DNA from: Ginglymostoma cirratum
Lineage: Eukaryota
Reading direction: 5' to 3'
Assembly: GCA_024137785.1 (NCBI GenBank)
Contig: JAHRHZ010000112.1
Location: 43,442,288 to 43,506,287 of the forward strand
Length of the DNA stretch: 64,000 nucleotides
Shown: piece after piece, positions 1 through 64,000 of the stretch
Layout: the number at the start of each line of letters is the position of its first letter
Numbering within the stretch: the first letter of the stretch is position 1
Made by a program: the position numbers and the translations under genes
Notes under the pieces: generated by a model
Told to the model about the DNA's origin: nothing
The model's input: the letters and a program-made list of their open reading frames with translations, nothing else
Databases searched by the model: none

Positions 1-239
1 AAAAATGTGGTGAGAATGAAAACATCAGGTTCTTGATGGTGAGAAAAGCTTTCCCCTCAAGCATTAAATGCTGGCTTTGGAATCTCAGCACCGAATGGTG
101 TCTACCTTATCTCCAAACATTTGCATCCCATTAAAGCTCCAACTTGCCTCAATTCTTCCTTTCTTTAGCTAGAAAGCAGACAGTGCAAATTCCCAATACA
201 GAAATCCAAGTGGGTGCCTGCTAAATGCAGTTCCAGAAA

Positions 240-547
240 TAGCTTCTCCTGGCCATCATTCAACAGGCCCCTCACCACAATCTTCCTACTCCATGACCAC
301 CATCCGCCTTGAAGCCATGTCCATGCAACTCAGCATCGCCAAACTACCACATCATCACGTCTGCTCTTTGCAGGATATAGGGGTACATCAAGGTCCTGGG
401 CTCTCAAGGGACCCTGTGTATGCGACAGGGTGCTGTGCTCAGGAGCAAGGTCAGACCTGGGTCAATGATTTCTGTCACTTGCCCTGTCTGTCAGGCCAAC
501 TCACACGTCATTCAGGGAGATGTGTCAGTGATGGGCTTGTCCACTAA
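240..547 (+). mobile_element. Highly decayed Penelope-like GIY-YIG 3' fragment (tentative)
   Basis: HLPCLSGQLTRHSGRCVSDGLVH loosely parallels LPVANHFNSPSHSSDDTSILGLLH of the PLE at 54.6-55.2 kb. Confidence 0.3.
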
Positions 548-992
548 TACCTCCAGGTCCTTTTCCACTTGGATGGTGAGGAATTTGTTAAATGTGTTCA
601 AGAACATTTTCTTTATCGATATGTAAATGTACCTACTAGAGAAGGAGCAAAACTTGACTTTCTCTTGGTAAATAAGGCAGGGCAAGTGACTGAAGTGTTA
701 GTAGGGGAACACCTTGGGACGATGATCATAATTATATTAGTTCTAATATAGTTACGAGAAAGGATAAGCCCTCCATAAAAGTTCGTTCTTAACTGGAGTA
801 AGACAAATTTTAATGGCATGAGATAAGAGCTTCAAAAGTTGACTGGACTAGACTGTTCGCAGATTAGAGGATGACTGACAAGTGGGAGGCTTTCAAAAGT
901 GTGATAACTAGAGTTCAGAGGCATTATGTTCCAGTTAGAGTGAAGGGTAAGGCTGGTAAGAGTAGGGAACAATGGATGAATAAAGATATGAA

Positions 993-1156
993 GGTTGTTG
1001 AGGTTGGTTGGCTCGCCGAGCTGGTTTGTTGTTTTGCAGACGTTTCGTTACCATGCTTGGTACGTCAACGAAACATCTGCAAAACCACAAACCAGCTCAG
1101 CGAGCCAACCAACCTCAACAACCCACAACCCGAGCTACAGATCTACTCCAAAACCT
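993..1156. mobile_element. Fold-back PLE-derived insert (family C) inside CR1
   Basis: Arms about 993-1049 and 1068-1123 are reverse complements ending inward at GAAAC[G/A]TCTGC. The right arm has an extra ~33-nt tail. Imperfect TSD taaagatatgaaggtt (981-996) / tagagatattaaggtt (1157-1172). Confidence 0.7.
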
Positions 1157-1294
1157 TAGAGATATTAAGGTTCTAGTCAAGAATAAGAAAGAATCATAAA
1201 TTAGATATAGACAACTGGGAGCAAATGAATCTCTTAAAGAGTATAAAGAGTTTATGGCCATTCTTTAGAGGGAACCAGGAAGGCAAAGAGTTGA

Positions 1295-1390
1295 GATAAC
1301 AAGCATGGGGCTGGATGAACACAGCAGGTCAAGCAGCATCATAGGAGCAGGAAAACTTGACGTTTCGGGCCTAAACCCTTCATCAGAAAT
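1295..1390 (-). mobile_element. Short solo PLE pseudo-LTR insert (family A) with hammerhead-like core
   Basis: Same sequence family as the 3' end of the PLE at 54.3 kb. TSD gcaaagagttga at 1283-1294 / 1391-1402. Minus strand reads TTT-CTGATGA-A-GGGTTTAGGCCC-GAAAC-GTC-AAG. Confidence 0.85.
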
Positions 1391-2379
1391 GCAAAGAGTT
1401 GATATGAGATAGCTGTAGCAGATAAGGTTAAGAATAATCCAGAAAGATTCTACAAATACATTATGAGCAAAAGAGCAACTAGAGAGAGAATAGGGCCCCT
1501 TAAAGATGAACAAGGTCATCAATGTGTTGAACTTCAGGAGATTGAGGGGATGCCAAGTGAATATTTTGCATCAGCTGTTACTGTGGTGAAAGAAATGGAG
1601 GCTAGAGAACTCAGGGAAATAAATACTGATGTTTTAAAAACTGTTCATATTACAGAAAAGGAAGTGCTGGATGTCTTAGAAAACATTAAAATTGGATAAA
1701 CCTCTGGGATCTGATCAAGTGTGTCCCAGGATGTTGTGGGAAGTTAGGGAAGAAACTGCAGGGCCTCTAGCAGAAATATCTGTGTTGTCTATAACCACGG
1801 GTGAGGTGCCGGAGGACTGGATGGTGGTTGATGGTGTGCCGCTATTTAAGAAAGGCAGCAAGGAGAAGCCTGGGAACTATAGACTTGTGAGCCTGACACT
1901 TGTGTTGGGTATATTGTTGGAGGTGATTCTGAAAGGTAGGATTTATATGCATTTGGAGATGCAAGGAATGATTAGGGATAGTCAACATGGTTTTGTGTGA
2001 GGGAAATCATGTCCCTCAAACTTGACTGAGGTTTTTAAGAAGTAACCAAAATGATTGATGAGGGCAGAGCGGTAGACATTGTGCTGTTCTGGTTGCCCTG
2101 CTATAAGAAGGATATTATTAAATTGGAGAGGGCACAGAAAAGATTTATCAGGATGTTGCCGAGAATGGAGGGTTTGATATATAAAAATAGGCTGGGACTT
2201 TTTCATAGAGTGTAGGAGGTTGAGGGATGACCTTTTCAAGGTTTATCAATCTTGAGGGGCATAGATACGGTGAATAACAAGGGTCTTTTCCATAGGGTAG
2301 GGGTGTTCAAAACTAGGGAGCATATTTTTAAGGCGACAGGAGCAAGATTTAGAAAGGACAGGAGGGTGAGGTGAGACTG

Positions 2380-3514
2380 ACAGCCCTTAAAATCAAGGCT
2401 CCACAATCGAGTGTGGCATCAAGGATCCATGGCAAAACTGAAATCCGCGGGTATTGAGACAAATTCTCCTGGAGTCATACCTGACACATAGGAAGATGTT
2501 GTAGCTTTGGGAGGTCGGTTATCTCAGCTCCAGGACATCTCTGCAGGAGTTCCTCAGGGTAGTGTCCTCGGCCCAACCATCTTTAGCTGCTTCATCAATA
2601 ACCCTCCCTCCATCATAAGGTCAGAAGTGGGGATGTTCACCGATGATTGCACAATGTTCAGCACCATTCGTGACTTCTCAGGTACTGACGTAGTCCATGT
2701 TCAAATGCAGCAAGATAATATCCAATTCTGGGCTGATAAGTGGCAAGTACCATTCACATCACACAAATGCCAGGCAATGACCATCTCCAATGAGAGACAA
2801 TCTAAGATTAAACCCTTGACATTCAATGGTTTTAACAGCACTGAATCCCCGACTGTCAACATCCTGACAGTTACCATTGACCAGAAACTGAACTGGACTC
2901 ACCATATAAATACAGCACCTACAAGAGCAGGTCAGAGGCTAGGAATCTTGCAGCAAGTAACTCATCTCCTGACTCCCCAAAGCCTGTCTACCACTTACAA
3001 AGCACGAGTCAGGAGTGTGATGGAATACTCCCCACTTGCCTGGATGGCTGCAGATCCAACAACACTCAAGAAGTTGACACCATTCAGGATGAAGCAACCT
3101 GCTTGATCCATAAACTTTCACTCTTTTCACCAACAACGCACAGTAATGGCAGTGTTTATCATCTACAAAATGTACTTCACAGCTTTAGCAAGGCTCCTGA
3201 GTTAGCACCTTTCAAACACACAATCAGTTCCACCCAGAACGAAAGGGCAGCAGATACCTGGGAACATCAACATCTTCAAGTTGCTCTCCAAGCCACTCAC
3301 CATCCTGACATGGAAATATATCGCTGTTCCTTCACTGTCGCTGGGTCAAAATCCTGGAATTCCCTCTGCAACAGCATTGTACATGTATCTACATCAAATT
3401 AGCTGCAGAAGTTCAAGCAGGCAGCTCACCACCATCTTCTCAAAGGGCAGCTAGGGACAGGCAGTAAATAATGACCCAGTCAGTGTTACCCACATCCCAT
3501 GAGCGAATAAAAAA
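2380..3514 (+). mobile_element. CR1-clade LINE (second family), RT C-terminal half plus 3' UTR ending in an A-tail
   Basis: GVPQGSVLGPT..MFTDD..WADKWQV..YKARVRSVMEYSPLAW; 3' end cccacatcccatgagcgaataaaaaa. Confidence 0.88.
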
Positions 3515-3559
3515 GTAAATTAATTACTTTGGAAGTGTAGTCACTAACACTCTCAACTG

Positions 3560-4870
3560 TGTCGCTGCCTCCCAAGATAATGCATGTTTTCTCTGAAACT
3601 CCCTAATCTGACTCCTGTTTCACCACAGCACTGACATGGTCCTTATCAACGTCACAAATGATATTGTCCACAACATTAATGTCTGCATTATCATCTTAAC
3701 TTGTCCCAGTCTTTACAGAGACATTTCATAATGGCTGTGGGTTGTTGAGATATTTGGCCACATCATCCTTCTTCACAGTACCTCCTCCAGTGTCTGTTGG
3801 AGTGGTCTGCTGCACCTGAATCCACACTTACCTATCCAACCATTGCTACAGAATCACCTACTGAGGCTTTCTCCTCATTACATCCACACTCAAACACCCA
3901 GTGCCCACCAACCCCCACACAGACTTCCTTCAGGACATCTTCTCAGCCGCATTCAAGCCCTTAACTTCCAAACCTGTATCCAGTTTCACATCCACACTGG
4001 TAACATCAGCTCAATGCACTTAAACCTCTCTTGACCTTTCCATTGCCAATTTGACAATCAGTATCAGATAAGCCAGATTCGTTCCAATGAAACAATGAGA
4101 AGATTGAAGCCATTGTCTTTGGATCCCACCATGAACTTTGTTCCCTAGCCACTGATCCATTCCTCCACATTGGACACAATCACAGACTGAAGAACACTGT
4201 TCTCAAGCTTGATATCTAATTTGCACTGTGATGGCCTTCCAAACCTATGGCCCTCTCTCAAATTCCTGCTCATTTTGACTTATCAGAATTTTTTTTTGGC
4301 ATTCATTTTTAGTTGAGATGCCTTTAACACCTTCTGTAGCTGCTTTCTGAGGCTATTCATAACCTGGTCAACCCCTTGAAGGTGAGATTCTAAAAGCTGC
4401 TAACATAAAGCTTGTCTACTCTGCTCCTATGTCAGCCCACGTGCCTACAAAATTCTTACACACGCCCGTTTCACCTCAATGGTCCTGATGCTCTCCTGGC
4501 TGGCTTCCTATATTCTGCCTTTTGTAAACTTCACGTGGTCCAAAATTCTGTTTCCCCTGACCCAATCCCCCAACAGGTCCTCTTCATCTGTGAACTCGGT
4601 CCTCACTGACCAACACTGGCTGCTAGACTCCCAACATCTCACAATGTGCATAGCTTCACTCTCACCCTCCATTCATCCATTTCCCTGATTCTGACCTCTT
4701 GTGCAATTCCTTCTTTTTTTTTTCCCCCAACCATTGGCAAATTAAATTCTACTACCCGCAGCCATACATGCTGTAAATCAGTCCCTTAAATCATCAACCA
4801 CTCCCACACATTCTTCCCTTGTGAGATCATCATTTAAATTCATCTGTTCAAATAGGCTGCTTAATAACCA
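3560..4870 (+). mobile_element. Old L2 LINE remnant
   Basis: caccacagcactgacatggtccttatcaacgtcacaaatgatatt encodes HHSTDMVLINVTNDI (L2 RT motif HSTETAL.KVTND). CT-rich decayed body with L2-type 3' segments. Confidence 0.7.
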
Positions 4871-5159
4871 GGCCTGAATCCACCTCCTGGTGTCGGAACA
4901 AAGACTTAAGATAAAGTTAGAAACAATGGAAAGAGAGCAGAAGCCATGGGGTAAATCGAAGAAAGCCACGTTTCCATTCCAACAGAGGATGCTGCATGAT
5001 TTCACTGTTGGTTTCCCATCTTCACTGTCATTTTAAATGATGAAAATCATCTGAACTTTTTAAATCTTCAAGAAAAATAATATTGGTTCTACCAGATTTT
5101 ATTTAAACTTAAAAGTGTAATTGTAATGGGGTTTTGCAGCAGTTGTTTTAATCTGTCAT

Positions 5160-5325
5160 CCATCACTGTCCCTGGGTCAAATGCCAGAAACGCTCTCCAT
5201 AACAGCACTGTGGGTGTACCAACACCACAGCAGCTCAAGAAGGCAGCTCACCACCACATTCTCCTGGGGAATTAGCGATGGGCAATAACTGCTGGCCAGC
5301 CAATGACAATCATGTCCCAATATGA
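5160..5325 (+). mobile_element. 3' fragment of the second CR1-clade family
   Basis: aggcagctcaccaccacattctc..gggcaataa matches 3420-3500. Confidence 0.7.
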
Positions 5326-5519
5326 GACCACATGAATGGCGAATGACTGCACAGACATCCTCCTGTCCTGACCCAGAGACTCAGCTTGAGCCCCTGATGG
5401 TAAAAAAATGTTGGAATCATCTCAGTATCAGAACAGCAAGTTCAGGCTCATGAACATACACATTATCTGCTGAATCTCACACCAAGCAATCTGTCTTGAT
5501 AAACTGTAAACAATGTATA

Positions 5520-6092
5520 TATAGAAACATAGAAGATAGGAGCAGGAGGGGGCCAATCAGCCCTTTGAGCCTGCTTTGCCATTCTTCGCTATCATGGCTG
5601 ATCATCCAACTCAATAGCCTAATCCTGCTTTCTCCCCATAACCTTTGATCCCATTCGCCCCAAGTGCTATATCTAGTCCCCCCTTGAATACATTCAATGT
5701 TTTGGCATCAACTACTTCCTGTGGTAATGAATTCCACAGGCTCACCACTCTTTGAGTGAAGAAATGTCTCCTCATCTCTGTCCTAAATGGTCTATCCTGA
5801 ATCCTCAGACTGTGACCCCTTGTTCTGGACACACAAACCATCGGGACCATCCTCCCTGTCCAGTCCTGTTGGAAAATTAAAAGTCTCTATGAGATCCCCC
5901 CCTCACTCGTCTGATCTCCAGCAAAAACAATCCCAACCTAGTCAATCTCTCCTCATACATCAGTCCCAACATTCCCTGAATCAGCCTGGTAAACTCTCGC
6001 TGCACTCCCTCGAGAGCAACAGCATCCTTCCTCAGAAAAAGGAGACCAAAACTGCTCACAATATTTCAGGTGTGGCCTCACCAAGGCCCTGC
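5520..6092 (-). mobile_element. CR1 LINE 3' fragment
   Basis: Minus-strand LVRPHLKYCEQFWSP..RTRGHSLRI..FFTQRVVSLWNSLP; (ttctatg)-type tail near 5520. Confidence 0.9.
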
Positions 6093-6178
6093 TCAAAACC
6101 TCTGTTTTACACTCCAAATATGGCGCTGATGTGATCAAAACTCTCACACCTAATACACTATGGCAGGTCAGGATTTTC

Positions 6179-6386
6179 ATATGAATAAAACCAAGCTCTG
6201 TGGATGCTGGAAATCTGACAGAAATTGCTGGTAAAGTGAACAAGCCTGGTAGTATCTGTGGACAGAAAACAGAGTTAATATTTTGTGCCCAGTGACTCTT
6301 TATCCCTGACCGAAACATTAACTCTGCTTTCTTTCCACAGATGCTGCCAGACCTGATGAGCTTCTCCAGCTATTTCTGCTTTTGAT
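6179..6386. mobile_element. Fold-back PLE-derived insert (family B), centre collapsed
   Basis: Inverted arms (..gtggacagaaaacagagttaat / attaactctgctttctttccacagatgctgccagacctg..), tail on left arm only. TSD tcaggattttc at 6168-6178 / 6387-6397. Confidence 0.78.
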
Positions 6387-6789
6387 TCAGGATTTTCTGA
6401 GGACACAAGCAAACAAATGAACATGTTGAGGTGAAGGGGAATAAGGCTTCAAAAATACATTAAAATGTACAAAATTATTTTGAGGATTAAGATAATGGCA
6501 ATGTACTTCTCTGCTGTCGTTTTCTATACTGAAGTTTGTTCACTAATAATAACTGAGAAATGTAGGGCCACTAGGGGGCCCTGTAACCAAGGTTTAGCTC
6601 AAACCTGGAAACCATATGTTTGATAATTAGATATGAATCCATCCCCTGCTGTTGTGACATTGAATTTACAACTGAGACCAGAATTTCTAATGTGAGAATA
6701 GTATATGAAAATGTTTAAAAAATTCAAAGCACAGTTAATTTTATGGGACAGCATACTAGACAGTTTTTGAGAGGAATAAACATGAATGA

Positions 6790-7145
6790 CACGCCGGCCT
6801 TTCTCTCAGGTACAAGGGTAGGAGTTTTAACCTGGGCTAGGATAGACAAGGCAGTGGCGTATTCAGTTGTACCAAAATGGGAACTGTGACATACTTTGGT
6901 GATCACAGGAGCATTTTGTTCTTTTTTAATGAAGAGAGGTTGGGACAGAGGCACCAAGTGGCCTGTTCCAAGCCGATAAAGTCAACAGCTTGTGAGGCTT
7001 TGGGTTTTTTTAGAAGTTGGAACAATAGAAGCAGCATGAATGGGTGGGGTCAGAGCCTGACTTCAGCTTTCAGTAGTTGTTGTGGTTTTGACATGGGCTT
7101 TAGAAACTGCCATACCTCGCTCTCTGTGCCAAAATTTTCTCTTGA
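6790..7145 (+). mobile_element. Probable LTR-retrotransposon LTR fragment
   Basis: Resembles recalled shark LTR sequence (ttttagaagttggaacaatagaagcagc..gggtggggtcag); no termini or TSD resolved. Confidence 0.3.
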
Positions 7146-7359
7146 ACGTTAGCCTAGGTTTCTGGATTACTAGTTCAGCAACGTTACCACCCTCCCTCCT
7201 TTGTGTTCTGCAATCAGTTCAATTTGAGGGCTGTGGAATGAGTTTCCCTGAGATATAGTGGGTAGCCACGTTGCCAGCACTGCTTGTGGGATAGGAACAT
7301 TAGCAGTGCTTGCCCCCTTACCTTTGCCCCAAATGATGTACAGACCCCCATAGGTTTGA

Positions 7360-7800
7360 TTGATATAGAAACATACAAGATAGGAGCAGTAGGCCATTCA
7401 ACACCTCGAGTCTGCTGCATCATTCAACATGATCATGGCTGATCATCGAGCTCAATACCCTCATCCCACCCTCCCCACATATCCCTTGATCTCTTTAGCC
7501 ACAAGAACAAAAGTTACTACCTTTTTGAAAATACAATGTTTTGGTCTCAAACACTTATAGTGGTCATGAATTCCACAGGCACACCACTCTCTGGATGAAG
7601 AAATTTCTCCTCATCTCAGTCTTAAAAGGTTTACCTCTTAGTCTTAAACTAAGTCATGTTGGACTCCCCCAATATTGGGACCATCCTTCCTCTATCTGAT
7701 CTGTCTTGACCTGTTAGAATTTTATAGGTTTCTTTGAGATGCCCCCCAAACCAACTTTCTTCTAAACTCCAGTGAATATAGTTCTAACCAACATAATCTC
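7360..7800 (-). mobile_element. CR1 LINE 3' fragment
   Basis: Paralogous to 5520-5950 (taggagcagtaggccattc..gaattccacagg..gaagaaatttctcctcatctc). Confidence 0.85.
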
Positions 7801-8039
7801 ACTTCATATGACCCTTCTCACCATAATCTAACTTAGTGATCAAAAATGCCTGCTGCCTCCACAACCTAATCTCCAGATGACCATTTTTCTTTGCCCCATG
7901 CTCTGATCGCCAAAGGCAGCCCATTGCTGGCAATCTCTCCATCTGCCCTCTCCAGCTATGAGCCTGGATGGCCAGCTTGCTCCTTTGGCTGCAGCAAGAA
8001 AAAAGTAACTCCATAGATAGTTACACACGTAGCAATATT

Positions 8040-9630
8040 CTAAGAATCCTTAGTTTCAGGAAAAATCCCAAAAGATTGGACAACTGCCAATATAACACTT
8101 TTATTCAAAAAGGGAGGGGTCAAAAAAATAGATAATTATAAACCAGTTAACTTACCGTCTGCCATTGGGAGAGTGCTAGAGTCCATTGTAATAGCAGAGC
8201 CTTTTAAAATACATGATATGATCATGCAGAGTCAGCCTGGTTTCACAAAGAGTAAGTCAGAACAAAACAATTTATTACAAATCCTTGAGGAGGTAACACG
8301 CAGGCGTGATAAAGGGGAATCGATAGATGTCATATATTTCCAAAAGGTGTTCGATAAGATACCCCTTATAAAGTTACTTAATAAGCGTCCATGGTATTGG
8401 GAGTAATACATTAACACGGATAGATGATTGGCTAACTCATAGATGACGGAGAGTTGGAATAAATGGGGCATTTTCAGGGTGACAACGGTAACTTGTGGAG
8501 TACCACAGGGAGATAGCAAGAACTGCTAATGCTGGAGCCTGAGACAACACAGTGTGGACCTGGAGGAACACAGCAGGTCAGGCAGCATCAGAGGAGCAGG
8601 AAAGTTGACAGTTTGGGCCTAGACCCTTCATGAGGATGTCATCAAGGCCCGAAACATCAGCTCTCCTGCTGCCTGACCTGGAGTACCACATGGATCAGTG
8701 CTGGGGCCACAATTATTTTCTATATATTTTGACATGGATGGAGGAAGTGAATGTACCATTGCCAGTCTGCAGTGAAACAAAAATAGCTGAAAATGCAAGT
8801 AGTGAGGATGACATAAAGAGTCTACAGAGGGGTGACAGACAGGTTAAGTGAATGGGCAGAAACTTGGCAGATGGAATATGATGTGGGAAATGTGAGGTTA
8901 TGCACTTTGGCAGGAAGAACAGAAAAGTTGAATTTTGTTCAAATGAGGAATGACTAGTGAAAGCTGCCGAGCAGAGGAATTTGGGGTAGTTGTCACAAAA
9001 AGCTAGCATGCAAGTTCAGACCATAATAGAGAAGACAGATTGACTTTTATTGCAAAGGGAATGAAGTATACAAATAGTCAGCTCTTGCTGAAACTATGCA
9101 AGGCTCTAATCAGGCCACAGTTGGAATACATTGAACAGTTTTGGTCCCTTTATGCAAGGAAAGCTTCACTGATTTTGGAGGCAGTCCAGAGAAGGTTCAC
9201 TAGGTTGATTCCTGATATGAAGGGACTGTCTTTTGAGATGAGGTTCAGTACGTTGGGCTTGTAGCCATGAGCACAGGCCTTATTGAAACATAAAAGGCTA
9301 TAAGGAAGCTTGACATCATTGATTCAGAGATGTTGCTTCCCCTTGTGGGAGAATCTAAGACCAATGGGCATAATCTCAGAGTAAGGGATCATCCATTTAA
9401 GGCAGAGATGAGAAGTATTATTTTCCCTCAGAGGGTAGTGAATCTGAGGAATTTTTTACCATAAAGGGCTGTCGAGGCTGGGTTCTTAAGTACATTTGAG
9501 GCTGTGTCGTTAAGTATACTCAAGGCTGAGATAGATTTTTAATCAGCAAGGGAATCAAGTATTATGGTAATAAGGTAGGAGAGGGCAGTTCAAATTATTA
9601 TATCAGCCATGATCTAATTGAAAGGCAGAA
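8040..9630 (+). mobile_element. CR1 LINE RT remnant split by a PLE insert
   Basis: SQPGFTKSKS..YFQKVFDKIP; GVPQG motif duplicated around the insert; LIRPQLEYIEQFWS..VQRRFTRLIP. Confidence 0.88.
8511..8678. mobile_element. Older family A fold-back PLE insert in the CR1 GVPQG codons
   Basis: TSD tggagtaccaca[g/t]gg at 8496-8510 / 8679-8693. Left arm carries the tail; short right arm aggcccgaaacatcagctctcctgct. Confidence 0.8.
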
Positions 9631-10189
9631 CAAACCTCCCAGGCCAGGCTAATGCAATTTGATTTTCAAATATGTTTAGAAGGACAGACAATGTTGACCA
9701 TATTTGTAGCTGGCACACACCCATCCTGCATGTGCAAACTACAAAGCAGTGTCTCACTGCTAAGAAATAGGAGGCTGCAGATTGAGACAGAGGATGATTT
9801 CCTGAGGTAACTAGTTTGATCTTGGATTTTGAGATTAATTCCTGTTTGAATCTTCTATTGTGAGGTCAAAGTGCCATGCAGGTGTTGCCAAAAACACGGA
9901 TGGCATATCTTGGTCTCAATTCCAGTAACTCCTCCACCACACATTCCTAAAACTGGCCAGGACAGGTACAGACTGGTGGGAGAAGGAATATGTTGATAAG
10001 TAGAAACACAAACTCCACTTTTCAGCCCCTCTACTTGTGCCCTTTCTAACGTCCACCTCAAAAAAGCAAGTTTTGGAAGATTTATCTTTGCAGGAGATAA
10101 ACCCAGGACTCACATAACATAAATGAATAAGAAAACATTCACTGACATTCAAGTAAAGAGTTGTTTTGTGGTTAACTACATTAAGACAA

Positions 10190-11828
10190 AGACACAGAAA
10201 CAAAGATACACCCCTCTCTGATGTGCTCAATGCTTTCTATGTTTGGTTTGGGCAGAATGCCAGCAGCGCAGTGACACCTGCCCCAACAGCCCCAGACAGA
10301 CCTGTTCCCTCTGTCACCGCTTCAGACGTCAGATCGGTCTCTTCCTGGGAGTCAACCCAAGGAAAGTGATGGGCCTGGATGATGTTCCCAGCCGAGCACT
10401 CAGATCTTGTGCAAACCAACTGGTGAAGGCATTCACTGACCTCGCCCTCCTACAAGCCAAGATCCCCATTTGCTTCAAAAAGACCACCATCAGCCCTGTA
10501 ACTAAGAAAGCACATGGACTGTGCCTTAATAACTACCATCCAGTGGCTCTGACCTCCATAATCATGAAATGCTTCCAGAGACTGGTTATGGCCCACATCA
10601 ACTCCAGTCTCCCAATCTGCCTCAATCCCCTGCAATTTGCCTACTGATGTAACAGGTCCACAGTGGATGCCATATCCCTAGCCCTGCACTCAAACCTGGA
10701 ACATCTGGACAACAAAGCCACTTACGTCAGACTCCTGCTTGTTGACTACAGCTCCACCTTCAACACCATTATCCCCTCCAGACTGATTTCAAAACTGTGT
10801 GACCTTGGTCTTGGCTCCACCCTCTGCGACTGGATACACAGCTTTCTGCCCCACAGACTGCAGTGAGGATAGGTAATTGCACCTCCTCCACAATAACGCT
10901 CAACACTGGAGCCCCCTCAAGGGTGCATCCTCAGACCTCCAACTGTACTCCCTGTACACCCATGACTGTGTTGCCAAATTCCGAATGAACGCCGTCAACA
11001 AGTTCGCTGACGACACCAACATAGTGGGATGGATATCTAACAACGACAGTCAAAATACAGAAGGGAGGTAGAGGGCTCGGTGACGTGGTGCAATGAAAAC
11101 ATCTCTCTCAACGTCAGCAAAACTAAAGAACTAATCATTGACTTCAGAAACAAAGGAGAACACGCTCCCATCTACATCAAAGGAACGGAGGTTGAGAGAG
11201 TGGAGAGTGTCAGGCTTCTCCGAGTGACGATACTGACAACTTGTCCTGGACTTCCCAGTAGAAGCAACGGTTAAGAAGGCACAACAATGCCTGTTCTTCC
11301 TCAGGCGGCTCAGGAAATTTGAAATGTCCATAAGGAAGCTCACCAACTTCTACAAATGCACCGCAGAAAGCAAACTGTCCGGGTGCATAATGGCCTGGTA
11401 TGGCAACTGCTCTGCCCAGGACCATAAGAAACTAGAGAAGGTGGTGTGCACAGCCCAGACCATCATGGAAGTCAACCTTCCATCTATGGACAACATTTAC
11501 ACGGCTCACTGCTGCAGAAAGGCTGCCTCAAAGACCGACTGCACTACAGTAATGATATCTTACTACATCTTCCATCAGGCAGAAGATACAGAAGCGTGAA
11601 CACATGCACCAGCAGGTTCAGGTGCAGCTCCTTTCCATCCATTATCAGATTATTGAGTGGACTCTCTGGCCTCAAATAAAGCTGATCTTGCCTAGCGCAC
11701 GCTCTGTGCAATGTAACCTGTATGTCTCTGTATAAGTCTTTTCAATCTGTACATCTTTGCTTACTATGATCTGCCTGTGCTGCCTGTAACTGTACTTTAG
11801 TACACCTGAAAATCAATCAATCAATCAA
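10190..11828 (+). mobile_element. Rex1/Babar-type non-LTR retrotransposon, 5'-truncated and frameshifted
   Basis: [74 protein letters not shown] and KTKELIIDFR; ends in an (aatc)n tail at 11811-11828. Confidence 0.88.
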
Positions 11829-12145
11829 CTGTTATGTGTAGTACGCAAACAACACTTACTCAAATCCCATGTAATATTATTAAAGAGGGATGACTTATAG
11901 GACAATGTTGGCGATCTTTATTAATTTGAATGATGATTTATCTGCACATATTTCCTATCCATCATATACACAAGCTGTGTAAGACCTCTTTGTCACATTT
12001 AATTTTTGACAAATTTATTTGGAGTAAAAAAAGCAGAATTTTCATCTTTGCTTTTAGCTTGTAGCCTAAAGAGAAACTATGTTCAAACTGGCCAATGTTA
12101 CCACCTATTTCAGAATAATTTTACATTAAGAGGAAAGAACAGTTT

Positions 12146-12378
12146 TAAAATAAGTGCACAGAGGCCAGTATTCTGTCATCAAGTCACCCTTTATTTACTT
12201 GTGCACAGTACATGGACTCTGACCAGCCAGCTCAGGGCCAAGCCCTAGACTGAGGAGACTCTCTGAATCTCCTGTTTATATCTGTCAGCTGGGGCTCCCT
12301 GATTGGCTGAGGTTAACAAACCCAATCAACGATCTTGTGGTCAATGAGATCCACCAGGCCCCGGTTCCAATCACTACA
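12146..12378 (-). mobile_element. Solo LTR (Gypsy-like)
   Basis: Minus strand begins TGTAGTG and contains CCAAT/ATTGG boxes, TATAAA and AATAAA in promoter-to-polyA order. Flanks agttt (12141-45) / agtat (12379-83) form a near 5-bp TSD; the terminal CA is decayed. Confidence 0.65.
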
Positions 12379-14859
12379 AGTATGAAGCATATGATATGTT
12401 TTGTACTCTTTGGTTCAAATAAGTCATCCAAATTAATAGGCCAGGTTTTGAGAAGCCAATGTGGGATGCTAGAAGCTCCTCAGGAGAAAGAATATAGTGG
12501 TTGAGTATGTCCCATTTGCTTCTCCAGCTATTTTCAGTAAAAAAGAGGAAGCAAGCTGGAACCTCTCACTCAGAAGTTGCCAATACCATTCTGAAAGTGG
12601 GAATGTCAAAGCTTCTGCAACTTTCATTGAAGAAACTGCATTCTGCAAGCTTTTTTAAACCCATCTGATCAGAAGAGACATAAACCTTGGATTGGAATTG
12701 GGGGAAGAGTCTGAATTGTGAGTAAAATGGGCATGCCCTTTTACAGTTTGTTGTGAAATGTCGTACCCTGTGGTATACCTATTTGCTAAAGTATTGTGTT
12801 GTGATTGGAAAAAGTAAGTGACCGTGAAATAATACGGTTGCCAGGTTGTTAATTCTAAAATGGAAGAACAGCACTGCAGGCATGGAAAAGTCATCTGCTT
12901 CATTGGAGAAGGTAAACCTTGGGTAAAGAGTTTTTCTGAACTGTACAACATTGAAAGATTAGAAATGTGAGATCAATATCTAACAGTTTAAGTTTTTCCC
13001 ATTGCATTTATTTATTCTCTAAATAACATCTTAGCCATCTGTTTAGCTATTTGAAGTCTTTGACATGTCTGAGTATGTAGTTGTCTTCAAAAGCACTAAT
13101 GAATTTTGTACTGTAGGGACCGTTTACACAGGTTTGATGTTTTGCCTGCGTTACAAACCATTAATGTATTTTAGACTGCAATTCTGTTTTACATAGCATT
13201 TTCAGGACAGTGCAGGTTTGTCTATTTTGAAAGATTTATGAGCTAAAACGGCAATATTTCTTCAAATGCCCTTTCAAGTGATATTTGTTTACTCTGACAG
13301 ATTTATGAGTCTTTCAACGACTTCCAAACGCTAATTTTGGTTTCATAATTTCTGTATAGAATTTCTGGACCAGAGGGTTGAAGGGAGAGTGGAGAGAGGA
13401 TGAAGGGGATAAGTTGGTTGAATAGCGGGTGATGAGGGCAAAAAAATGTAAAGTGATAATGGAGTAAGAGAAGGCGTGAGGATGAGCAGAGCTTTACACA
13501 GATCTCCTGAATTAAGCTGATGGGCCTTTCAACCTTGCAGCCTCAGCATCAGCCCAACTTTCTCTCTACCTCTGGTGACAGGCCTGACCCTAGGTCACCC
13601 TGCATCTGTCAGTGAAAGTCCCACCACAATCATTCACAAAGAGGTGGGATTATGATGCCATGAAAACTTCTGGTGTATAATTCCCACCTCTATGATGAAA
13701 ATCCTGGCCAATGCATACAAGGCAGGACTTTAAATACCATCACTCCTTTGTATGAGGCAGTTCTGCAGAGATCAGAACTTGTATAGTTGCTCAATCCCAC
13801 TTACAAATAAACAGCAGTGCACAGCATCACTCCCTTGTCCCTTCTACCACACTTAGTTAATTACATCATCATTTACTTAGAGCTCAATCTGAAAACCAAA
13901 ATATTTTGCATGGAATATCACATTTTAAGTAATTTTAAAACAGACTTACTAATTTCATCTGTTTTACCAAAAACAGGAAGTTCTGTTGTAGAAATCCTTC
14001 TGTGTCATTTTCTTGTTTTGAGATCAATCACTCATTGAGTATTCCAATAATTGTTTTTCGATGGGCACAGGTGAAAGTATATCAGTTTCATGGATTTTTT
14101 ATGCAAACATAACAGAGGCAGTTAACGTTCAGGATTTATTAGAAAGACGCACAATGGTGCAGAGGAAGATTTGTCCAACTGAATATAACCACAGATCTGT
14201 AGCCATTCACTACAAAGCTTTTCAATGGATATCGGACACCACATCTAAATTCCTCAGGATAAAAAACAAGACTGCTCTTTCAGAGTTTAATAATTATCCA
14301 ATCTGTATAGACATCGGTTACCTAATCATGACATCCTGCACAGAACTGTGACATGCAGTACAACAGGACTGAATTAATTTTGTTTCCATATTAAAGAGAT
14401 AGTTTTGATTGATTCTGCTTTAAGAGCATAATTCAAAATTAATTAAGTTTTGCCACTTCCCTATGATTACAATTTTGGAGGGGTGGCAGGCACAGTAATT
14501 ATCTAAAAACCCTCTTTTAAAATAGACTTGCAGATCTATTAAGAGGGTGCGGGGAGACAGCATCAATGGGATTATCCAAACCCAACCCCTGTCCAGTGAC
14601 CCAGGTTGGAAAATACATGATATTGAATGCCAGGCAAAAACAGGGCAAGGACTGGCCATTGACCTTTTCACTGCATGACACTGATTAATTCCAGTCACTA
14701 TGAATTCCCTTTTTCAGAGTCATGCATATTAACGTCTTACCACATCATATCACAAGTCAGACTTTAGTTGCCATATTTCAGAGCCTTTGCAGGCATGATC
14801 CAGCATGCATTGCAATAAATGTCGTCTTTGAGGAGAAACGAATCAAGGAATGGGAATGA

Positions 14860-14962
14860 AAAGTGTTTCTCTCTACATAGATGCTGCCAGACTTGCTGAA
14901 TGTTTCCAGCACTTTCTGTTTTAATTCAGATTTCCAGCATCCAAGGTATTTCACTTTTATTC
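14860..14962 (+). mobile_element. Family B PLE 3' end fragment
   Basis: agatgctgccagacttgctgaatgtttccagcactttctg..cagatttccagcatc matches other family B arms plus tail. Confidence 0.7.
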
Positions 14963-16491
14963 AGGAATAAGAATGGTTACTTCAGGCCATCATGTCATCA
15001 GCTATTACCAAACACATATAATCTGCTCTTTTATCAATTTAACATAACACACTCAATCTCCTAATGAAGTAAAAGTTTCTTGCACTTTTCTAAAGTTATG
15101 TCAAGTGCAGCTGCAGAGAGTGCAGCTAACCCTATCTCTTCACTTGTTGCCTTCCCTGCTATTACATATTTACGATCTCAGCTACGGGAGTCTTATGTTT
15201 CACAGACCATTCAATCATTCTTACCTACACCTGACCTTTTAATTCTGAGTAGTAGCTACAGTATAAAGATATGTTTATTCAGGTTCTTGGAAGATGTTAA
15301 TTGACACAATTTCAATTGGTTTTGTTAGAAGTGGATAAAATTCAGGATTGATGTCAAAATAAAAGCCCTTACAATCTTGTCATTGTACCATAAGTAAAAT
15401 GAGTTTCAAATGCCATTGAGAAATGGCTTTGTGTTAGTTATTTGGACATCAGTTCTTCCTGCCTAAGGATATGATGCAGTGACAGCACATCATCAGAACC
15501 CCTCAGAAAGGTTAATGGAGTCACCCTAGTCCTCACAAACATGAACAAGGTGCCTGCAGTTCTGAAATGAGCTGTCTTTTTCAGTCAGACAGAAATCATT
15601 ACTCCAACAATACTAGATGACACTAATTCATTTTCTAGGATACCTAGGGTCATGTTGTCCTTTCAAAGGAAATTCTAATTATCCAGTTTTATGACAAATA
15701 AGAATAAGAAGTGTTGATATGCAGTAAGTTACTGTGAAAAATAAGTATTTTAAAGGGGCTGTGGCCATTATTTGGGCCTAAAACAGGTATCGAGTGTTAC
15801 TTTTGACTAGTTGAGGTCACAATGAAAGATACATTTGCAAACTGGAACCTCAGATTGGTTGTCACTGATCATATATGTCTTGTTCACTGTTTACCCAAGA
15901 TTCATCCCAAGTGTTGCCCAAAGATGTGTCCATAATTAGAACAACTTTTGCAAAATATTTTTGGAGTGGAAATAACATAAAATGTGACTACTTATTCAAA
16001 GATCAATTTTTCATCAATTTATTTTTGAAGGAGGGGAGTAAAAATACTCTTGAACCGCAAAGGACAGTGGCTAGAATCCTGTCCAGAAGGAAGCAGTAAG
16101 TCAGAGTGGGATGCTAGGCCATTCCGGTAACTTGTTAGACTTGGGGCTAGATTTTGCTAGCAACAGTCCTGTTAAAGATGACACTGACTGCAGGAGCTGC
16201 CATGCCAATCAAAGTGCTGGCAATGCCACTGTTAACTGTGGTTGTTGATAGGGTTGTACCCGGAAGATGATGGAGCATCATTGGCCATGTGCCCTTGAAG
16301 ACAGGTAAATGGGTGTGCCAGTATCAAACAGAAACAGTAAAGCCGGGTGGTGGTGGGGGGCAGTGTTACTGAGAACAGGGAGTGCAGATGCCATGGGGTC
16401 AGTCATTGCCACCAGGGGACTCCTGCACAGGCTGAAGAATGCTCAGAAAGAAGACCCCACCCATGTGCACTGGAAGAACACCATTGTTTAC

Positions 16492-16678
16492 CTCAATAAA
16501 AGCAAAATACGGCAGATGCTGGAAATCTGAAATGAAACAGGAGCTGCAGGAGAATCTCAGCAGCATTGTCTAACATGAGTTCTGAAGCAGTCACATCAGA
16601 CTCAAAAACGTTAACTGATTCCCTCCTCATGGAAACTGCTAGATCTGCTGAGTTTCTGCTGCATTCTCTGCTTTTAAA
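16492..16678. mobile_element. Fold-back family B PLE insert with decayed hammerhead-like core
   Basis: TSD accattgtttac at 16480-16491 / 16679-16690; GAGTT-CTGAAGCA..AAAACGTT-AACT. Confidence 0.78.
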
Positions 16679-17779
16679 ACCATTGTTTACACAGAGTCCT
16701 GTCCATCCCAGGATGGGGTTCTTGGTGTGTGAGCTAGTTATCATATTCCTCTGGTATTGTAGCTTCTCCCTCCACATTTCTAACCATCCCTCCTTTGTTT
16801 ATTCACACATTTCTATCTATTGTTTACTATGTTGGTCTTCACATTAAGGGCAGTTCTTCAAGCTGATGATTTGTGCGGAAACTCTACCACGTTGACCACT
16901 TTGTGGGGACTCGACAATAGCTGGTATCGATATAATGCTTTTAACCAAAAGAAGCATCACAAGATATTTCACAGAGCCTCAATCACACGTGCCAAAACAA
17001 CATTTTAGGCTAATTATAATTAGCGTTGTAGTGGGGTGGTGACTAAAAGCTTGACAAATGCAGTGAGTTTTGACGAGGATTTAAAAAAAAACCAGGGGCA
17101 AGGGCCGGCAAAGGGGAAGGGTTTAGTTTGGAATTCCTGAGCCTTGGCTCAGAACTGTCAAAGGAATAGCTGCCAATAATCAGGTAAAGGCAGGGAACTG
17201 AATGGCAGCTCAGAGTTTAAGGTCAGACTGAAGGTCAGACAGTTGGGAAAGGGAGCAACAAACTATTACAAGATAATATTGAGACAGGGAAGCACACGAG
17301 GCCATGAGAAGATTTAAACATGGACATTTAAAACTTGACATTTTAAGCATTATGAGGACAAGGTAGAAAGGTGGGGGAGGGGTATAGGATGAAGAGGGTG
17401 AAGAGCAAGGTGATTGCCGAGGGAACAAAAGGGGTAGGATTGAGGGGGTGAGGGAGTAAAAGGTTGGGGTTGAGGGTATAGGGGATTAGGAATGAGGTTG
17501 CATGGAGTGTTAAATTGATCTGAAGGACTGGGTTGATGTTTCTGTGAATTGAGACAAGCCTTTTAGCTTGGAATTGCTTTAGAATTGGCCTGCTTCTCTC
17601 TCCACCTCTGTCACTACCTTCCTGGGAATGACAATAGCCCCTTTTCACACAACTGAGATAGATTCTGACTATCCACCTCCAATGGGAAATTTCTGGTCCT
17701 AATGTTAAAAGACAATGTAATAATATAAAACTTTTGAGTGCTGAGGCAAGGTGTCATCTGTATATGAGAAATGTCCTCA

Positions 17780-18355
17780 GTTCTGATGAAGGTAATTAAG
17801 CTGAACTGTTAATTCTGTTGGAGGAATACAGCAGGCCAGGCAGCATCAGGGAAACAGGAAAGCTGAAGTTTTGGGTTGGGACCATTCTTCAGAAAAATTT
17901 TTCCTGTTTCTCTGATGCTGCCGGGCTTGCTGTGTTCCTCCAGCTCCACATTGTGTTATGAAAACCAAAAGAACTGCGGATGCTGTAAATCAGAAACAAA
18001 AACAAAATTGCTGGAAAAGCTCAACAGGTCTGGCAGCATCTGTGAAGGAGAAAAAAGAGTTAATGTTTCAGGTCCAGTGACCCTTCCTCATAACAGTTCT
18101 GAGGAAGGGTCACCACACCCGAAACGTTAACTCTGTTTTCTCCTTCACAGTTGCTGCCAGACCTGCCAAGCTTTTCCAGCAACTTTGTTTTTGTTCCACA
18201 CTGTGTTATCTCTGATTCCAGCACTGGCAGTTCTTACTACCTCTGTTAATTCTGTTTCTCTTTCCACTGATGCTGCCAGATCTGGCTGAGTATTTGCAGC
18301 AGTTTCTGTTCTTGTTTCAGATTTCTAGCATCCACAGCAGTTTTGCTATTTTATT
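17780..18355. mobile_element. Triple-nested PLE-derived inserts (family B inside family A inside older family B)
   Basis: Outer TSD ctgttaattctgtt at 17806-17819 / 18243-18256; inner TSD tccaca[t/c]tgtgttat at 17945-17959 / 18195-18209. Confidence 0.82.
18095..18132 (+). ncRNA. Minimal type I hammerhead ribozyme-like motif (family B)
   Basis: AGTT-CTGAGGA-A-GGGT(caccac)ACCC-GAAAC-GTT-AACT: helix I AGTT/AACT, CUGANGA core, 4-bp helix II, GAAA, loopless palindromic helix III. Confidence 0.6.
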
Positions 18356-19449
18356 CATGTCTATGTCTGTGAGTGAGAATGCCAAGGTGAAGAAATAGAA
18401 GAAACCAAGGTCAGATTGTTCAACCATTCCAGATTTAATTCCAGAAAAGCAATTGTGAGATATAATTGGACATGTAAGATGTCAAGTGAGGTCAGTCAGC
18501 TGATATCAATTCCCAGGGAACTGGACCAAAAAGGAAAGGCATTTGATGAGGATGGAACGATTTGGTATTTGATGTGAAAGGGTGCGGTGAGGTTTCAGAA
18601 GCAAAGGGAGAAGTGAGGAACAATGCCCCATGGTCAGAGTCACAATGGACGTTATTTCTTATTTTGGCAAGGATTGTTTTTGTACTGTAGCAGGAATGTA
18701 AACCAGATTAGAGACATTCAAACACAATGGTTGCATGAAAGGGGAACAGAAAGGGAAACAACATGTTCAAGAACTTTGGGAAATAAATGAATGTTAGTTT
18801 ACAAAGGTAGTGGCTCAATCTTGACTATTTTTAAGGGAAAAATAGATAGCTTCTGCTTTGAAAGGCACGGTACAGTACTGAAAGAGGAAGAATCATCATT
18901 GGAAGGCCATTGGTTTAAGGGGAGTAGAGTCAAAGAATTTGGAGGTGAATCTCAAAATTAAAATGAGATCAGAGAAGATGTGAATGAAAATAAGAGAGAA
19001 ACTAATGAAAGATTCAGGCTCATCTTTCCAATAAATTAAAACAGGGAGAAGTTTTCACCGTTACAGATGATCACAGATCTATATCAATGCCTACTTCCCA
19101 TATTAAACTCAATTTACAAATGGATAGTCTAGTAGCAATGGAAACTAATGAAACCTAGCTTCTACAATTCAGCAGGAGTGAGCACTGTAAATTGATCACA
19201 ATGAGTTTTGCTCACCATACGATTCTTATAATGCAAAACATTATCTTTGACTATGAAAACAACTGAAGCAATCTGCTTAACTGTTTCATGCTAGAGCACA
19301 CCTGTGATGCACTTTAAAACTAGTTTCCCAGTGAAAGTTGCATCCAATTTATTTGGCTGTTGTACAGTGATTCTGTGGCAGTCATGGCTCATGCCTTGAA
19401 ATGTTATCTTCCAATCTCCCCCTACCTGACAAAACCCAATTATAATCTA

Positions 19450-20088
19450 CTTTGAATTTGGAGCACAGAATAAAGGAATAGAGTAAAGGAGTGTTTTGCT
19501 ACAACTGTACAACACATTAATTAGACCACACCTGGAATATTATGTACATTTTTGGTCCCCTTACTTGAGGACGGATATAGTTTTTTGAGGCAGTTTGGGA
19601 GAGGTTCACCAGATTGATTCCAGCGCTGAGAACTTTATCGTATGAAGAGAGATTGAGCAGTTTATGCCTTTACTCTCTGAAATTCAGAAGAATGAGAGGG
19701 AATCTAATTGAAGGATAGAAGATGCTAAAGGGGATTGACAGAGTAGATGCGGGAAGGATGCTTCCTCATGTAGGGCTATTGCAAATGAGAGGTTATAACT
19801 ATAGGGTAAGGGATAGCAGATTTAAATTAGAGATGTGGAGAAATTACTTCTCACGAAGGGTGAAGAATGTGTGGAATTCACTATGCCGAAGTGTGGTGGA
19901 TGCTGGCGCATTAAGTAAATTTAAGGAGGAGATAGACAGATTTTTAATTGGTACTGGGTTGAAGGATTATAGAGAGCGGGCAAGAAAGTGGTGCTGAGAC
20001 TGAGAAGAGAGTAGCTGTGATCGTAGTAATCGGTGGAGCAGGCTCAAGTGGTTGAATGGCCTGCTTCTGCTCCTAGTTCTTTGTTCTT
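19450..20088 (+). mobile_element. CR1 LINE 3' fragment
   Basis: LIRPHLEY..NYFSRRVKNVWNSL; CR1 3' UTR gaatggcctgcttctgctcctag. Confidence 0.87.
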
Positions 20089-20109
20089 ACCTAGTATTTC
20101 TTCAGAAAA

Positions 20110-20470
20110 CTGTTGCCTTACTTATTGCATGGCTTTAATAACTTTCAAGAAGAGGAAACATCTTCAACCTTTGCAACTTTGGCCTCATCACTTTTTGGTG
20201 GAAATCCAGCAGCTCTTCCTTGCGGCTGTATTCACAAATCTCGAATCCCAGGTGTTGTTATGTATTATTTCTTATCTGTATGTTTAGCTTTGAAAATCTG
20301 TCCATCTGCATCTCAGGTTTTCACTAATCTTCCCCTCCATTATAATATTACCAGTTAAGATTCACTATCCAAAGTACAATATTTCTCATTTCTTTGAGTT
20401 GAGCTACATCTTTCATCCTTCTGCCCAGTTTCTTAACCTGCTAAATGCTTCTGCTAATCACTTGCTTTGT
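20110..20470 (-). mobile_element. Very old CR1 RT fragment
   Basis: Minus strand reads LSRLRNWAEG*KM*LNSKK*EILYFG, a decayed form of WAERWQMEFNAEKCEVIHFG. Confidence 0.5.
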
Positions 20471-22184
20471 GAGAAAGAAAAATAAACCTTTAGTTTTACT
20501 TTTGATTTGTTAGTGTTCTATTCATGTTCTTGAATCTTGAGCTCAAAATCCAATTAACAATATCAATGTTCTCAATGCTTCAAAGACCTGCCTTACTTTC
20601 TTTTATAACTATTTCAGCATTGTAACTCTCCTCACTGGTAAGTATAGTATGAAATGCAGATAGTGTCTATGTGAAGCCATTACTTAATCAGCCTTTATCC
20701 ATCAGGACAGTCCTGATTTCCAGAATACACTGAGCTCACTGCAACATCACATCATGGTAAATACCAAGTACATAACGCTCCCCAAATAAAGGTCTCAACA
20801 AATCTATTAAGTTGAAGACTAAATGAGTTACACAAGTAGCAAATAAAATTTACTTCAATGACTAAAACTATGCAAGGGAAGTGCTGAAGATTTGTATAAC
20901 CAGATCAGCCATGATCTTATTGAATGGTGGAGCAGGCTCTAAGGGCCAGATGACCTGCTCTGGCTTCTAAGCGCTATATTCTCATGCTGAAATGAAATCA
21001 GTTTAAGATCTTTTCCGCTGTTTTGTTTCCGTTTTTTACTTAAATAGCCAGTGTCCTGTTGCTAGATACTTTAAAACATTGCAGGATCTATGGTTCTAGT
21101 TTCAATTTAGAACTTTAGTTACTAAATTTTAGTTATAGTTCACTGCTAGCCTCTACATTCTGTACACCTCAAAACCAGGACAATGAAAATGAGGCTTTAT
21201 TCCTTGTGCTTTCTTTGTCTCTTATTTTCAAACTGGCAAATAAACTATACAGAATTGTAACAAATAAAAAGGAATAATCTGTGCAGCACTCATAGGACTA
21301 AGCTGGAGCAATCCACAGATTTATATTCTGCTGCTTAAGATTCATGTTGTGTTTGCAGAACAGTGAAGCCAAGATGCAGAGATCTAAACCACGGAGGTAT
21401 AAAATACAGATTATGAATCACGTGTCCTACTGCTGTCTCTTTCCCTCTCCATTTTCAGGTTATATTGACAAGAAACATGTAATGAGGAATGACGAAACTA
21501 CACCGAATGTTCATCTACAAAATACTAAAGTCATTTTTGAGCAAATCAAATCTGCTAGTAACGAGCATTAATAAAAAAACTCTACACTTTAGATTAATGT
21601 TGGACTTCAGCCAGGTTTCTACCAGAATGCATCACAGTGCAATAAAAGGATCAGACAATAAAGGCAACCAAACGAATAACTCGATACCTTTTAGTAGTTA
21701 AGAACATTATAGTAACCTTCTGACTATTGTGAGATCGATGTATCCTCAATTGTAGATCCCAAATATTTGATGTAATCAGTACTCACTGACACCACCCTTC
21801 TCCGTCACATTAGCATACATGAAAAATCTACACCGACACCAGAAATGCCCACATTCAATTAAATTAAACTGTACATAAACTTATCAACAGGAATAGGAAG
21901 AAGGAAATTAAAAGATACAGCGTCTCATATCAGAGAGGATATTTGATGTATCTGAACTGGCTTGATTGTGTCATTGCTGTGAAAATACTGATTACCTATT
22001 ATTTGATATTCAAGCCCAAGAGATGTGAACTCTGTCAATTTATAATGAGCTTATCTTCAACTTAATGCAAATTTCTAACTGCCATTTTCACCCTTTATTT
22101 AAATATTAACCCTATTTTTAAAAGAACGAGGAAATTTTGTGTCCTCTTAATATAAGCCCAATTGTTTTTGTAACATTGACTGAC

Positions 22185-22331
22185 CTCCTTCTTCCATTTT
22201 GCCAGCCACTCATCTCTCTTCCTTTTGCTGATATAATAGGGATCACCGGCCTGGAACGTTGTTCGGGGCATTGGTCTCTGACGCAGACTATTCTCCCACC
22301 CTGACTGGCCGCGACGTCGTCCCCTTGTTCC
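22185..22331 (-). CDS. DNMT3A: DNA (cytosine-5)-methyltransferase 3A, internal coding exon equivalent to human exon 6 (N-terminal ubiquitin-dependent recruitment region)
   Basis: 147-bp phase 0/0 exon with acceptor tttttgaccag and donor gtcagt. It translates to [49 protein letters not shown], matching recalled human DNMT3A aa 165-213 ([49 protein letters not shown]) at 41/49 positions with the same exon length. Confidence 0.96.
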
Positions 22332-22432
22332 CTGGTCAAAAAGAATACTTACTGTCAGCAAACATTAATCTATTATACACCATTTATTTACTTTTAACTT
22401 CAAGACCAAGTTAACTTTATTCTTTATTGATA

Positions 22433-22750
22433 TTGCTGGCCAGGCAGCATTTATTGCCCATCCCTAATTGCCCAGAGGGCAGTTCAGAGTCAACCACATT
22501 GCTGTGGGTCTGGAGTCACAGGTAGGCCAGACCAGGTAAGGATGGCAGTTTCCTTCCCTAAAGTACATTAGTAAATCAGATGGGTTTTCCCAACAATTGA
22601 CAATGGATTCACGGTCATCATTAGATTCTTAATTCCAGGTATTTATTGAATTCAAATTCCATCATCTGCCATGGTGGGATTCAAACCTGGATCCACAGAA
22701 TATTCTCTGGACTAACAGTCCAGCGATAATACCGGAAGGCCATCGCCTCT
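22433..22750 (-). mobile_element. tRNA-derived DeuSINE (SacSINE1-like)
   Basis: Minus strand has a tRNA-like head with B box ggtttgaatccc, a Deu-domain-like core (agggaaggaaactgccatccttacctggtctggcctac..gactccagaccc) and a 3' tail ggcaattagggatgggcaataaatgctg shared with the LINE at 2380-3514. Confidence 0.78.
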
Positions 22751-23185
22751 CTGATAACAATACTGCGTGAGAATTAGTTGCTGTAAGTGTTACCAATAAC
22801 AAGGTGCCTGTGAGATGGAAGTGAAAGGAGGTACAGGAGAACATTTTTATCAAATTACAGCTGATCAAGAATATTTCGCCAGAGTGTAGAGCTAGTCTAA
22901 AAAGGATCTAAAAAGGACCTTTGGCTCGGACATTTGATTAAACATGGTGTGTTTTAGATTTTATTGAACAGTGGCAGACAAAACTAAAGTTAAAATCTCC
23001 TCCAAATTAAAGAAAAACACACCTCCACACAAGGAGGGGAGAATTTTGCAGTTCATTTGGTCAATTAAACCCATAAGTTCATTCCTCCAGAGTACATTCT
23101 GAGGCTTCAGACCCACACACAAATTGATTCTTAAAAATAGATAGTAAAAGACAGCACATGGCTTATCAATGAAGTGATGGTTTTC

Positions 23186-23390
23186 ATAGAATCGCAGAAT
23201 CCTTACAGGGCAGATAGACCCTCAGAAAAGCATGCTACACTATCCCCATAAGCCCCATAGCTGCACATTTCCCATGGCTAATCCACCCAGCCTGCACATC
23301 CCTGGACATTATGGGCAATTTCCCATGGCCAATCCACGCTAACCTGCACATCTTTGCACTGTGGGAGGGAACCAGAGCACCCAGCAGAGG
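23186..23390 (-). mobile_element. HE1-type V-SINE, 5'-truncated
   Basis: catagaatc tail; ccaatccac..aacctgcacatctttg.actgtgggagg V-domain. Confidence 0.75.
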
Positions 23391-23536
23391 ACAATATTTA
23401 CATTGTTAGTAAGTAAAAACAATGACTGTTGATATTTGAGATAAAAGGTACTGCAGATGCTGGAGAATCCGAGATAACAAGGTGTGGGGCTGGATGAACA
23501 CAGCAGGCCAAGCAGCATCATAGGAGCAGGAAAACT

Positions 23537-23565
23537 TGACGTTTCGGGCCTAGACCCTTCATCAG
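23537..23565 (-). ncRNA. Hammerhead ribozyme-like core, sense in DNMT3A pre-mRNA
   Basis: CTGATGA-A-GGGT(CTAG)GCCC-GAAAC-GTCA. Confidence 0.6.
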
Positions 23566-23871
23566 AAATGGGGGAGGGGAAGAGGGTTCTGAAATAAATA
23601 GGGAGAGGGGGGAGGCGGATAGAGGATGGATAGAGGAGAGGATAGGTGAAGCCTCTTTTCAGGATGCCTACCCTGAAGAAGTTACCCTCCTCCCTCCGGA
23701 CAAACCTCAGGGAATCTCTCTCCCACTGCAACTCTCTCATAATCTCTTCGGCCTTGAAACTGCTCTTCGACTTGTCTGCCTCCTCTCCACCTATCCTCTC
23801 CTCTATCCATCCTCTATCCGCCTCCCCCTCTCTCCCTATTTATTTCAGAACCCTCTTCCGCTCCCCCATTT

Positions 23872-23900
23872 CTGATGAAGGGTCTAGGCCCGAAACGTCA
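23872..23900 (+). ncRNA. Hammerhead ribozyme-like core (mirror arm)
   Basis: CTGATGA-A-GGGT(CTAG)GCCC-GAAAC-GTCA. Confidence 0.6.
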
Positions 23901-24612
23901 AGCTTTCCTGCTCCTATGATGCTGCTTGGCCTGCTGTGTTCATCCAGCCCCACGCCTTGTTATCTCGGACTGTTGATATTTGGTGGATGAATGAAAAACC
24001 TCATAGATCGTCTAATTTTTTTTGACTCAGAGCATGATATAAATGAACCTGAAACATGGGCTGCACATATAAATGGCTTGTAGGACTTTTGATAAAACAT
24101 GATGGTTTCATACAGAAGCTACACATGAATAAACTGTGAGCATATGTATAATCATGTCTTTTATATCTCGATTAATAACAATGAATGAACTTTATCACGA
24201 TAAAAGTAACAAGTTTGTCCCCTAACATAATGTGAAAGTTAGAGAATTTACTTTATTAAAAAAACGTATGTCTGTGCATTATCAGTGCATGAAGGAACAG
24301 AAAAGTTTAAAATAATGTTACAAACATCACGTTTTAAATGTTTGTGATATGAATTCAGGGATTTCATTTGACTGCAGTTCTTAGCAAACTGTTATATTGT
24401 AGATAATGGGATGTTTACTGAATCCACTTTCATCTACTCTGCCTGGAACCATCCATAATGCATTATTGAGTAGATAGGGAGTGACATAAACATTCTGATG
24501 GAAAAGCTGTTTCGCAAAGTGTCATGCAATAGGGAACAGTGCTCCAAGGAAACTCACTGCCATGTACATAGAAACATTTACGTAAGATATAAGATAAAAG
24601 AAAGGATATTAC

Positions 24613-24659
24613 CTCGATTTTTACTGATTCCTGTGTGGATGTGGTGTCTTCGTCAGATC
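24613..24659 (-). CDS. DNMT3A: DNMT3A small coding exon equivalent to human exon 5
   Basis: 47-bp exon with acceptor catttttttag and donor gtaata, phase 1/0. It encodes (x)SDEDTTSTQESVKIE, which joins in frame to the 147-bp exon and resembles human ...ETNIESMKME (a 44-bp phase 1/0 exon as recalled). Confidence 0.82.
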
Positions 24660-26239
24660 CTAAAAAAATGAAAAACACATTCACGGTTCTGTTGCACTGT
24701 ATCACTCAATGTACTAGACCTAAACATGGGATACACAATACAATAAGACCTGGGTTCTACCATAATGTTATAGACAGTTTGATTATAATTATAAATGATT
24801 TTGAAATGTTAAGCATGCCTTTACGTTGGGGGGGGGGGGGAGTTGAATAGCAGTTTGCAAAGTTCTGAAGTTGTCAAGAAGTTTCCATTTCCCACTGAGT
24901 GAAACTGAGTTCTCTTGCAAAGAAATGTGAGTGACTTGCATAGCTAAGGACTCATATTTCCTTCAAAAATCTTATGCCAATGATTTCACATTAAATTCTG
25001 ACATGGGATTAAGGATTAATGCTGGGGGCTGCTATATTTTGAATTATTTCAAGAACCGTATATTCTCCTCTCCTATGTTAGAAACACTCAGTTAGTGAGC
25101 CAGCATGAATTGCATTTTCAATATTTGCAAGTGTCTACTCCCCGCGAACAAAGTGGGGTTACCAGTTAAGGAAGTTGACCTTTTCAGCTAAAGGTGTCAG
25201 AATTTATATTACAACTCTGTATTCACAATTACATCCCTTTCCCACAATTCCAAATAATGAAAGGAACCTTAATGACTAAGCAGGTATTCAATGGAGACAA
25301 TGGCAATATTGGGCACAGGGTGGAGAGTTGGTGAAAGCCCTTTTTGGGAAGCTGGCCATATTAATTGGATAAGAGTCCCACCCACTGAGATCTGATGACC
25401 AATCAGAGGAGTGCAAACAAGGAAGCAGTGATTGCTTCCAGCTGCATACCTACCTGTGGCCTAGGATCTCCAAAATCCCTGGCACAGCTAAAAGACATGG
25501 GAGGAATTGTGAGGTGGGGGCTTTGAGGGGAAAGGGGAGCGATATTGGAGGCAAAAAGGCAGGTGGTAACTCCCAGCAGACTCCCTCCTTCTTAACGCAG
25601 GCTTCCTTGATCCGGCATTGAGTACTTAAAAGCAAGGTCACAGTGCCCACTTCTTCATCCTTGGGGCCTACAACTGGCTAACCACATGGTGAGTCACCCA
25701 ACTGGAGCTACTGAAGCCCAGCAGGCGTGGGACAAGGTCCCCGAGTGGACATGAATTAAACCCTGGATTTTCCCATCACAGACTGAGTGCCTGACAGCCT
25801 TCAGCCTGGCTAAATATCTGCCCCGCACACCCTCCACATCAAACATACTGCATACTGCATTAAATTCTGCCCCTCAAGCCATTTTGTGGAGGAATATGAA
25901 ACTTCAGGGAAACTTTTCTAGGATTTAATTGACAAATGAAAAGTAGTGACATGATTGTTTAGCACACTTTTCGAAGAAGACATAATCATGAAACAGCATT
26001 TGGAAAAACCTTTCTTCTTCTTTTACAACAATGTATTACATTGACATGTCAAAGTAGACCACCTTATGGTAATGCTGAGCAGCCCAAGTGGGACCATTTC
26101 CTCCACAAACATTACAACATATTGTGTCATTGTGAAATATATCAGTAGAGAAAACACCTGAAGTGGCAAGTATAAATAGAGTTGTGGTGCGTGACTGGGA
26201 AAGGAAGGGACTGAGACTCATTCATAAAACAAAACACTC

Positions 26240-26600
26240 AGATTTACAGAGCACCTTTAAGACCCTAAGGATATCCCCAAACCCAATGAATTATGTTTGA
26301 GTTCAAGTTCCTCCAGGCAACTTTGGCAGTTGATTTGCAAACGGCAGGAATTCTAAACAATAGTCAATGTGCTTTTAGTGGTGTAGGTTAAAGGAGGAAC
26401 ATTGATCAGGACTTTAGCAGAGTGCACTCACTTTCCTTTGATTGAAGCTGTAGCATATTTTGCATCCAACAGAGCTTTCAAGTAAGACCGCGGGTCAATA
26501 TTTTATCTGACAATACCATACTTCCTCAGTAACATGCTGGAACAGGAATTGAAGTTGTTATCTTCAGACCGAGAAATGAGAGAGCTACTACTGAGTCAAA
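26240..26600 (-). mobile_element. Ancient tRNA-derived SINE with L2-like tail (family not assigned)
   Basis: Minus strand starts ttgactcagtagtagctctctc (A-box-like) and ends ..aaaggtgctctgtaaat (L2-type tail); heavily decayed. Confidence 0.45.
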
Positions 26601-26772
26601 TATGACACGAGTCGTCTCGAAAAGACTCATTATGAAAAAAGATTGCACTTCTAGCCACAGTTCCCCTTTGCTGTTCTTAAAACATCTTAGCGCAGTGCCT
26701 CCAACTTCTAAACCTCAGAAATGTTCATAGCACGGAAAATCCAAATCAACAAATAACATAAAATTTATATCA

Positions 26773-27363
26773 GAGATAGTAGGAACTGCAGATGCTGGAG
26801 AATCTGAGATAACAAGGTGTAGAGCTGGATGAACACAGCAGGCCAAGCAGCATCAGAGGAGCAGAAGGCTGACGTTTCAGGCCTNNNNNNNNNNNNNNNN
26901 NNNNNNNNNNNNNNNNNNNNNNNNNNNNNNNNNNNNNNNNNNNNNNNNNNNNNNNNNNNNNNNNNNNNNNNNNNNNNNNNNNNNNNNNNNNNNNNNNNNN
27001 NNNNNNNNNNNNNNNNNNNNNNNNNNNNNNNNNNNNNNNNNNNNNNNNNNNNNNNNNNNNNNNNNNNNNNNNNNNNNNNNNNNNNNNNNNNNNNNNNNNN
27101 NNNNNNNNNNNNNNNNNNNNNNNNNNNNNNNNNNNNNNNNNNNNNNNNNNNNNNNNNNNNNNNNNNNNNNNNNNNNNNNNNNNNNNNNNNNNNNNNNNNN
27201 NNNNNNNNNNNNNNNNNNNNNNNNNNNNNNNNNNNNNNNNNNNNNNNNNNNNNNNNNNNNNNNNNNNNNNNNNNNNNNNNNNNNAGGCCTGAAACGCCAG
27301 CTTTCCTGCTCCTCTGATGCTGCTTGGCCTGCTGTGTTCATCCAGCTCTACACCTTGTTATCT
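26773..27363. mobile_element. Fold-back family A PLE insert with central 400-N gap
   Basis: Perfect 16-bp TSD cataaaatttatatca at 26757-26772 / 27364-27379. Inverted arms flank the gap at 26885-27284; tail on left arm only. Confidence 0.9.
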
Positions 27364-28144
27364 CATAAAATTTATATCAATGGATTCTGACTACCTTAAT
27401 TTGAAATGGGTGAGTTGTGATGCAGTGATACAAGTTAATTGCTTGGTGCAGTGCTGAGTCCCTAGTTCCTACTGAATTAACTGTTTTCACTTAGTAAAAA
27501 GGTACAATATAATGACATAACATATATTAACCTCAGAGAAGCTGAATGGGGAAAGGTCCCTGTTGCAGTTCGCCATTCACTGACTGCAGACAATCTTTAT
27601 ATAAATATGAGATATGAACACCTTCAAGATCCTTTGTGATTCCTCCTAAGAGTTAGGTTCACACATAAAGACTGGTCACTTTGGGAATACTATCAAGCTG
27701 TAAGGGCCTCTCAACATGTCATTGCGTGTAGGGGAAGAAGGAAGGAAACAGAGATGAATATTATAAATAGCCAAACGTGGTCCAGAAGGTTAATTTTATT
27801 GAAATTTTTTTCCCGGTTTCTTTGAGAATCAGGAGTAGGAGGAAGAGGAGTGATTCTCCAAGTACCAGAACAAAACCTTCAACCATCCGTGACCACGCAC
27901 TTTTTGGTGTTCCTGCCCAACAGATAAGAATAAGCTCCATTTCAGAACAGTAGTGTTTGGAGTTACATAGAAGAAGTGAAAAAGTACATTCTATCCTAGT
28001 CTTTTTCAGTTTATAACCTTTGTGTGTTGATATAATGGCAATGGGAGACAGATAGAGGAGGTATTTCAATGGAAGCAATATCTGCTGATGCACACAGCAA
28101 CTGTACAAGGTACACATTGTGAATTGAGTGCAAAAGTTGGGAAT

Positions 28145-28595
28145 TCTCAGAAAAGATTTACCAGAATGTTGCCGGGACTGGAAGGTTTGAGTTATAAGGA
28201 GAGGTTGGATAGACTGGGACCTTTTTCACTGGAGGGTAAGAAGTTGACGGGTGACCTTACAGAAGAGTATAAAATCATGAGGGGCTAAGATGAATAGCAA
28301 AGGCCTTTTCCCTTGGGTTAAGGAGTTCAATGCTAGAGAACATAATTTTAAGGTGAGAGGAGAAAGATTTAAAAGGGACCTCAGGGATAAATTTTTCATG
28401 CAGAGGGTGGTTTGTATGTGGAAGGAACTGCCAGAGGAAGTGGTAGATTTGAACAGGCACATGAATAGGAAAGGTTCAGAAGGATATGGGCCAAATGCAG
28501 GCAAATGTGACGAGTTTAGTTTGGGAAACTTGGTTGGCACAGACGAGTTGGACCAAAGCATCTGTTTCCGCGCTGTGTGACTCTATGACTCTAAT
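28145..28595 (+). mobile_element. CR1 LINE 3' fragment
   Basis: QKRFTRMLPGLEGLSYKERLDRLG..FFMQRVVCMWKELPEEVV; (gactctat) tail. Confidence 0.88.
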
Positions 28596-29201
28596 CTAGA
28601 ATTCCAATTAAAGAATGGGAAGATAGAGTTTTTGCCATAGATTATTTCCCGAGCTGAGAACAAATTGGCAAATTGATAAGAAGATTTGATATGTGAATAT
28701 TTGGCTGAAAGAATTGTGTGGAAGATATAGTTTTCATTCCATACAATACTGGTATTCAGGTAGGCCAGGCTGGGATCATGGTCCGAGTCTCATTAGGATA
28801 AGTAGAGGGTCACAGGACATTAAAATGCAAAGTCAGGGAAGGGATCAAATGCAAAAGATAATATGCACTGCTACTTCCAAACAAACAAAAGTGGAAGAAA
28901 GTCAAGTAACAGTCAGGAATTCTGCTTTAGATACCACTGGAAAAGCAATATCAAGTAAATGATATTAAGGAAGTCAACCAAGAGGGTGAAAAAAGAAATG
29001 TGAGTAAAACACTTGAGCAGTAGGATCGATTAGAGTCTGTGGTTCAAATAAACATTCTTTTAAAAAATGCCAAGAGTATAACGAACAAAGGATTAAATCC
29101 ATTCAGTGTTTAATGAGGACATACTGAGAGATAAATAAGCAGTGGAGACACTACAGATAGTCATGCGACCTAGAAAAGATTTCAAACTGGAGTGGGAATT
29201 A

Positions 29202-29441
29202 TCATAGAATCCCTACAGCCCAACAAGTCCACACCCTTCCCCCTTTAATCTACACATCCCTGAACACTATGGCCAATCCACCTAACCTGCAAATATTTGG
29301 ACTGTGGGAGGAAACCCACACAGACACAGGCAGAATGTACAAACTCCATACAGACAGTCTCCTGAAGGTGGAATTGAACCTGGGTTCCGGGTTCCTTGTG
29401 CTGTGAGGCAGCAGTGCTAACCACTGAGCCACCATACCGCC
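29202..29441 (-). mobile_element. HE1-type V-SINE with internal deletions
   Basis: Head ggtggctcagtggttagcactgctgcctcacagc (A box) and gggttcaattcc (B box); tail gtagggattctatg. Confidence 0.85.
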
Positions 29442-30849
29442 CAGTTAGACTTCATTCCTGATTTATAGCATCCACCGTTCTTTCAGTTTTTATTTAAAAA
29501 TTGAATCGATCCGGGCAAATGGAAAACAATTAAAGAGCAGCAAAGGGTGACAAACAGAAAGTAAGAGTATGACCAAAGAAAGGAATTTGCAAGATAACAA
29601 AGTCAAAACATAGTAATTTCACAATTTGGAAAAAGACAGTGGTCAAGAGTAATGTGACCCTTTGAAAACTGCTAATGGTGAGATTACCAATGAAAATAAG
29701 GAAATGATGAACATGTTGAATAATTGTCTATAGGTACTGTTGACGAATAGGTTAGTAGGCCAGGAATGCCAAGATAACTAACACTGAATCAGGACAGGGG
29801 GTCACCGAACAGTGGCAGCATGACAACAGGAAGGAAGAAATTAACAACACACATCCCCAGGATCAGAAGGTTCCCATTTAAGGATTTTAAGGGAAGTCAA
29901 TAAGAACATTGGACTCTTGCAAAAATAATAGAAGGCGTTGACAGTTTGAATAAATAATAAATTGTTCTTGATAATCATAGCAAACAGCCAGGATTGCAGT
30001 ACAAGGCAAGTAGATAACCCGAGGGTAGCGATTCAAATTACATAATGGTTCAAGACAGTTTATACATATCAAGATTTTGTTATACATTACTAAGAAATGG
30101 TTACTTTATACAAATATATACTTAGATTCCAATTTCTACATTTAAGATAACTACTGATACATTTATTGCTTCTGAAGTCAGTGGCAAAGAGTTCATACAC
30201 TATCATGAAGTGGGATTGGTTTGCATTCAATTTTCATTAGAAGGTTATCATTGACCATAAGTCTTGATATAGCTTATTTTCGCTTTCTCTATCTCACTGC
30301 ATGATCAATGACAAAATCCACTTGTATTATTTTCTTCCGAAGTATCTCTGCTCTCACAAGGTTATTTGTTTGGAATTTTCTATCCAGACAGCAGTGGAGG
30401 CTGGGTCATTGAATCTACCTAGAGTTGAAGTGGACAAATTTTTGAAGAAGGAAAATGGAGTAATGGGAACAATCAGGTATAATTATTGAATATCAGAGTA
30501 AACTCAAGGAACTAAATGCCTTCCTCCTGCTCCTTTATTTTGTGTTCAATTTAAGAAAATAACAAAGTCCAGCAAACTGCAATTCACATTATGGATTTAC
30601 ATTTTATTCAATCATACTAAATGCTTGCAGAAGTAATTCCTAAAATTCTCACTTATTGTAAACATAATAACAGTGACTACTTTTATACTTTTCAAGCTTT
30701 CCACTTCAAATTATACTTTAGATGATAAATTCACTGATCCTGCTGTGAAAGAGAGGAGGATGTATGTTTGAAAGGGAGTGGGGACGCGAATTTCAGAACT
30801 ATATTCTTTCTGGAAGTGTGTAATTAGTGAGTTACTCTTTCCACTGCAT

Positions 30850-31680
30850 CTCTAACAACTCATTCTTTGACAGAGCCCTGAACAATGTGGAGATCTTGCA
30901 ATAATGCTACTTTTTCTATCATTACATGACTAAGCCCCTCAAGTCAGGCTTCCAGTCAGAAAAGCACGATAATCTCACTGAGAAAAATTATAAATAACAT
31001 CCACTGGAACTGTTTTCGCAGCTTCTGAACTTCCTTAGCAATGCTAACCTGTCAGCTGCCAACAATAACATTGCTCACATTGTATCCATGAATGTCTCTC
31101 CTCCACAATTTCCCTCCACATCACCACAACATCATGGCCCCACTCTCATCTGTTAGCAGAATGATACTGACAAGGTCGAATGTACAATCCACACTTTCAT
31201 CTAACAACAGTCTATGTAAAGACTCAAATATTCTTTTCACAATTTCTCCAAAAACTTTTTCTTCCATGTCCCTACATGTGGTTCATCAATTCTCTTCATC
31301 ACTTCTGTTCTAGCCTCAGGTGATGTTGATTGGAAACATGATATCTACATGTGCGTGTATGAATCTCTGCTCAATCTGTTTCCTTGTTCCACAATTCCTG
31401 AGACATCATCACTGTCTGTTTCACATTGGGAGCTCTTGTTAAATATTCGCAAAACTAACTCTACCCTCTTCTGCTCCCACAAACACCAATGCACCTCCCA
31501 GAATGTCACCAGCTGCCCAGTAGTGTGAAACCCTATCGCCTACACTTCAGCTTCCTCCACCATATCCAATCCAGGAAGCAAGAAGGCTTTCTTTCATGAC
31601 TGAAACTTGTTTGTCCCCACTGCCACATCTCTCCTCTATTTTCCTGATTAACTCATGACTCGACTTCTACAGGACTGTTG
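30850..31680 (+). mobile_element. Very old L2-like remnant
   Basis: caagtcaggcttcc (QSGF) and other decayed L2 RT segments in CT-rich sequence. Confidence 0.4.
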
Positions 31681-32219
31681 TGTTAATAAAACCCGACAGA
31701 TTTATTTATCACTTAACATCTTTGTAATTGAGTTACGTTCACCTTAGGCTACATATGTGATATTTTCTCCTTGACATCTACTGACTATCAGAACACAGCA
31801 AAAAAGAATTAAAGGGAAAGCTAAGCATTAACTTAATGCTGTATAACTGAAAGTACCATTGCTTCAGAGAATGTATTTTCAGTCAGCAGTGAAATATCCC
31901 AAGGTTTCTACCACACAAAGCAATGTTGTATGTTGGAAAACTCAGCCTCCATTTCCTGCTCTGTACTTTGTAATACTGATAGGAGATTTACCTACTGCCT
32001 GGATTATACCCAAGAACAACACAGCAGCACAGCTGTAAGTACAGTGCAAACAAAAGACTATATGTATATGGTCTTCAGGCTTTAGAAGCTCTCTGAGCGC
32101 TCATTGATTTTATCCAAAACTATGCTCTAATCTTCAAAAAACGATAGTAAATATTTTTTAAAGTTCTGATACGATGTATTTTTATAAACAAAAACTATGC
32201 AGAATCATTGCCAAAAATT

Positions 32220-32303
32220 TTCAAATAAACCTGTCGGACTACAACGTGGTGTCCTGGGATTTCTGACCTTGTTCACCCCAGTCCAACACCAGCACCTGCA
32301 CAT
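32220..32303 (+). mobile_element. 3' terminal fragment of a further PLE family (family D, tentative)
   Basis: aaataaacctgtcggactacaacgtggtg..ccagtccaacaccagc resembles recalled shark PLE ends; possible TSD caaaaatt at 32212-19 / 32304-11. Confidence 0.45.
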
Positions 32304-33009
32304 CAAAAATTACTAGCAGTATTTTTGTTTATTTTGTGAAAATAACAAAATATAGACTTAAAGTTAATGCTGGTGAAATGTGAACTTGTTTTCACTTTTG
32401 CTCACTTACTTTGAAGTAAAACATTGCGTGCTTAGACCTATTAGTCTAAGACATAAAGAAACAGAAATAAGATAAGGCCTTCCATTAATCCAAGTCAACC
32501 TATCACTTTCAGATCGTGACAAAATTATTTTTCTCTTTCTCATGAACTGTCATCAAGCCCAGGTGCTTCCATTGCCTGATGTATGAAGGAGATGCTGTTT
32601 TGGCATATACTGTGCTGAAGTGGTGTTCCACAAAGTAACAACCATTATGCTGTTCAGCCACATTGCTGTATCTTGCTTTGCTGCCAGGTTCACCTGGTTC
32701 CTTCAGAAGGTTCTCCTGTGCACTGATGTTGTGCAACCTGCAGAGATTCAGCAGATTCTTTGGTATCTGGTAGACTGAGATCGATTGAAGAAGCATTCCA
32801 GAATTTGTTCAGACAGTGAAATCATGGCTTAAACAGACAAATACATGCTGTACACATATCCACTTGGTCACATGTAACTCTTGACATTACTTTTCACTTC
32901 ATATTGTAGTTTGTCTTAACATAGTAATGATCCAAGGATGAATATTTATCCTCAATATCCAAAGACAGTGTCAGATGAGGAAAATCATTTATCCCGGCTC
33001 CGTACATTA

Positions 33010-33210
33010 ATCTAGGCAAGAAAGGTGCATTATCCCACTGCAGCATTGCTTCAGAACCCATATGCTTGACCATATTCCATCAATTTTTATTTTCCACTGT
33101 AACCTTTGACATGGCCCCATTTCAAATGCCTTCTGGAAACAGAAGTACAATACATCCAGTGGTTGTCCTTTATCTGCAGCATCTGTTACTTCCTCAAAGA
33201 ACTCTAATAA
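33010..33210 (-). mobile_element. CR1 RT fragment
   Basis: NLLEFFEEVTDAADKGQPLDVLYFCFQKAF. Confidence 0.8.
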
Positions 33211-33849
33211 ATTGCTCAATTCAAGTATTTGAAGTAATTCAATTGAAGTAATTCAAAAATTCTTTCTGCTACTGTTTTTTCTTGATTCCTGGCCATTTTA
33301 TTGGGCAAAAGCACCAGCCTTTGATCTATTTGGAGTCTCTTGCAGTTTACTGGGTATCAGTACAAATCCCTGGTCTGTTTTATTCCCTAGTGGTTTACTG
33401 GTCAAACTATCCGTTTGTCCATTCCTGGTGCTGATCATGTTTTGACAAAAAAAAACTGGTTCACCATATTCTAACTGGAGCTCAAACGCTCTTCCATGTC
33501 TTTATTACCTCCATTCCTGATTATTTCAAGCTAGCCTGCCATTTCCAACTTTCCACATCTAAACCAACTCCGGTTGACTCATCATCATTTGCATTTTTAA
33601 CATACTTATCCCAAACACATCCAATCTTAAATTCTTGTTCCTGTGACTAATTCCTGTTGTGCCTTTGCTCCTCTTCATCTCTCCTGCAGTGTACAAGGCC
33701 TCCCCTTAAAATGCAAATGTTTTAATTCTTTTAATTCTGAATTTCTGTTTGTTTCCTACCATTGTCAGCTGTGTAGGTGACAGGCTCTGGAATTTATTTC
33801 CTAAAACCACAATTATTTAACATATCTAGTGTCTAACATGTAACATCTA

Positions 33850-34305
33850 ACATGGTGCCTGGATTAGAGAGTATGAGCCATAAGGAGAAACTAGAAAAAC
33901 TCAGGTTGTTTCCTCTAGAGTGGAGGAGGCTGAGGGGAGACTTGATAGAAATCTATAAAATTATGAGATGAATAGATAGTGTTGATGGTCAGAATCTTTT
34001 TCCCAGAGTTAAAATGTCTAATACCAGGGGGCACACTTTTAAGGTAAGAGGGGGTAAGTTCAAAGGAGATGTGAGGGGCAGGTTTTTTACAGAGAGAGTG
34101 GTAGAAGTCTGGAGTACATTGCTGGGGATGGTGGTGGAGGCAGATACGATAGGGCCATTTAAGGGACTTTTAGATATGCACATGAATGTGCAAGGAATGG
34201 AGGGATATGGATTAAGAGCAGGGATTAGTTTAACTTGGTATTATGTTCGGCATAACATTCTGTGCTGAAGGGCCCATTTCTGTGCTGTACTGCTCTATGC
34301 TCTAA
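33850..34305 (+). mobile_element. CR1 LINE 3' fragment
   Basis: TRGHTFKVRGGKFKGDVRGRFFTERVVEVW; tail ctctatgctcta. Confidence 0.88.
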
Positions 34306-34409
34306 GTGCTATCTTAAAAAAAAATAGAATCCATCTGTTTTATAAAACATTTAGTTAGCTCATCCAATAGCTCTTTCTTTACCTTGTTCTTCAGTTCTAA
34401 AACATCCTT

Positions 34410-35830
34410 TATTCGAGGGTGATGAGACTGGAAGATAGCAAATGTGATTCCTTTATTGAGAAAGGGAAGGAGACAGAAAACAGGAAACCACAAGTCACTC
34501 AGGTTAACATTTGTCAAAGGAAAAGCCTTAGATGTCATTGTGAAAGAGGTTATAACAGGACACTTAGATAAGTTCAAGGTAATCAGGGAGAGTCAACATA
34601 GTTTTGTGAAAGAGGTATCATGCTTCATCAATTTATTGATGTTCTTTGAGGAAGTAACATGTGCTGCAGATAAAGGAGAACCAGTCAATGTACTGTACTT
34701 AGATGTCAGAAGGCATTTGATATAGTGCCAGATTAAAGGTTACTGTGGAAAATACAAGTTCATGGTGTAGGGGTGTATTGCCATTTATAGAGGACTGGCT
34801 AGCTGACAGGAAGCAGAAAGTTGAGATAAAAGGGTCTTTTTCAGGTTTAAGATAGAAGGAGTGATGCGCCATAGGAATCGGTGATGGGACCTCAACAATT
34901 TATGTAAATAACTCCAAAGCTTTGATTGCCAAATTTTCTGATAATAAAAAGATAGGTGGAAAAGTATGTTGTGAAGAAGACAGAAAAAGGCTGAATAAAG
35001 ATATAAACAGGTAACTGACTGGGGAAAGATGTGGCAAATGGAGTATTATTTTTAGAAAATGCGAAATTGCCTATTTTGGCAGGAAGAACATTAAGAGAAA
35101 ATGTTCTATCTAAATGATCGGAGAGGGCAGAGATTTGAGAAGCAGAGAGATCTGGTTGCATTAATCACAAAAGGTCCACATGCAGATTCAGCTGGTGATT
35201 AGTTATCAATATTGCAAGGAGAACAAATAATACAAAAATCAGGAGGTTATGCTCCAGTTATACAGGGCACTGGTCAGACTATATGAGGAGCACTGAGCAG
35301 AGTACTGGTCATCTCATTAAGGAAGAATGTAAATGTGTTGGAGACAATTTAGCGAAGGTTTCCCAGAATAAGATTTGAAATGAGAGGGTTGGCTTATGAT
35401 GAAATGTTAGGCAGCCTGGGCTTGTATTACTGGAATTCAGAAGATTAAGACGTGATTTGATTGCAACATACAAGATCCTGAAGGGTTTTGGCAGGGCACA
35501 TGGAGAGAAGGTAAATAGGAAAATCTAGAACTGGGAGTCACTATTTAAAAATGATGCCTCATCAATTTAAGACCGATGAGGCAATTTTCTTTTCTCTCAA
35601 GGGGTCATGAGTCTCTGGAGTTGTCTTTCTGAAAAAGTTGTGGAATCACAGCCCTTTACTTTTTTTAAGACAGAGGTAGATAGATTCCCATTAAGTAAGG
35701 AAATGCCCTTGGGGGTAGGTAGGAGTACAGATTTGAGGATACAATCAGTTCTACCGCGATTTTTGTGAATGGTGGAGCAGACTTGAAGGGCTGAATGGGA
35801 TACCGCTGTTACTAATTTGAATTTGTGCGT
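34410..35830 (+). mobile_element. Old CR1 RT to 3' UTR
   Basis: IPLLRKGRRQKTGNHK..SQHSFVK..FFEEVT..LYLD, followed by the decayed remainder. Confidence 0.85.
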
Positions 35831-37639
35831 TCTTTGTTTTCTCTTTCAGCCTTTGTTTGATGCACACTGGGGCAGTGTTTTCTACATTTGTGCAGAGAGA
35901 TTTTGTTATGGTTGTAAATTAATCTTGAACCTTGTTCCACTCTTGTACTTTGATTTAATGTAATATTTGGGATTTACATTTTCCACGCTCTTTAATATGT
36001 GTCTGCCCCTAACTTAATTAATGTTCAGTGAATGCAGTGAAATGAATGCATCACAGGTTCCTCCATAACATTGGGCAGACGTCCATGGTCCACGTGAAAA
36101 TTTGCCTGTTCAGTAGTTGAAAGCTCTGCTGTTTGGTGCAGCAGTCTGCTATCAATAATGTCTACAATTTGTAGAGTAGCACCACATGAAAAAAACAGAG
36201 ATCTCTTTCATACAGCTGCTTGCTTTATGTGAGAAAACAGGAATGAGTTAGCTCTTGTGGACAATATATCTGACAGCTCTATTGTGTGCACCAGTGCACT
36301 ACTGATTGATTTGACATACAAATGGTTTGGAGTGATTTGAAGGCATTAAAGTTCAGTGCTGTCATTACCTTTACAGCTACTGGTAGAGCTGTCCCTGTGA
36401 TTAATCTTATTTGTGGATGAGACTGCTTCCCTGGTGCATTAATGACCTCCAGAAGCTGATTTCCTCAGATATTCACAGGAAACTGACTCTGAATAGGCAG
36501 GTACAACTTTCCTCGGGAAGACCACATGCAGATAGTTCACCTCTGGTGCAAATCAAAACCTTATTTTCACCAAATCCTCACATTACACCTCTCCACGAGT
36601 CACTGAACAAGAAACCCATTCTCTAAAATTTGACTACAGCACCCGATTTTGAAAAAAAAATTCATGGCACGTGGATGCCACTGGCTACATCAGCATTCAG
36701 AGCCCATCAAACAGCTGCACTCCCGGGGTTGTAGGTACATCTATATTTTCTTCGGCATATATCAGAAAATTGTATCTGTCAGAAATCCACAAGTGATAAC
36801 GATTGGAAAGAGAAATACAGTAGACTAATGTCAGAGCCAACCCGCTGCAAATCTAAATTTCAGGACAATAAAAAGTTCTGCAGTATGCAAATGAAGTCAT
36901 CTTCTCTGGGCCAGAATAGGCCTCTCACTTATCATCTCTTCCTTATAGGTTACTTCAACGCACAGAAAATTCCAGTGAACAAAATTAGAAAATCTTGCCA
37001 CAGGTTATTTTATTCACATTTATGTTATTTCCAGGCCCCTTTGCTCGACAGCACATTGCACACAAGAGCATTTTATGACCAAATCAAAGTTTTAAGGGGA
37101 GAGAAAGAGGCTCAGTGTGAGCTGGGCAGAGATTGTGTTAAGAGCTCTCAGCCTGAGGTTGTTGCCTGTGTACACACATTCCACACCAGTGAGAACCAGC
37201 TCAGCAATCAGAAAATTGGCCCAGGCCCCTCTGGATAAGTGCCAAATAATTCATTTTCTTGAAGGAGTGGAGGATTTTATTTTCTAAATGCCTGATTTAC
37301 TGGAGTGATAAGGGGAGATATTCTTGTGCCTACTTTCAGGTCAAACGAGTTGACTGATTGAACGCTGTGAATATCTGAGAATCGAATGGGTCAGAGCATT
37401 TACATGTGAAGGAATTCATTTCACTTCTTACTAATTTAAATACAGGGAGAATCAGATAGCTACCACTCATATTCCAGCCTGCCCGATACGTTCAGGAAAT
37501 CAGGGAATTGTATGAACTTGGATACAGATTGAGGAAAAGTCCTGCTGTTGTGGGCTGGTTTCACCAGCGGGACCTTATTGAGGCAATGGTGACTCCTAGC
37601 CAGCCACACTCTATTTCCAATGTTTCTGATCACCCTCGT

Positions 37640-37890
37640 TCCATACCCCGACACCACATTCCCACACCCACTCCAGTCACCAAACCACCCTCACCCCACA
37701 CTTCCCACCCACCTCACACCCTCTACCTTCACGCCTACTCCCCACCCTGACCCCACATTCCCCACTTCCCACTCCACACTCTCCCCTCTCTATCCACAGC
37801 TCCCAAACTTCCACTCACTATCCTACTCACCACCCCATCCACCCTGCCTCCCACCTCCACTCCCATTCCCACTCACCAACTCCCTCCCAG
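37640..37890 (+). repeat. C/A-rich low-complexity tract (G-rich on the transcribed minus strand)
   Basis: Repeated ccca/cccc/ctcc units. Confidence 0.7.
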
Positions 37891-37950
37891 CAGTTAGTAT
37901 GGCATAAGGCCCTTAAGTGGTCATTAATTGGTCATGTAGGGGCGTCAACT

Positions 37951-38276
37951 GATCATAGATCATAGAATCCCTACAGTGTGGAAACAGGCCCTTCGGCCCT
38001 AAAAGTCCACACCCACCCTCAGAGCATCCCACCCAAATCCATTCCCCCTATAACCCACTTAATCTACATATCCCTGAACACTACAGGCAATTTAGCGTGG
38101 CCAATCCCCCGAGCCTGCACATCTTTGGACTGTGGGAGGAAACCAGAGCACCCGGAGGAAATCCACACAGACATGGGGAGAATGTGCAAACTCCACACGG
38201 ACAGTCGCCCGAGGGTGGAATCGAACCCGTTCCTGACGCTGTGAGGCAGCAGGGCTAACCACTGAGCCACTATGCT
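37951..38276 (-). mobile_element. Near full-length HE1-type V-SINE
   Basis: tRNA head gtggctcagtggttagc, B box gggttcgattcc, V-core gtggagtttgcacattctcccc, and CR1-derived tail gggccgaagggcctgtttccacactgtagggattctatg. Confidence 0.9.
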
Positions 38277-39849
38277 CAGGTTAACAAGGAAACCTAAAAG
38301 TAGAAATTGATAGTAAGGCAGTAAGTCAACCATTGGTCTCCCTTCCGAATACCATCATTGATGCACCCATTCCATTTTAATCTCGCTGGTTGTGGGCAGG
38401 TAGTGAAATTCGGATACTCCATTATTTCAGCAAATTAAATGCCCTTTCCAGCTCCAAGCTCTAATCAATGAGCTCAGACAGCCTGCCCTATGAAGTACAC
38501 CCTCCAAAGCCAGCAACTGATGCACTGGATTAAAGTGGAACAAACCTCAGAACCTGCACATTTCTTAAGGTCTTGAATCATTACTGGTCAACTATCAGTT
38601 TTTCTCTCCCACCTCGTGCCAAACTTTGTTCAGTCTTTGCCTTTGTAGTCCTTGTTTTGTTCTCTATTTTGTATCACTAAAAGAAATAAGTAGATCTACA
38701 GTCAGACTTGAATATGGCTCATTGAAATAGAACTAATTCGAATTGAATTTCAAAATTCTGTCTGTTACTCAAGGGATTCCAAACCTAGGATGTGCCATAG
38801 AGTGTGAATCTAATATTTTTGTAAATAGATAGTAACTTACTTTAAGAAATGTTTGTGGCCAGGTTTCTTTTTGGCTTTACTAATTCTAATAGACTAGTGG
38901 GTGGTTGAGGCACAGTCTCAATCTCAGGAATGCATTAGAATGATGGCTCTGATCCAAAACCATTCTTAAAATTCAGAATTAGTCATATAAGGAACATTCA
39001 AATATAACGCCGCTGCATAGAAGTACCCTCAAAGAACATTAAAAACTAAATTGGAAAGTAACATTGAGTCACCTTGAAATTACATTGTAACAAATGGTAA
39101 AGTGATGGGAAAGTTCACATAAACTGTTCTGAGAAGTGTGATCGCATTATCTAATATGTCAAGCAACCGAGCAAATTTAGAACTTTCAGCCCTTCCAAAA
39201 AATGAACAATTATCTTGCACACATACAGATGGCTCTACGTTAACAAACTACTGAACCCAAGTTTCAGAAGCTAAAATTACAGCAATAACTGAGTGGCAAA
39301 GGCAGAACATCACTGATGCTGACAGTAAATTGGTGAAAATTCATTTTACGCCGATACTGATCACTCGGGTACATTTTTTGCTGTACATCGGTAATGATCT
39401 CCATTATTGATATTGATTACTCATTATATTCATTATTTTTAATATAATACTTCTATTAGCTATACCACAAAGTGTTACTGATGAAAGCAGCTGGACAGAA
39501 AATTTATGGAAGGCCAATTTTGCTTTTAGCCCTCTACAATATTCTTCCTAGATTTTACTTAGATTCATATAAAGCATGAAATGAGACTTGAAATTTTCCA
39601 CAGGAAGCCTGTAACTATACTTGCAGTTATCGAATTTGGCCTGAATCTTGCCTGACTGAATCAATGATGGATGCCTCTCAATGATGTGGACAGTTACACT
39701 CCATTTATATATCTTTCTTTGGAAACTTGTTCATTAATAGCTTTCCATCTTGGATAATGATGGTTTGTGATGAGGTGGTCATTATGTGTTAAGCATCACC
39801 TGATGTGGCCCGGGAACTTCACTGTAACATATCGATCTCTGCACCATTG

Positions 39850-40260
39850 ACTGCAGCGGATTCACTGCTCTCTGTTTTTTCTAGGCTATCTTTTCAGGGA
39901 ACTGAGCTTTCTGGTTCTGCCTGCCTTTTCCAACGCCTTTCCAAACAATCATCCTCCAAAGGTCACAGCTGTCAGTGATTGTCTCCCAGTTGTCAGTGTC
40001 AATGCTTGTCATCTACATACCTCAATTGCAAGTGACTTGGTAGTAGAGGTATAGATGCCCATGAAATTGTGACGCTGTGTTCAGTTCGCCAGACAGGAGG
40101 TCTTTGCTCATACAGCCATCGTTCACTCAGTGAATATAGCTGAGCTAGTGTGAATGTCGATAGCCTAATAGTGAATGTAAGCTGGTGGTATTAGTACATT
40201 CCAGGACTACTGAGTTGATGATCCTGTCCTGCCAATTAATGCTGAGTTCTTGAGAAACAG
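39850..40260 (-). mobile_element. RTE-clade LINE 3' fragment
   Basis: Minus strand KDLLSGELNT..IDTDNWET, the RTE C-terminal pattern LYGEL..IDTDSWE. Confidence 0.6.
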
Positions 40261-40449
40261 TGCTATAATAATGAGTCTTTTCAGCTGAATCTCTCATGAT
40301 GGGTTCTCACTTTTCTTGCTCGGGAGTAGTTGGTTTCGAGGTGCAATGAAAACATTAAGGGAACAGAGATCAGATGTAGTGAGTTCCACTAATTCTCTGA
40401 AGCTTCCTCAAATTATGCAAGTAAACTTGCTCACGAAATCAACATAAGG

Positions 40450-40720
40450 CTCCTTTGACAGCATCTTCCAACACACACACTCCACCACCTGAACATCAAG
40501 GGCAGCTTTTGAAAAGCCACCAGATTTGTGTTTCCTTCCAGGCCACACACCATTCTAATTTGGAATTACACAGCCTCGCTTCATTGTTGTTGGATCTGGA
40601 ACTCCCTTTCGAATATCATGGTAGGTGAACCTACATCATTCAGGAGGCAGCTCACCACCACCTTCTAAAGGGCAATAAATGTCTTGGCTAATGACCCTCA
40701 CATCCTGCGAACAAACGTTT
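40450..40720 (+). mobile_element. 3' fragment of the second CR1-clade family
   Basis: Parallels 3190-3510 (aggcagctcaccaccaccttct..gggcaataaatg). Confidence 0.7.
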
Positions 40721-41069
40721 CGAAAAACCTTTTTAGATGGAATATAGCAGCTTCAGAGAAGTGACACAAAGCAAACTCCTACCAAAGAGAGTCTTTATGT
40801 TTTTTGCATTGTTCCCCTTAACTGTTCTCTTTTCAAATTAATGACACAGTATTGTCATAAGCTAAGCTAGCTCGGTCTAGAACTATCTAAAAGTCCAAGT
40901 TCACTAAAATAATTGACTTCTCAAAACAATTACAATCAGTAAGTTTAATCCAAAACCAAATTCTATTAATTTTAAATTTAATTAGCATTGATTAGGGACA
41001 ACTATTGGTGATGGAAATGAAGGGCATATTGTCAGATGGGGTTTATTGTATCTCAGGTCACAGCCACTG

Positions 41070-41290
41070 GCAATAGATATTGAGGCCATTCAGCCTATCA
41101 AGTCCAGGCCACCTCTCTCTGGAGCAATTCAGTCAGTCCCATCTCCCTGCTCAATTCTCGTAGCCTTTCAAATCTATTTCCTTCAAATGCTCATCCAATT
41201 TCCTTTTGAAATCATTGATCCTTTCTGCCTCCACCATTGTCATAGACAATGAGTTCCAGGTCATTACCCTTCAGTACTGAACAAGATTTC
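41070..41290 (-). mobile_element. CR1 3' fragment
   Basis: ggccattcagcc..gagttccaggtcattacc pattern of a CR1 3' end. Confidence 0.55.
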
Positions 41291-42359
41291 TGGCTGTCTT
41301 TTGGCTGAAAGTATCAGGTCACGTGGGTCAAGGAGGTGTCTGCTGGAAGTTAATGTTCCATTTTGCTGTGCTGACATCATGTCAGTTTCACTATTTCCTT
41401 GGGCACTTAAAAAATTAGAGCAATATATTTGATGGAACCTTCCCCGTTCTCATCTCTCGCTGAAAAAAACTTTAAAATATTTGCTAATTAGCAAGCCTAA
41501 AATCTAGAACTGAAATGGAACTTTTATATCAAGTAATCATGTCTACTTTGTAAGACTTAAAGAGGTACACTATCATGTACATTTTGTTCATAGAAGTAAG
41601 TTTTCATGGTGCTGATGAGTATTAATTCTAGCTGTTCCACAAGGCTGTGCAATCTGTTTTTAAATTTTACTTGAATTTATGCTAGCCAGCATTTTTTAAC
41701 TTAAACAATTAAACATATTCAGTTCAGATTTTCCTTTGGTCATATGTCTGGCCTATTCAGGCTGTCTTGTAGAGATTAAGACAACTTGGTCTATGAGGTT
41801 TAAAGATTGAATGTAAACAGGAAGGTAATTTTAATGGATGATTTTAATCAATCTGATTTGGAACCATATTTTATGTTCACCTCCTGCTGCGTTTGCAGTC
41901 CTTATACTTCCTGAGGCTGGTGGGACGAGAGCCCTTTAGATTAATCTGCTTTTGAGTGAAAGATTGAGTGGGGAGACATCTGTTTCTCTCTCAGGCATAC
42001 CCTCACCCACAGTATTTCCAACATGATGACCCCTTGACTGCTGCTAATGTGGGCCTCCCCTACTGTCCCTGCAGCAAAGACCCTGGACTTACATTTGTCA
42101 AACTCTTAGCACTTAGAGACCATGGACTGCTTTGGAGACTTAGCACTGGTGGTCACTCACAGTGGTGCTGGCTGGAATTCCAGAGTAAGGTGGATGGGGG
42201 TGTTCTTGTCCTGTGTGAAGGGTGAAAAACCCATCCCCAACAAATGAATGCTTCATGGAGCTGTCAATATACATTGGGGTGCTTTTCCTATTGACTTTTT
42301 CTAAAAGCTGCCAGCCAAAAAATCCTGTCAGACAGAGCTGATTCTTCACTCAGTTCATG

Positions 42360-44200
42360 AAGGAAGTCACAAGAGGTGTCACTCAACTTGACCTGATGTT
42401 AATCTAAATAATTCAGTAATCCAGAATATTCACAAAAAAATTAATATCATGACACTCCTGGGGAATAATGACCATGAAGTGATTGTCCAATGTGACCTGG
42501 TAATCACAGATATTGAAGAACAGAAACCAAACACATAGCTTCAAAGGAACTAAAAGCTGACAAAATGAAGGAGCAGTAAAAGTAAATCAGGGAGATTGAT
42601 GAACAACAACTCAGCTGAAAGCAAATGGAACACATTTGAAGACATTCTCTTTGGGATTTGAGAAGGTTCTCCCAATTAGTCACTAAAACCTAAGCAGGGC
42701 ATTGGTGGTTAATTCTATAAATGATTTGGGCAAACAAGGTTTCAGCTGGCTTTTCATGGAAGTTATGGCAATTAGCTGGGAGAACCCGCTTGGGGAATTC
42801 CTTGTAACAATCTTAAACATGAAGGCCAACTTCATTCTCAAAACCAGTAAGCTCAGGGTTAGTAAATACAATGCAAAATGAACTAACAAACATGTGAGAT
42901 ATTAATTTAAGAAGCAACAGATTCTGAACCAATCTTGCTGTAAGGTATTTGAAGTTTTCCACCAGAATGAACAATAATATGCCTTAATATTTATCAAGTG
43001 ATGCATTCACTTTTGGGAATAAAATTTAGGACAATCAATAACCTAGTGTAGAGTTATATCATATGTTGTTTCAGTCGTTAATAGTTGGATTCAAAGGTGG
43101 AAACACTGTTTGATCAACGTTGCTCAGTTTGAGCAAGTCCCAAAGCAAATAGATTAATATAACCCTATGATGCAGAGGTTCTCAACTTTTAACAGGTTTA
43201 TAATGAAATTAAATGCCACAAACAATGGAAAACAATGGCAAACAACAAAGTAACTTTCATCATACTCAAAATTTTGGAGTCAAAGAGGGCGAAATTCACT
43301 TTTATGGTTGGATTAGCATAATGAAAAGTTGGTAATTAAACTGAAAGTTAATGGTGATTTGGTATTGTACGATGGAAAATAAACAATGAATACTCACTAA
43401 AGGACTTATGTTCAATGGAAGGAATAGTAAATGCAGTGCCCCAGGCCTTAGAGCTGGCACAATGATTGTATCGAATTTATATAAGTGCTGTTGGAAACTC
43501 AATCCAACATGGTTAAATTTGCAGCTGAAATCAAATTAGGAGACGCAGTAGAACTGGAGGAGGCAGTGTGTGTTGAGACAAAATATCCAAGGTAACAGAA
43601 CAATGACAGATAAAGTTTCACGAAAAAAGTGCTGGATATAGAGAAGGAATGTAAACAACAATAACTTTACGAATGGTGTGAAAATGGCTAGACACAAAGT
43701 TGAACCGGTTTTATGATTTCTAATAGATTCTAAACTAAAAATGCCCAACTAACACAGAGCAACAATGAATAAAGTCAATAAGATATTTAACCACAGCCAG
43801 AATAGCAGAAAAACAGGAGGAGGAGGTAATGACCAAATGTTATAATTTGCAGTTGAGTAGATCAAATGAATATTACATGGCGCTTGGGTCACTGAGAAAC
43901 AACAATGCTGGGGGTGGTGCAGACAAGAGGTGGTACAGACTGACTCCCATGTCTAGATAGATCACAGAGAGAAACTGGGTTTTCAGCGAGCAGGTAACTC
44001 TGAGGTGATCGAGTAGAAGTCTAAGAGATTGTTAAGAGCTTGAGAGAAAGCCAACCTTGAATATTTCGTACATTAAAGTGCAGAAATAAAATTAGGGGAT
44101 GCATTGAAACTAACAATGTCAGGAAATGTTTGTTCACTTAGAATGTTCAATCTAAGGGATGGAAGAAGGAAAGCTGGGGAATCATTTCAGAAATAGCTGA
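42360..44200 (+). mobile_element. Ancient, heavily decayed CR1 ORF2
   Basis: Scattered motifs in CR1 order: VTRGVTQLDLML, gggaataatgaccat, tgccccaggc, gaaactgggttttt..gaggtgatc. Confidence 0.45.
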
Positions 44201-45583
44201 TTCCTACGGGAAGTGGTGCTGCTGTAGGATCTTCCTGATAGATGAATACTAGTGAAACGCATGACCTTCACACGTGGAACTACTTTGTAACTGGAGTATG
44301 GAAATCATGTGACCCATGCCTCCATTACTTGTCTAATATTTTGACCGACCCATAGAAGTTTCATTATTGTAACCAAAATCAGTTAGGTATCCACCACAGG
44401 TCAATCTGTACTCATTTATCTTCCAATGAGTATACCCATTACCTTTTGTCTAAGGTCACCCAATGAACTGGGCAAGGTTAGATCCAACATCCTTTCCAAT
44501 GCCATTAAAGTTAAAATTCCAGGGAACAGTATTTATCTGATAATCTGATAAACATCTGGCAAAGGACAAAGTAACAGTATTGTCTGTCTTCCATGTAGGT
44601 TTATTCACCGTTCAAGTACAGCATAAAGTGCAGACTACATTTTGCTTCCCCAGACCATCCTCTTCCAATGTGGGACTGAAATACAATACTGTATTAATGT
44701 ATCTACCATCACCTTCTACCATTAGGCACTCACTGGAGGTATCCATCTTACAAGTTGTTCATTAATGACACAGTACAGGCAAAACTGCTGTCCTATGACC
44801 TTGTAACACTTCCTGGTGGAATCTGCGACTATACATTATCCCTAATCTTTCCCCAGTTGATATCAGCTGGTCGTATTCACAACTAGAACATGCACAAATA
44901 TATTCATTTGACACAGCATTTGCAATATTATGAGTGCTTATCTCAGAGGATACTGTATATTATTGATTTGGTGTTTTCTCATTTGCAGCTGCTAAGTTCC
45001 CAGTAATGATTTTACTCTGACTGCAGCACAACCTCTTTCTTAACTGTTGCTCGATTGCAACTATTTCTTTGAAATCTAATACACTCTCCCAAACTATTTT
45101 AATGACTCTACTCCTCTGCTTTTCTCCCATTTCATCTGAAGTGGATCTCACTCCAGGAAAGGATGTAGGTTTACTTTATTACTCAACCACATTAAATCCC
45201 ACTTCTCTTGTCTCTGTAAACTACAATCACTGCCAACGGGAGATGTCATCAGGAACTATAATTCTAGATGAAATGGCTCAATCATCATTCTAAAGTGTAA
45301 AATTCTGATGCAACTCCTGTTTCATCAGTTCCATAACCAATATAGTATTGTATGTGTAAGAGAGGTCTTTGGTCTTTGAACAGAAGCAAACTCAAATGTT
45401 TGTTCCCTTGATACGCTATTGTACAGGACCAAACTGCATTTGTGACAATGTATATATACAAAGATATTTTTTATGAATAAAGTGTGTTTTTGAAATAACC
45501 AAAATCAGTTCTATAAGCAACACTAAAACAGGACAAAAATACAGTTATCTTAATTATCAAAGAAGAAGGTGGAGTGTAATTGA

Positions 45584-45683
45584 TTCTGAGGAAGAGTCAC
45601 CGGACCCGAAACGTTAACACTGATTTCTCTTCACAGATGCTGCTAGACCTGCTGAGCTTTTCCAGAAATTTCTGTTTTTGTTT
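45584..45683 (+). mobile_element. Solo family B PLE end starting at the hammerhead-like core
   Basis: TT-CTGAGGA-AGAGTCACCGGACCC-GAAAC-GTT-AAC followed by the family B arm. Confidence 0.75.
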
Positions 45684-46307
45684 GTGTGTGTGTGGACCGT
45701 AATTGGCTTGGTCCCACCACTGCCTCATGAGTAGTCTCTGTTACTTTGACGCCACGCTAGTAAAAGCATTTGGGAGTCAGTAATGTGTGAGGGAACGAAT
45801 CCAACGTCTAACCTTCAATCTCACTCTGTAATCAGTCTAACAGAACCGCCTTATGGAGCCCTTTAACTGCATTCCAGATTTACACTGCATGTCAGGCTCT
45901 AGTAAAAACCACGTATTTGGAATGAGCATGTTTATTAGCCTTCCCTCCTGTGACCTGACGCAACCTCAGATTTGTAATAGCAGTGCACTTTGCTGATGGT
46001 GATATGCCAGAAATAACGCAACACCACTTTTCATGTCATGACAAAGCCTGGACCTGAAATGTGAGCTAATCCAATCGACTCAGTTGAATCAAGTTCAGGC
46101 AATCCTAAACATTGCCAAAGTAACAACTTGGTAGCTGCAAATTCCTTTTGAAAATCCCTCAGTTCTTGCTTTAAGAAAGTGCAGGAACCTAATATTTGAG
46201 AAGCCAGGGGATATTTAAGATTGCTCTGACCCTTGTGTATAATCTAATCACACTTCATTTGTACATGTAAATTTGTTTGCCCTTCAGACTCAACAGAAAG
46301 GCACTTG

Positions 46308-46395
46308 AAATTAAAACCGAAAATGCTGCTAAAACTCAGCAGGTCTGGCAGCTTTTGTGGACAGAAAACCAGAGCGACAACTCTTACTCAGAACT
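46308..46395 (-). mobile_element. Family B PLE arm fragment
   Basis: aaatgctgctaaaactcagcaggtctggcagc..acagaaaaccagag. Confidence 0.6.
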
Positions 46396-47958
46396 GACTC
46401 TTAGAGGTTACTTCAGGCCATTTGAGGCTATTGCTAGTTTCCTAACAGTGACCACACTGCAATCTGAGTCAGCTCGTGGCTGAAATATTTTCTCGTTGTA
46501 AGAGGCTAAGAAACAAAATAATTCAACAATGTGTGTCAACAAGATTGGAGAACGAGCTGGGACCTTCATTTCCAATTCTTCAACTGGCCTACTCACATGA
46601 AGATCCAAAAAAATTGACTTGGTGTTGAATTCCTGTGAACTTGCACATAAATCAGGTGATGTCATGGTAACATTATTCCTTTAATAAGGCAACAGTTAGC
46701 TGACATCAACAGAATTTTAACAACATTAAAGATTCTTCAGGTTTATCAGGGATGATATGTCAGAGACTGTGACCTCACTCAGTGAACTAGTGAGAGGAGG
46801 TATCGACTGCCCCTGGTCTGCCAGGAGCAGACAACGATGAAGTTGCTGAAAGCTGCTCTCGATGTGGCAAGGGATCTGTCTGGCCAAAAAACATTCATTG
46901 ACATCCACAACCTGTCCTTAAATGGGATTAATTGGCTGCACGGGTAATCTCTCTGCTTCTGGCAAAAGTGTACAGCATTGCCCATGTGTCAGAGAGTTGA
47001 CACAAGCCTTAACTCTCAAAATTCCTGGCTGCCTCCAGCTTAAGAGCTAACTTCACAAGATTTCACCCAGTATGTCCAAATGCACCATTAAATCAAGGTT
47101 AGAGAACACTTTGCAGAATAATGAACTATATTTCTATTCATGCTTGATGCATAACAAAGAGTTTAGTGTGATGTGAGAATGCTACTCTGAAAAATTGTTG
47201 CAACTTGAGCTTTCACCAGAAACAATTTCCATGTGTCAAATGTAAGGGACCAATCCGATTGACAAGTCTTTCCCACTGGGAACCAAGACATGGGCAAAAT
47301 TTTTCCAGCTTTCAGTGAAAGTGATTTGTTGAGCGAGATTCATGGAGCTGTCTGCCATGGCTTGGAGCAAGTTTTCTCAAACAATCTTCTACTGTTTATC
47401 TCATTAACTATGTCGCAAAGCTTTGGGGTCCCCTTCTTGGAGATTTACATAGCTAAGGAGGATGCCAGGCTCTCTTTGTGCCTCTGTAGCCACCATTAAA
47501 ATCCAGGGGTATACGATGTCAGCTGCTGCATGCCAGCAACGTCCCTGCACACTTCCAAATAGGGCAAAGTGAGTGAGTGGTTAAGGAAGCAGGATATGAG
47601 CTATACAGTGCGTTCAGTGTAGATGTATGAGATGCATGCGTGTCCCTGCTGGCAAAGTGATCTGGCAGAAGCTCATGAGTCTTAGGCGTCTGCCAGCATC
47701 AAAGGAAAGCACTGAAGGGTTGAAGTGGTGGGAGAGTTGGTCTGAGAGTGGGGATGATGGGGTGCTGGGGATGGTGGTTTGACAATGTTGAGTCACATGG
47801 ACTACAGGCTGATGGGACAATGGCCAAGGAGTCTGAGGGATGTTATAAAGAAGCAGCTGCATGATGACCACAATGCTCTGATTTACGCACTGTCTGTTCT
47901 CTCAGAGAAGGAGCAGGCAATTGGAAGTGGACTATAAACAACGTAAATACAGACATTA

Positions 47959-48098
47959 GAAATAACAAGGTGTGGAGCTGGATGAACACAGCAGGCCCAG
48001 CTGCATCATAGGAGCAGGAAAGCTTGACGTTTCGGGCCTGGACCCTTCATCACCTTGTTATCTCAGATTCTCCAGCATCTGCAGTACCTATTATCTCT
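47959..48098. mobile_element. Collapsed fold-back family A PLE insert
   Basis: TSD taaata[c/t]agacatta at 47944-47958 / 48099-48113. The left arm runs to the hammerhead core, then jumps to the last ~12 nt of the right arm plus tail. Confidence 0.85.
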
Positions 48099-48399
48099 TA
48101 AATATAGACATTAATGGGACACAAGTACATGGAAGACAAGGTCAATGGCGAGATTCTGAAGTCACTATTTAATTATTGTGGCAAAAATCACAAAACTCCT
48201 TCTCAACGTCAAGATCCTGTCTTTTTCAATCTCCTGCTACTTCCCATGGCAGACCAGGGAGGGGAACATTCTGCTGCACCATCTTGGGTGCATTTGATTT
48301 GACTTAGATCATGTTCCTGAAATAAATAGTAAATCGACTGCCTAGCTAATGCTTCATTGAAAACGGAATCTGTTGTCTGGTGCATAACCTTTCCAAACA

Positions 48400-49388
48400 G
48401 ATCTGGACACCACACCTTATGAGGGATTTATTAGCCTTGAAGGGAGCACAATGTAGGTTTACAACAATGATACCTGGACTTCAGTGGTTAAGTTATGATG
48501 AGAGATTATACAAATTAGGCCTGTTTTCTCTAAGATTTATAGAGTTAAGTGGTGATCTGATTGAAGTCTTCAAGATATTAATAGGAAAAGACAGGGTAGA
48601 TAAAGACAAACTATTTCCACTGGTTAGGGATTCAAGAACTAGGGGCATAGTCTGAGAATTAGGGCCAGATCATTCAGCAGAGGTGTTGGGAAGCACTTTC
48701 ACACGCAAAGATTTACCAGGGTGTTACTGGGACTGGAAGGTTCGAGTTATAAGGAGAGGCTGGCTAGGCTGGGACTTATTTCACTGGAGCATTGGAGATT
48801 GAGGGTTGACCTTATAGACATTTAAATAATCAGGAAGGACAAACATAAGGTGATCAGCCAAGGTCTCTTCCCTAGGATAGGGGAGTTGAAAACTAGAGGG
48901 CAGAGATTTCAGGTGAAAGACTTAAAAGGGACCTGAGGGGCAATGTTTTAACACCAAGGTGGGTGTATGGAACGAACTGCCAGAGGAAGTGGTAGATGTA
49001 GATACAATTACAACATTTAAAAGCTATTTGGACAGGTACATAGATTGGAAAAGTTTAGAGGAATATGGGCAAAATGGAGGCAAATGAGACTAGTTCAGTT
49101 CATGAAACCTGGTCGGCATAGACAAGTTGGGCTGAGAGACCAGTTTCTGTGCTGTATGACTATGACTGTATGGCAAAGAGTGGTAGATGTTTGGAACTCT
49201 CTCCCACAAACAGCGGTGGATGCTGGATCAGTTGTTAATTTTAAATCTGAGATACACTTTTGTTAAGCAAAGATATTCAGGGATATGGGCCAAGGCAAGT
49301 ACACGGAATTAGACCACAGAACAGCCGTGATCTCATTGAATGGTGGAATAGGTTCAGGGGGCTGAATGGCCTACTCCTGTTCCTATGT
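48400..49388 (+). mobile_element. CR1 3' fragment with a second CR1 3' fragment (about 48712-49172) nested inside
   Basis: The host breaks at cacacgcaaag and resumes at gcaaagagtggtagatg; TSD gcaaaga at 48705-11 / 49173-79. Confidence 0.8.
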
Positions 49389-50419
49389 TACTGTTGGATG
49401 TTCTGACTGATGAAATCTCTTTCGCCACAAGCTATGAATCAATTAAAGAAAAATAAATTAAAAGATGGAAAGTTTCTTGGGATTACTTAATTTCTCCCCA
49501 GTATTTTAAGATGATTTCCACATAATAAAATGTCTCAATAACTTGGTAAGTCTTCTTATATGGAAAATGCACTTTAAGAAACAACGAGAATCTATACATG
49601 GTTATTCACAGAGTCCTTGCCCTGCCTTAATGCTACAGTAATTGGAAAAGGCTTGAACTGAATTAAGGAAGACATTTACGCGTCAGGTACGCTCATGAAT
49701 TCCCTTTGATACAAAATTTGTTGTCTGCACATTTTCAGCAAACAATCCTAATGAGATTTATAAACAGAATATCAAGTGTCACTTTGTTTGGTTTATTTGC
49801 AGTAAATACATTTCACCGTGGGGCAATAAATGAAAAAAATTGTGAAGATGAAATAAATAGAAAGAAAATTCTGAGATCTGAGGTATCAGAGTATTAGGGC
49901 ATCTTTATAGGAATGTGTCCCACTTTCAGATATTGACTGCACCAAGGTAATCCAGTATGGCTTGGCATAGAGCCACAGAAATCCTCCTTTATAAAGATAG
50001 CTTTAGGATTTTGCTTTCCATTTCACTAAAGTCTCATGCCAAAAAAGATCAAAACATATCATTAAGTGCTGATTCCAAAATTAGACACCCAGCCCAACCA
50101 CCTACTTTCAAAGTTAATTGCTGCTTTGTTGCCAAGATAATAAATGCTATTTATAAGCTTGGAAAGGTGTTACTGTTTGCATTCCTACCTGTGCAAAAGG
50201 CCAACTGAGGAAAGCCCGAATATGATGCCTTGCCCATATGACCACACTCACTCAAACAAAACACGAAAATCCATTCGTAGAACAGTACAACGTCCAAGTA
50301 TTTGGCAAGATATATAACCCACAAAAAATGCAACTATAAAATAGGTACTCCTAGAATCACTGGAAATATTCTTGCTTTAACTGGGGCTTGGTCCGAGAAA
50401 TAACTGCAAGAGGAAATAA

Positions 50420-51775
50420 GGAGTGGATCATCACCCCTTCCTGCACTGAGACGAACCGAGGTGTGGCATCATGGGGGCAGGGAAAGCAGGTGACAGGTGA
50501 GTACATTTGGTCTGTATTTCCAAATGTTAAAATGAAAGTTGCATATTTTGTTTGTGTTTTAGACTCTAGACTTCTCTTTTTCTGACAAATAGCATGTTAA
50601 GCTTTCCTTGTAAGTCCATACTGATTCCAATGGTAACAAATAGTTTTTAGAACTATAGGATGGCAGGTCAGAAGGGTCAAGTGGAGTGTACTTCATGTGG
50701 TATGTGAAGCCATGGACACACCGTGTGTCCCAGATACTCATATCTGCAAGAAGTGTCACCGGCTGCAAATACCTGATCACGGGGTTTCGGATCTTGAGCA
50801 GTGACAGGATTTACTGTTGTTTATCCAAGAGGCAGGGGGCTATGTGGAAAGCACACGGAGGGAGCTGATCACATTCACATTCAGAGAAGATGGGTGACTA
50901 CCGGGCAATCTAAGGAAAACCAGAACTCCTCTGAGTCTATCGTGCTTGCTATTCGGTATTCCATTTTCGAAACTGGTGAGGGTGATAGTTCCTAAGGAAG
51001 AGCAGCCACAGCCAAGCCCAGGGCACCATGGGTAACTCAGCTGCCCAGGGGAAGAGGAAGAAAACCAGAAAAGCAACAGCTTCAGAGGATCAGACAGGGG
51101 GTTCTGTGGCAGTAGATGTGACTCCAGGTTGGTGTCTCCATGGTGCCAGGGTCAAGGATATCACAGAGCAGCTGCAGGACATCCTTCTAGGAGAATGGAA
51201 GCAGCCAGGACTCATGGTCCACATTGGTATGGTCCTGAAGGCAGATTTCAGAGAGCTAGGAAGGAAATTAAAAAGCAGGATCTTGACAGCAGTCATCTCA
51301 GGATCACTGCCATTGCCACATGCTGGTGAGCATAAGAACAGGACGACTGACTTATTAAATCTGTCGCTGGGGATCTAGTTAGGAGGGAGGGCATCAGATT
51401 CCCAAGGAATTGGGGCCAGTTCTGGGGCAGGTGGCTATAAACTGGACAAGTTGCTGGGGCTGATATCCTTCCAGGGAGAATTGCTAGTGAGGTTGGCAAA
51501 GATTTAACCTAGCTTGTCAGGGGCATGTGAGATATCTGAGGGGTAATCCAAATTAGAAAGAAGGTGTTAACAGGAAGTCAAAAAGAGGTCAGGAGAAACA
51601 GAGCTGGGCATCGTTTATGCTTCAAAGGTGGAATGATGTCAAAAAGACAAAGTAAAAGTACAGTCACTGAATGCATGCAGCATTCACAATGACGCAAGCA
51701 ATCTAAAGCCACAAAGAAATATCAGATTGCTTTTCTAGAAACGTGACTATATAGTGACCAGAACAAGGAAGTCAC
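50420..51775 (+). mobile_element. CR1 5' region: ORF1 (Cys-rich N-terminus plus SGNH esterase) and start of ORF2, decayed
   Basis: WCLHGARVKDITEQLQDILLGEWKQPGLMVHIG..FRELGRKLKSR..VISGSLP, the CR1 ORF1 esterase pattern CLPGARVKD. Confidence 0.78.
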
Positions 51776-52799
51776 AGATCATCCCAACTCGGGCTTATAC
51801 TGCTACTCCATCATTGTTGCTGGGTCAATACCCGGAATTTATTACCTATTATTTTTATAAGAGCATCATTGCCACAAGGGCTGCTGTAGTTTGAAAAGAA
51901 AACCTCAAACCATCTTATCAAGCTCAGTCAGGATAGGAAATAAGTGAAGCCTTGCTATTGGACCCAATACTTAAGAACCAATAAGAATTCTAAAAATGTT
52001 ACCATACCTCAAAAATATTTTGCATCCTACATCACCAACTGTTAAGAATTGGTGTGAATGCCGAGAAATAACATTCCTACGTACAAGAATATTCTGTTTG
52101 TGGGTGAGGTCATTTTACCTGATTAACGGCAATGTACAAATACAAGTTGTTGCTGCTATTGCCATCTGGACTGGGATTGAAAACTTCACTTGGGCTTGAC
52201 GGAGGTGATTCCCAGCTGCTGTTGGCAAATCCTGTACGTGTGAGGGATGCCCTAGGCTTATTTCAATGTTCATCCAGCTGTTGTGGAATTATCACAGCAA
52301 CTTCTGTGACATGACAATGTGGTGGTGAGGACCAGGGAGCTCTATCTCCAGGGAGAAAATCGATGGGAATTGCAATCAATCTGCTCATGTGAAAATATGG
52401 CAATACATGGTGTGAACAGTGATAAACTGTGGAAAACACTTACCAAGAGTTGCTGTAAATGTGAAAGGCATTAAAAAAAATTTAGTGCTTTTGTACAGTT
52501 TGATATAGCAAATGAAAGCACTGAGCTTACTGCTTGTAACGTTGTCTAGTCTCTACTTCTAAACCTTGGGACCTTTTTCTCGTGTTTCCAGATCCGACTA
52601 GATCTGACAATAATACCTTTGTTCATGATAATGTTACTCTGTTACCCTTGATCACTTTTTCTGGGATCACTTGGGAATTCTTGACTGCCCTTGGTGACCT
52701 TTATTGCGTTTTTTTTGTCTCTTTGGGGAAGTTACTGATGCCAAACAAACAAAAAATAGCACATGGGAATTAGTCTGCGACAAAGTGAAGTGAATGTGA

Positions 52800-54090
52800 A
52801 TGAATGTGGTAGCCTTTTATTGAACTGAGACAGTAGGAGAAATGGTGTACTTAAGACTTCCAAAAGGCATTTGAAAAAGGTGCTACATCAGAGATTGCTG
52901 CCCAGGATAACAGCACTTAATGTTGCAACGAACACAGTAACATGGATAGAGGATTGGAGGTGCACAGAGACCAGTGCTTGGGCACTAACTATTTACAATC
53001 TATCTCAATGATTTGAATTGGGGGTCTCAATCTATTGTAGCTAAATTTGTTGATGGCACCAAAATAAGTCAGAAAGTATATTTTTTCTGCAGAATCCCTC
53101 CAGTGTGGAAACAGGCCACTCAGCCCAACAAGTCCACACCCACCCTCAGAGCATTCCACCCAGACCCATCCCCCTATAACCCACCTAATCTACACATCCC
53201 TGAACACTATGGGCAATTTGGCATGGCTAATCCACCTAACCTGCACATCTTTGGACTGTGGGAGGAAACTGGAGCGCCCTTGTTTAAGAGGACGTAGAGA
53301 GTATGCAAGGTAATATAAACAGGTGGAGTGAGTGGGCAAAACAAAAAATTGACAGACGGATAAATGTGGAATTCCCACTTTGGCAGGAAGAACAGAAACA
53401 CAATGTACTAATGATGTAGAGAGAGAATGCAGAACTTGGTGGTACAGAAGGACTTGGGTATCCTGGCACATGAATCACCTAAAGTTCAGGACAGCAAGTA
53501 ATAAGGAATATAGATAAAATGTTGTCATTTATTGCAATATCAATGGAACACAAAAATAGGGAGGTTTTACTGCAGCTGCTTAGTGCGTTGGTGAGGCCAC
53601 ATCTGGAGTACTGTACACAGTTCTAGTCTACTTTTTTGAAAAAAAAATCCATTGTTGCTTTAGAAACAGTTCAGAGAAGGTTCACTTGACTCATTTCTCA
53701 GATAAAGGGCTTATCTAATGAAGAAAGCTTGAACAGGTTGGGTGTTTATCTGCTGGAGTTTGGAAGAATGACAGGTGATCTAAGTGAAACAGAAGATAGC
53801 ATAGGATGGATATCAGGTAGGTATTTCCTCAGGTGGGGAAAGTTAAAACTATGAGACATATTGTTTAAGAGTAAGAGAGAGCAGGAGAAATTTTTTTCTC
53901 AGAAGGTCATTAAAGTGTAGAATTCTCCTTCTGGAAGGTAATGCAGACCAAGTCTGTAAATTTATTCAAGGCTGACTATGATAGACAAGGGGCAGTTATG
54001 GGTGCAGACAGGAAAGTGGAGATGGGGCCATAATCAGCTTAGTGATGATCTTATTAAATGGTGGAAGAGGCTCAGAAGTCTAATTAACAC
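52800..54090 (+). mobile_element. Old CR1 RT to 3' end, interrupted by an HE1 SINE at about 53091-53279
   Basis: YLRLPKGI.., AKFVDGTK, LVRPHLEYCTQF; the HE1 fragment has tail agaatccctccagtgtggaaacagg. Confidence 0.8.
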
Positions 54091-54275
54091 CTTCTAAAAG
54101 CTTTTGGAATATATTTTGTCATTTAAAATCAGCTTATATACAAATGGTAAATTTACTGATTAAAAATGCTAATTTTCTGTTATAAGCCCATTACCAGTTG
54201 TTTAAACAAATGATCCCAAACTGTTATTTTGACATGCATTGTGATGACCAGGTATGAGGAAGGGTGAATTGACTC

Positions 54276-55566
54276 AGAGATAACAAGGCGTAGAGCTGGA
54301 TGAACACAGCAGGCCAGGCAGCATCAAAGGAGCAGGAAAGCTGACATTTCGGGCCTAGACCATTCTTCAGAAATGGGGGAGGGGAAGGGGGTTCTGAAAT
54401 AAATAGGGAGGGGGGGGAAGCGGATAGAAGAAGGAGAAGATAGGTGGAGAGGAGACTGACAGGTCAAAGAGGTGGGGATGGAGCCAGTAAAGGTGAGTGT
54501 AGGTGGGGAGTTAGGGAGGAGATAGGTCAGTCCAGGGAGGACGGACAGGTCAAGGGGGCAGGATGAGGTTAGTAGGTAGGAGATGGGGGTGGGGCTTGAG
54601 GTGGGAGGAGGGGATTGGTGGGAGGAAGGACAGGTTAGGGAGGCAGGGACGGGCTGGGATGGATTTGGGATGCGGTAGGGGGAGGGGAGATTTTGAAGCT
54701 TGTGAAGTCCACATTGATACCATTGGGCTGCAGGGTTCCCAAGCGGAATATGAGTTGCTGTTCCTGTAACCTTCCGGTGGCATCTTTGTGGCAATGCAGG
54801 AGGCCCAGGATGGACGTATCATCTGAGGAATGGGAGGGGGAGTTGAAATGGTTCGCGACTGGGAGGTGCAATTGTTTGTTGTGAACCGAGCGTAGGTGTT
54901 CTGCAAAGCGGTCCACAAGCCTCCGCTTGGTTTCCCCGATGTGGAGGAGGCCACAACGGGTACAGCGGATACAGTATACCACATTAGCAGATGTGCAGGT
55001 GAACATCTGCTTGATGTGGAAAGTCTTCTTGGGGCCTGGGATTGGGGTGAGGGAGGAGGTGTGGGGGCAGGTGTAGCACTTCCTGCGGCTGCAGGGAAAA
55101 GTGCCGGGTGTGGTGGGGCTGGTGAGGAGTGTGGAGCGGACAAGGGAGTCATGGAGAGAGTGGTCCCTCTGGAAAGCAGACAAGGGTGGGGAGGGAAAAA
55201 TGTCTTTGGTGGTGGGGTCGGATTGCAGATGGTGGAAGAGTCAGAGGATGATGCATTGGATCCGGAGGTTGGTGGAGTGCTACGTGAGGACGAGGGGGAT
55301 TCTGTTTTGGTTGTTATTGCAGGGACGGGGTGTGAGGGATGAGTTGCGGGAAATGCGGGAGACACGGTCGAGGGCGTTCTCGACCACTGAGTGGGGGAAG
55401 TTGCGGTCCTTGAAAAACGAGGACATCTGAGATGTACGGGAGTGGAATGCCTCATCCTGGGAGCAGATGCGGCGGAGGCAAAGGAATTGGGAATAGGGGA
55501 TAGCATTTTTGCAGGAGGGTAGGTGGGAGGAGGTGTATTCTAGGTAGCTGTGGGAGTCGGTGGGCT
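54276..55566 (-). mobile_element. Penelope-like element (Neptune-type), 5'-truncated: RT C-terminus, Cys/His linker, GIY-YIG endonuclease, 3' UTR/pseudo-LTR
   Basis: One reading frame from 55570 to 54635 with a single in-frame TAG at 55280-82: FKPTDSHSYLEY..IPYSQFLCLRRICS..PCSRRKCYTCPH..VVYCIRCTRCGLLHIGET..RFAEH..PNGIN. Hammerhead-like core at 54342-54370; TSD tgaattgac at 54265-73 / 55567-75. Confidence 0.93.
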
Positions 55567-56081
55567 TGAATTGACACCCCACTTTTTAAATACTCAGTCG
55601 GTCACAACAAAGACTTTTAATTTTTGTTCACATGCTGCTATATTACAGTCATAACCACAACATAATATAGGAGCCAACTGCAAGATTTTCTTAGTGAAAG
55701 AAAGTGATTTTATTCCTGACATTCAAGGAAAATTTAGAATGTACCATCCAACATACATACATAAACACAGACATAAAGTTTATAAAGGGCAGAGTGTCTG
55801 GTACAATTGAAAGAAAAATAACATAAAATTATAAAAGTTCTTTGATTTCTCGAGACGTAATAGTTGTATCTGAAACCAAGGCTGTTTAACTGATGTATTG
55901 TATCCTTAGCAGTAGTGAAATTTATAGATCCTTAGGTTCTCACTGAATGGATGTCAAGCGAATTTATTTTATCACCGGCTCTGATACTCATGATGTGAGA
56001 GGGAAACAGAGATTGAAGGAGTCTTCCAGTATTTGCTGTTACCAATCCATTTTCTGGATCTCTCCCTCTGCCAACCAGCTA

Positions 56082-56174
56082 CTGATGAAGGGTCTATCCC
56101 CGAAACGTCAGCCTCCCTGCTCTTATGATGGTGCTTAGCCTGCTGTGTTCATCCAGCTCCACACCTTGTTATCT
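56082..56174 (+). mobile_element. Solo family A PLE end starting exactly at CTGATGA
   Basis: TSD cagctactga at 56076-85 / 56175-84 overlaps the CTGA; core CTGATGAAGGGTCTATCCCCGAAACGTCA. Confidence 0.85.
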
Positions 56175-56763
56175 CAGCTACTGAAATATGGTTCTTTTGT
56201 GTATTCCAAGCGCAGGTTCATTACAATTAGAACTAGAAAAAATCATTGTCATATATATTCAAATGAGTACAGTGAAAAGTCTATAAGTCACAAAGTTGTC
56301 ATTATCTGGACAACTTATTGGACAAGTGTAAATTGAAACAGGAGATGTGAGGTTCTAGATGCCTGAATCTGTTGCCTGGTTTCAGCAGCTTTCGCTAACA
56401 TGGTGCCTTTAGTTCAATTGATTTTATTTATTTCATATTGGCTTCCTAAACTTGAACAGACAGCAAGGTGATTGCCACAGCCATGTTTGCTCCATGTTTC
56501 CAACTTCCCAAAACTATTTTAGTCCTTGAAGTCTCAGATATTAAAATCAGAGAATGATAGTCTGAAATGTACTATTATGATAATTTTTTAAAGTGGAGTT
56601 TTATAAGAAGTTTTGAAATCTGCTGAATTAGCATGTTTCATGGCAGATTTTCCATGTGGCAAATGCAAAAATATTTGAGTGGAAACACAAGAAAAAAACT
56701 TAACAAAAGAGGTGAAATTTGCATCAAGGACTATACTCAAAGTGGAATCTCAAAGCATCATAC

Positions 56764-56865
56764 TTCTGAGAAAGGGTCACCGGACCCGAAATGTTAACTC
56801 TGATTTCACTTCACAGATGCTGCCAGACCCGCTGTGCTTTTCCAGCAACTTCTGTTTTTGTTTCT
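56764..56865 (+). mobile_element. Solo family B PLE end
   Basis: TSD tacttctg at 56761-68 / 56866-73; core mutated (CTGAGAA..GAAATGTTAACTC). Confidence 0.78.
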
Positions 56866-58524
56866 TACTTCTGTTGTTGCAATTTGTCACAGATGTAAAG
56901 CAATCCTGAAATGTTAATTTATTCATTTTACCTCCCTAAACGGGAAAGCAAATCCACATCTTTGAAGATCCCTAACCAAGTAATTCAACTCAATTTATTT
57001 AACAATTCAACTTGGTGGCTTCAAAGTGACACAGCTCCTCCTGTGAAACTGAATCATACATTGTGCCTAGCATGGCTATAAGACCCTGCACATCATTCAT
57101 ACTGCAGAAAACCATACCATGCTTTATTCCTAATAAAATATAAAAGCTTGGAACTACTTACACTTTAGATGTCTCTCTTTGTCACACAGCAAATTTCTGG
57201 GACATACTAAAATAATGTTAAAAGAGGTATTAAAAATAGAACGGAAACCACACATTTCCTGTAAGTTTCAGAGAAACTGCTCCATTAACCTTCATGGTGT
57301 ACGAAACAGCAATGAACTTAAATGAACCTAAGGATGGTCTTACAGAAGAAATAAGACCTTGTAGATGGGATGGAGAATCTATTGCCTTTGGGCCATATGT
57401 AACCCATGAGTCTTGGCAATCTAGCCCTTTAATCACTTTGGATTTGATAAAGCCTAAATCATGGCACGTAAATTGCTGAGGATTCATAGCTTGAGATATA
57501 TGGACCACAGTAATACATGTGGCCTGTGAAGGTCTTTGGCATGCCACTAAGTGTCCCAAAATGGAAAAGTTTGAACATTCTTGGAGAACAGACAAAGTAC
57601 ACACAGGTTCACCCATAGCAGCAAAACAATACTGTGGCTGCAACATGGGCAAACAACACAATCTTTATTAATGACAGTATCCTCTCACTTACTGTGTGCA
57701 ATCCCATGTTTTACATCTATAATTCTGAAAATATTAAACAGTAAGTGCGCACACGTTTACTCTCCGTACTCCGTCACAATTCAGGTGTCACACTCTAGAT
57801 CTCACACTGTAGTCACTAATGTAAAATCACCTCTAACAAAGAGAAACAAAGCACACTTACTTAATTTTCAACGTTTCTAAGGTATTGTGTGATCTGGCAA
57901 GCACTTTCCAATCAGTAAACCGTTCCAACAATCCCCAATTACTGTTGCTTAGAAACAATCCTGAGAAAGCTTTCTCAGTGTGCATCTCCACATTTAACCC
58001 AATGTAAAAATGTTTCTTTAAATTAATTTTTCAATTTTTTTCTGAAATGGTTTATATTTGTACTTTTTCTTTTGCTCTCACCTCACCATCCAGTGGAAAT
58101 ATTCTCTGGCTGTTTACATTAATCCTCACAGCTTTGAAGAGTTCCATCAGACCAACCCTAATAGTCACAGTTTCATCAGAAAAAAGCTGTCAACTTCTTG
58201 CAAGTCCCAACTCTAGGACCTTCCCCGTGAACCTACATCTAAAATTTTTCCATTACGTTTATGTCCTTTTGATTAGTGCCCAAAACTATATGCAATGTTT
58301 TAATTTAATTATGATTATGCTATTATCCAAGTTCTGCATTGTACCCTTGTTTCTGTATTATTTTTTGTTTTTAATCAAGGATTAAATTAGCTATTTTATA
58401 ACCTTAATTAATTAAGTTGCAATATTTTTAAATCTTTTAACCTGCTCTTTAAGGTCACCATTGGTCTTGATTCTATTTGAAAGCTTATAGTGAAAGCATA
58501 TTCCTTTTGATTTGTCTGCCAAAT

Positions 58525-58600
58525 ATTGATTGATTGATCAGATTGATCGATTGATTTATTGTCACTTACACTGAAATACAGCGAAAAGCTTTGTACAGGC
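58525..58600 (-). mobile_element. Rex1/Babar-like 3' tail fragment
   Basis: (attg)n followed by tttattgtcac..aaaagc; complement of the (aatc)n tail type at 11.8 kb. Confidence 0.5.
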
Positions 58601-59233
58601 AGACCGTAGTACGCAAGTATGGACACATCAAATGTTGTAAAAAAACTTAGACACAGGCTTAATTTTTACAGATTTAGAATTTAAGTTTAAAAGTGTAGAA
58701 TGGTTATATGAAGTGTTAGAATTAGGTTTACTGTTGGGAGCTCGCAAAGAGTGATACGGTGTTAGCGCTATCTCCTTGGAATGGCATCCTTTTCTAAGCA
58801 TCCAGTTTAAGTAACAAGTGGATATGTGTAGAACATGGTCACAAGGGACATATAATCCAGCTGTCCTAAAGTTTACAAGTTTCTTTCCCCCGCAGAGGTC
58901 AAGGAAGCAATTAACAGTGATCAAAGATGTTATCAATACAAATTGTTTGAAACAGTACCTGTCTTTTTGTACTGAGCCACACTTTGTCAATGTTGTTTGC
59001 AATGATAGGAAACAAATGGAAAACCTTTTGTCTCAACCAAGAGACCTAGTTCAATCACAATAACATTGTGCTTGTTCTTGTGGTGAGCTTGGAGTCAGGA
59101 CAAGGATGTAATTATGTGGGATGGTGGCAAACATGAAGTTCACCTCCTTCCCACCTCTGACAGTATTATATGCTGACAGGAAAGCCCAATGTTAATCGAC
59201 CTGCTGCACTGATAATTTTGGTTAATTTTGGTC

Positions 59234-60514
59234 AGTAATTTGATTAGGGATAGTCAACACGGTTTTATGAAGGGTAGGTCGTGCCTCACAAACCTTATTG
59301 AGTTCTTTGAGAAGGTGACTGAACAGGTGGACGAGGGTAAAGCGCTGATGTGGTGTATATGGATTTCAATAAAGTGTTTGATAAGGTTCCCCACGGTAGG
59401 CTATTGCAGAAAATTCAGAGGCATGGGATTGAGGGTGATTTAGTGGTTTGGATCAGAAATTGGCTAGCTGGAAGAAGACAGAGGGTGGTGGTTGATGGGA
59501 AATGTTCATCCTGGAGTTCAGTTACTAGTGGTGTAACGCAAGGATCTGTTTTGGGGCCACTGCTCTTTGTCATTTTTATAAATGACCTGGATGAGGGCGT
59601 AGAAGGATGGGTTAGTAAATTTGCAGATGACACTAAAGTTGGTGGAGTTGTGGATAGTGCGGAAGGATGTTGCAGGTTACAGACGGACATAGATAAGCTG
59701 CAGAGCTGGGCTGAGAGGTGGCAAATGGAGTTTAATGCGGAAAAGTGTGAGGTGATTCACTTTGGAAGGAGGAACAGGAATACAGAGTACTGGGCTAATG
59801 GTAAGATTCTTGGTAGTGTGGACGAGCAGAGAGATCTCAGTGTCCATGCGCATAGATCCCTGAAAGTTGCCACCCAGGTTGACAGGGTTGTTAAGAAGGC
59901 GTACGATGTGTTAGGTTTTATCGGTAGAGGGATTGAGTTTCGGAGCCGTGAGGTCATGTTGCAGCTGTACAAAACTCTGGTGTGGCCGCACTTGGAGTAT
60001 TGCGTACAGTTCTGGTCTCCGCATTATAGGAAGGATGTGGAAGCATTGGAAAGGGTGCAGAGGAGATTTACCAGGATGTTGCCTGGTATGGAGGGAAGGT
60101 CTTATGAGGAAACACTGAGGGACTTGAGGCTGTTTTCGTTAGAGAGAAGAAGGTTAAGAGGTGACTTAATAGAGACATACAAGATGATCAGAGGATTGGA
60201 TAGGGTGGACTGTGAGAGTCTTTTTCCTCAGACGGTGATGGCTAGCACAAGGGGACATAGCTTTAAATTGAGGGGTGATAGATGTCAGAGGTAGATTCTT
60301 TACACAGAGAGTAGTAAGGGCATGGAATGCCTTGCCTGCAGCAATTCTAGACTTGCCAACTTTAAGGGCATTTAAATGGTCGTTGGATAAACATATGGAT
60401 GATAATGGAATAGTGTAGGTTAGATGGCCTTCAGATTGGTTTCACAGGTCGGCGCAACATCGAGGGCCGAAGGGCCTGTACTGCACTGTAATGTTCAATG
60501 TTCTATGTTCTATG
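59234..60514 (+). mobile_element. Young 5'-truncated CR1 (HER1-like) LINE with a 314-aa uninterrupted RT segment
   Basis: YMDFNKVFDKVPH..GVTQGSVLGPLLF..SKFADDTK..LEYCVQFWSP. The 3' end gggccgaagggcctgtactgcactgta..(ttctatg)n is shared with the HE1 SINE tail. Confidence 0.95.
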
Positions 60515-60589
60515 GTCTTGAAGTGACCAATTAGTGACCACATAATGGTCTCATCACACCCCGCTGTTATTAACCCATCTGCCTACCTC

Positions 60590-61100
60590 AGTAAGGAAGT
60601 GCTGAACTTGGAGGGGACCACAGGAAGTTTACAAGAATGATCCCGGAGAGGAAGGGCTTGTCATATGAGAAGTAATTGAGGACTCTGGGTCTGTACTTGA
60701 TGGAGTTCAGAAGGATGAGGGGAGGGTTCTCACTGAAACGTACAGAATACTGAAAGGCCTGGATAGAGTGAATATAGAGAAGATGTTTCCAGTATTAGGA
60801 GAGACTAGGACCTGAGGGCATAACCTCTGAGTGAAGGGATGACCCTTTAGAATTGAGATGAGGTGGAATTCCTTCAGCCAGAGGGTGGTGAATCTGTGGA
60901 ACTCACTGCCAGACAGGGCTGTGGAGGTCAAGCTCTTGAGTGTATTTAAGACAGAGATAGATAGATTCTTGATTAAAAAGGGGATCAAGGGTTATGGGGA
61001 GAAGGCATGAGAATGGGGTTGAAAAATATATCAAGCACGATTAAATGGTGGAGCAGACTCGATGGGCCGAAAGGTCTAATTCTGCTTCAATACCTTATGG
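60590..61100 (+). mobile_element. CR1 3' fragment
   Basis: gagggtggtgaatctgtggaactcactgcc; 3' UTR gatgggccgaaagg. Confidence 0.85.
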
Positions 61101-62984
61101 TATTTTGGCCTGTTACTATGTGGCATGCATGGCAGCTAATGCCATGCAACCAGCTTGTCGCCTCCAGGTGGGAGTGAGCCCCTGTCTTTGACGTTGACCC
61201 CTGTGCCTTGTCTCTCCACAATGCCCAACCACCAAACACCTCTCAACCCTCAGCCTGCAACATTATTCACCTGTGTCCTGAGTCATTCCGCAACCTAGAA
61301 TTCTAGAACCTTTGGTTCTGGCAGCAGCCGGGGGCTCAGCAGCGGCACTGCTCAACAGGTGCCAGCCTAGAATTGACATGCAATTCTCCATCCTGACACC
61401 TACTCAGAATGTGGATTGTACAGTCATAGCAAGTCCCTTGTCAACTCTCCAACTGGCAGGTGACACTTCCCCCCCCCTACCAATGATACAACAGGTTTCC
61501 ACCCAATATTTCTGCATATCATTATATGCGGTGATATTTCATCAATACTCTGCTTATTGATAGATGTCAACACTTTCTGGTTACTCTGAAAACTCTCCAA
61601 AATAATACATTTACTCAGAGATTGAATAGATAATGATATTCAAAAACTGTCTGTGACATTAGAGAAGTTTGTCCAAGTACATGTTTTGTGTGGAGGGAAT
61701 TAAATTAATCAATGTATGAACTAAACACATGCTTTCTATTTTTGAAAGGCGTATTGTCACAATAACAAAGCAGGTTGAGTAAATTAGTCACCCTCCACCC
61801 AACACTTACTGTAAACGATGACTTAATCCGGAATATGAAAAATGTTGAAGAAACATGCGAGTCTAGAAATTGCAATTTCCTGACCGCAGCATAAAGAGCA
61901 GACAATTAAGGAATAAAAAGTCACTACGGCCAATTCATAGCAGTGCCAATTTTCTGGTTAAAATTAATTTAAAATTAATGAGCATAAAATTGAGAAGACC
62001 ACAATCAGTCAGACAAACCTTCCTGTACTGTTGAATGGGACTCCAGTAAAGGGAATACTGACACACCAGACCTGAAATTCTTACAATTTCAGGGTTTTTT
62101 ATTTGAACAAAGAAAATAAGTTACCATCAAATATTTGATTCCTCCAACAAGGCTGCTCACATGATGGTGCTGAATAATAACCTTGTTGAAGTTTATGGTA
62201 TTCAATCAGACTTCTCGTCAGCACTTCAGTTAATTCTTACATTCATGCAAAATGGCATATTTAAGTGGTTACAAGAGAAGTGAGTTAGGTGATGTGCCAC
62301 AGTGTGACCCATTTCACCTTTGCCACCTGGAATTGAACGCCATTCAGACAGACGAGTCCTTTGGCTTATGTTGTAATCGAGCCTTAGTGAGATTATGTAA
62401 CACTAAGGTCTTTTAAAAATACACTTCACTTTTTCAAAGCCTGTTTATACTGCACTGAGAAAAGATCCTATTATAATAGTCAGTAACAGAGAACAGTGTT
62501 GCTGGGTTGTTGCAAGGTCCATTCACTATGGAACAGTATTATATGACACTTCAGAATACTGTATCCTGACATGATCACAATTAAATTCCCAAACGTCTCA
62601 TTAATTGTTATCATCTCTTCGGTTTTCTGCCTTCATACATGCAACTCTATGTGCTCCAATTCCAAGCCACGTCCAACTGCTATGTCTTTTGACTATCTAT
62701 AAAATTTCACTACAGCATCAAAAGTAACTGCAATGCTATTATCAGTTTCCTTGGACAGTGATTCCATGGGAGACACCTTACAGCAAAATTCCAAACCAAG
62801 CTAGCCAGCTGTTGTAAAGTGCATTACATTGTGTCACCTTCAGCAATGGTTGTGTTCCATCAAATTTGTGACCAATCATGTGTAGGACTAAAATGGCGTA
62901 AAGCTACCAATTTAGTAGTGGAACAGTCTCCAAATTAATATCAGCTGAAATATTACATTAAAAATAGTGCACCTGCTGAGACAG

Positions 62985-63692
62985 AGATAGTAGGAACTGC
63001 AGATGCTGGAGAATCTGAGATAACAAGGTGTAGAGCTGGATGAACACAGCAGGCCAAGCAGCATCCTGGGAGCAGGAAAGCTTGACGTTTCGGGCCTAGA
63101 CCCTTCGTCAGAAAAATGTTTCTGATGAAGGTTCCACACCATGTGTTCCCTTTTAAATTGTACTTCCTCTTCAGTGCAGAATTCCAGCATGTGATTGGTA
63201 GCAACAGATGAGAAAAGGCACCAGGAAGACTGAATAGACTGCCTAGCTAGTGNNNNNNNNNNNNNNNNNNNNNNNNNNNNNNNNNNNNNNNNNNNNNNNN
63301 NNNNNNNNNNNNNNNNNNNNNNNNNNNNNNNNNNNNNNNNNNNNNNNNNNNNNNNNNNNNNNNNNNNNNNNNNNNNNNNNNNNNNNNNNNNNNNNNNNNN
63401 NNNNNNNNNNNNNNNNNNNNNNNNNNNNNNNNNNNNNNNNNNNNNNNNNNNNNNNNNNNNNNNNNNNNNNNNNNNNNNNNNNNNNNNNNNNNNNNNNNNN
63501 NNNNNNNNNNNNNNNNNNNNNNNNNNNNNNNNNNNNNNNNNNNNNNNNNNNNNNNNNNNNNNNNNNNNNNNNNNNNNNNNNNNNNNNNNNNNNNNNNNNN
63601 NNNNNNNNNNNNNNNNNNNNNNNNNNNNNNNNNNNNNNNNNNNNNNNNNNNNGATGCTGCTTGGCCTGCTGTGTTCATCCAGCTCTACACCT
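62985..63692. mobile_element. Fold-back family A PLE insert with internal unique sequence and 400-N gap
   Basis: TSD cacctgctgag[a/t]cag at 62970-84 / 63693-707. Minus-strand core CTGACGA..GAAACGTCA at 63083-63111; gap at 63253-63652. Confidence 0.8.
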
Positions 63693-64000
63693 CACCTGCT
63701 GAGTCAGGTGGCTTCTCATTAATGTCTTCTATAATGCATGACCATCATTTACAGCTCAAACTAAGTATGCAAATAAGCCCTGGGATTTAAATTCCAATGA
63801 TCCTCGTAGCTCTTAGCTTGATCTCAGTTACACGAATGGTGCCATGCTAAATCTAGGCCTGAAAATGGATCTCCAGTCAAAATCCACCTGTCAAGTTAGC
63901 GACAGTGCAGTTGGTGACATTATCACCCAAATGAGAAAGGTGTGGGTTTGAACACTAAACTAGGGTCTTGAAAACAACAGTCTGGATGACACTCCAGTGC

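Follow-up and report, generated by a model that had tools for sequence, protein, structure and literature searches.

A 64,000-nucleotide stretch of the Ginglymostoma cirratum genome (the window) is dotted with short inserts resembling the pseudo-LTR (pLTR) end of Penelope-like elements (PLEs), which raises the question whether such inserts replicate as a class of their own or are left behind by autonomous PLEs. An earlier note on this DNA had listed 14 of them, nearly all flanked by target-site duplications (TSDs). All 14 were indeed present (Table 1), and 13 were bounded by TSDs of 10-16 bp with 0-1 mismatch (9-16 bp when a longer PLE remnant is included). The TSD search covered 18 candidates, in windows that we placed around the homology ends; a score of at least 8 was reached by 14 of them (13 of the listed 14 plus the PLE remnant), compared with 5 of 400 random position pairs, and a score of at least 9 by none of those pairs. 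The same search returned no TSD for the family B arm at 45584. Over the 63.2 kb that lie outside N gaps, the 14 TSD-bounded inserts also bear out the claimed density of about one per 5 kb, and PLE-derived DNA makes up ~4.2 kb (6.6%) of the window.

Insertion was further supported by two kinds of evidence. Both nested inserts, 17820 and 17960, which are members of a three-level nest, duplicate a motif that is present once in other copies of the host repeat, namely a motif of the B arm 17778..18357 and a motif of the A arm, respectively. Moreover, the contigs of a related shark skip positions 56076-56174 in two of three contig runs, leaving one TSD copy at the empty site of insert 56082, while the PLE remnant at 54274..55566 is apparently present in this relative too. 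Independent, TSD-bounded retroposition of a PLE's pLTR end, the part that carries the hammerhead, is thereby supported. The inserts of 590 and 708 bp each include a 400-N gap (26885-27284 in 26773; 63253-63652 in 62985), so that their true lengths and centres are not readable; judged from its gap, 26773 probably measures about 190 bp. The fully sequenced inserts, 23439 excepted, span 89-235 bp and are cut down to the pLTR tip.

Table 1. PLE-derived features of the window (positions are those of the window).
Feature	Position	Strand or arms	TSD and remarks
Family C two-armed insert	997..1159	no-tail arm (-), arm with ~35-nt tail (+)	TSD 13 bp 984-996/1160-1172
Family A solo no-tail arm	1295..1387	-	intact minimal hammerhead; TSD 1280-1294/1388-1402
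Family B two-armed insert	6179..6386	tail arm (-), no-tail arm (+)	TSD 11 bp 6168-6178/6387-6397
Family A two-armed insert	8512..8678	tail arm (-), short no-tail arm (+)	TSD 8496-8511/8679-8694
Old family B fragment with tail, absent from earlier list	14862..14963	+	no TSD found
Old family B two-armed insert	16492..16675	short tail arm (-), no-tail arm (+)	TSD 16477-16491/16676-16690
Old family B arm with tail, outermost of three-level nest	17778..18357	+	no convincing TSD
Family A two-armed insert inside old B arm	17820..18242	.	TSD 14 bp 17806-17819/18243-18256
Family B near-perfect palindrome inside tail arm of A17820	17960..18194	.	TSD 17945-17959/18195-18209
Young family A two-armed insert	23439..23967	tail arm (-), no-tail arm (+)	TSD 15 bp 23424-23438/23968-23982
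PLE ORF start, first 34 codons	23664..23765	+	94% identical to P0123 aa 1-34
Family A two-armed insert with 400-N gap	26773..27363	.	TSD 16 bp 26757-26772/27364-27379
Family B solo no-tail arm	45584..45683	+	starts at -2, ends at short TG run; no TSD
Old family B fragment, absent from earlier list	46306..46374	-	no TSD
Family A two-armed insert	47959..48098	no-tail arm (-), tail arm	TSD 47944-47958/48099-48113
5'-truncated, putatively Neptune-type PLE copy	54274..55566	-	TSD 9 bp 54265-54273/55567-55575
Family A solo no-tail arm	56086..56174	+	TSD 10 bp 56076-56085/56175-56184
Family B solo no-tail arm	56769..56862	+	TSD 56758-56768/56863-56873
Family A two-armed insert with gap	62985..63692	tail arm (-)	TSD 62970-62984/63693-63707

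The inserts had been divided into three families, of which A and B proved to be homologous, each profile matching the other at E about 1e-7 to 1e-9. The derivation of family A from the 3' end of the PLE at 54.3-55.6 kb stood (its arms are 81-93% identical to that copy), but this PLE, previously taken as coding, is a 5'-truncated remnant. It comprises ~300 C-terminal codons (55570-54665), a GIY-YIG region, the 3' UTR, the hammerhead (C3 at 54370) and the no-tail end, and with only those codons it is not autonomous. The remnant is 89-90% identical to a Rhincodon PLE protein and matches P0001 aa 159-460 at 89%. In Pfam, P0001 yielded GIY-YIG at 23.2 bits (cut-off 22.6) and RVT_1 at E 9e-5, and the remnant's window fragment alone yielded 0 matches. 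The combination of RT and C-terminal GIY-YIG in a single ORF that defines EN+ PLEs was found for the parent of family A only, and the window contains no coding partner for family B or C. Upstream of the endonuclease region (frame 55240-54635) lies a C-x4-C-x2-C linker, which fits the CX2-5CxxC zinc-finger-like linker between RT and EN that the section of PMC8557442 on the Neptune clade describes; linkers of this type are also present in Nematis. By this motif, the parent element would be Neptune-type. An inverted pair at 33077-33214/34629-34765 was considered as a further PLE family and rejected, as it had no PLE-protein match and translates like other LINE RT fragments. Exact-pattern scans for family A were negative in both viral and metagenome contigs (0 matches each).

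The inserts had also been called non-coding, to which 23439 is an exception, with the start of the PLE ORF present as 34 codons. Its arms are 180/184 identical and carry two intact hammerheads on opposite strands. The tail arm enters the PLE 3' UTR by ~85 nt, and the no-tail arm has ~105 nt of 3' UTR abutted by the ORF start, a fusion that we read as an internal deletion or a template jump. The centre of this insert had no match among the first 122 proteins and was identified by direct search only. In that 122-protein set, P0123 aa 93-153 matched the N-terminus of P0025, an ORF that carries RT (E 1e-6); the link from the ORF start to RT-bearing ORFs runs through P0123 and P0124, and P0125 and P0126 had no domain match to the proteins of that set at the threshold applied. 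Family C is a single locus in the window (993), and its anatomy, the sole basis for this assignment, suggests a PLE product. Its two arms (54/57 identical) start inside stem II and therefore lack CUGANGA.

The description of the inserts as hammerhead-bearing applied to part of them, a whole minimal core being found in 6 of the 14 listed inserts and not in the others. Together with the PLE remnant, these account for eight PLE arms with a full minimal core, five of which passed a stem-pairing filter (control mean 0.01), and a minimal type I hammerhead in the pLTR was found for families A and B only. Rfam returned no hammerhead family match; its only matches, below threshold, were of the hairpin (miRNA) type and were rejected as hairpin look-alikes. 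Folding predicted a stem II pairing probability of 0.00 in both whole palindromes folded (23439 and 17960) and of 0.24-1.0 in solo arms. Relative to the hammerhead C3, cleavage would fall near +28, away from the insert 5' ends, which lie upstream of the core; nearest to it are the end at +32 in 17820 and two old fragments. Because the arms contain an uncut core and end upstream of it, cleavage-defined insert ends were rejected, and the hammerhead would have been carried along uncut.

Two-armed inverted repeats make up 10 of the 14 listed inserts, with the paired arms always on opposite strands. Exactly one arm bears a tail in 10/10 of these, and the TSD-bounded solo inserts have none (4/4), a one-tail pattern with a probability of 0.001 if arms chose freely at p=0.5. 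The arms end at two fixed 3' positions ~34 nt apart (about +95 and +129); the no-tail arms of 8511, 17820 and 62985 end 10-40 nt before the canonical site. The strict one-tail rule indicates that formation of one end is coupled to that of the other. The inverted arms, short length and TSDs would also suit class II MITEs, with the arms as terminal inverted repeats of a DNA transposon. We consider this extremely improbable, since the TSD length is not fixed but varies from 9 to 16 bp, the ends are asymmetric by the ~34-nt tail, solo arms are TSD-bounded too, and the element whose 3' end forms the arms encodes RT and GIY-YIG.

Inside the inserts, the readable junctions are all different (9/9). 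The centre of 6179 falls within stem II, as do those of 993 and probably 26773, in which the contig ends on both sides of the gap stop at the same self-complementary hexamer at +15. In 47959, the no-tail arm ends at +2 and overlaps by 2 nt with a 48-nt tail arm (+82 to +129). The palindrome at 17960 has a 1-nt centre and one tail, its arms (88/100 identical) both ending at about -3. In 62985, a tail arm reaching to about -5 comes first; then follow the initial part of the inverted arm (from -3), ~120 nt that are not PLE-derived (63130-63252, with no convincing second copy in the window), the gap and the remainder of the no-tail arm. No head-to-tail repeats occur among the inserts, the one tandem repeat of the window being an unrelated 14-bp unit.

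The different junctions, the absence of head-to-tail repeats or tandem hammerheads and the predicted loss of stem II in the folded palindromes speak against the first alternative of the earlier note, an independently replicating retrozyme- or MITE-like class. In addition, family A stubs are up to 96% identical to arms continuing into the PLE 3' UTR and ORF start (1295 compared with 23439), and the insert ends coincide with the presumed start sites of RT and lie upstream of what the anole protein needs. A non-autonomous class moved by the PLE protein appears quite unlikely, even for its best candidate, family B with a short master RNA from the hammerhead, but a low-copy replicating short form, most readily in family B, is conceivable. 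Such a class would be in keeping with the sharp common 5' end, the missing coding partner for family B, putative non-autonomous PLEs in algae (PMC8557442) and retrozyme monomers scattered through vertebrate genomes (Li et al. 2026 preprint). It would also agree with the largest loose-end pile among those shown for the relative, located just before 56764 (1475, 900 and 1508 records in three runs; agreement 0.36-0.37), which suggests that most B copies there lack a common upstream body; in part, the pile must arise there anyway, since the window's copy extends no further. The junction table called for earlier could be drawn up roughly from the relative's contigs, and no joint was dominant among 15 of the 632 different joints, the best supported of these 15 occurring in 18 contigs among 139,455 records (run X1). 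The junction evidence hence comprises a small sample, the nine window junctions and those 15 of 632 joints, some uncounted, from contigs of another species, in which identical copies are collapsed and breaks occur at palindromes.

The inserts are instead very probably dead-end products of autonomous Neptune-type PLEs in a carpet-shark genome, built at each landing site, and the second alternative of the earlier note, stereotyped abortive products of the PLE, fits the data. According to the passages of Frangieh et al. (2024, PMC11167929) on the Anolis Poseidon element PAc, the PLE protein nicks each strand of the DNA and extends both, and reverse transcription starts inside the RNA at two sites bounding the tail (+85 to +119 of the AUG, with a minimum RNA extending to +172 and uncut RNA as the substrate). 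In the shark, the first nick would prime at the no-tail site. The free cDNA end might then anneal to the target by a few bases, yielding a solo stub, or encounter another cDNA that the second nick had primed at the tail site, yielding a head-to-head insert with one tail. Most cDNAs would be primed in the transcript's 5' pLTR copy and run off the RNA 5' end at -5..+2, the least certain of these steps. Stubs would be the default product, and ORF-bearing copies would arise only from read-through tandem RNAs. Since stubs lack downstream sequence needed by the protein, as judged from anole, they would not be recopied.

As far as those passages go, PAc resembles the shark element in its start sites ~34 nt apart and some 90-130 nt past the hammerhead, its uncut copying of the hammerhead and its extension of both strands, while inverted products and the 5' stop are outside their scope. 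PAc belongs to the Poseidon type and has an AUG that lies within the hammerhead, whereas the shark element has a Neptune-type linker and an ORF start elsewhere, which makes the binding-site argument an analogy.

Head-to-head inserts might alternatively form when the cDNA folds back and primes itself on a short self-complementary stretch, after which the GIY-YIG endonuclease would trim or resolve the product, fixing where the no-tail arm ends and perhaps also where the 5' stop lies. The centres of 26773, 17820 and 17960 do sit on self-complementary motifs, young arms are 98-100% identical, and ATT, the preferred cut of the anole enzyme, occurs both at -4..-2 and at the tail boundary of family A. 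The literature, moreover, already offers self-priming and resolution by the endonuclease as readings (PMC3846280, PMC8557442), and this route would account directly for the one-tail rule. However, the tail arm of 47959 is only 48 nt long and its no-tail arm has sequence that the tail arm lacks, and likewise the 3' UTR and ORF start in the no-tail arm of 23439 are missing from its tail arm, so that each of the two requires an extra one-sided deletion. Also, the anole protein in vitro initiates at each of the two tail boundaries and extends both DNA strands (PMC11167929). We therefore regard self-priming as possible but doubtful.

Besides the 3' sites, a 5' stop recurs: in 9 of 14 inserts (7 of 14 under strict alignment) copying ended between -5 and +2 nt relative to the hammerhead core, where the stops of 8511 and 16492 were placed by eye and the -5..+2 window was picked after the data had been seen. 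The solo stubs have both ends in common to within a few bases: 1295 spans -5 to +94 (C3 at 1386), 56082 spans +1 to +97 with both ends overlapping the TSD by 3-4 nt, and 56764 starts at -2, its 5' end overlapping the TSD by 5 nt and its core carrying a G8A change. The old B arm at 17778..18357 starts at about -5 and the no-tail arm of 16492 at about -4. In 8511, the tail arm extends to the decayed core and the no-tail arm lacks its last ~40 nt. Summed contig depth in the relative, used as a ratio and not as copy number, dropped 2.0-3.2-fold at the hammerhead edge and then 1.6-1.9-fold over the next 1.2 kb. We found no printed description of a 5' stop at the hammerhead edge, the passages on PLE insertions that we cite making no such mention.

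Stubs could in principle also be left when longer inverted-repeat PLE insertions later lose their centres at the DNA level, as the large internal loss in 23439 and the stem II centres of 993, 6179 and probably 26773, which a collapsed hairpin might leave, would allow. This appears very unlikely, as random loss would not end repeatedly at -5..+2, and 56082, which arose after the divergence from the related shark, already has the form of a solo stub directly flanked by its two TSD copies.

The sharp stop points to the ribozyme as the place of a fixed RNA end or of a cut. As its cause we tentatively prefer run-off at the 5' end of the RNA; if correct, this would explain why most minimal hammerheads are found as orphan stubs and why PLEs depend on partial tandems for moving their ORF. 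In Penelope of D. virilis, a 75-nt intron follows 46 nt after the start site (PMC2377424), and the end of this intron maps to helix I (PMC4209133). Penelope RNA thus does not begin at the hammerhead edge, which counts against the run-off part. It is unlikely that the 5' stop marks a defined RNA 5' end and that a dedicated short, ORF-less source transcript starting at the ribozyme, with its protein-binding signal beyond the tail, gave rise to family B (and perhaps to the solo A stubs) as a dispersed, PLE-dependent, SINE-like shark lineage with sterile daughters. If true, this reading would connect the orphan minimal hammerheads that animal genomes contain by the thousands with one testable RNA end.

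The anatomy of the inserts (a hammerhead pLTR end, an inverted partner arm and a one-sided ~34-nt tail) is the published Penelope-like insertion pattern, and as an element class they offer little that is new beyond the PLEs of other animals; their value is as a genomic read-out of the poorly understood PLE integration mechanism. For EN+ PLEs, the passages on insertions in Arkhipova et al. (2013, PMC3846280) and Craig et al. (2021, PMC8557442) describe an inverted 5'-truncated copy, a one-sided 30-40 bp tail and a TSD. The shark inserts share the head-to-head inverted pLTR arms, one-ended tail, TSDs (9-16 bp in the shark and 8-10 bp in those insertions), strong 5' truncation, 5'-junction microhomology, internal deletions and assembly gaps at inverted repeats. 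They differ from the insertions in those passages in that nearly all copies are the pLTR tip only and break off sharply, on their 5' side, at the hammerhead edge.

Retrozymes, as presented in the review PMC7761336 and in the preprint of Li, Clavereau and Pollet (2026, 10.64898/2026.07.22.740005), are head-to-tail tandems that self-cleave as dimers and yield circular RNA. Like the shark inserts, non-LTR retrozymes are ORF-less, PLE-pLTR-derived and equipped with a type I hammerhead, and dispersed retrozyme monomers exist; the shark inserts, in contrast, are solo or head-to-head with ends away from the cleavage site, and at least two head-to-tail units with complete hammerheads, the mark of a retrozyme, were absent from the window. 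With metazoan PLE minimal type I hammerheads they share the unpaired base after A9, the lack of helix III and the palindromic core. In the part of Cervera and de la Pena (2014, PMC4209133) on these motifs, which does not treat sharks, TSDs, tails or junctions, opposite-strand hammerhead pairs about 100-700 bp apart are reported, next to mostly single motifs 'probably related to truncated PLEs' that number thousands in coelacanth and Xenopus. A PLE expansion in a carpet shark has already been recorded (10.1101/443036).

Self-comparison of the window (64,000 bases, including two 400-N gaps) and profile searches recovered all 14 listed inserts, together with three additional family B remnants; the profile search also revealed a short piece of B tail near 29451. 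Target-site duplications (TSDs) were sought for 18 candidates, with 400 random position pairs as control and a cut-off score of at least 8, which was reached by 14/18 candidates and 5/400 random pairs (score 9 by 0/400). TSDs of 10–16 bp bound 13 of the 14 inserts, in line with the short direct repeats reported in the earlier note, the exception being 45584, at whose ends none was found. The TSD-to-TSD length was 89–235 bp in nine inserts, 423 bp in 17820 (with 17960 nested inside), 529 bp in 23439, and 591 and 708 bp in the two inserts holding N gaps (26773 and 62985). At 26773, an identical self-complementary hexamer at both contig ends, flanking the 400-N gap 26885–27284, suggests a palindrome of ~190 bp broken by the assembler; little or no sequence is likely missing from this gap, which probably arose where the assembler failed on a perfect palindrome. 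In 62985, ~120 nt of sequence foreign to Penelope-like elements (PLEs) adjoins the N gap (63130–63252); no convincing second copy was found in the window, and it could be captured DNA, a later insertion or a mis-assembly.

A minimal type I hammerhead pattern matched the window nine times, in eight PLE arms and one stemless chance match, and five arms passed a pairing filter (mean of 0.01 passes in 100 Markov controls). The eight arms are distributed over 6/14 listed inserts and the PLE copy at 54.3–55.6 kb, so that the description of the inserts as hammerhead-bearing holds for six, the others having mutated or cut-off cores. CUGANGA was absent from both arms of insert 993 (family C), and this family is assigned to PLEs by anatomy only. 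Families A and B, previously listed as separate, are homologous pseudo-LTR (pLTR) families according to profile cross-matches (E ~1e-7 to 1e-9). The "coding PLE" at 54.3–55.6 kb proved to be a 5′-truncated remnant and not autonomous, because its alignment to the Rhincodon PLE protein P0001 (55570–54665, 89% identity) spans 302 codons only. P0001, which carries GIY-YIG and RT domain matches, was the top match of frame 55240–54635 (minus strand). This frame shares 90% identity with a protein of Rhincodon typus and 83% with one of Stegostoma tigrinum, so that the host is probably a carpet shark. A C-x4-C-x2-C linker upstream of the endonuclease region, a type given for Neptune and Nematis PLEs by Craig et al. 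(PMC8557442), suggests from this motif that the remnant is Neptune-type.

With hammerhead C3 numbered +1, family A arms have two 3′ ends, at ~+95 or, with a ~34-nt tail, at ~+129, and this pattern is repeated in B and C arms. All two-armed inserts (10/10) are head-to-head and all (10/10) have exactly one tail (probability 0.001 under free choice of end per arm, p=0.5), and the tail is absent from 4/4 TSD-bounded single-arm inserts (1295, 54274, 56082, 56764). Three no-tail arms stop 10–40 nt short of the usual 3′ end. The nine readable junctions all differ (few-base overlaps, short fillers or self-complementary centres), and in the solo stubs at 56082 and 56764 the 5′ end and the TSD overlap by 4–5 nt. 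In two independent A arms, the end is a run of five A as read on the plus strand (17893–17897 and 63112–63116), where the PLE 3′ UTR has three; the extra bases may be untemplated additions at the cDNA end.

This geometry agrees with that of the start sites of the anole PLE protein (Frangieh et al., PMC11167929). The anole protein cuts both DNA strands and extends them, and it begins internally, at two RNA positions on either side of a ~34-nt tail (+85 to +119 of the AUG); it needs the RNA as far as +172 and works on RNA that is uncut. First cDNA would be primed at the no-tail site; the far end would then be closed via microhomology to the target, giving a solo stub, or else a second cDNA starting from the tail site would close it, giving a palindrome. 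For the palindromes, fold-back self-priming with subsequent trimming by the endonuclease is a viable competing explanation. By analogy with anole, the stubs would be dead ends because they miss the protein-binding region.

The furthest 5′ extent lies at –5 to +2 in 9/14 TSD-bounded inserts (7/14 by strict alignment), two of the nine positions (8511 and 16492) being read by eye; if 5′ extents were spread evenly over 100 nt, 9/14 would have a P of ~2e-7, a value that is overstated because the –5 to +2 interval was chosen after seeing the data. Since B has no upstream reference, its 5′ ends were placed where the TSD or the opposite arm abuts. Contigs of a related shark (0.23 of words shared) were aligned to 53950–57159 in three contig runs. 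Their summed depth, which is not copy number and counts palindromes twice, drops between the arm bin and the bin that follows it (3.2-, 2.0- and 3.1-fold) and declines only a further 1.6–1.9-fold over the following 1.2 kb; the two A arm bins combined reach 2.6–5.5 times the ORF bins. Three of four head-to-head A/A joints, among the 15 shown of 632, have an arm end at –6 to +1. As a matter of judgement, the explanation of this stop that we tentatively prefer is that cDNA runs off the transcript's 5′ pLTR copy; against it stands the D. virilis Penelope start site, 46 nt upstream of a 75-nt intron (PMC2377424) that ends at helix I (PMC4209133). An endonuclease cut at ATT (–4 to –2) seems rather unlikely by the same judgement, an RT pause slightly more so, and something else again might be responsible.

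Insertion was demonstrated directly in the relative, as the earlier note had proposed: in two of the three contig runs, a single unbroken record aligns to 55544–56075 and then 56175–56720, leaving out the stub at 56082 together with one copy of its TSD, and in the remaining run a record's alignment stops at 56075. Because contig alignments run into the PLE remnant from either side while the 56082 site is empty, the remnant appears to predate the split from the relative and the stub to postdate it. The window also holds a three-level nest, in which an older B arm houses 17820, whose tail arm in turn houses 17960; both TSD motifs are single in other copies of the respective host repeat and duplicated here. 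In 17778–18357, B17960 lies ~5 nt upstream of the no-tail end of the A arm, and 3 of the 15 joints shown for the relative (632 listed) join an A 3′ end to B (56174/56177 to 56764; 56175 to 56863), with 1–8 contigs per run and both orientations. Stubs thus land inside one another near the tail boundary, which may be an endonuclease hot spot within PLE DNA itself.

Identical junctions at many loci, which the earlier note took as a sign of short forms replicating as units, did not occur among the nine readable window junctions. No dominant junction appears among the 15 shown of 632 joints in the relative, whose contigs collapse identical copies and whose joint table is partly uncounted in two runs; the best-supported joint shown comprised 18 contigs among 139,455 records of run X1. 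A short, replicating family B master form may nevertheless exist: no B coding partner is present in the window, and the largest loose-end pile shown for the relative (1475, 900 and 1508 records) precedes the B56764 5′ end with an agreement of 0.36–0.37, so that most aligned B copies have no common upstream body. Retrozymes are defined as tandem in a review (PMC7761336) and by Li et al. 2026 (10.64898/2026.07.22.740005), who derive animal retrozymes from PLE pLTRs and report them in the single chondrichthyan sampled. No head-to-tail repeat of inserts was found in the window, and folding of two whole palindromes predicted a stem II probability of 0.00, versus 0.24–1.0 in solo arms. Judged by defining features, the inserts are neither retrozymes nor MITEs.

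The inserts are real, are bounded by TSDs and belong to a class already known, PLE insertions with truncation and inversion. Earlier work described inverted pLTRs with a tail on one side, TSDs, junctions with microhomology and gaps in assemblies (Arkhipova et al., PMC3846280; Craig et al., PMC8557442). Cervera and de la Pena (PMC4209133) reported minimal hammerheads as opposite-strand pairs spaced ~100–700 bp apart and mostly as single motifs, 'probably related to truncated PLEs'; PLE expansion was noted in whale shark introns (10.1101/443036). Two features stand out here, the one-tail rule and the sharpness of the 5′ stop; a literature search, with Dfam, Repbase and most subscription journals outside its coverage, found no published account of these shark stubs or of the hammerhead-edge stop.

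The non-coding status of the inserts fails for 23439, in the centre of which codons 1–34 of the PLE ORF (94% identity to amino acids 1–34 of protein P0123) are joined to the terminal ~105 nt of the 3′ UTR. Amino acids 93–153 of P0123 match the N-terminus of the RT-bearing ORF P0025 (E 1e-6, 122-protein set). This fusion (23652–23790), located in a young insert, may have arisen by a single template jump or been copied from an element with an internal deletion, and finding it at other loci would indicate a genuine non-autonomous derivative. Between solo stub 1295 and the arms of 23439, identity is 96%, and the short and longer forms therefore come from a common source subfamily. In the relative, internal deletion joints of the PLE body (55126 to 55341, 54406 to 54540, 54581 to 54679, 55003 to 55153; summed depth ~100–800) are possibly amplified deletion variants. 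A separate dispersed repeat family may resemble the shark HE1 SINE, and one copy lies ~60 bp upstream of 23439.

Other repeats in the window
Feature	Position	Remark
LINE-type RT fragment	2492–3106	RVT_1 match
LINE-type RT fragment	8044–8406	RVT_1 match
LINE-type RT fragment	59341–60294	RVT_1 match
LINE-type RT fragments	33077–33214 and 34629–34765	Inverted pair, 1.4 kb apart, not PLE
Dispersed repeat family	23279–23382, 29245–29435, 37964–38273, 53091–53279	71–90% identity
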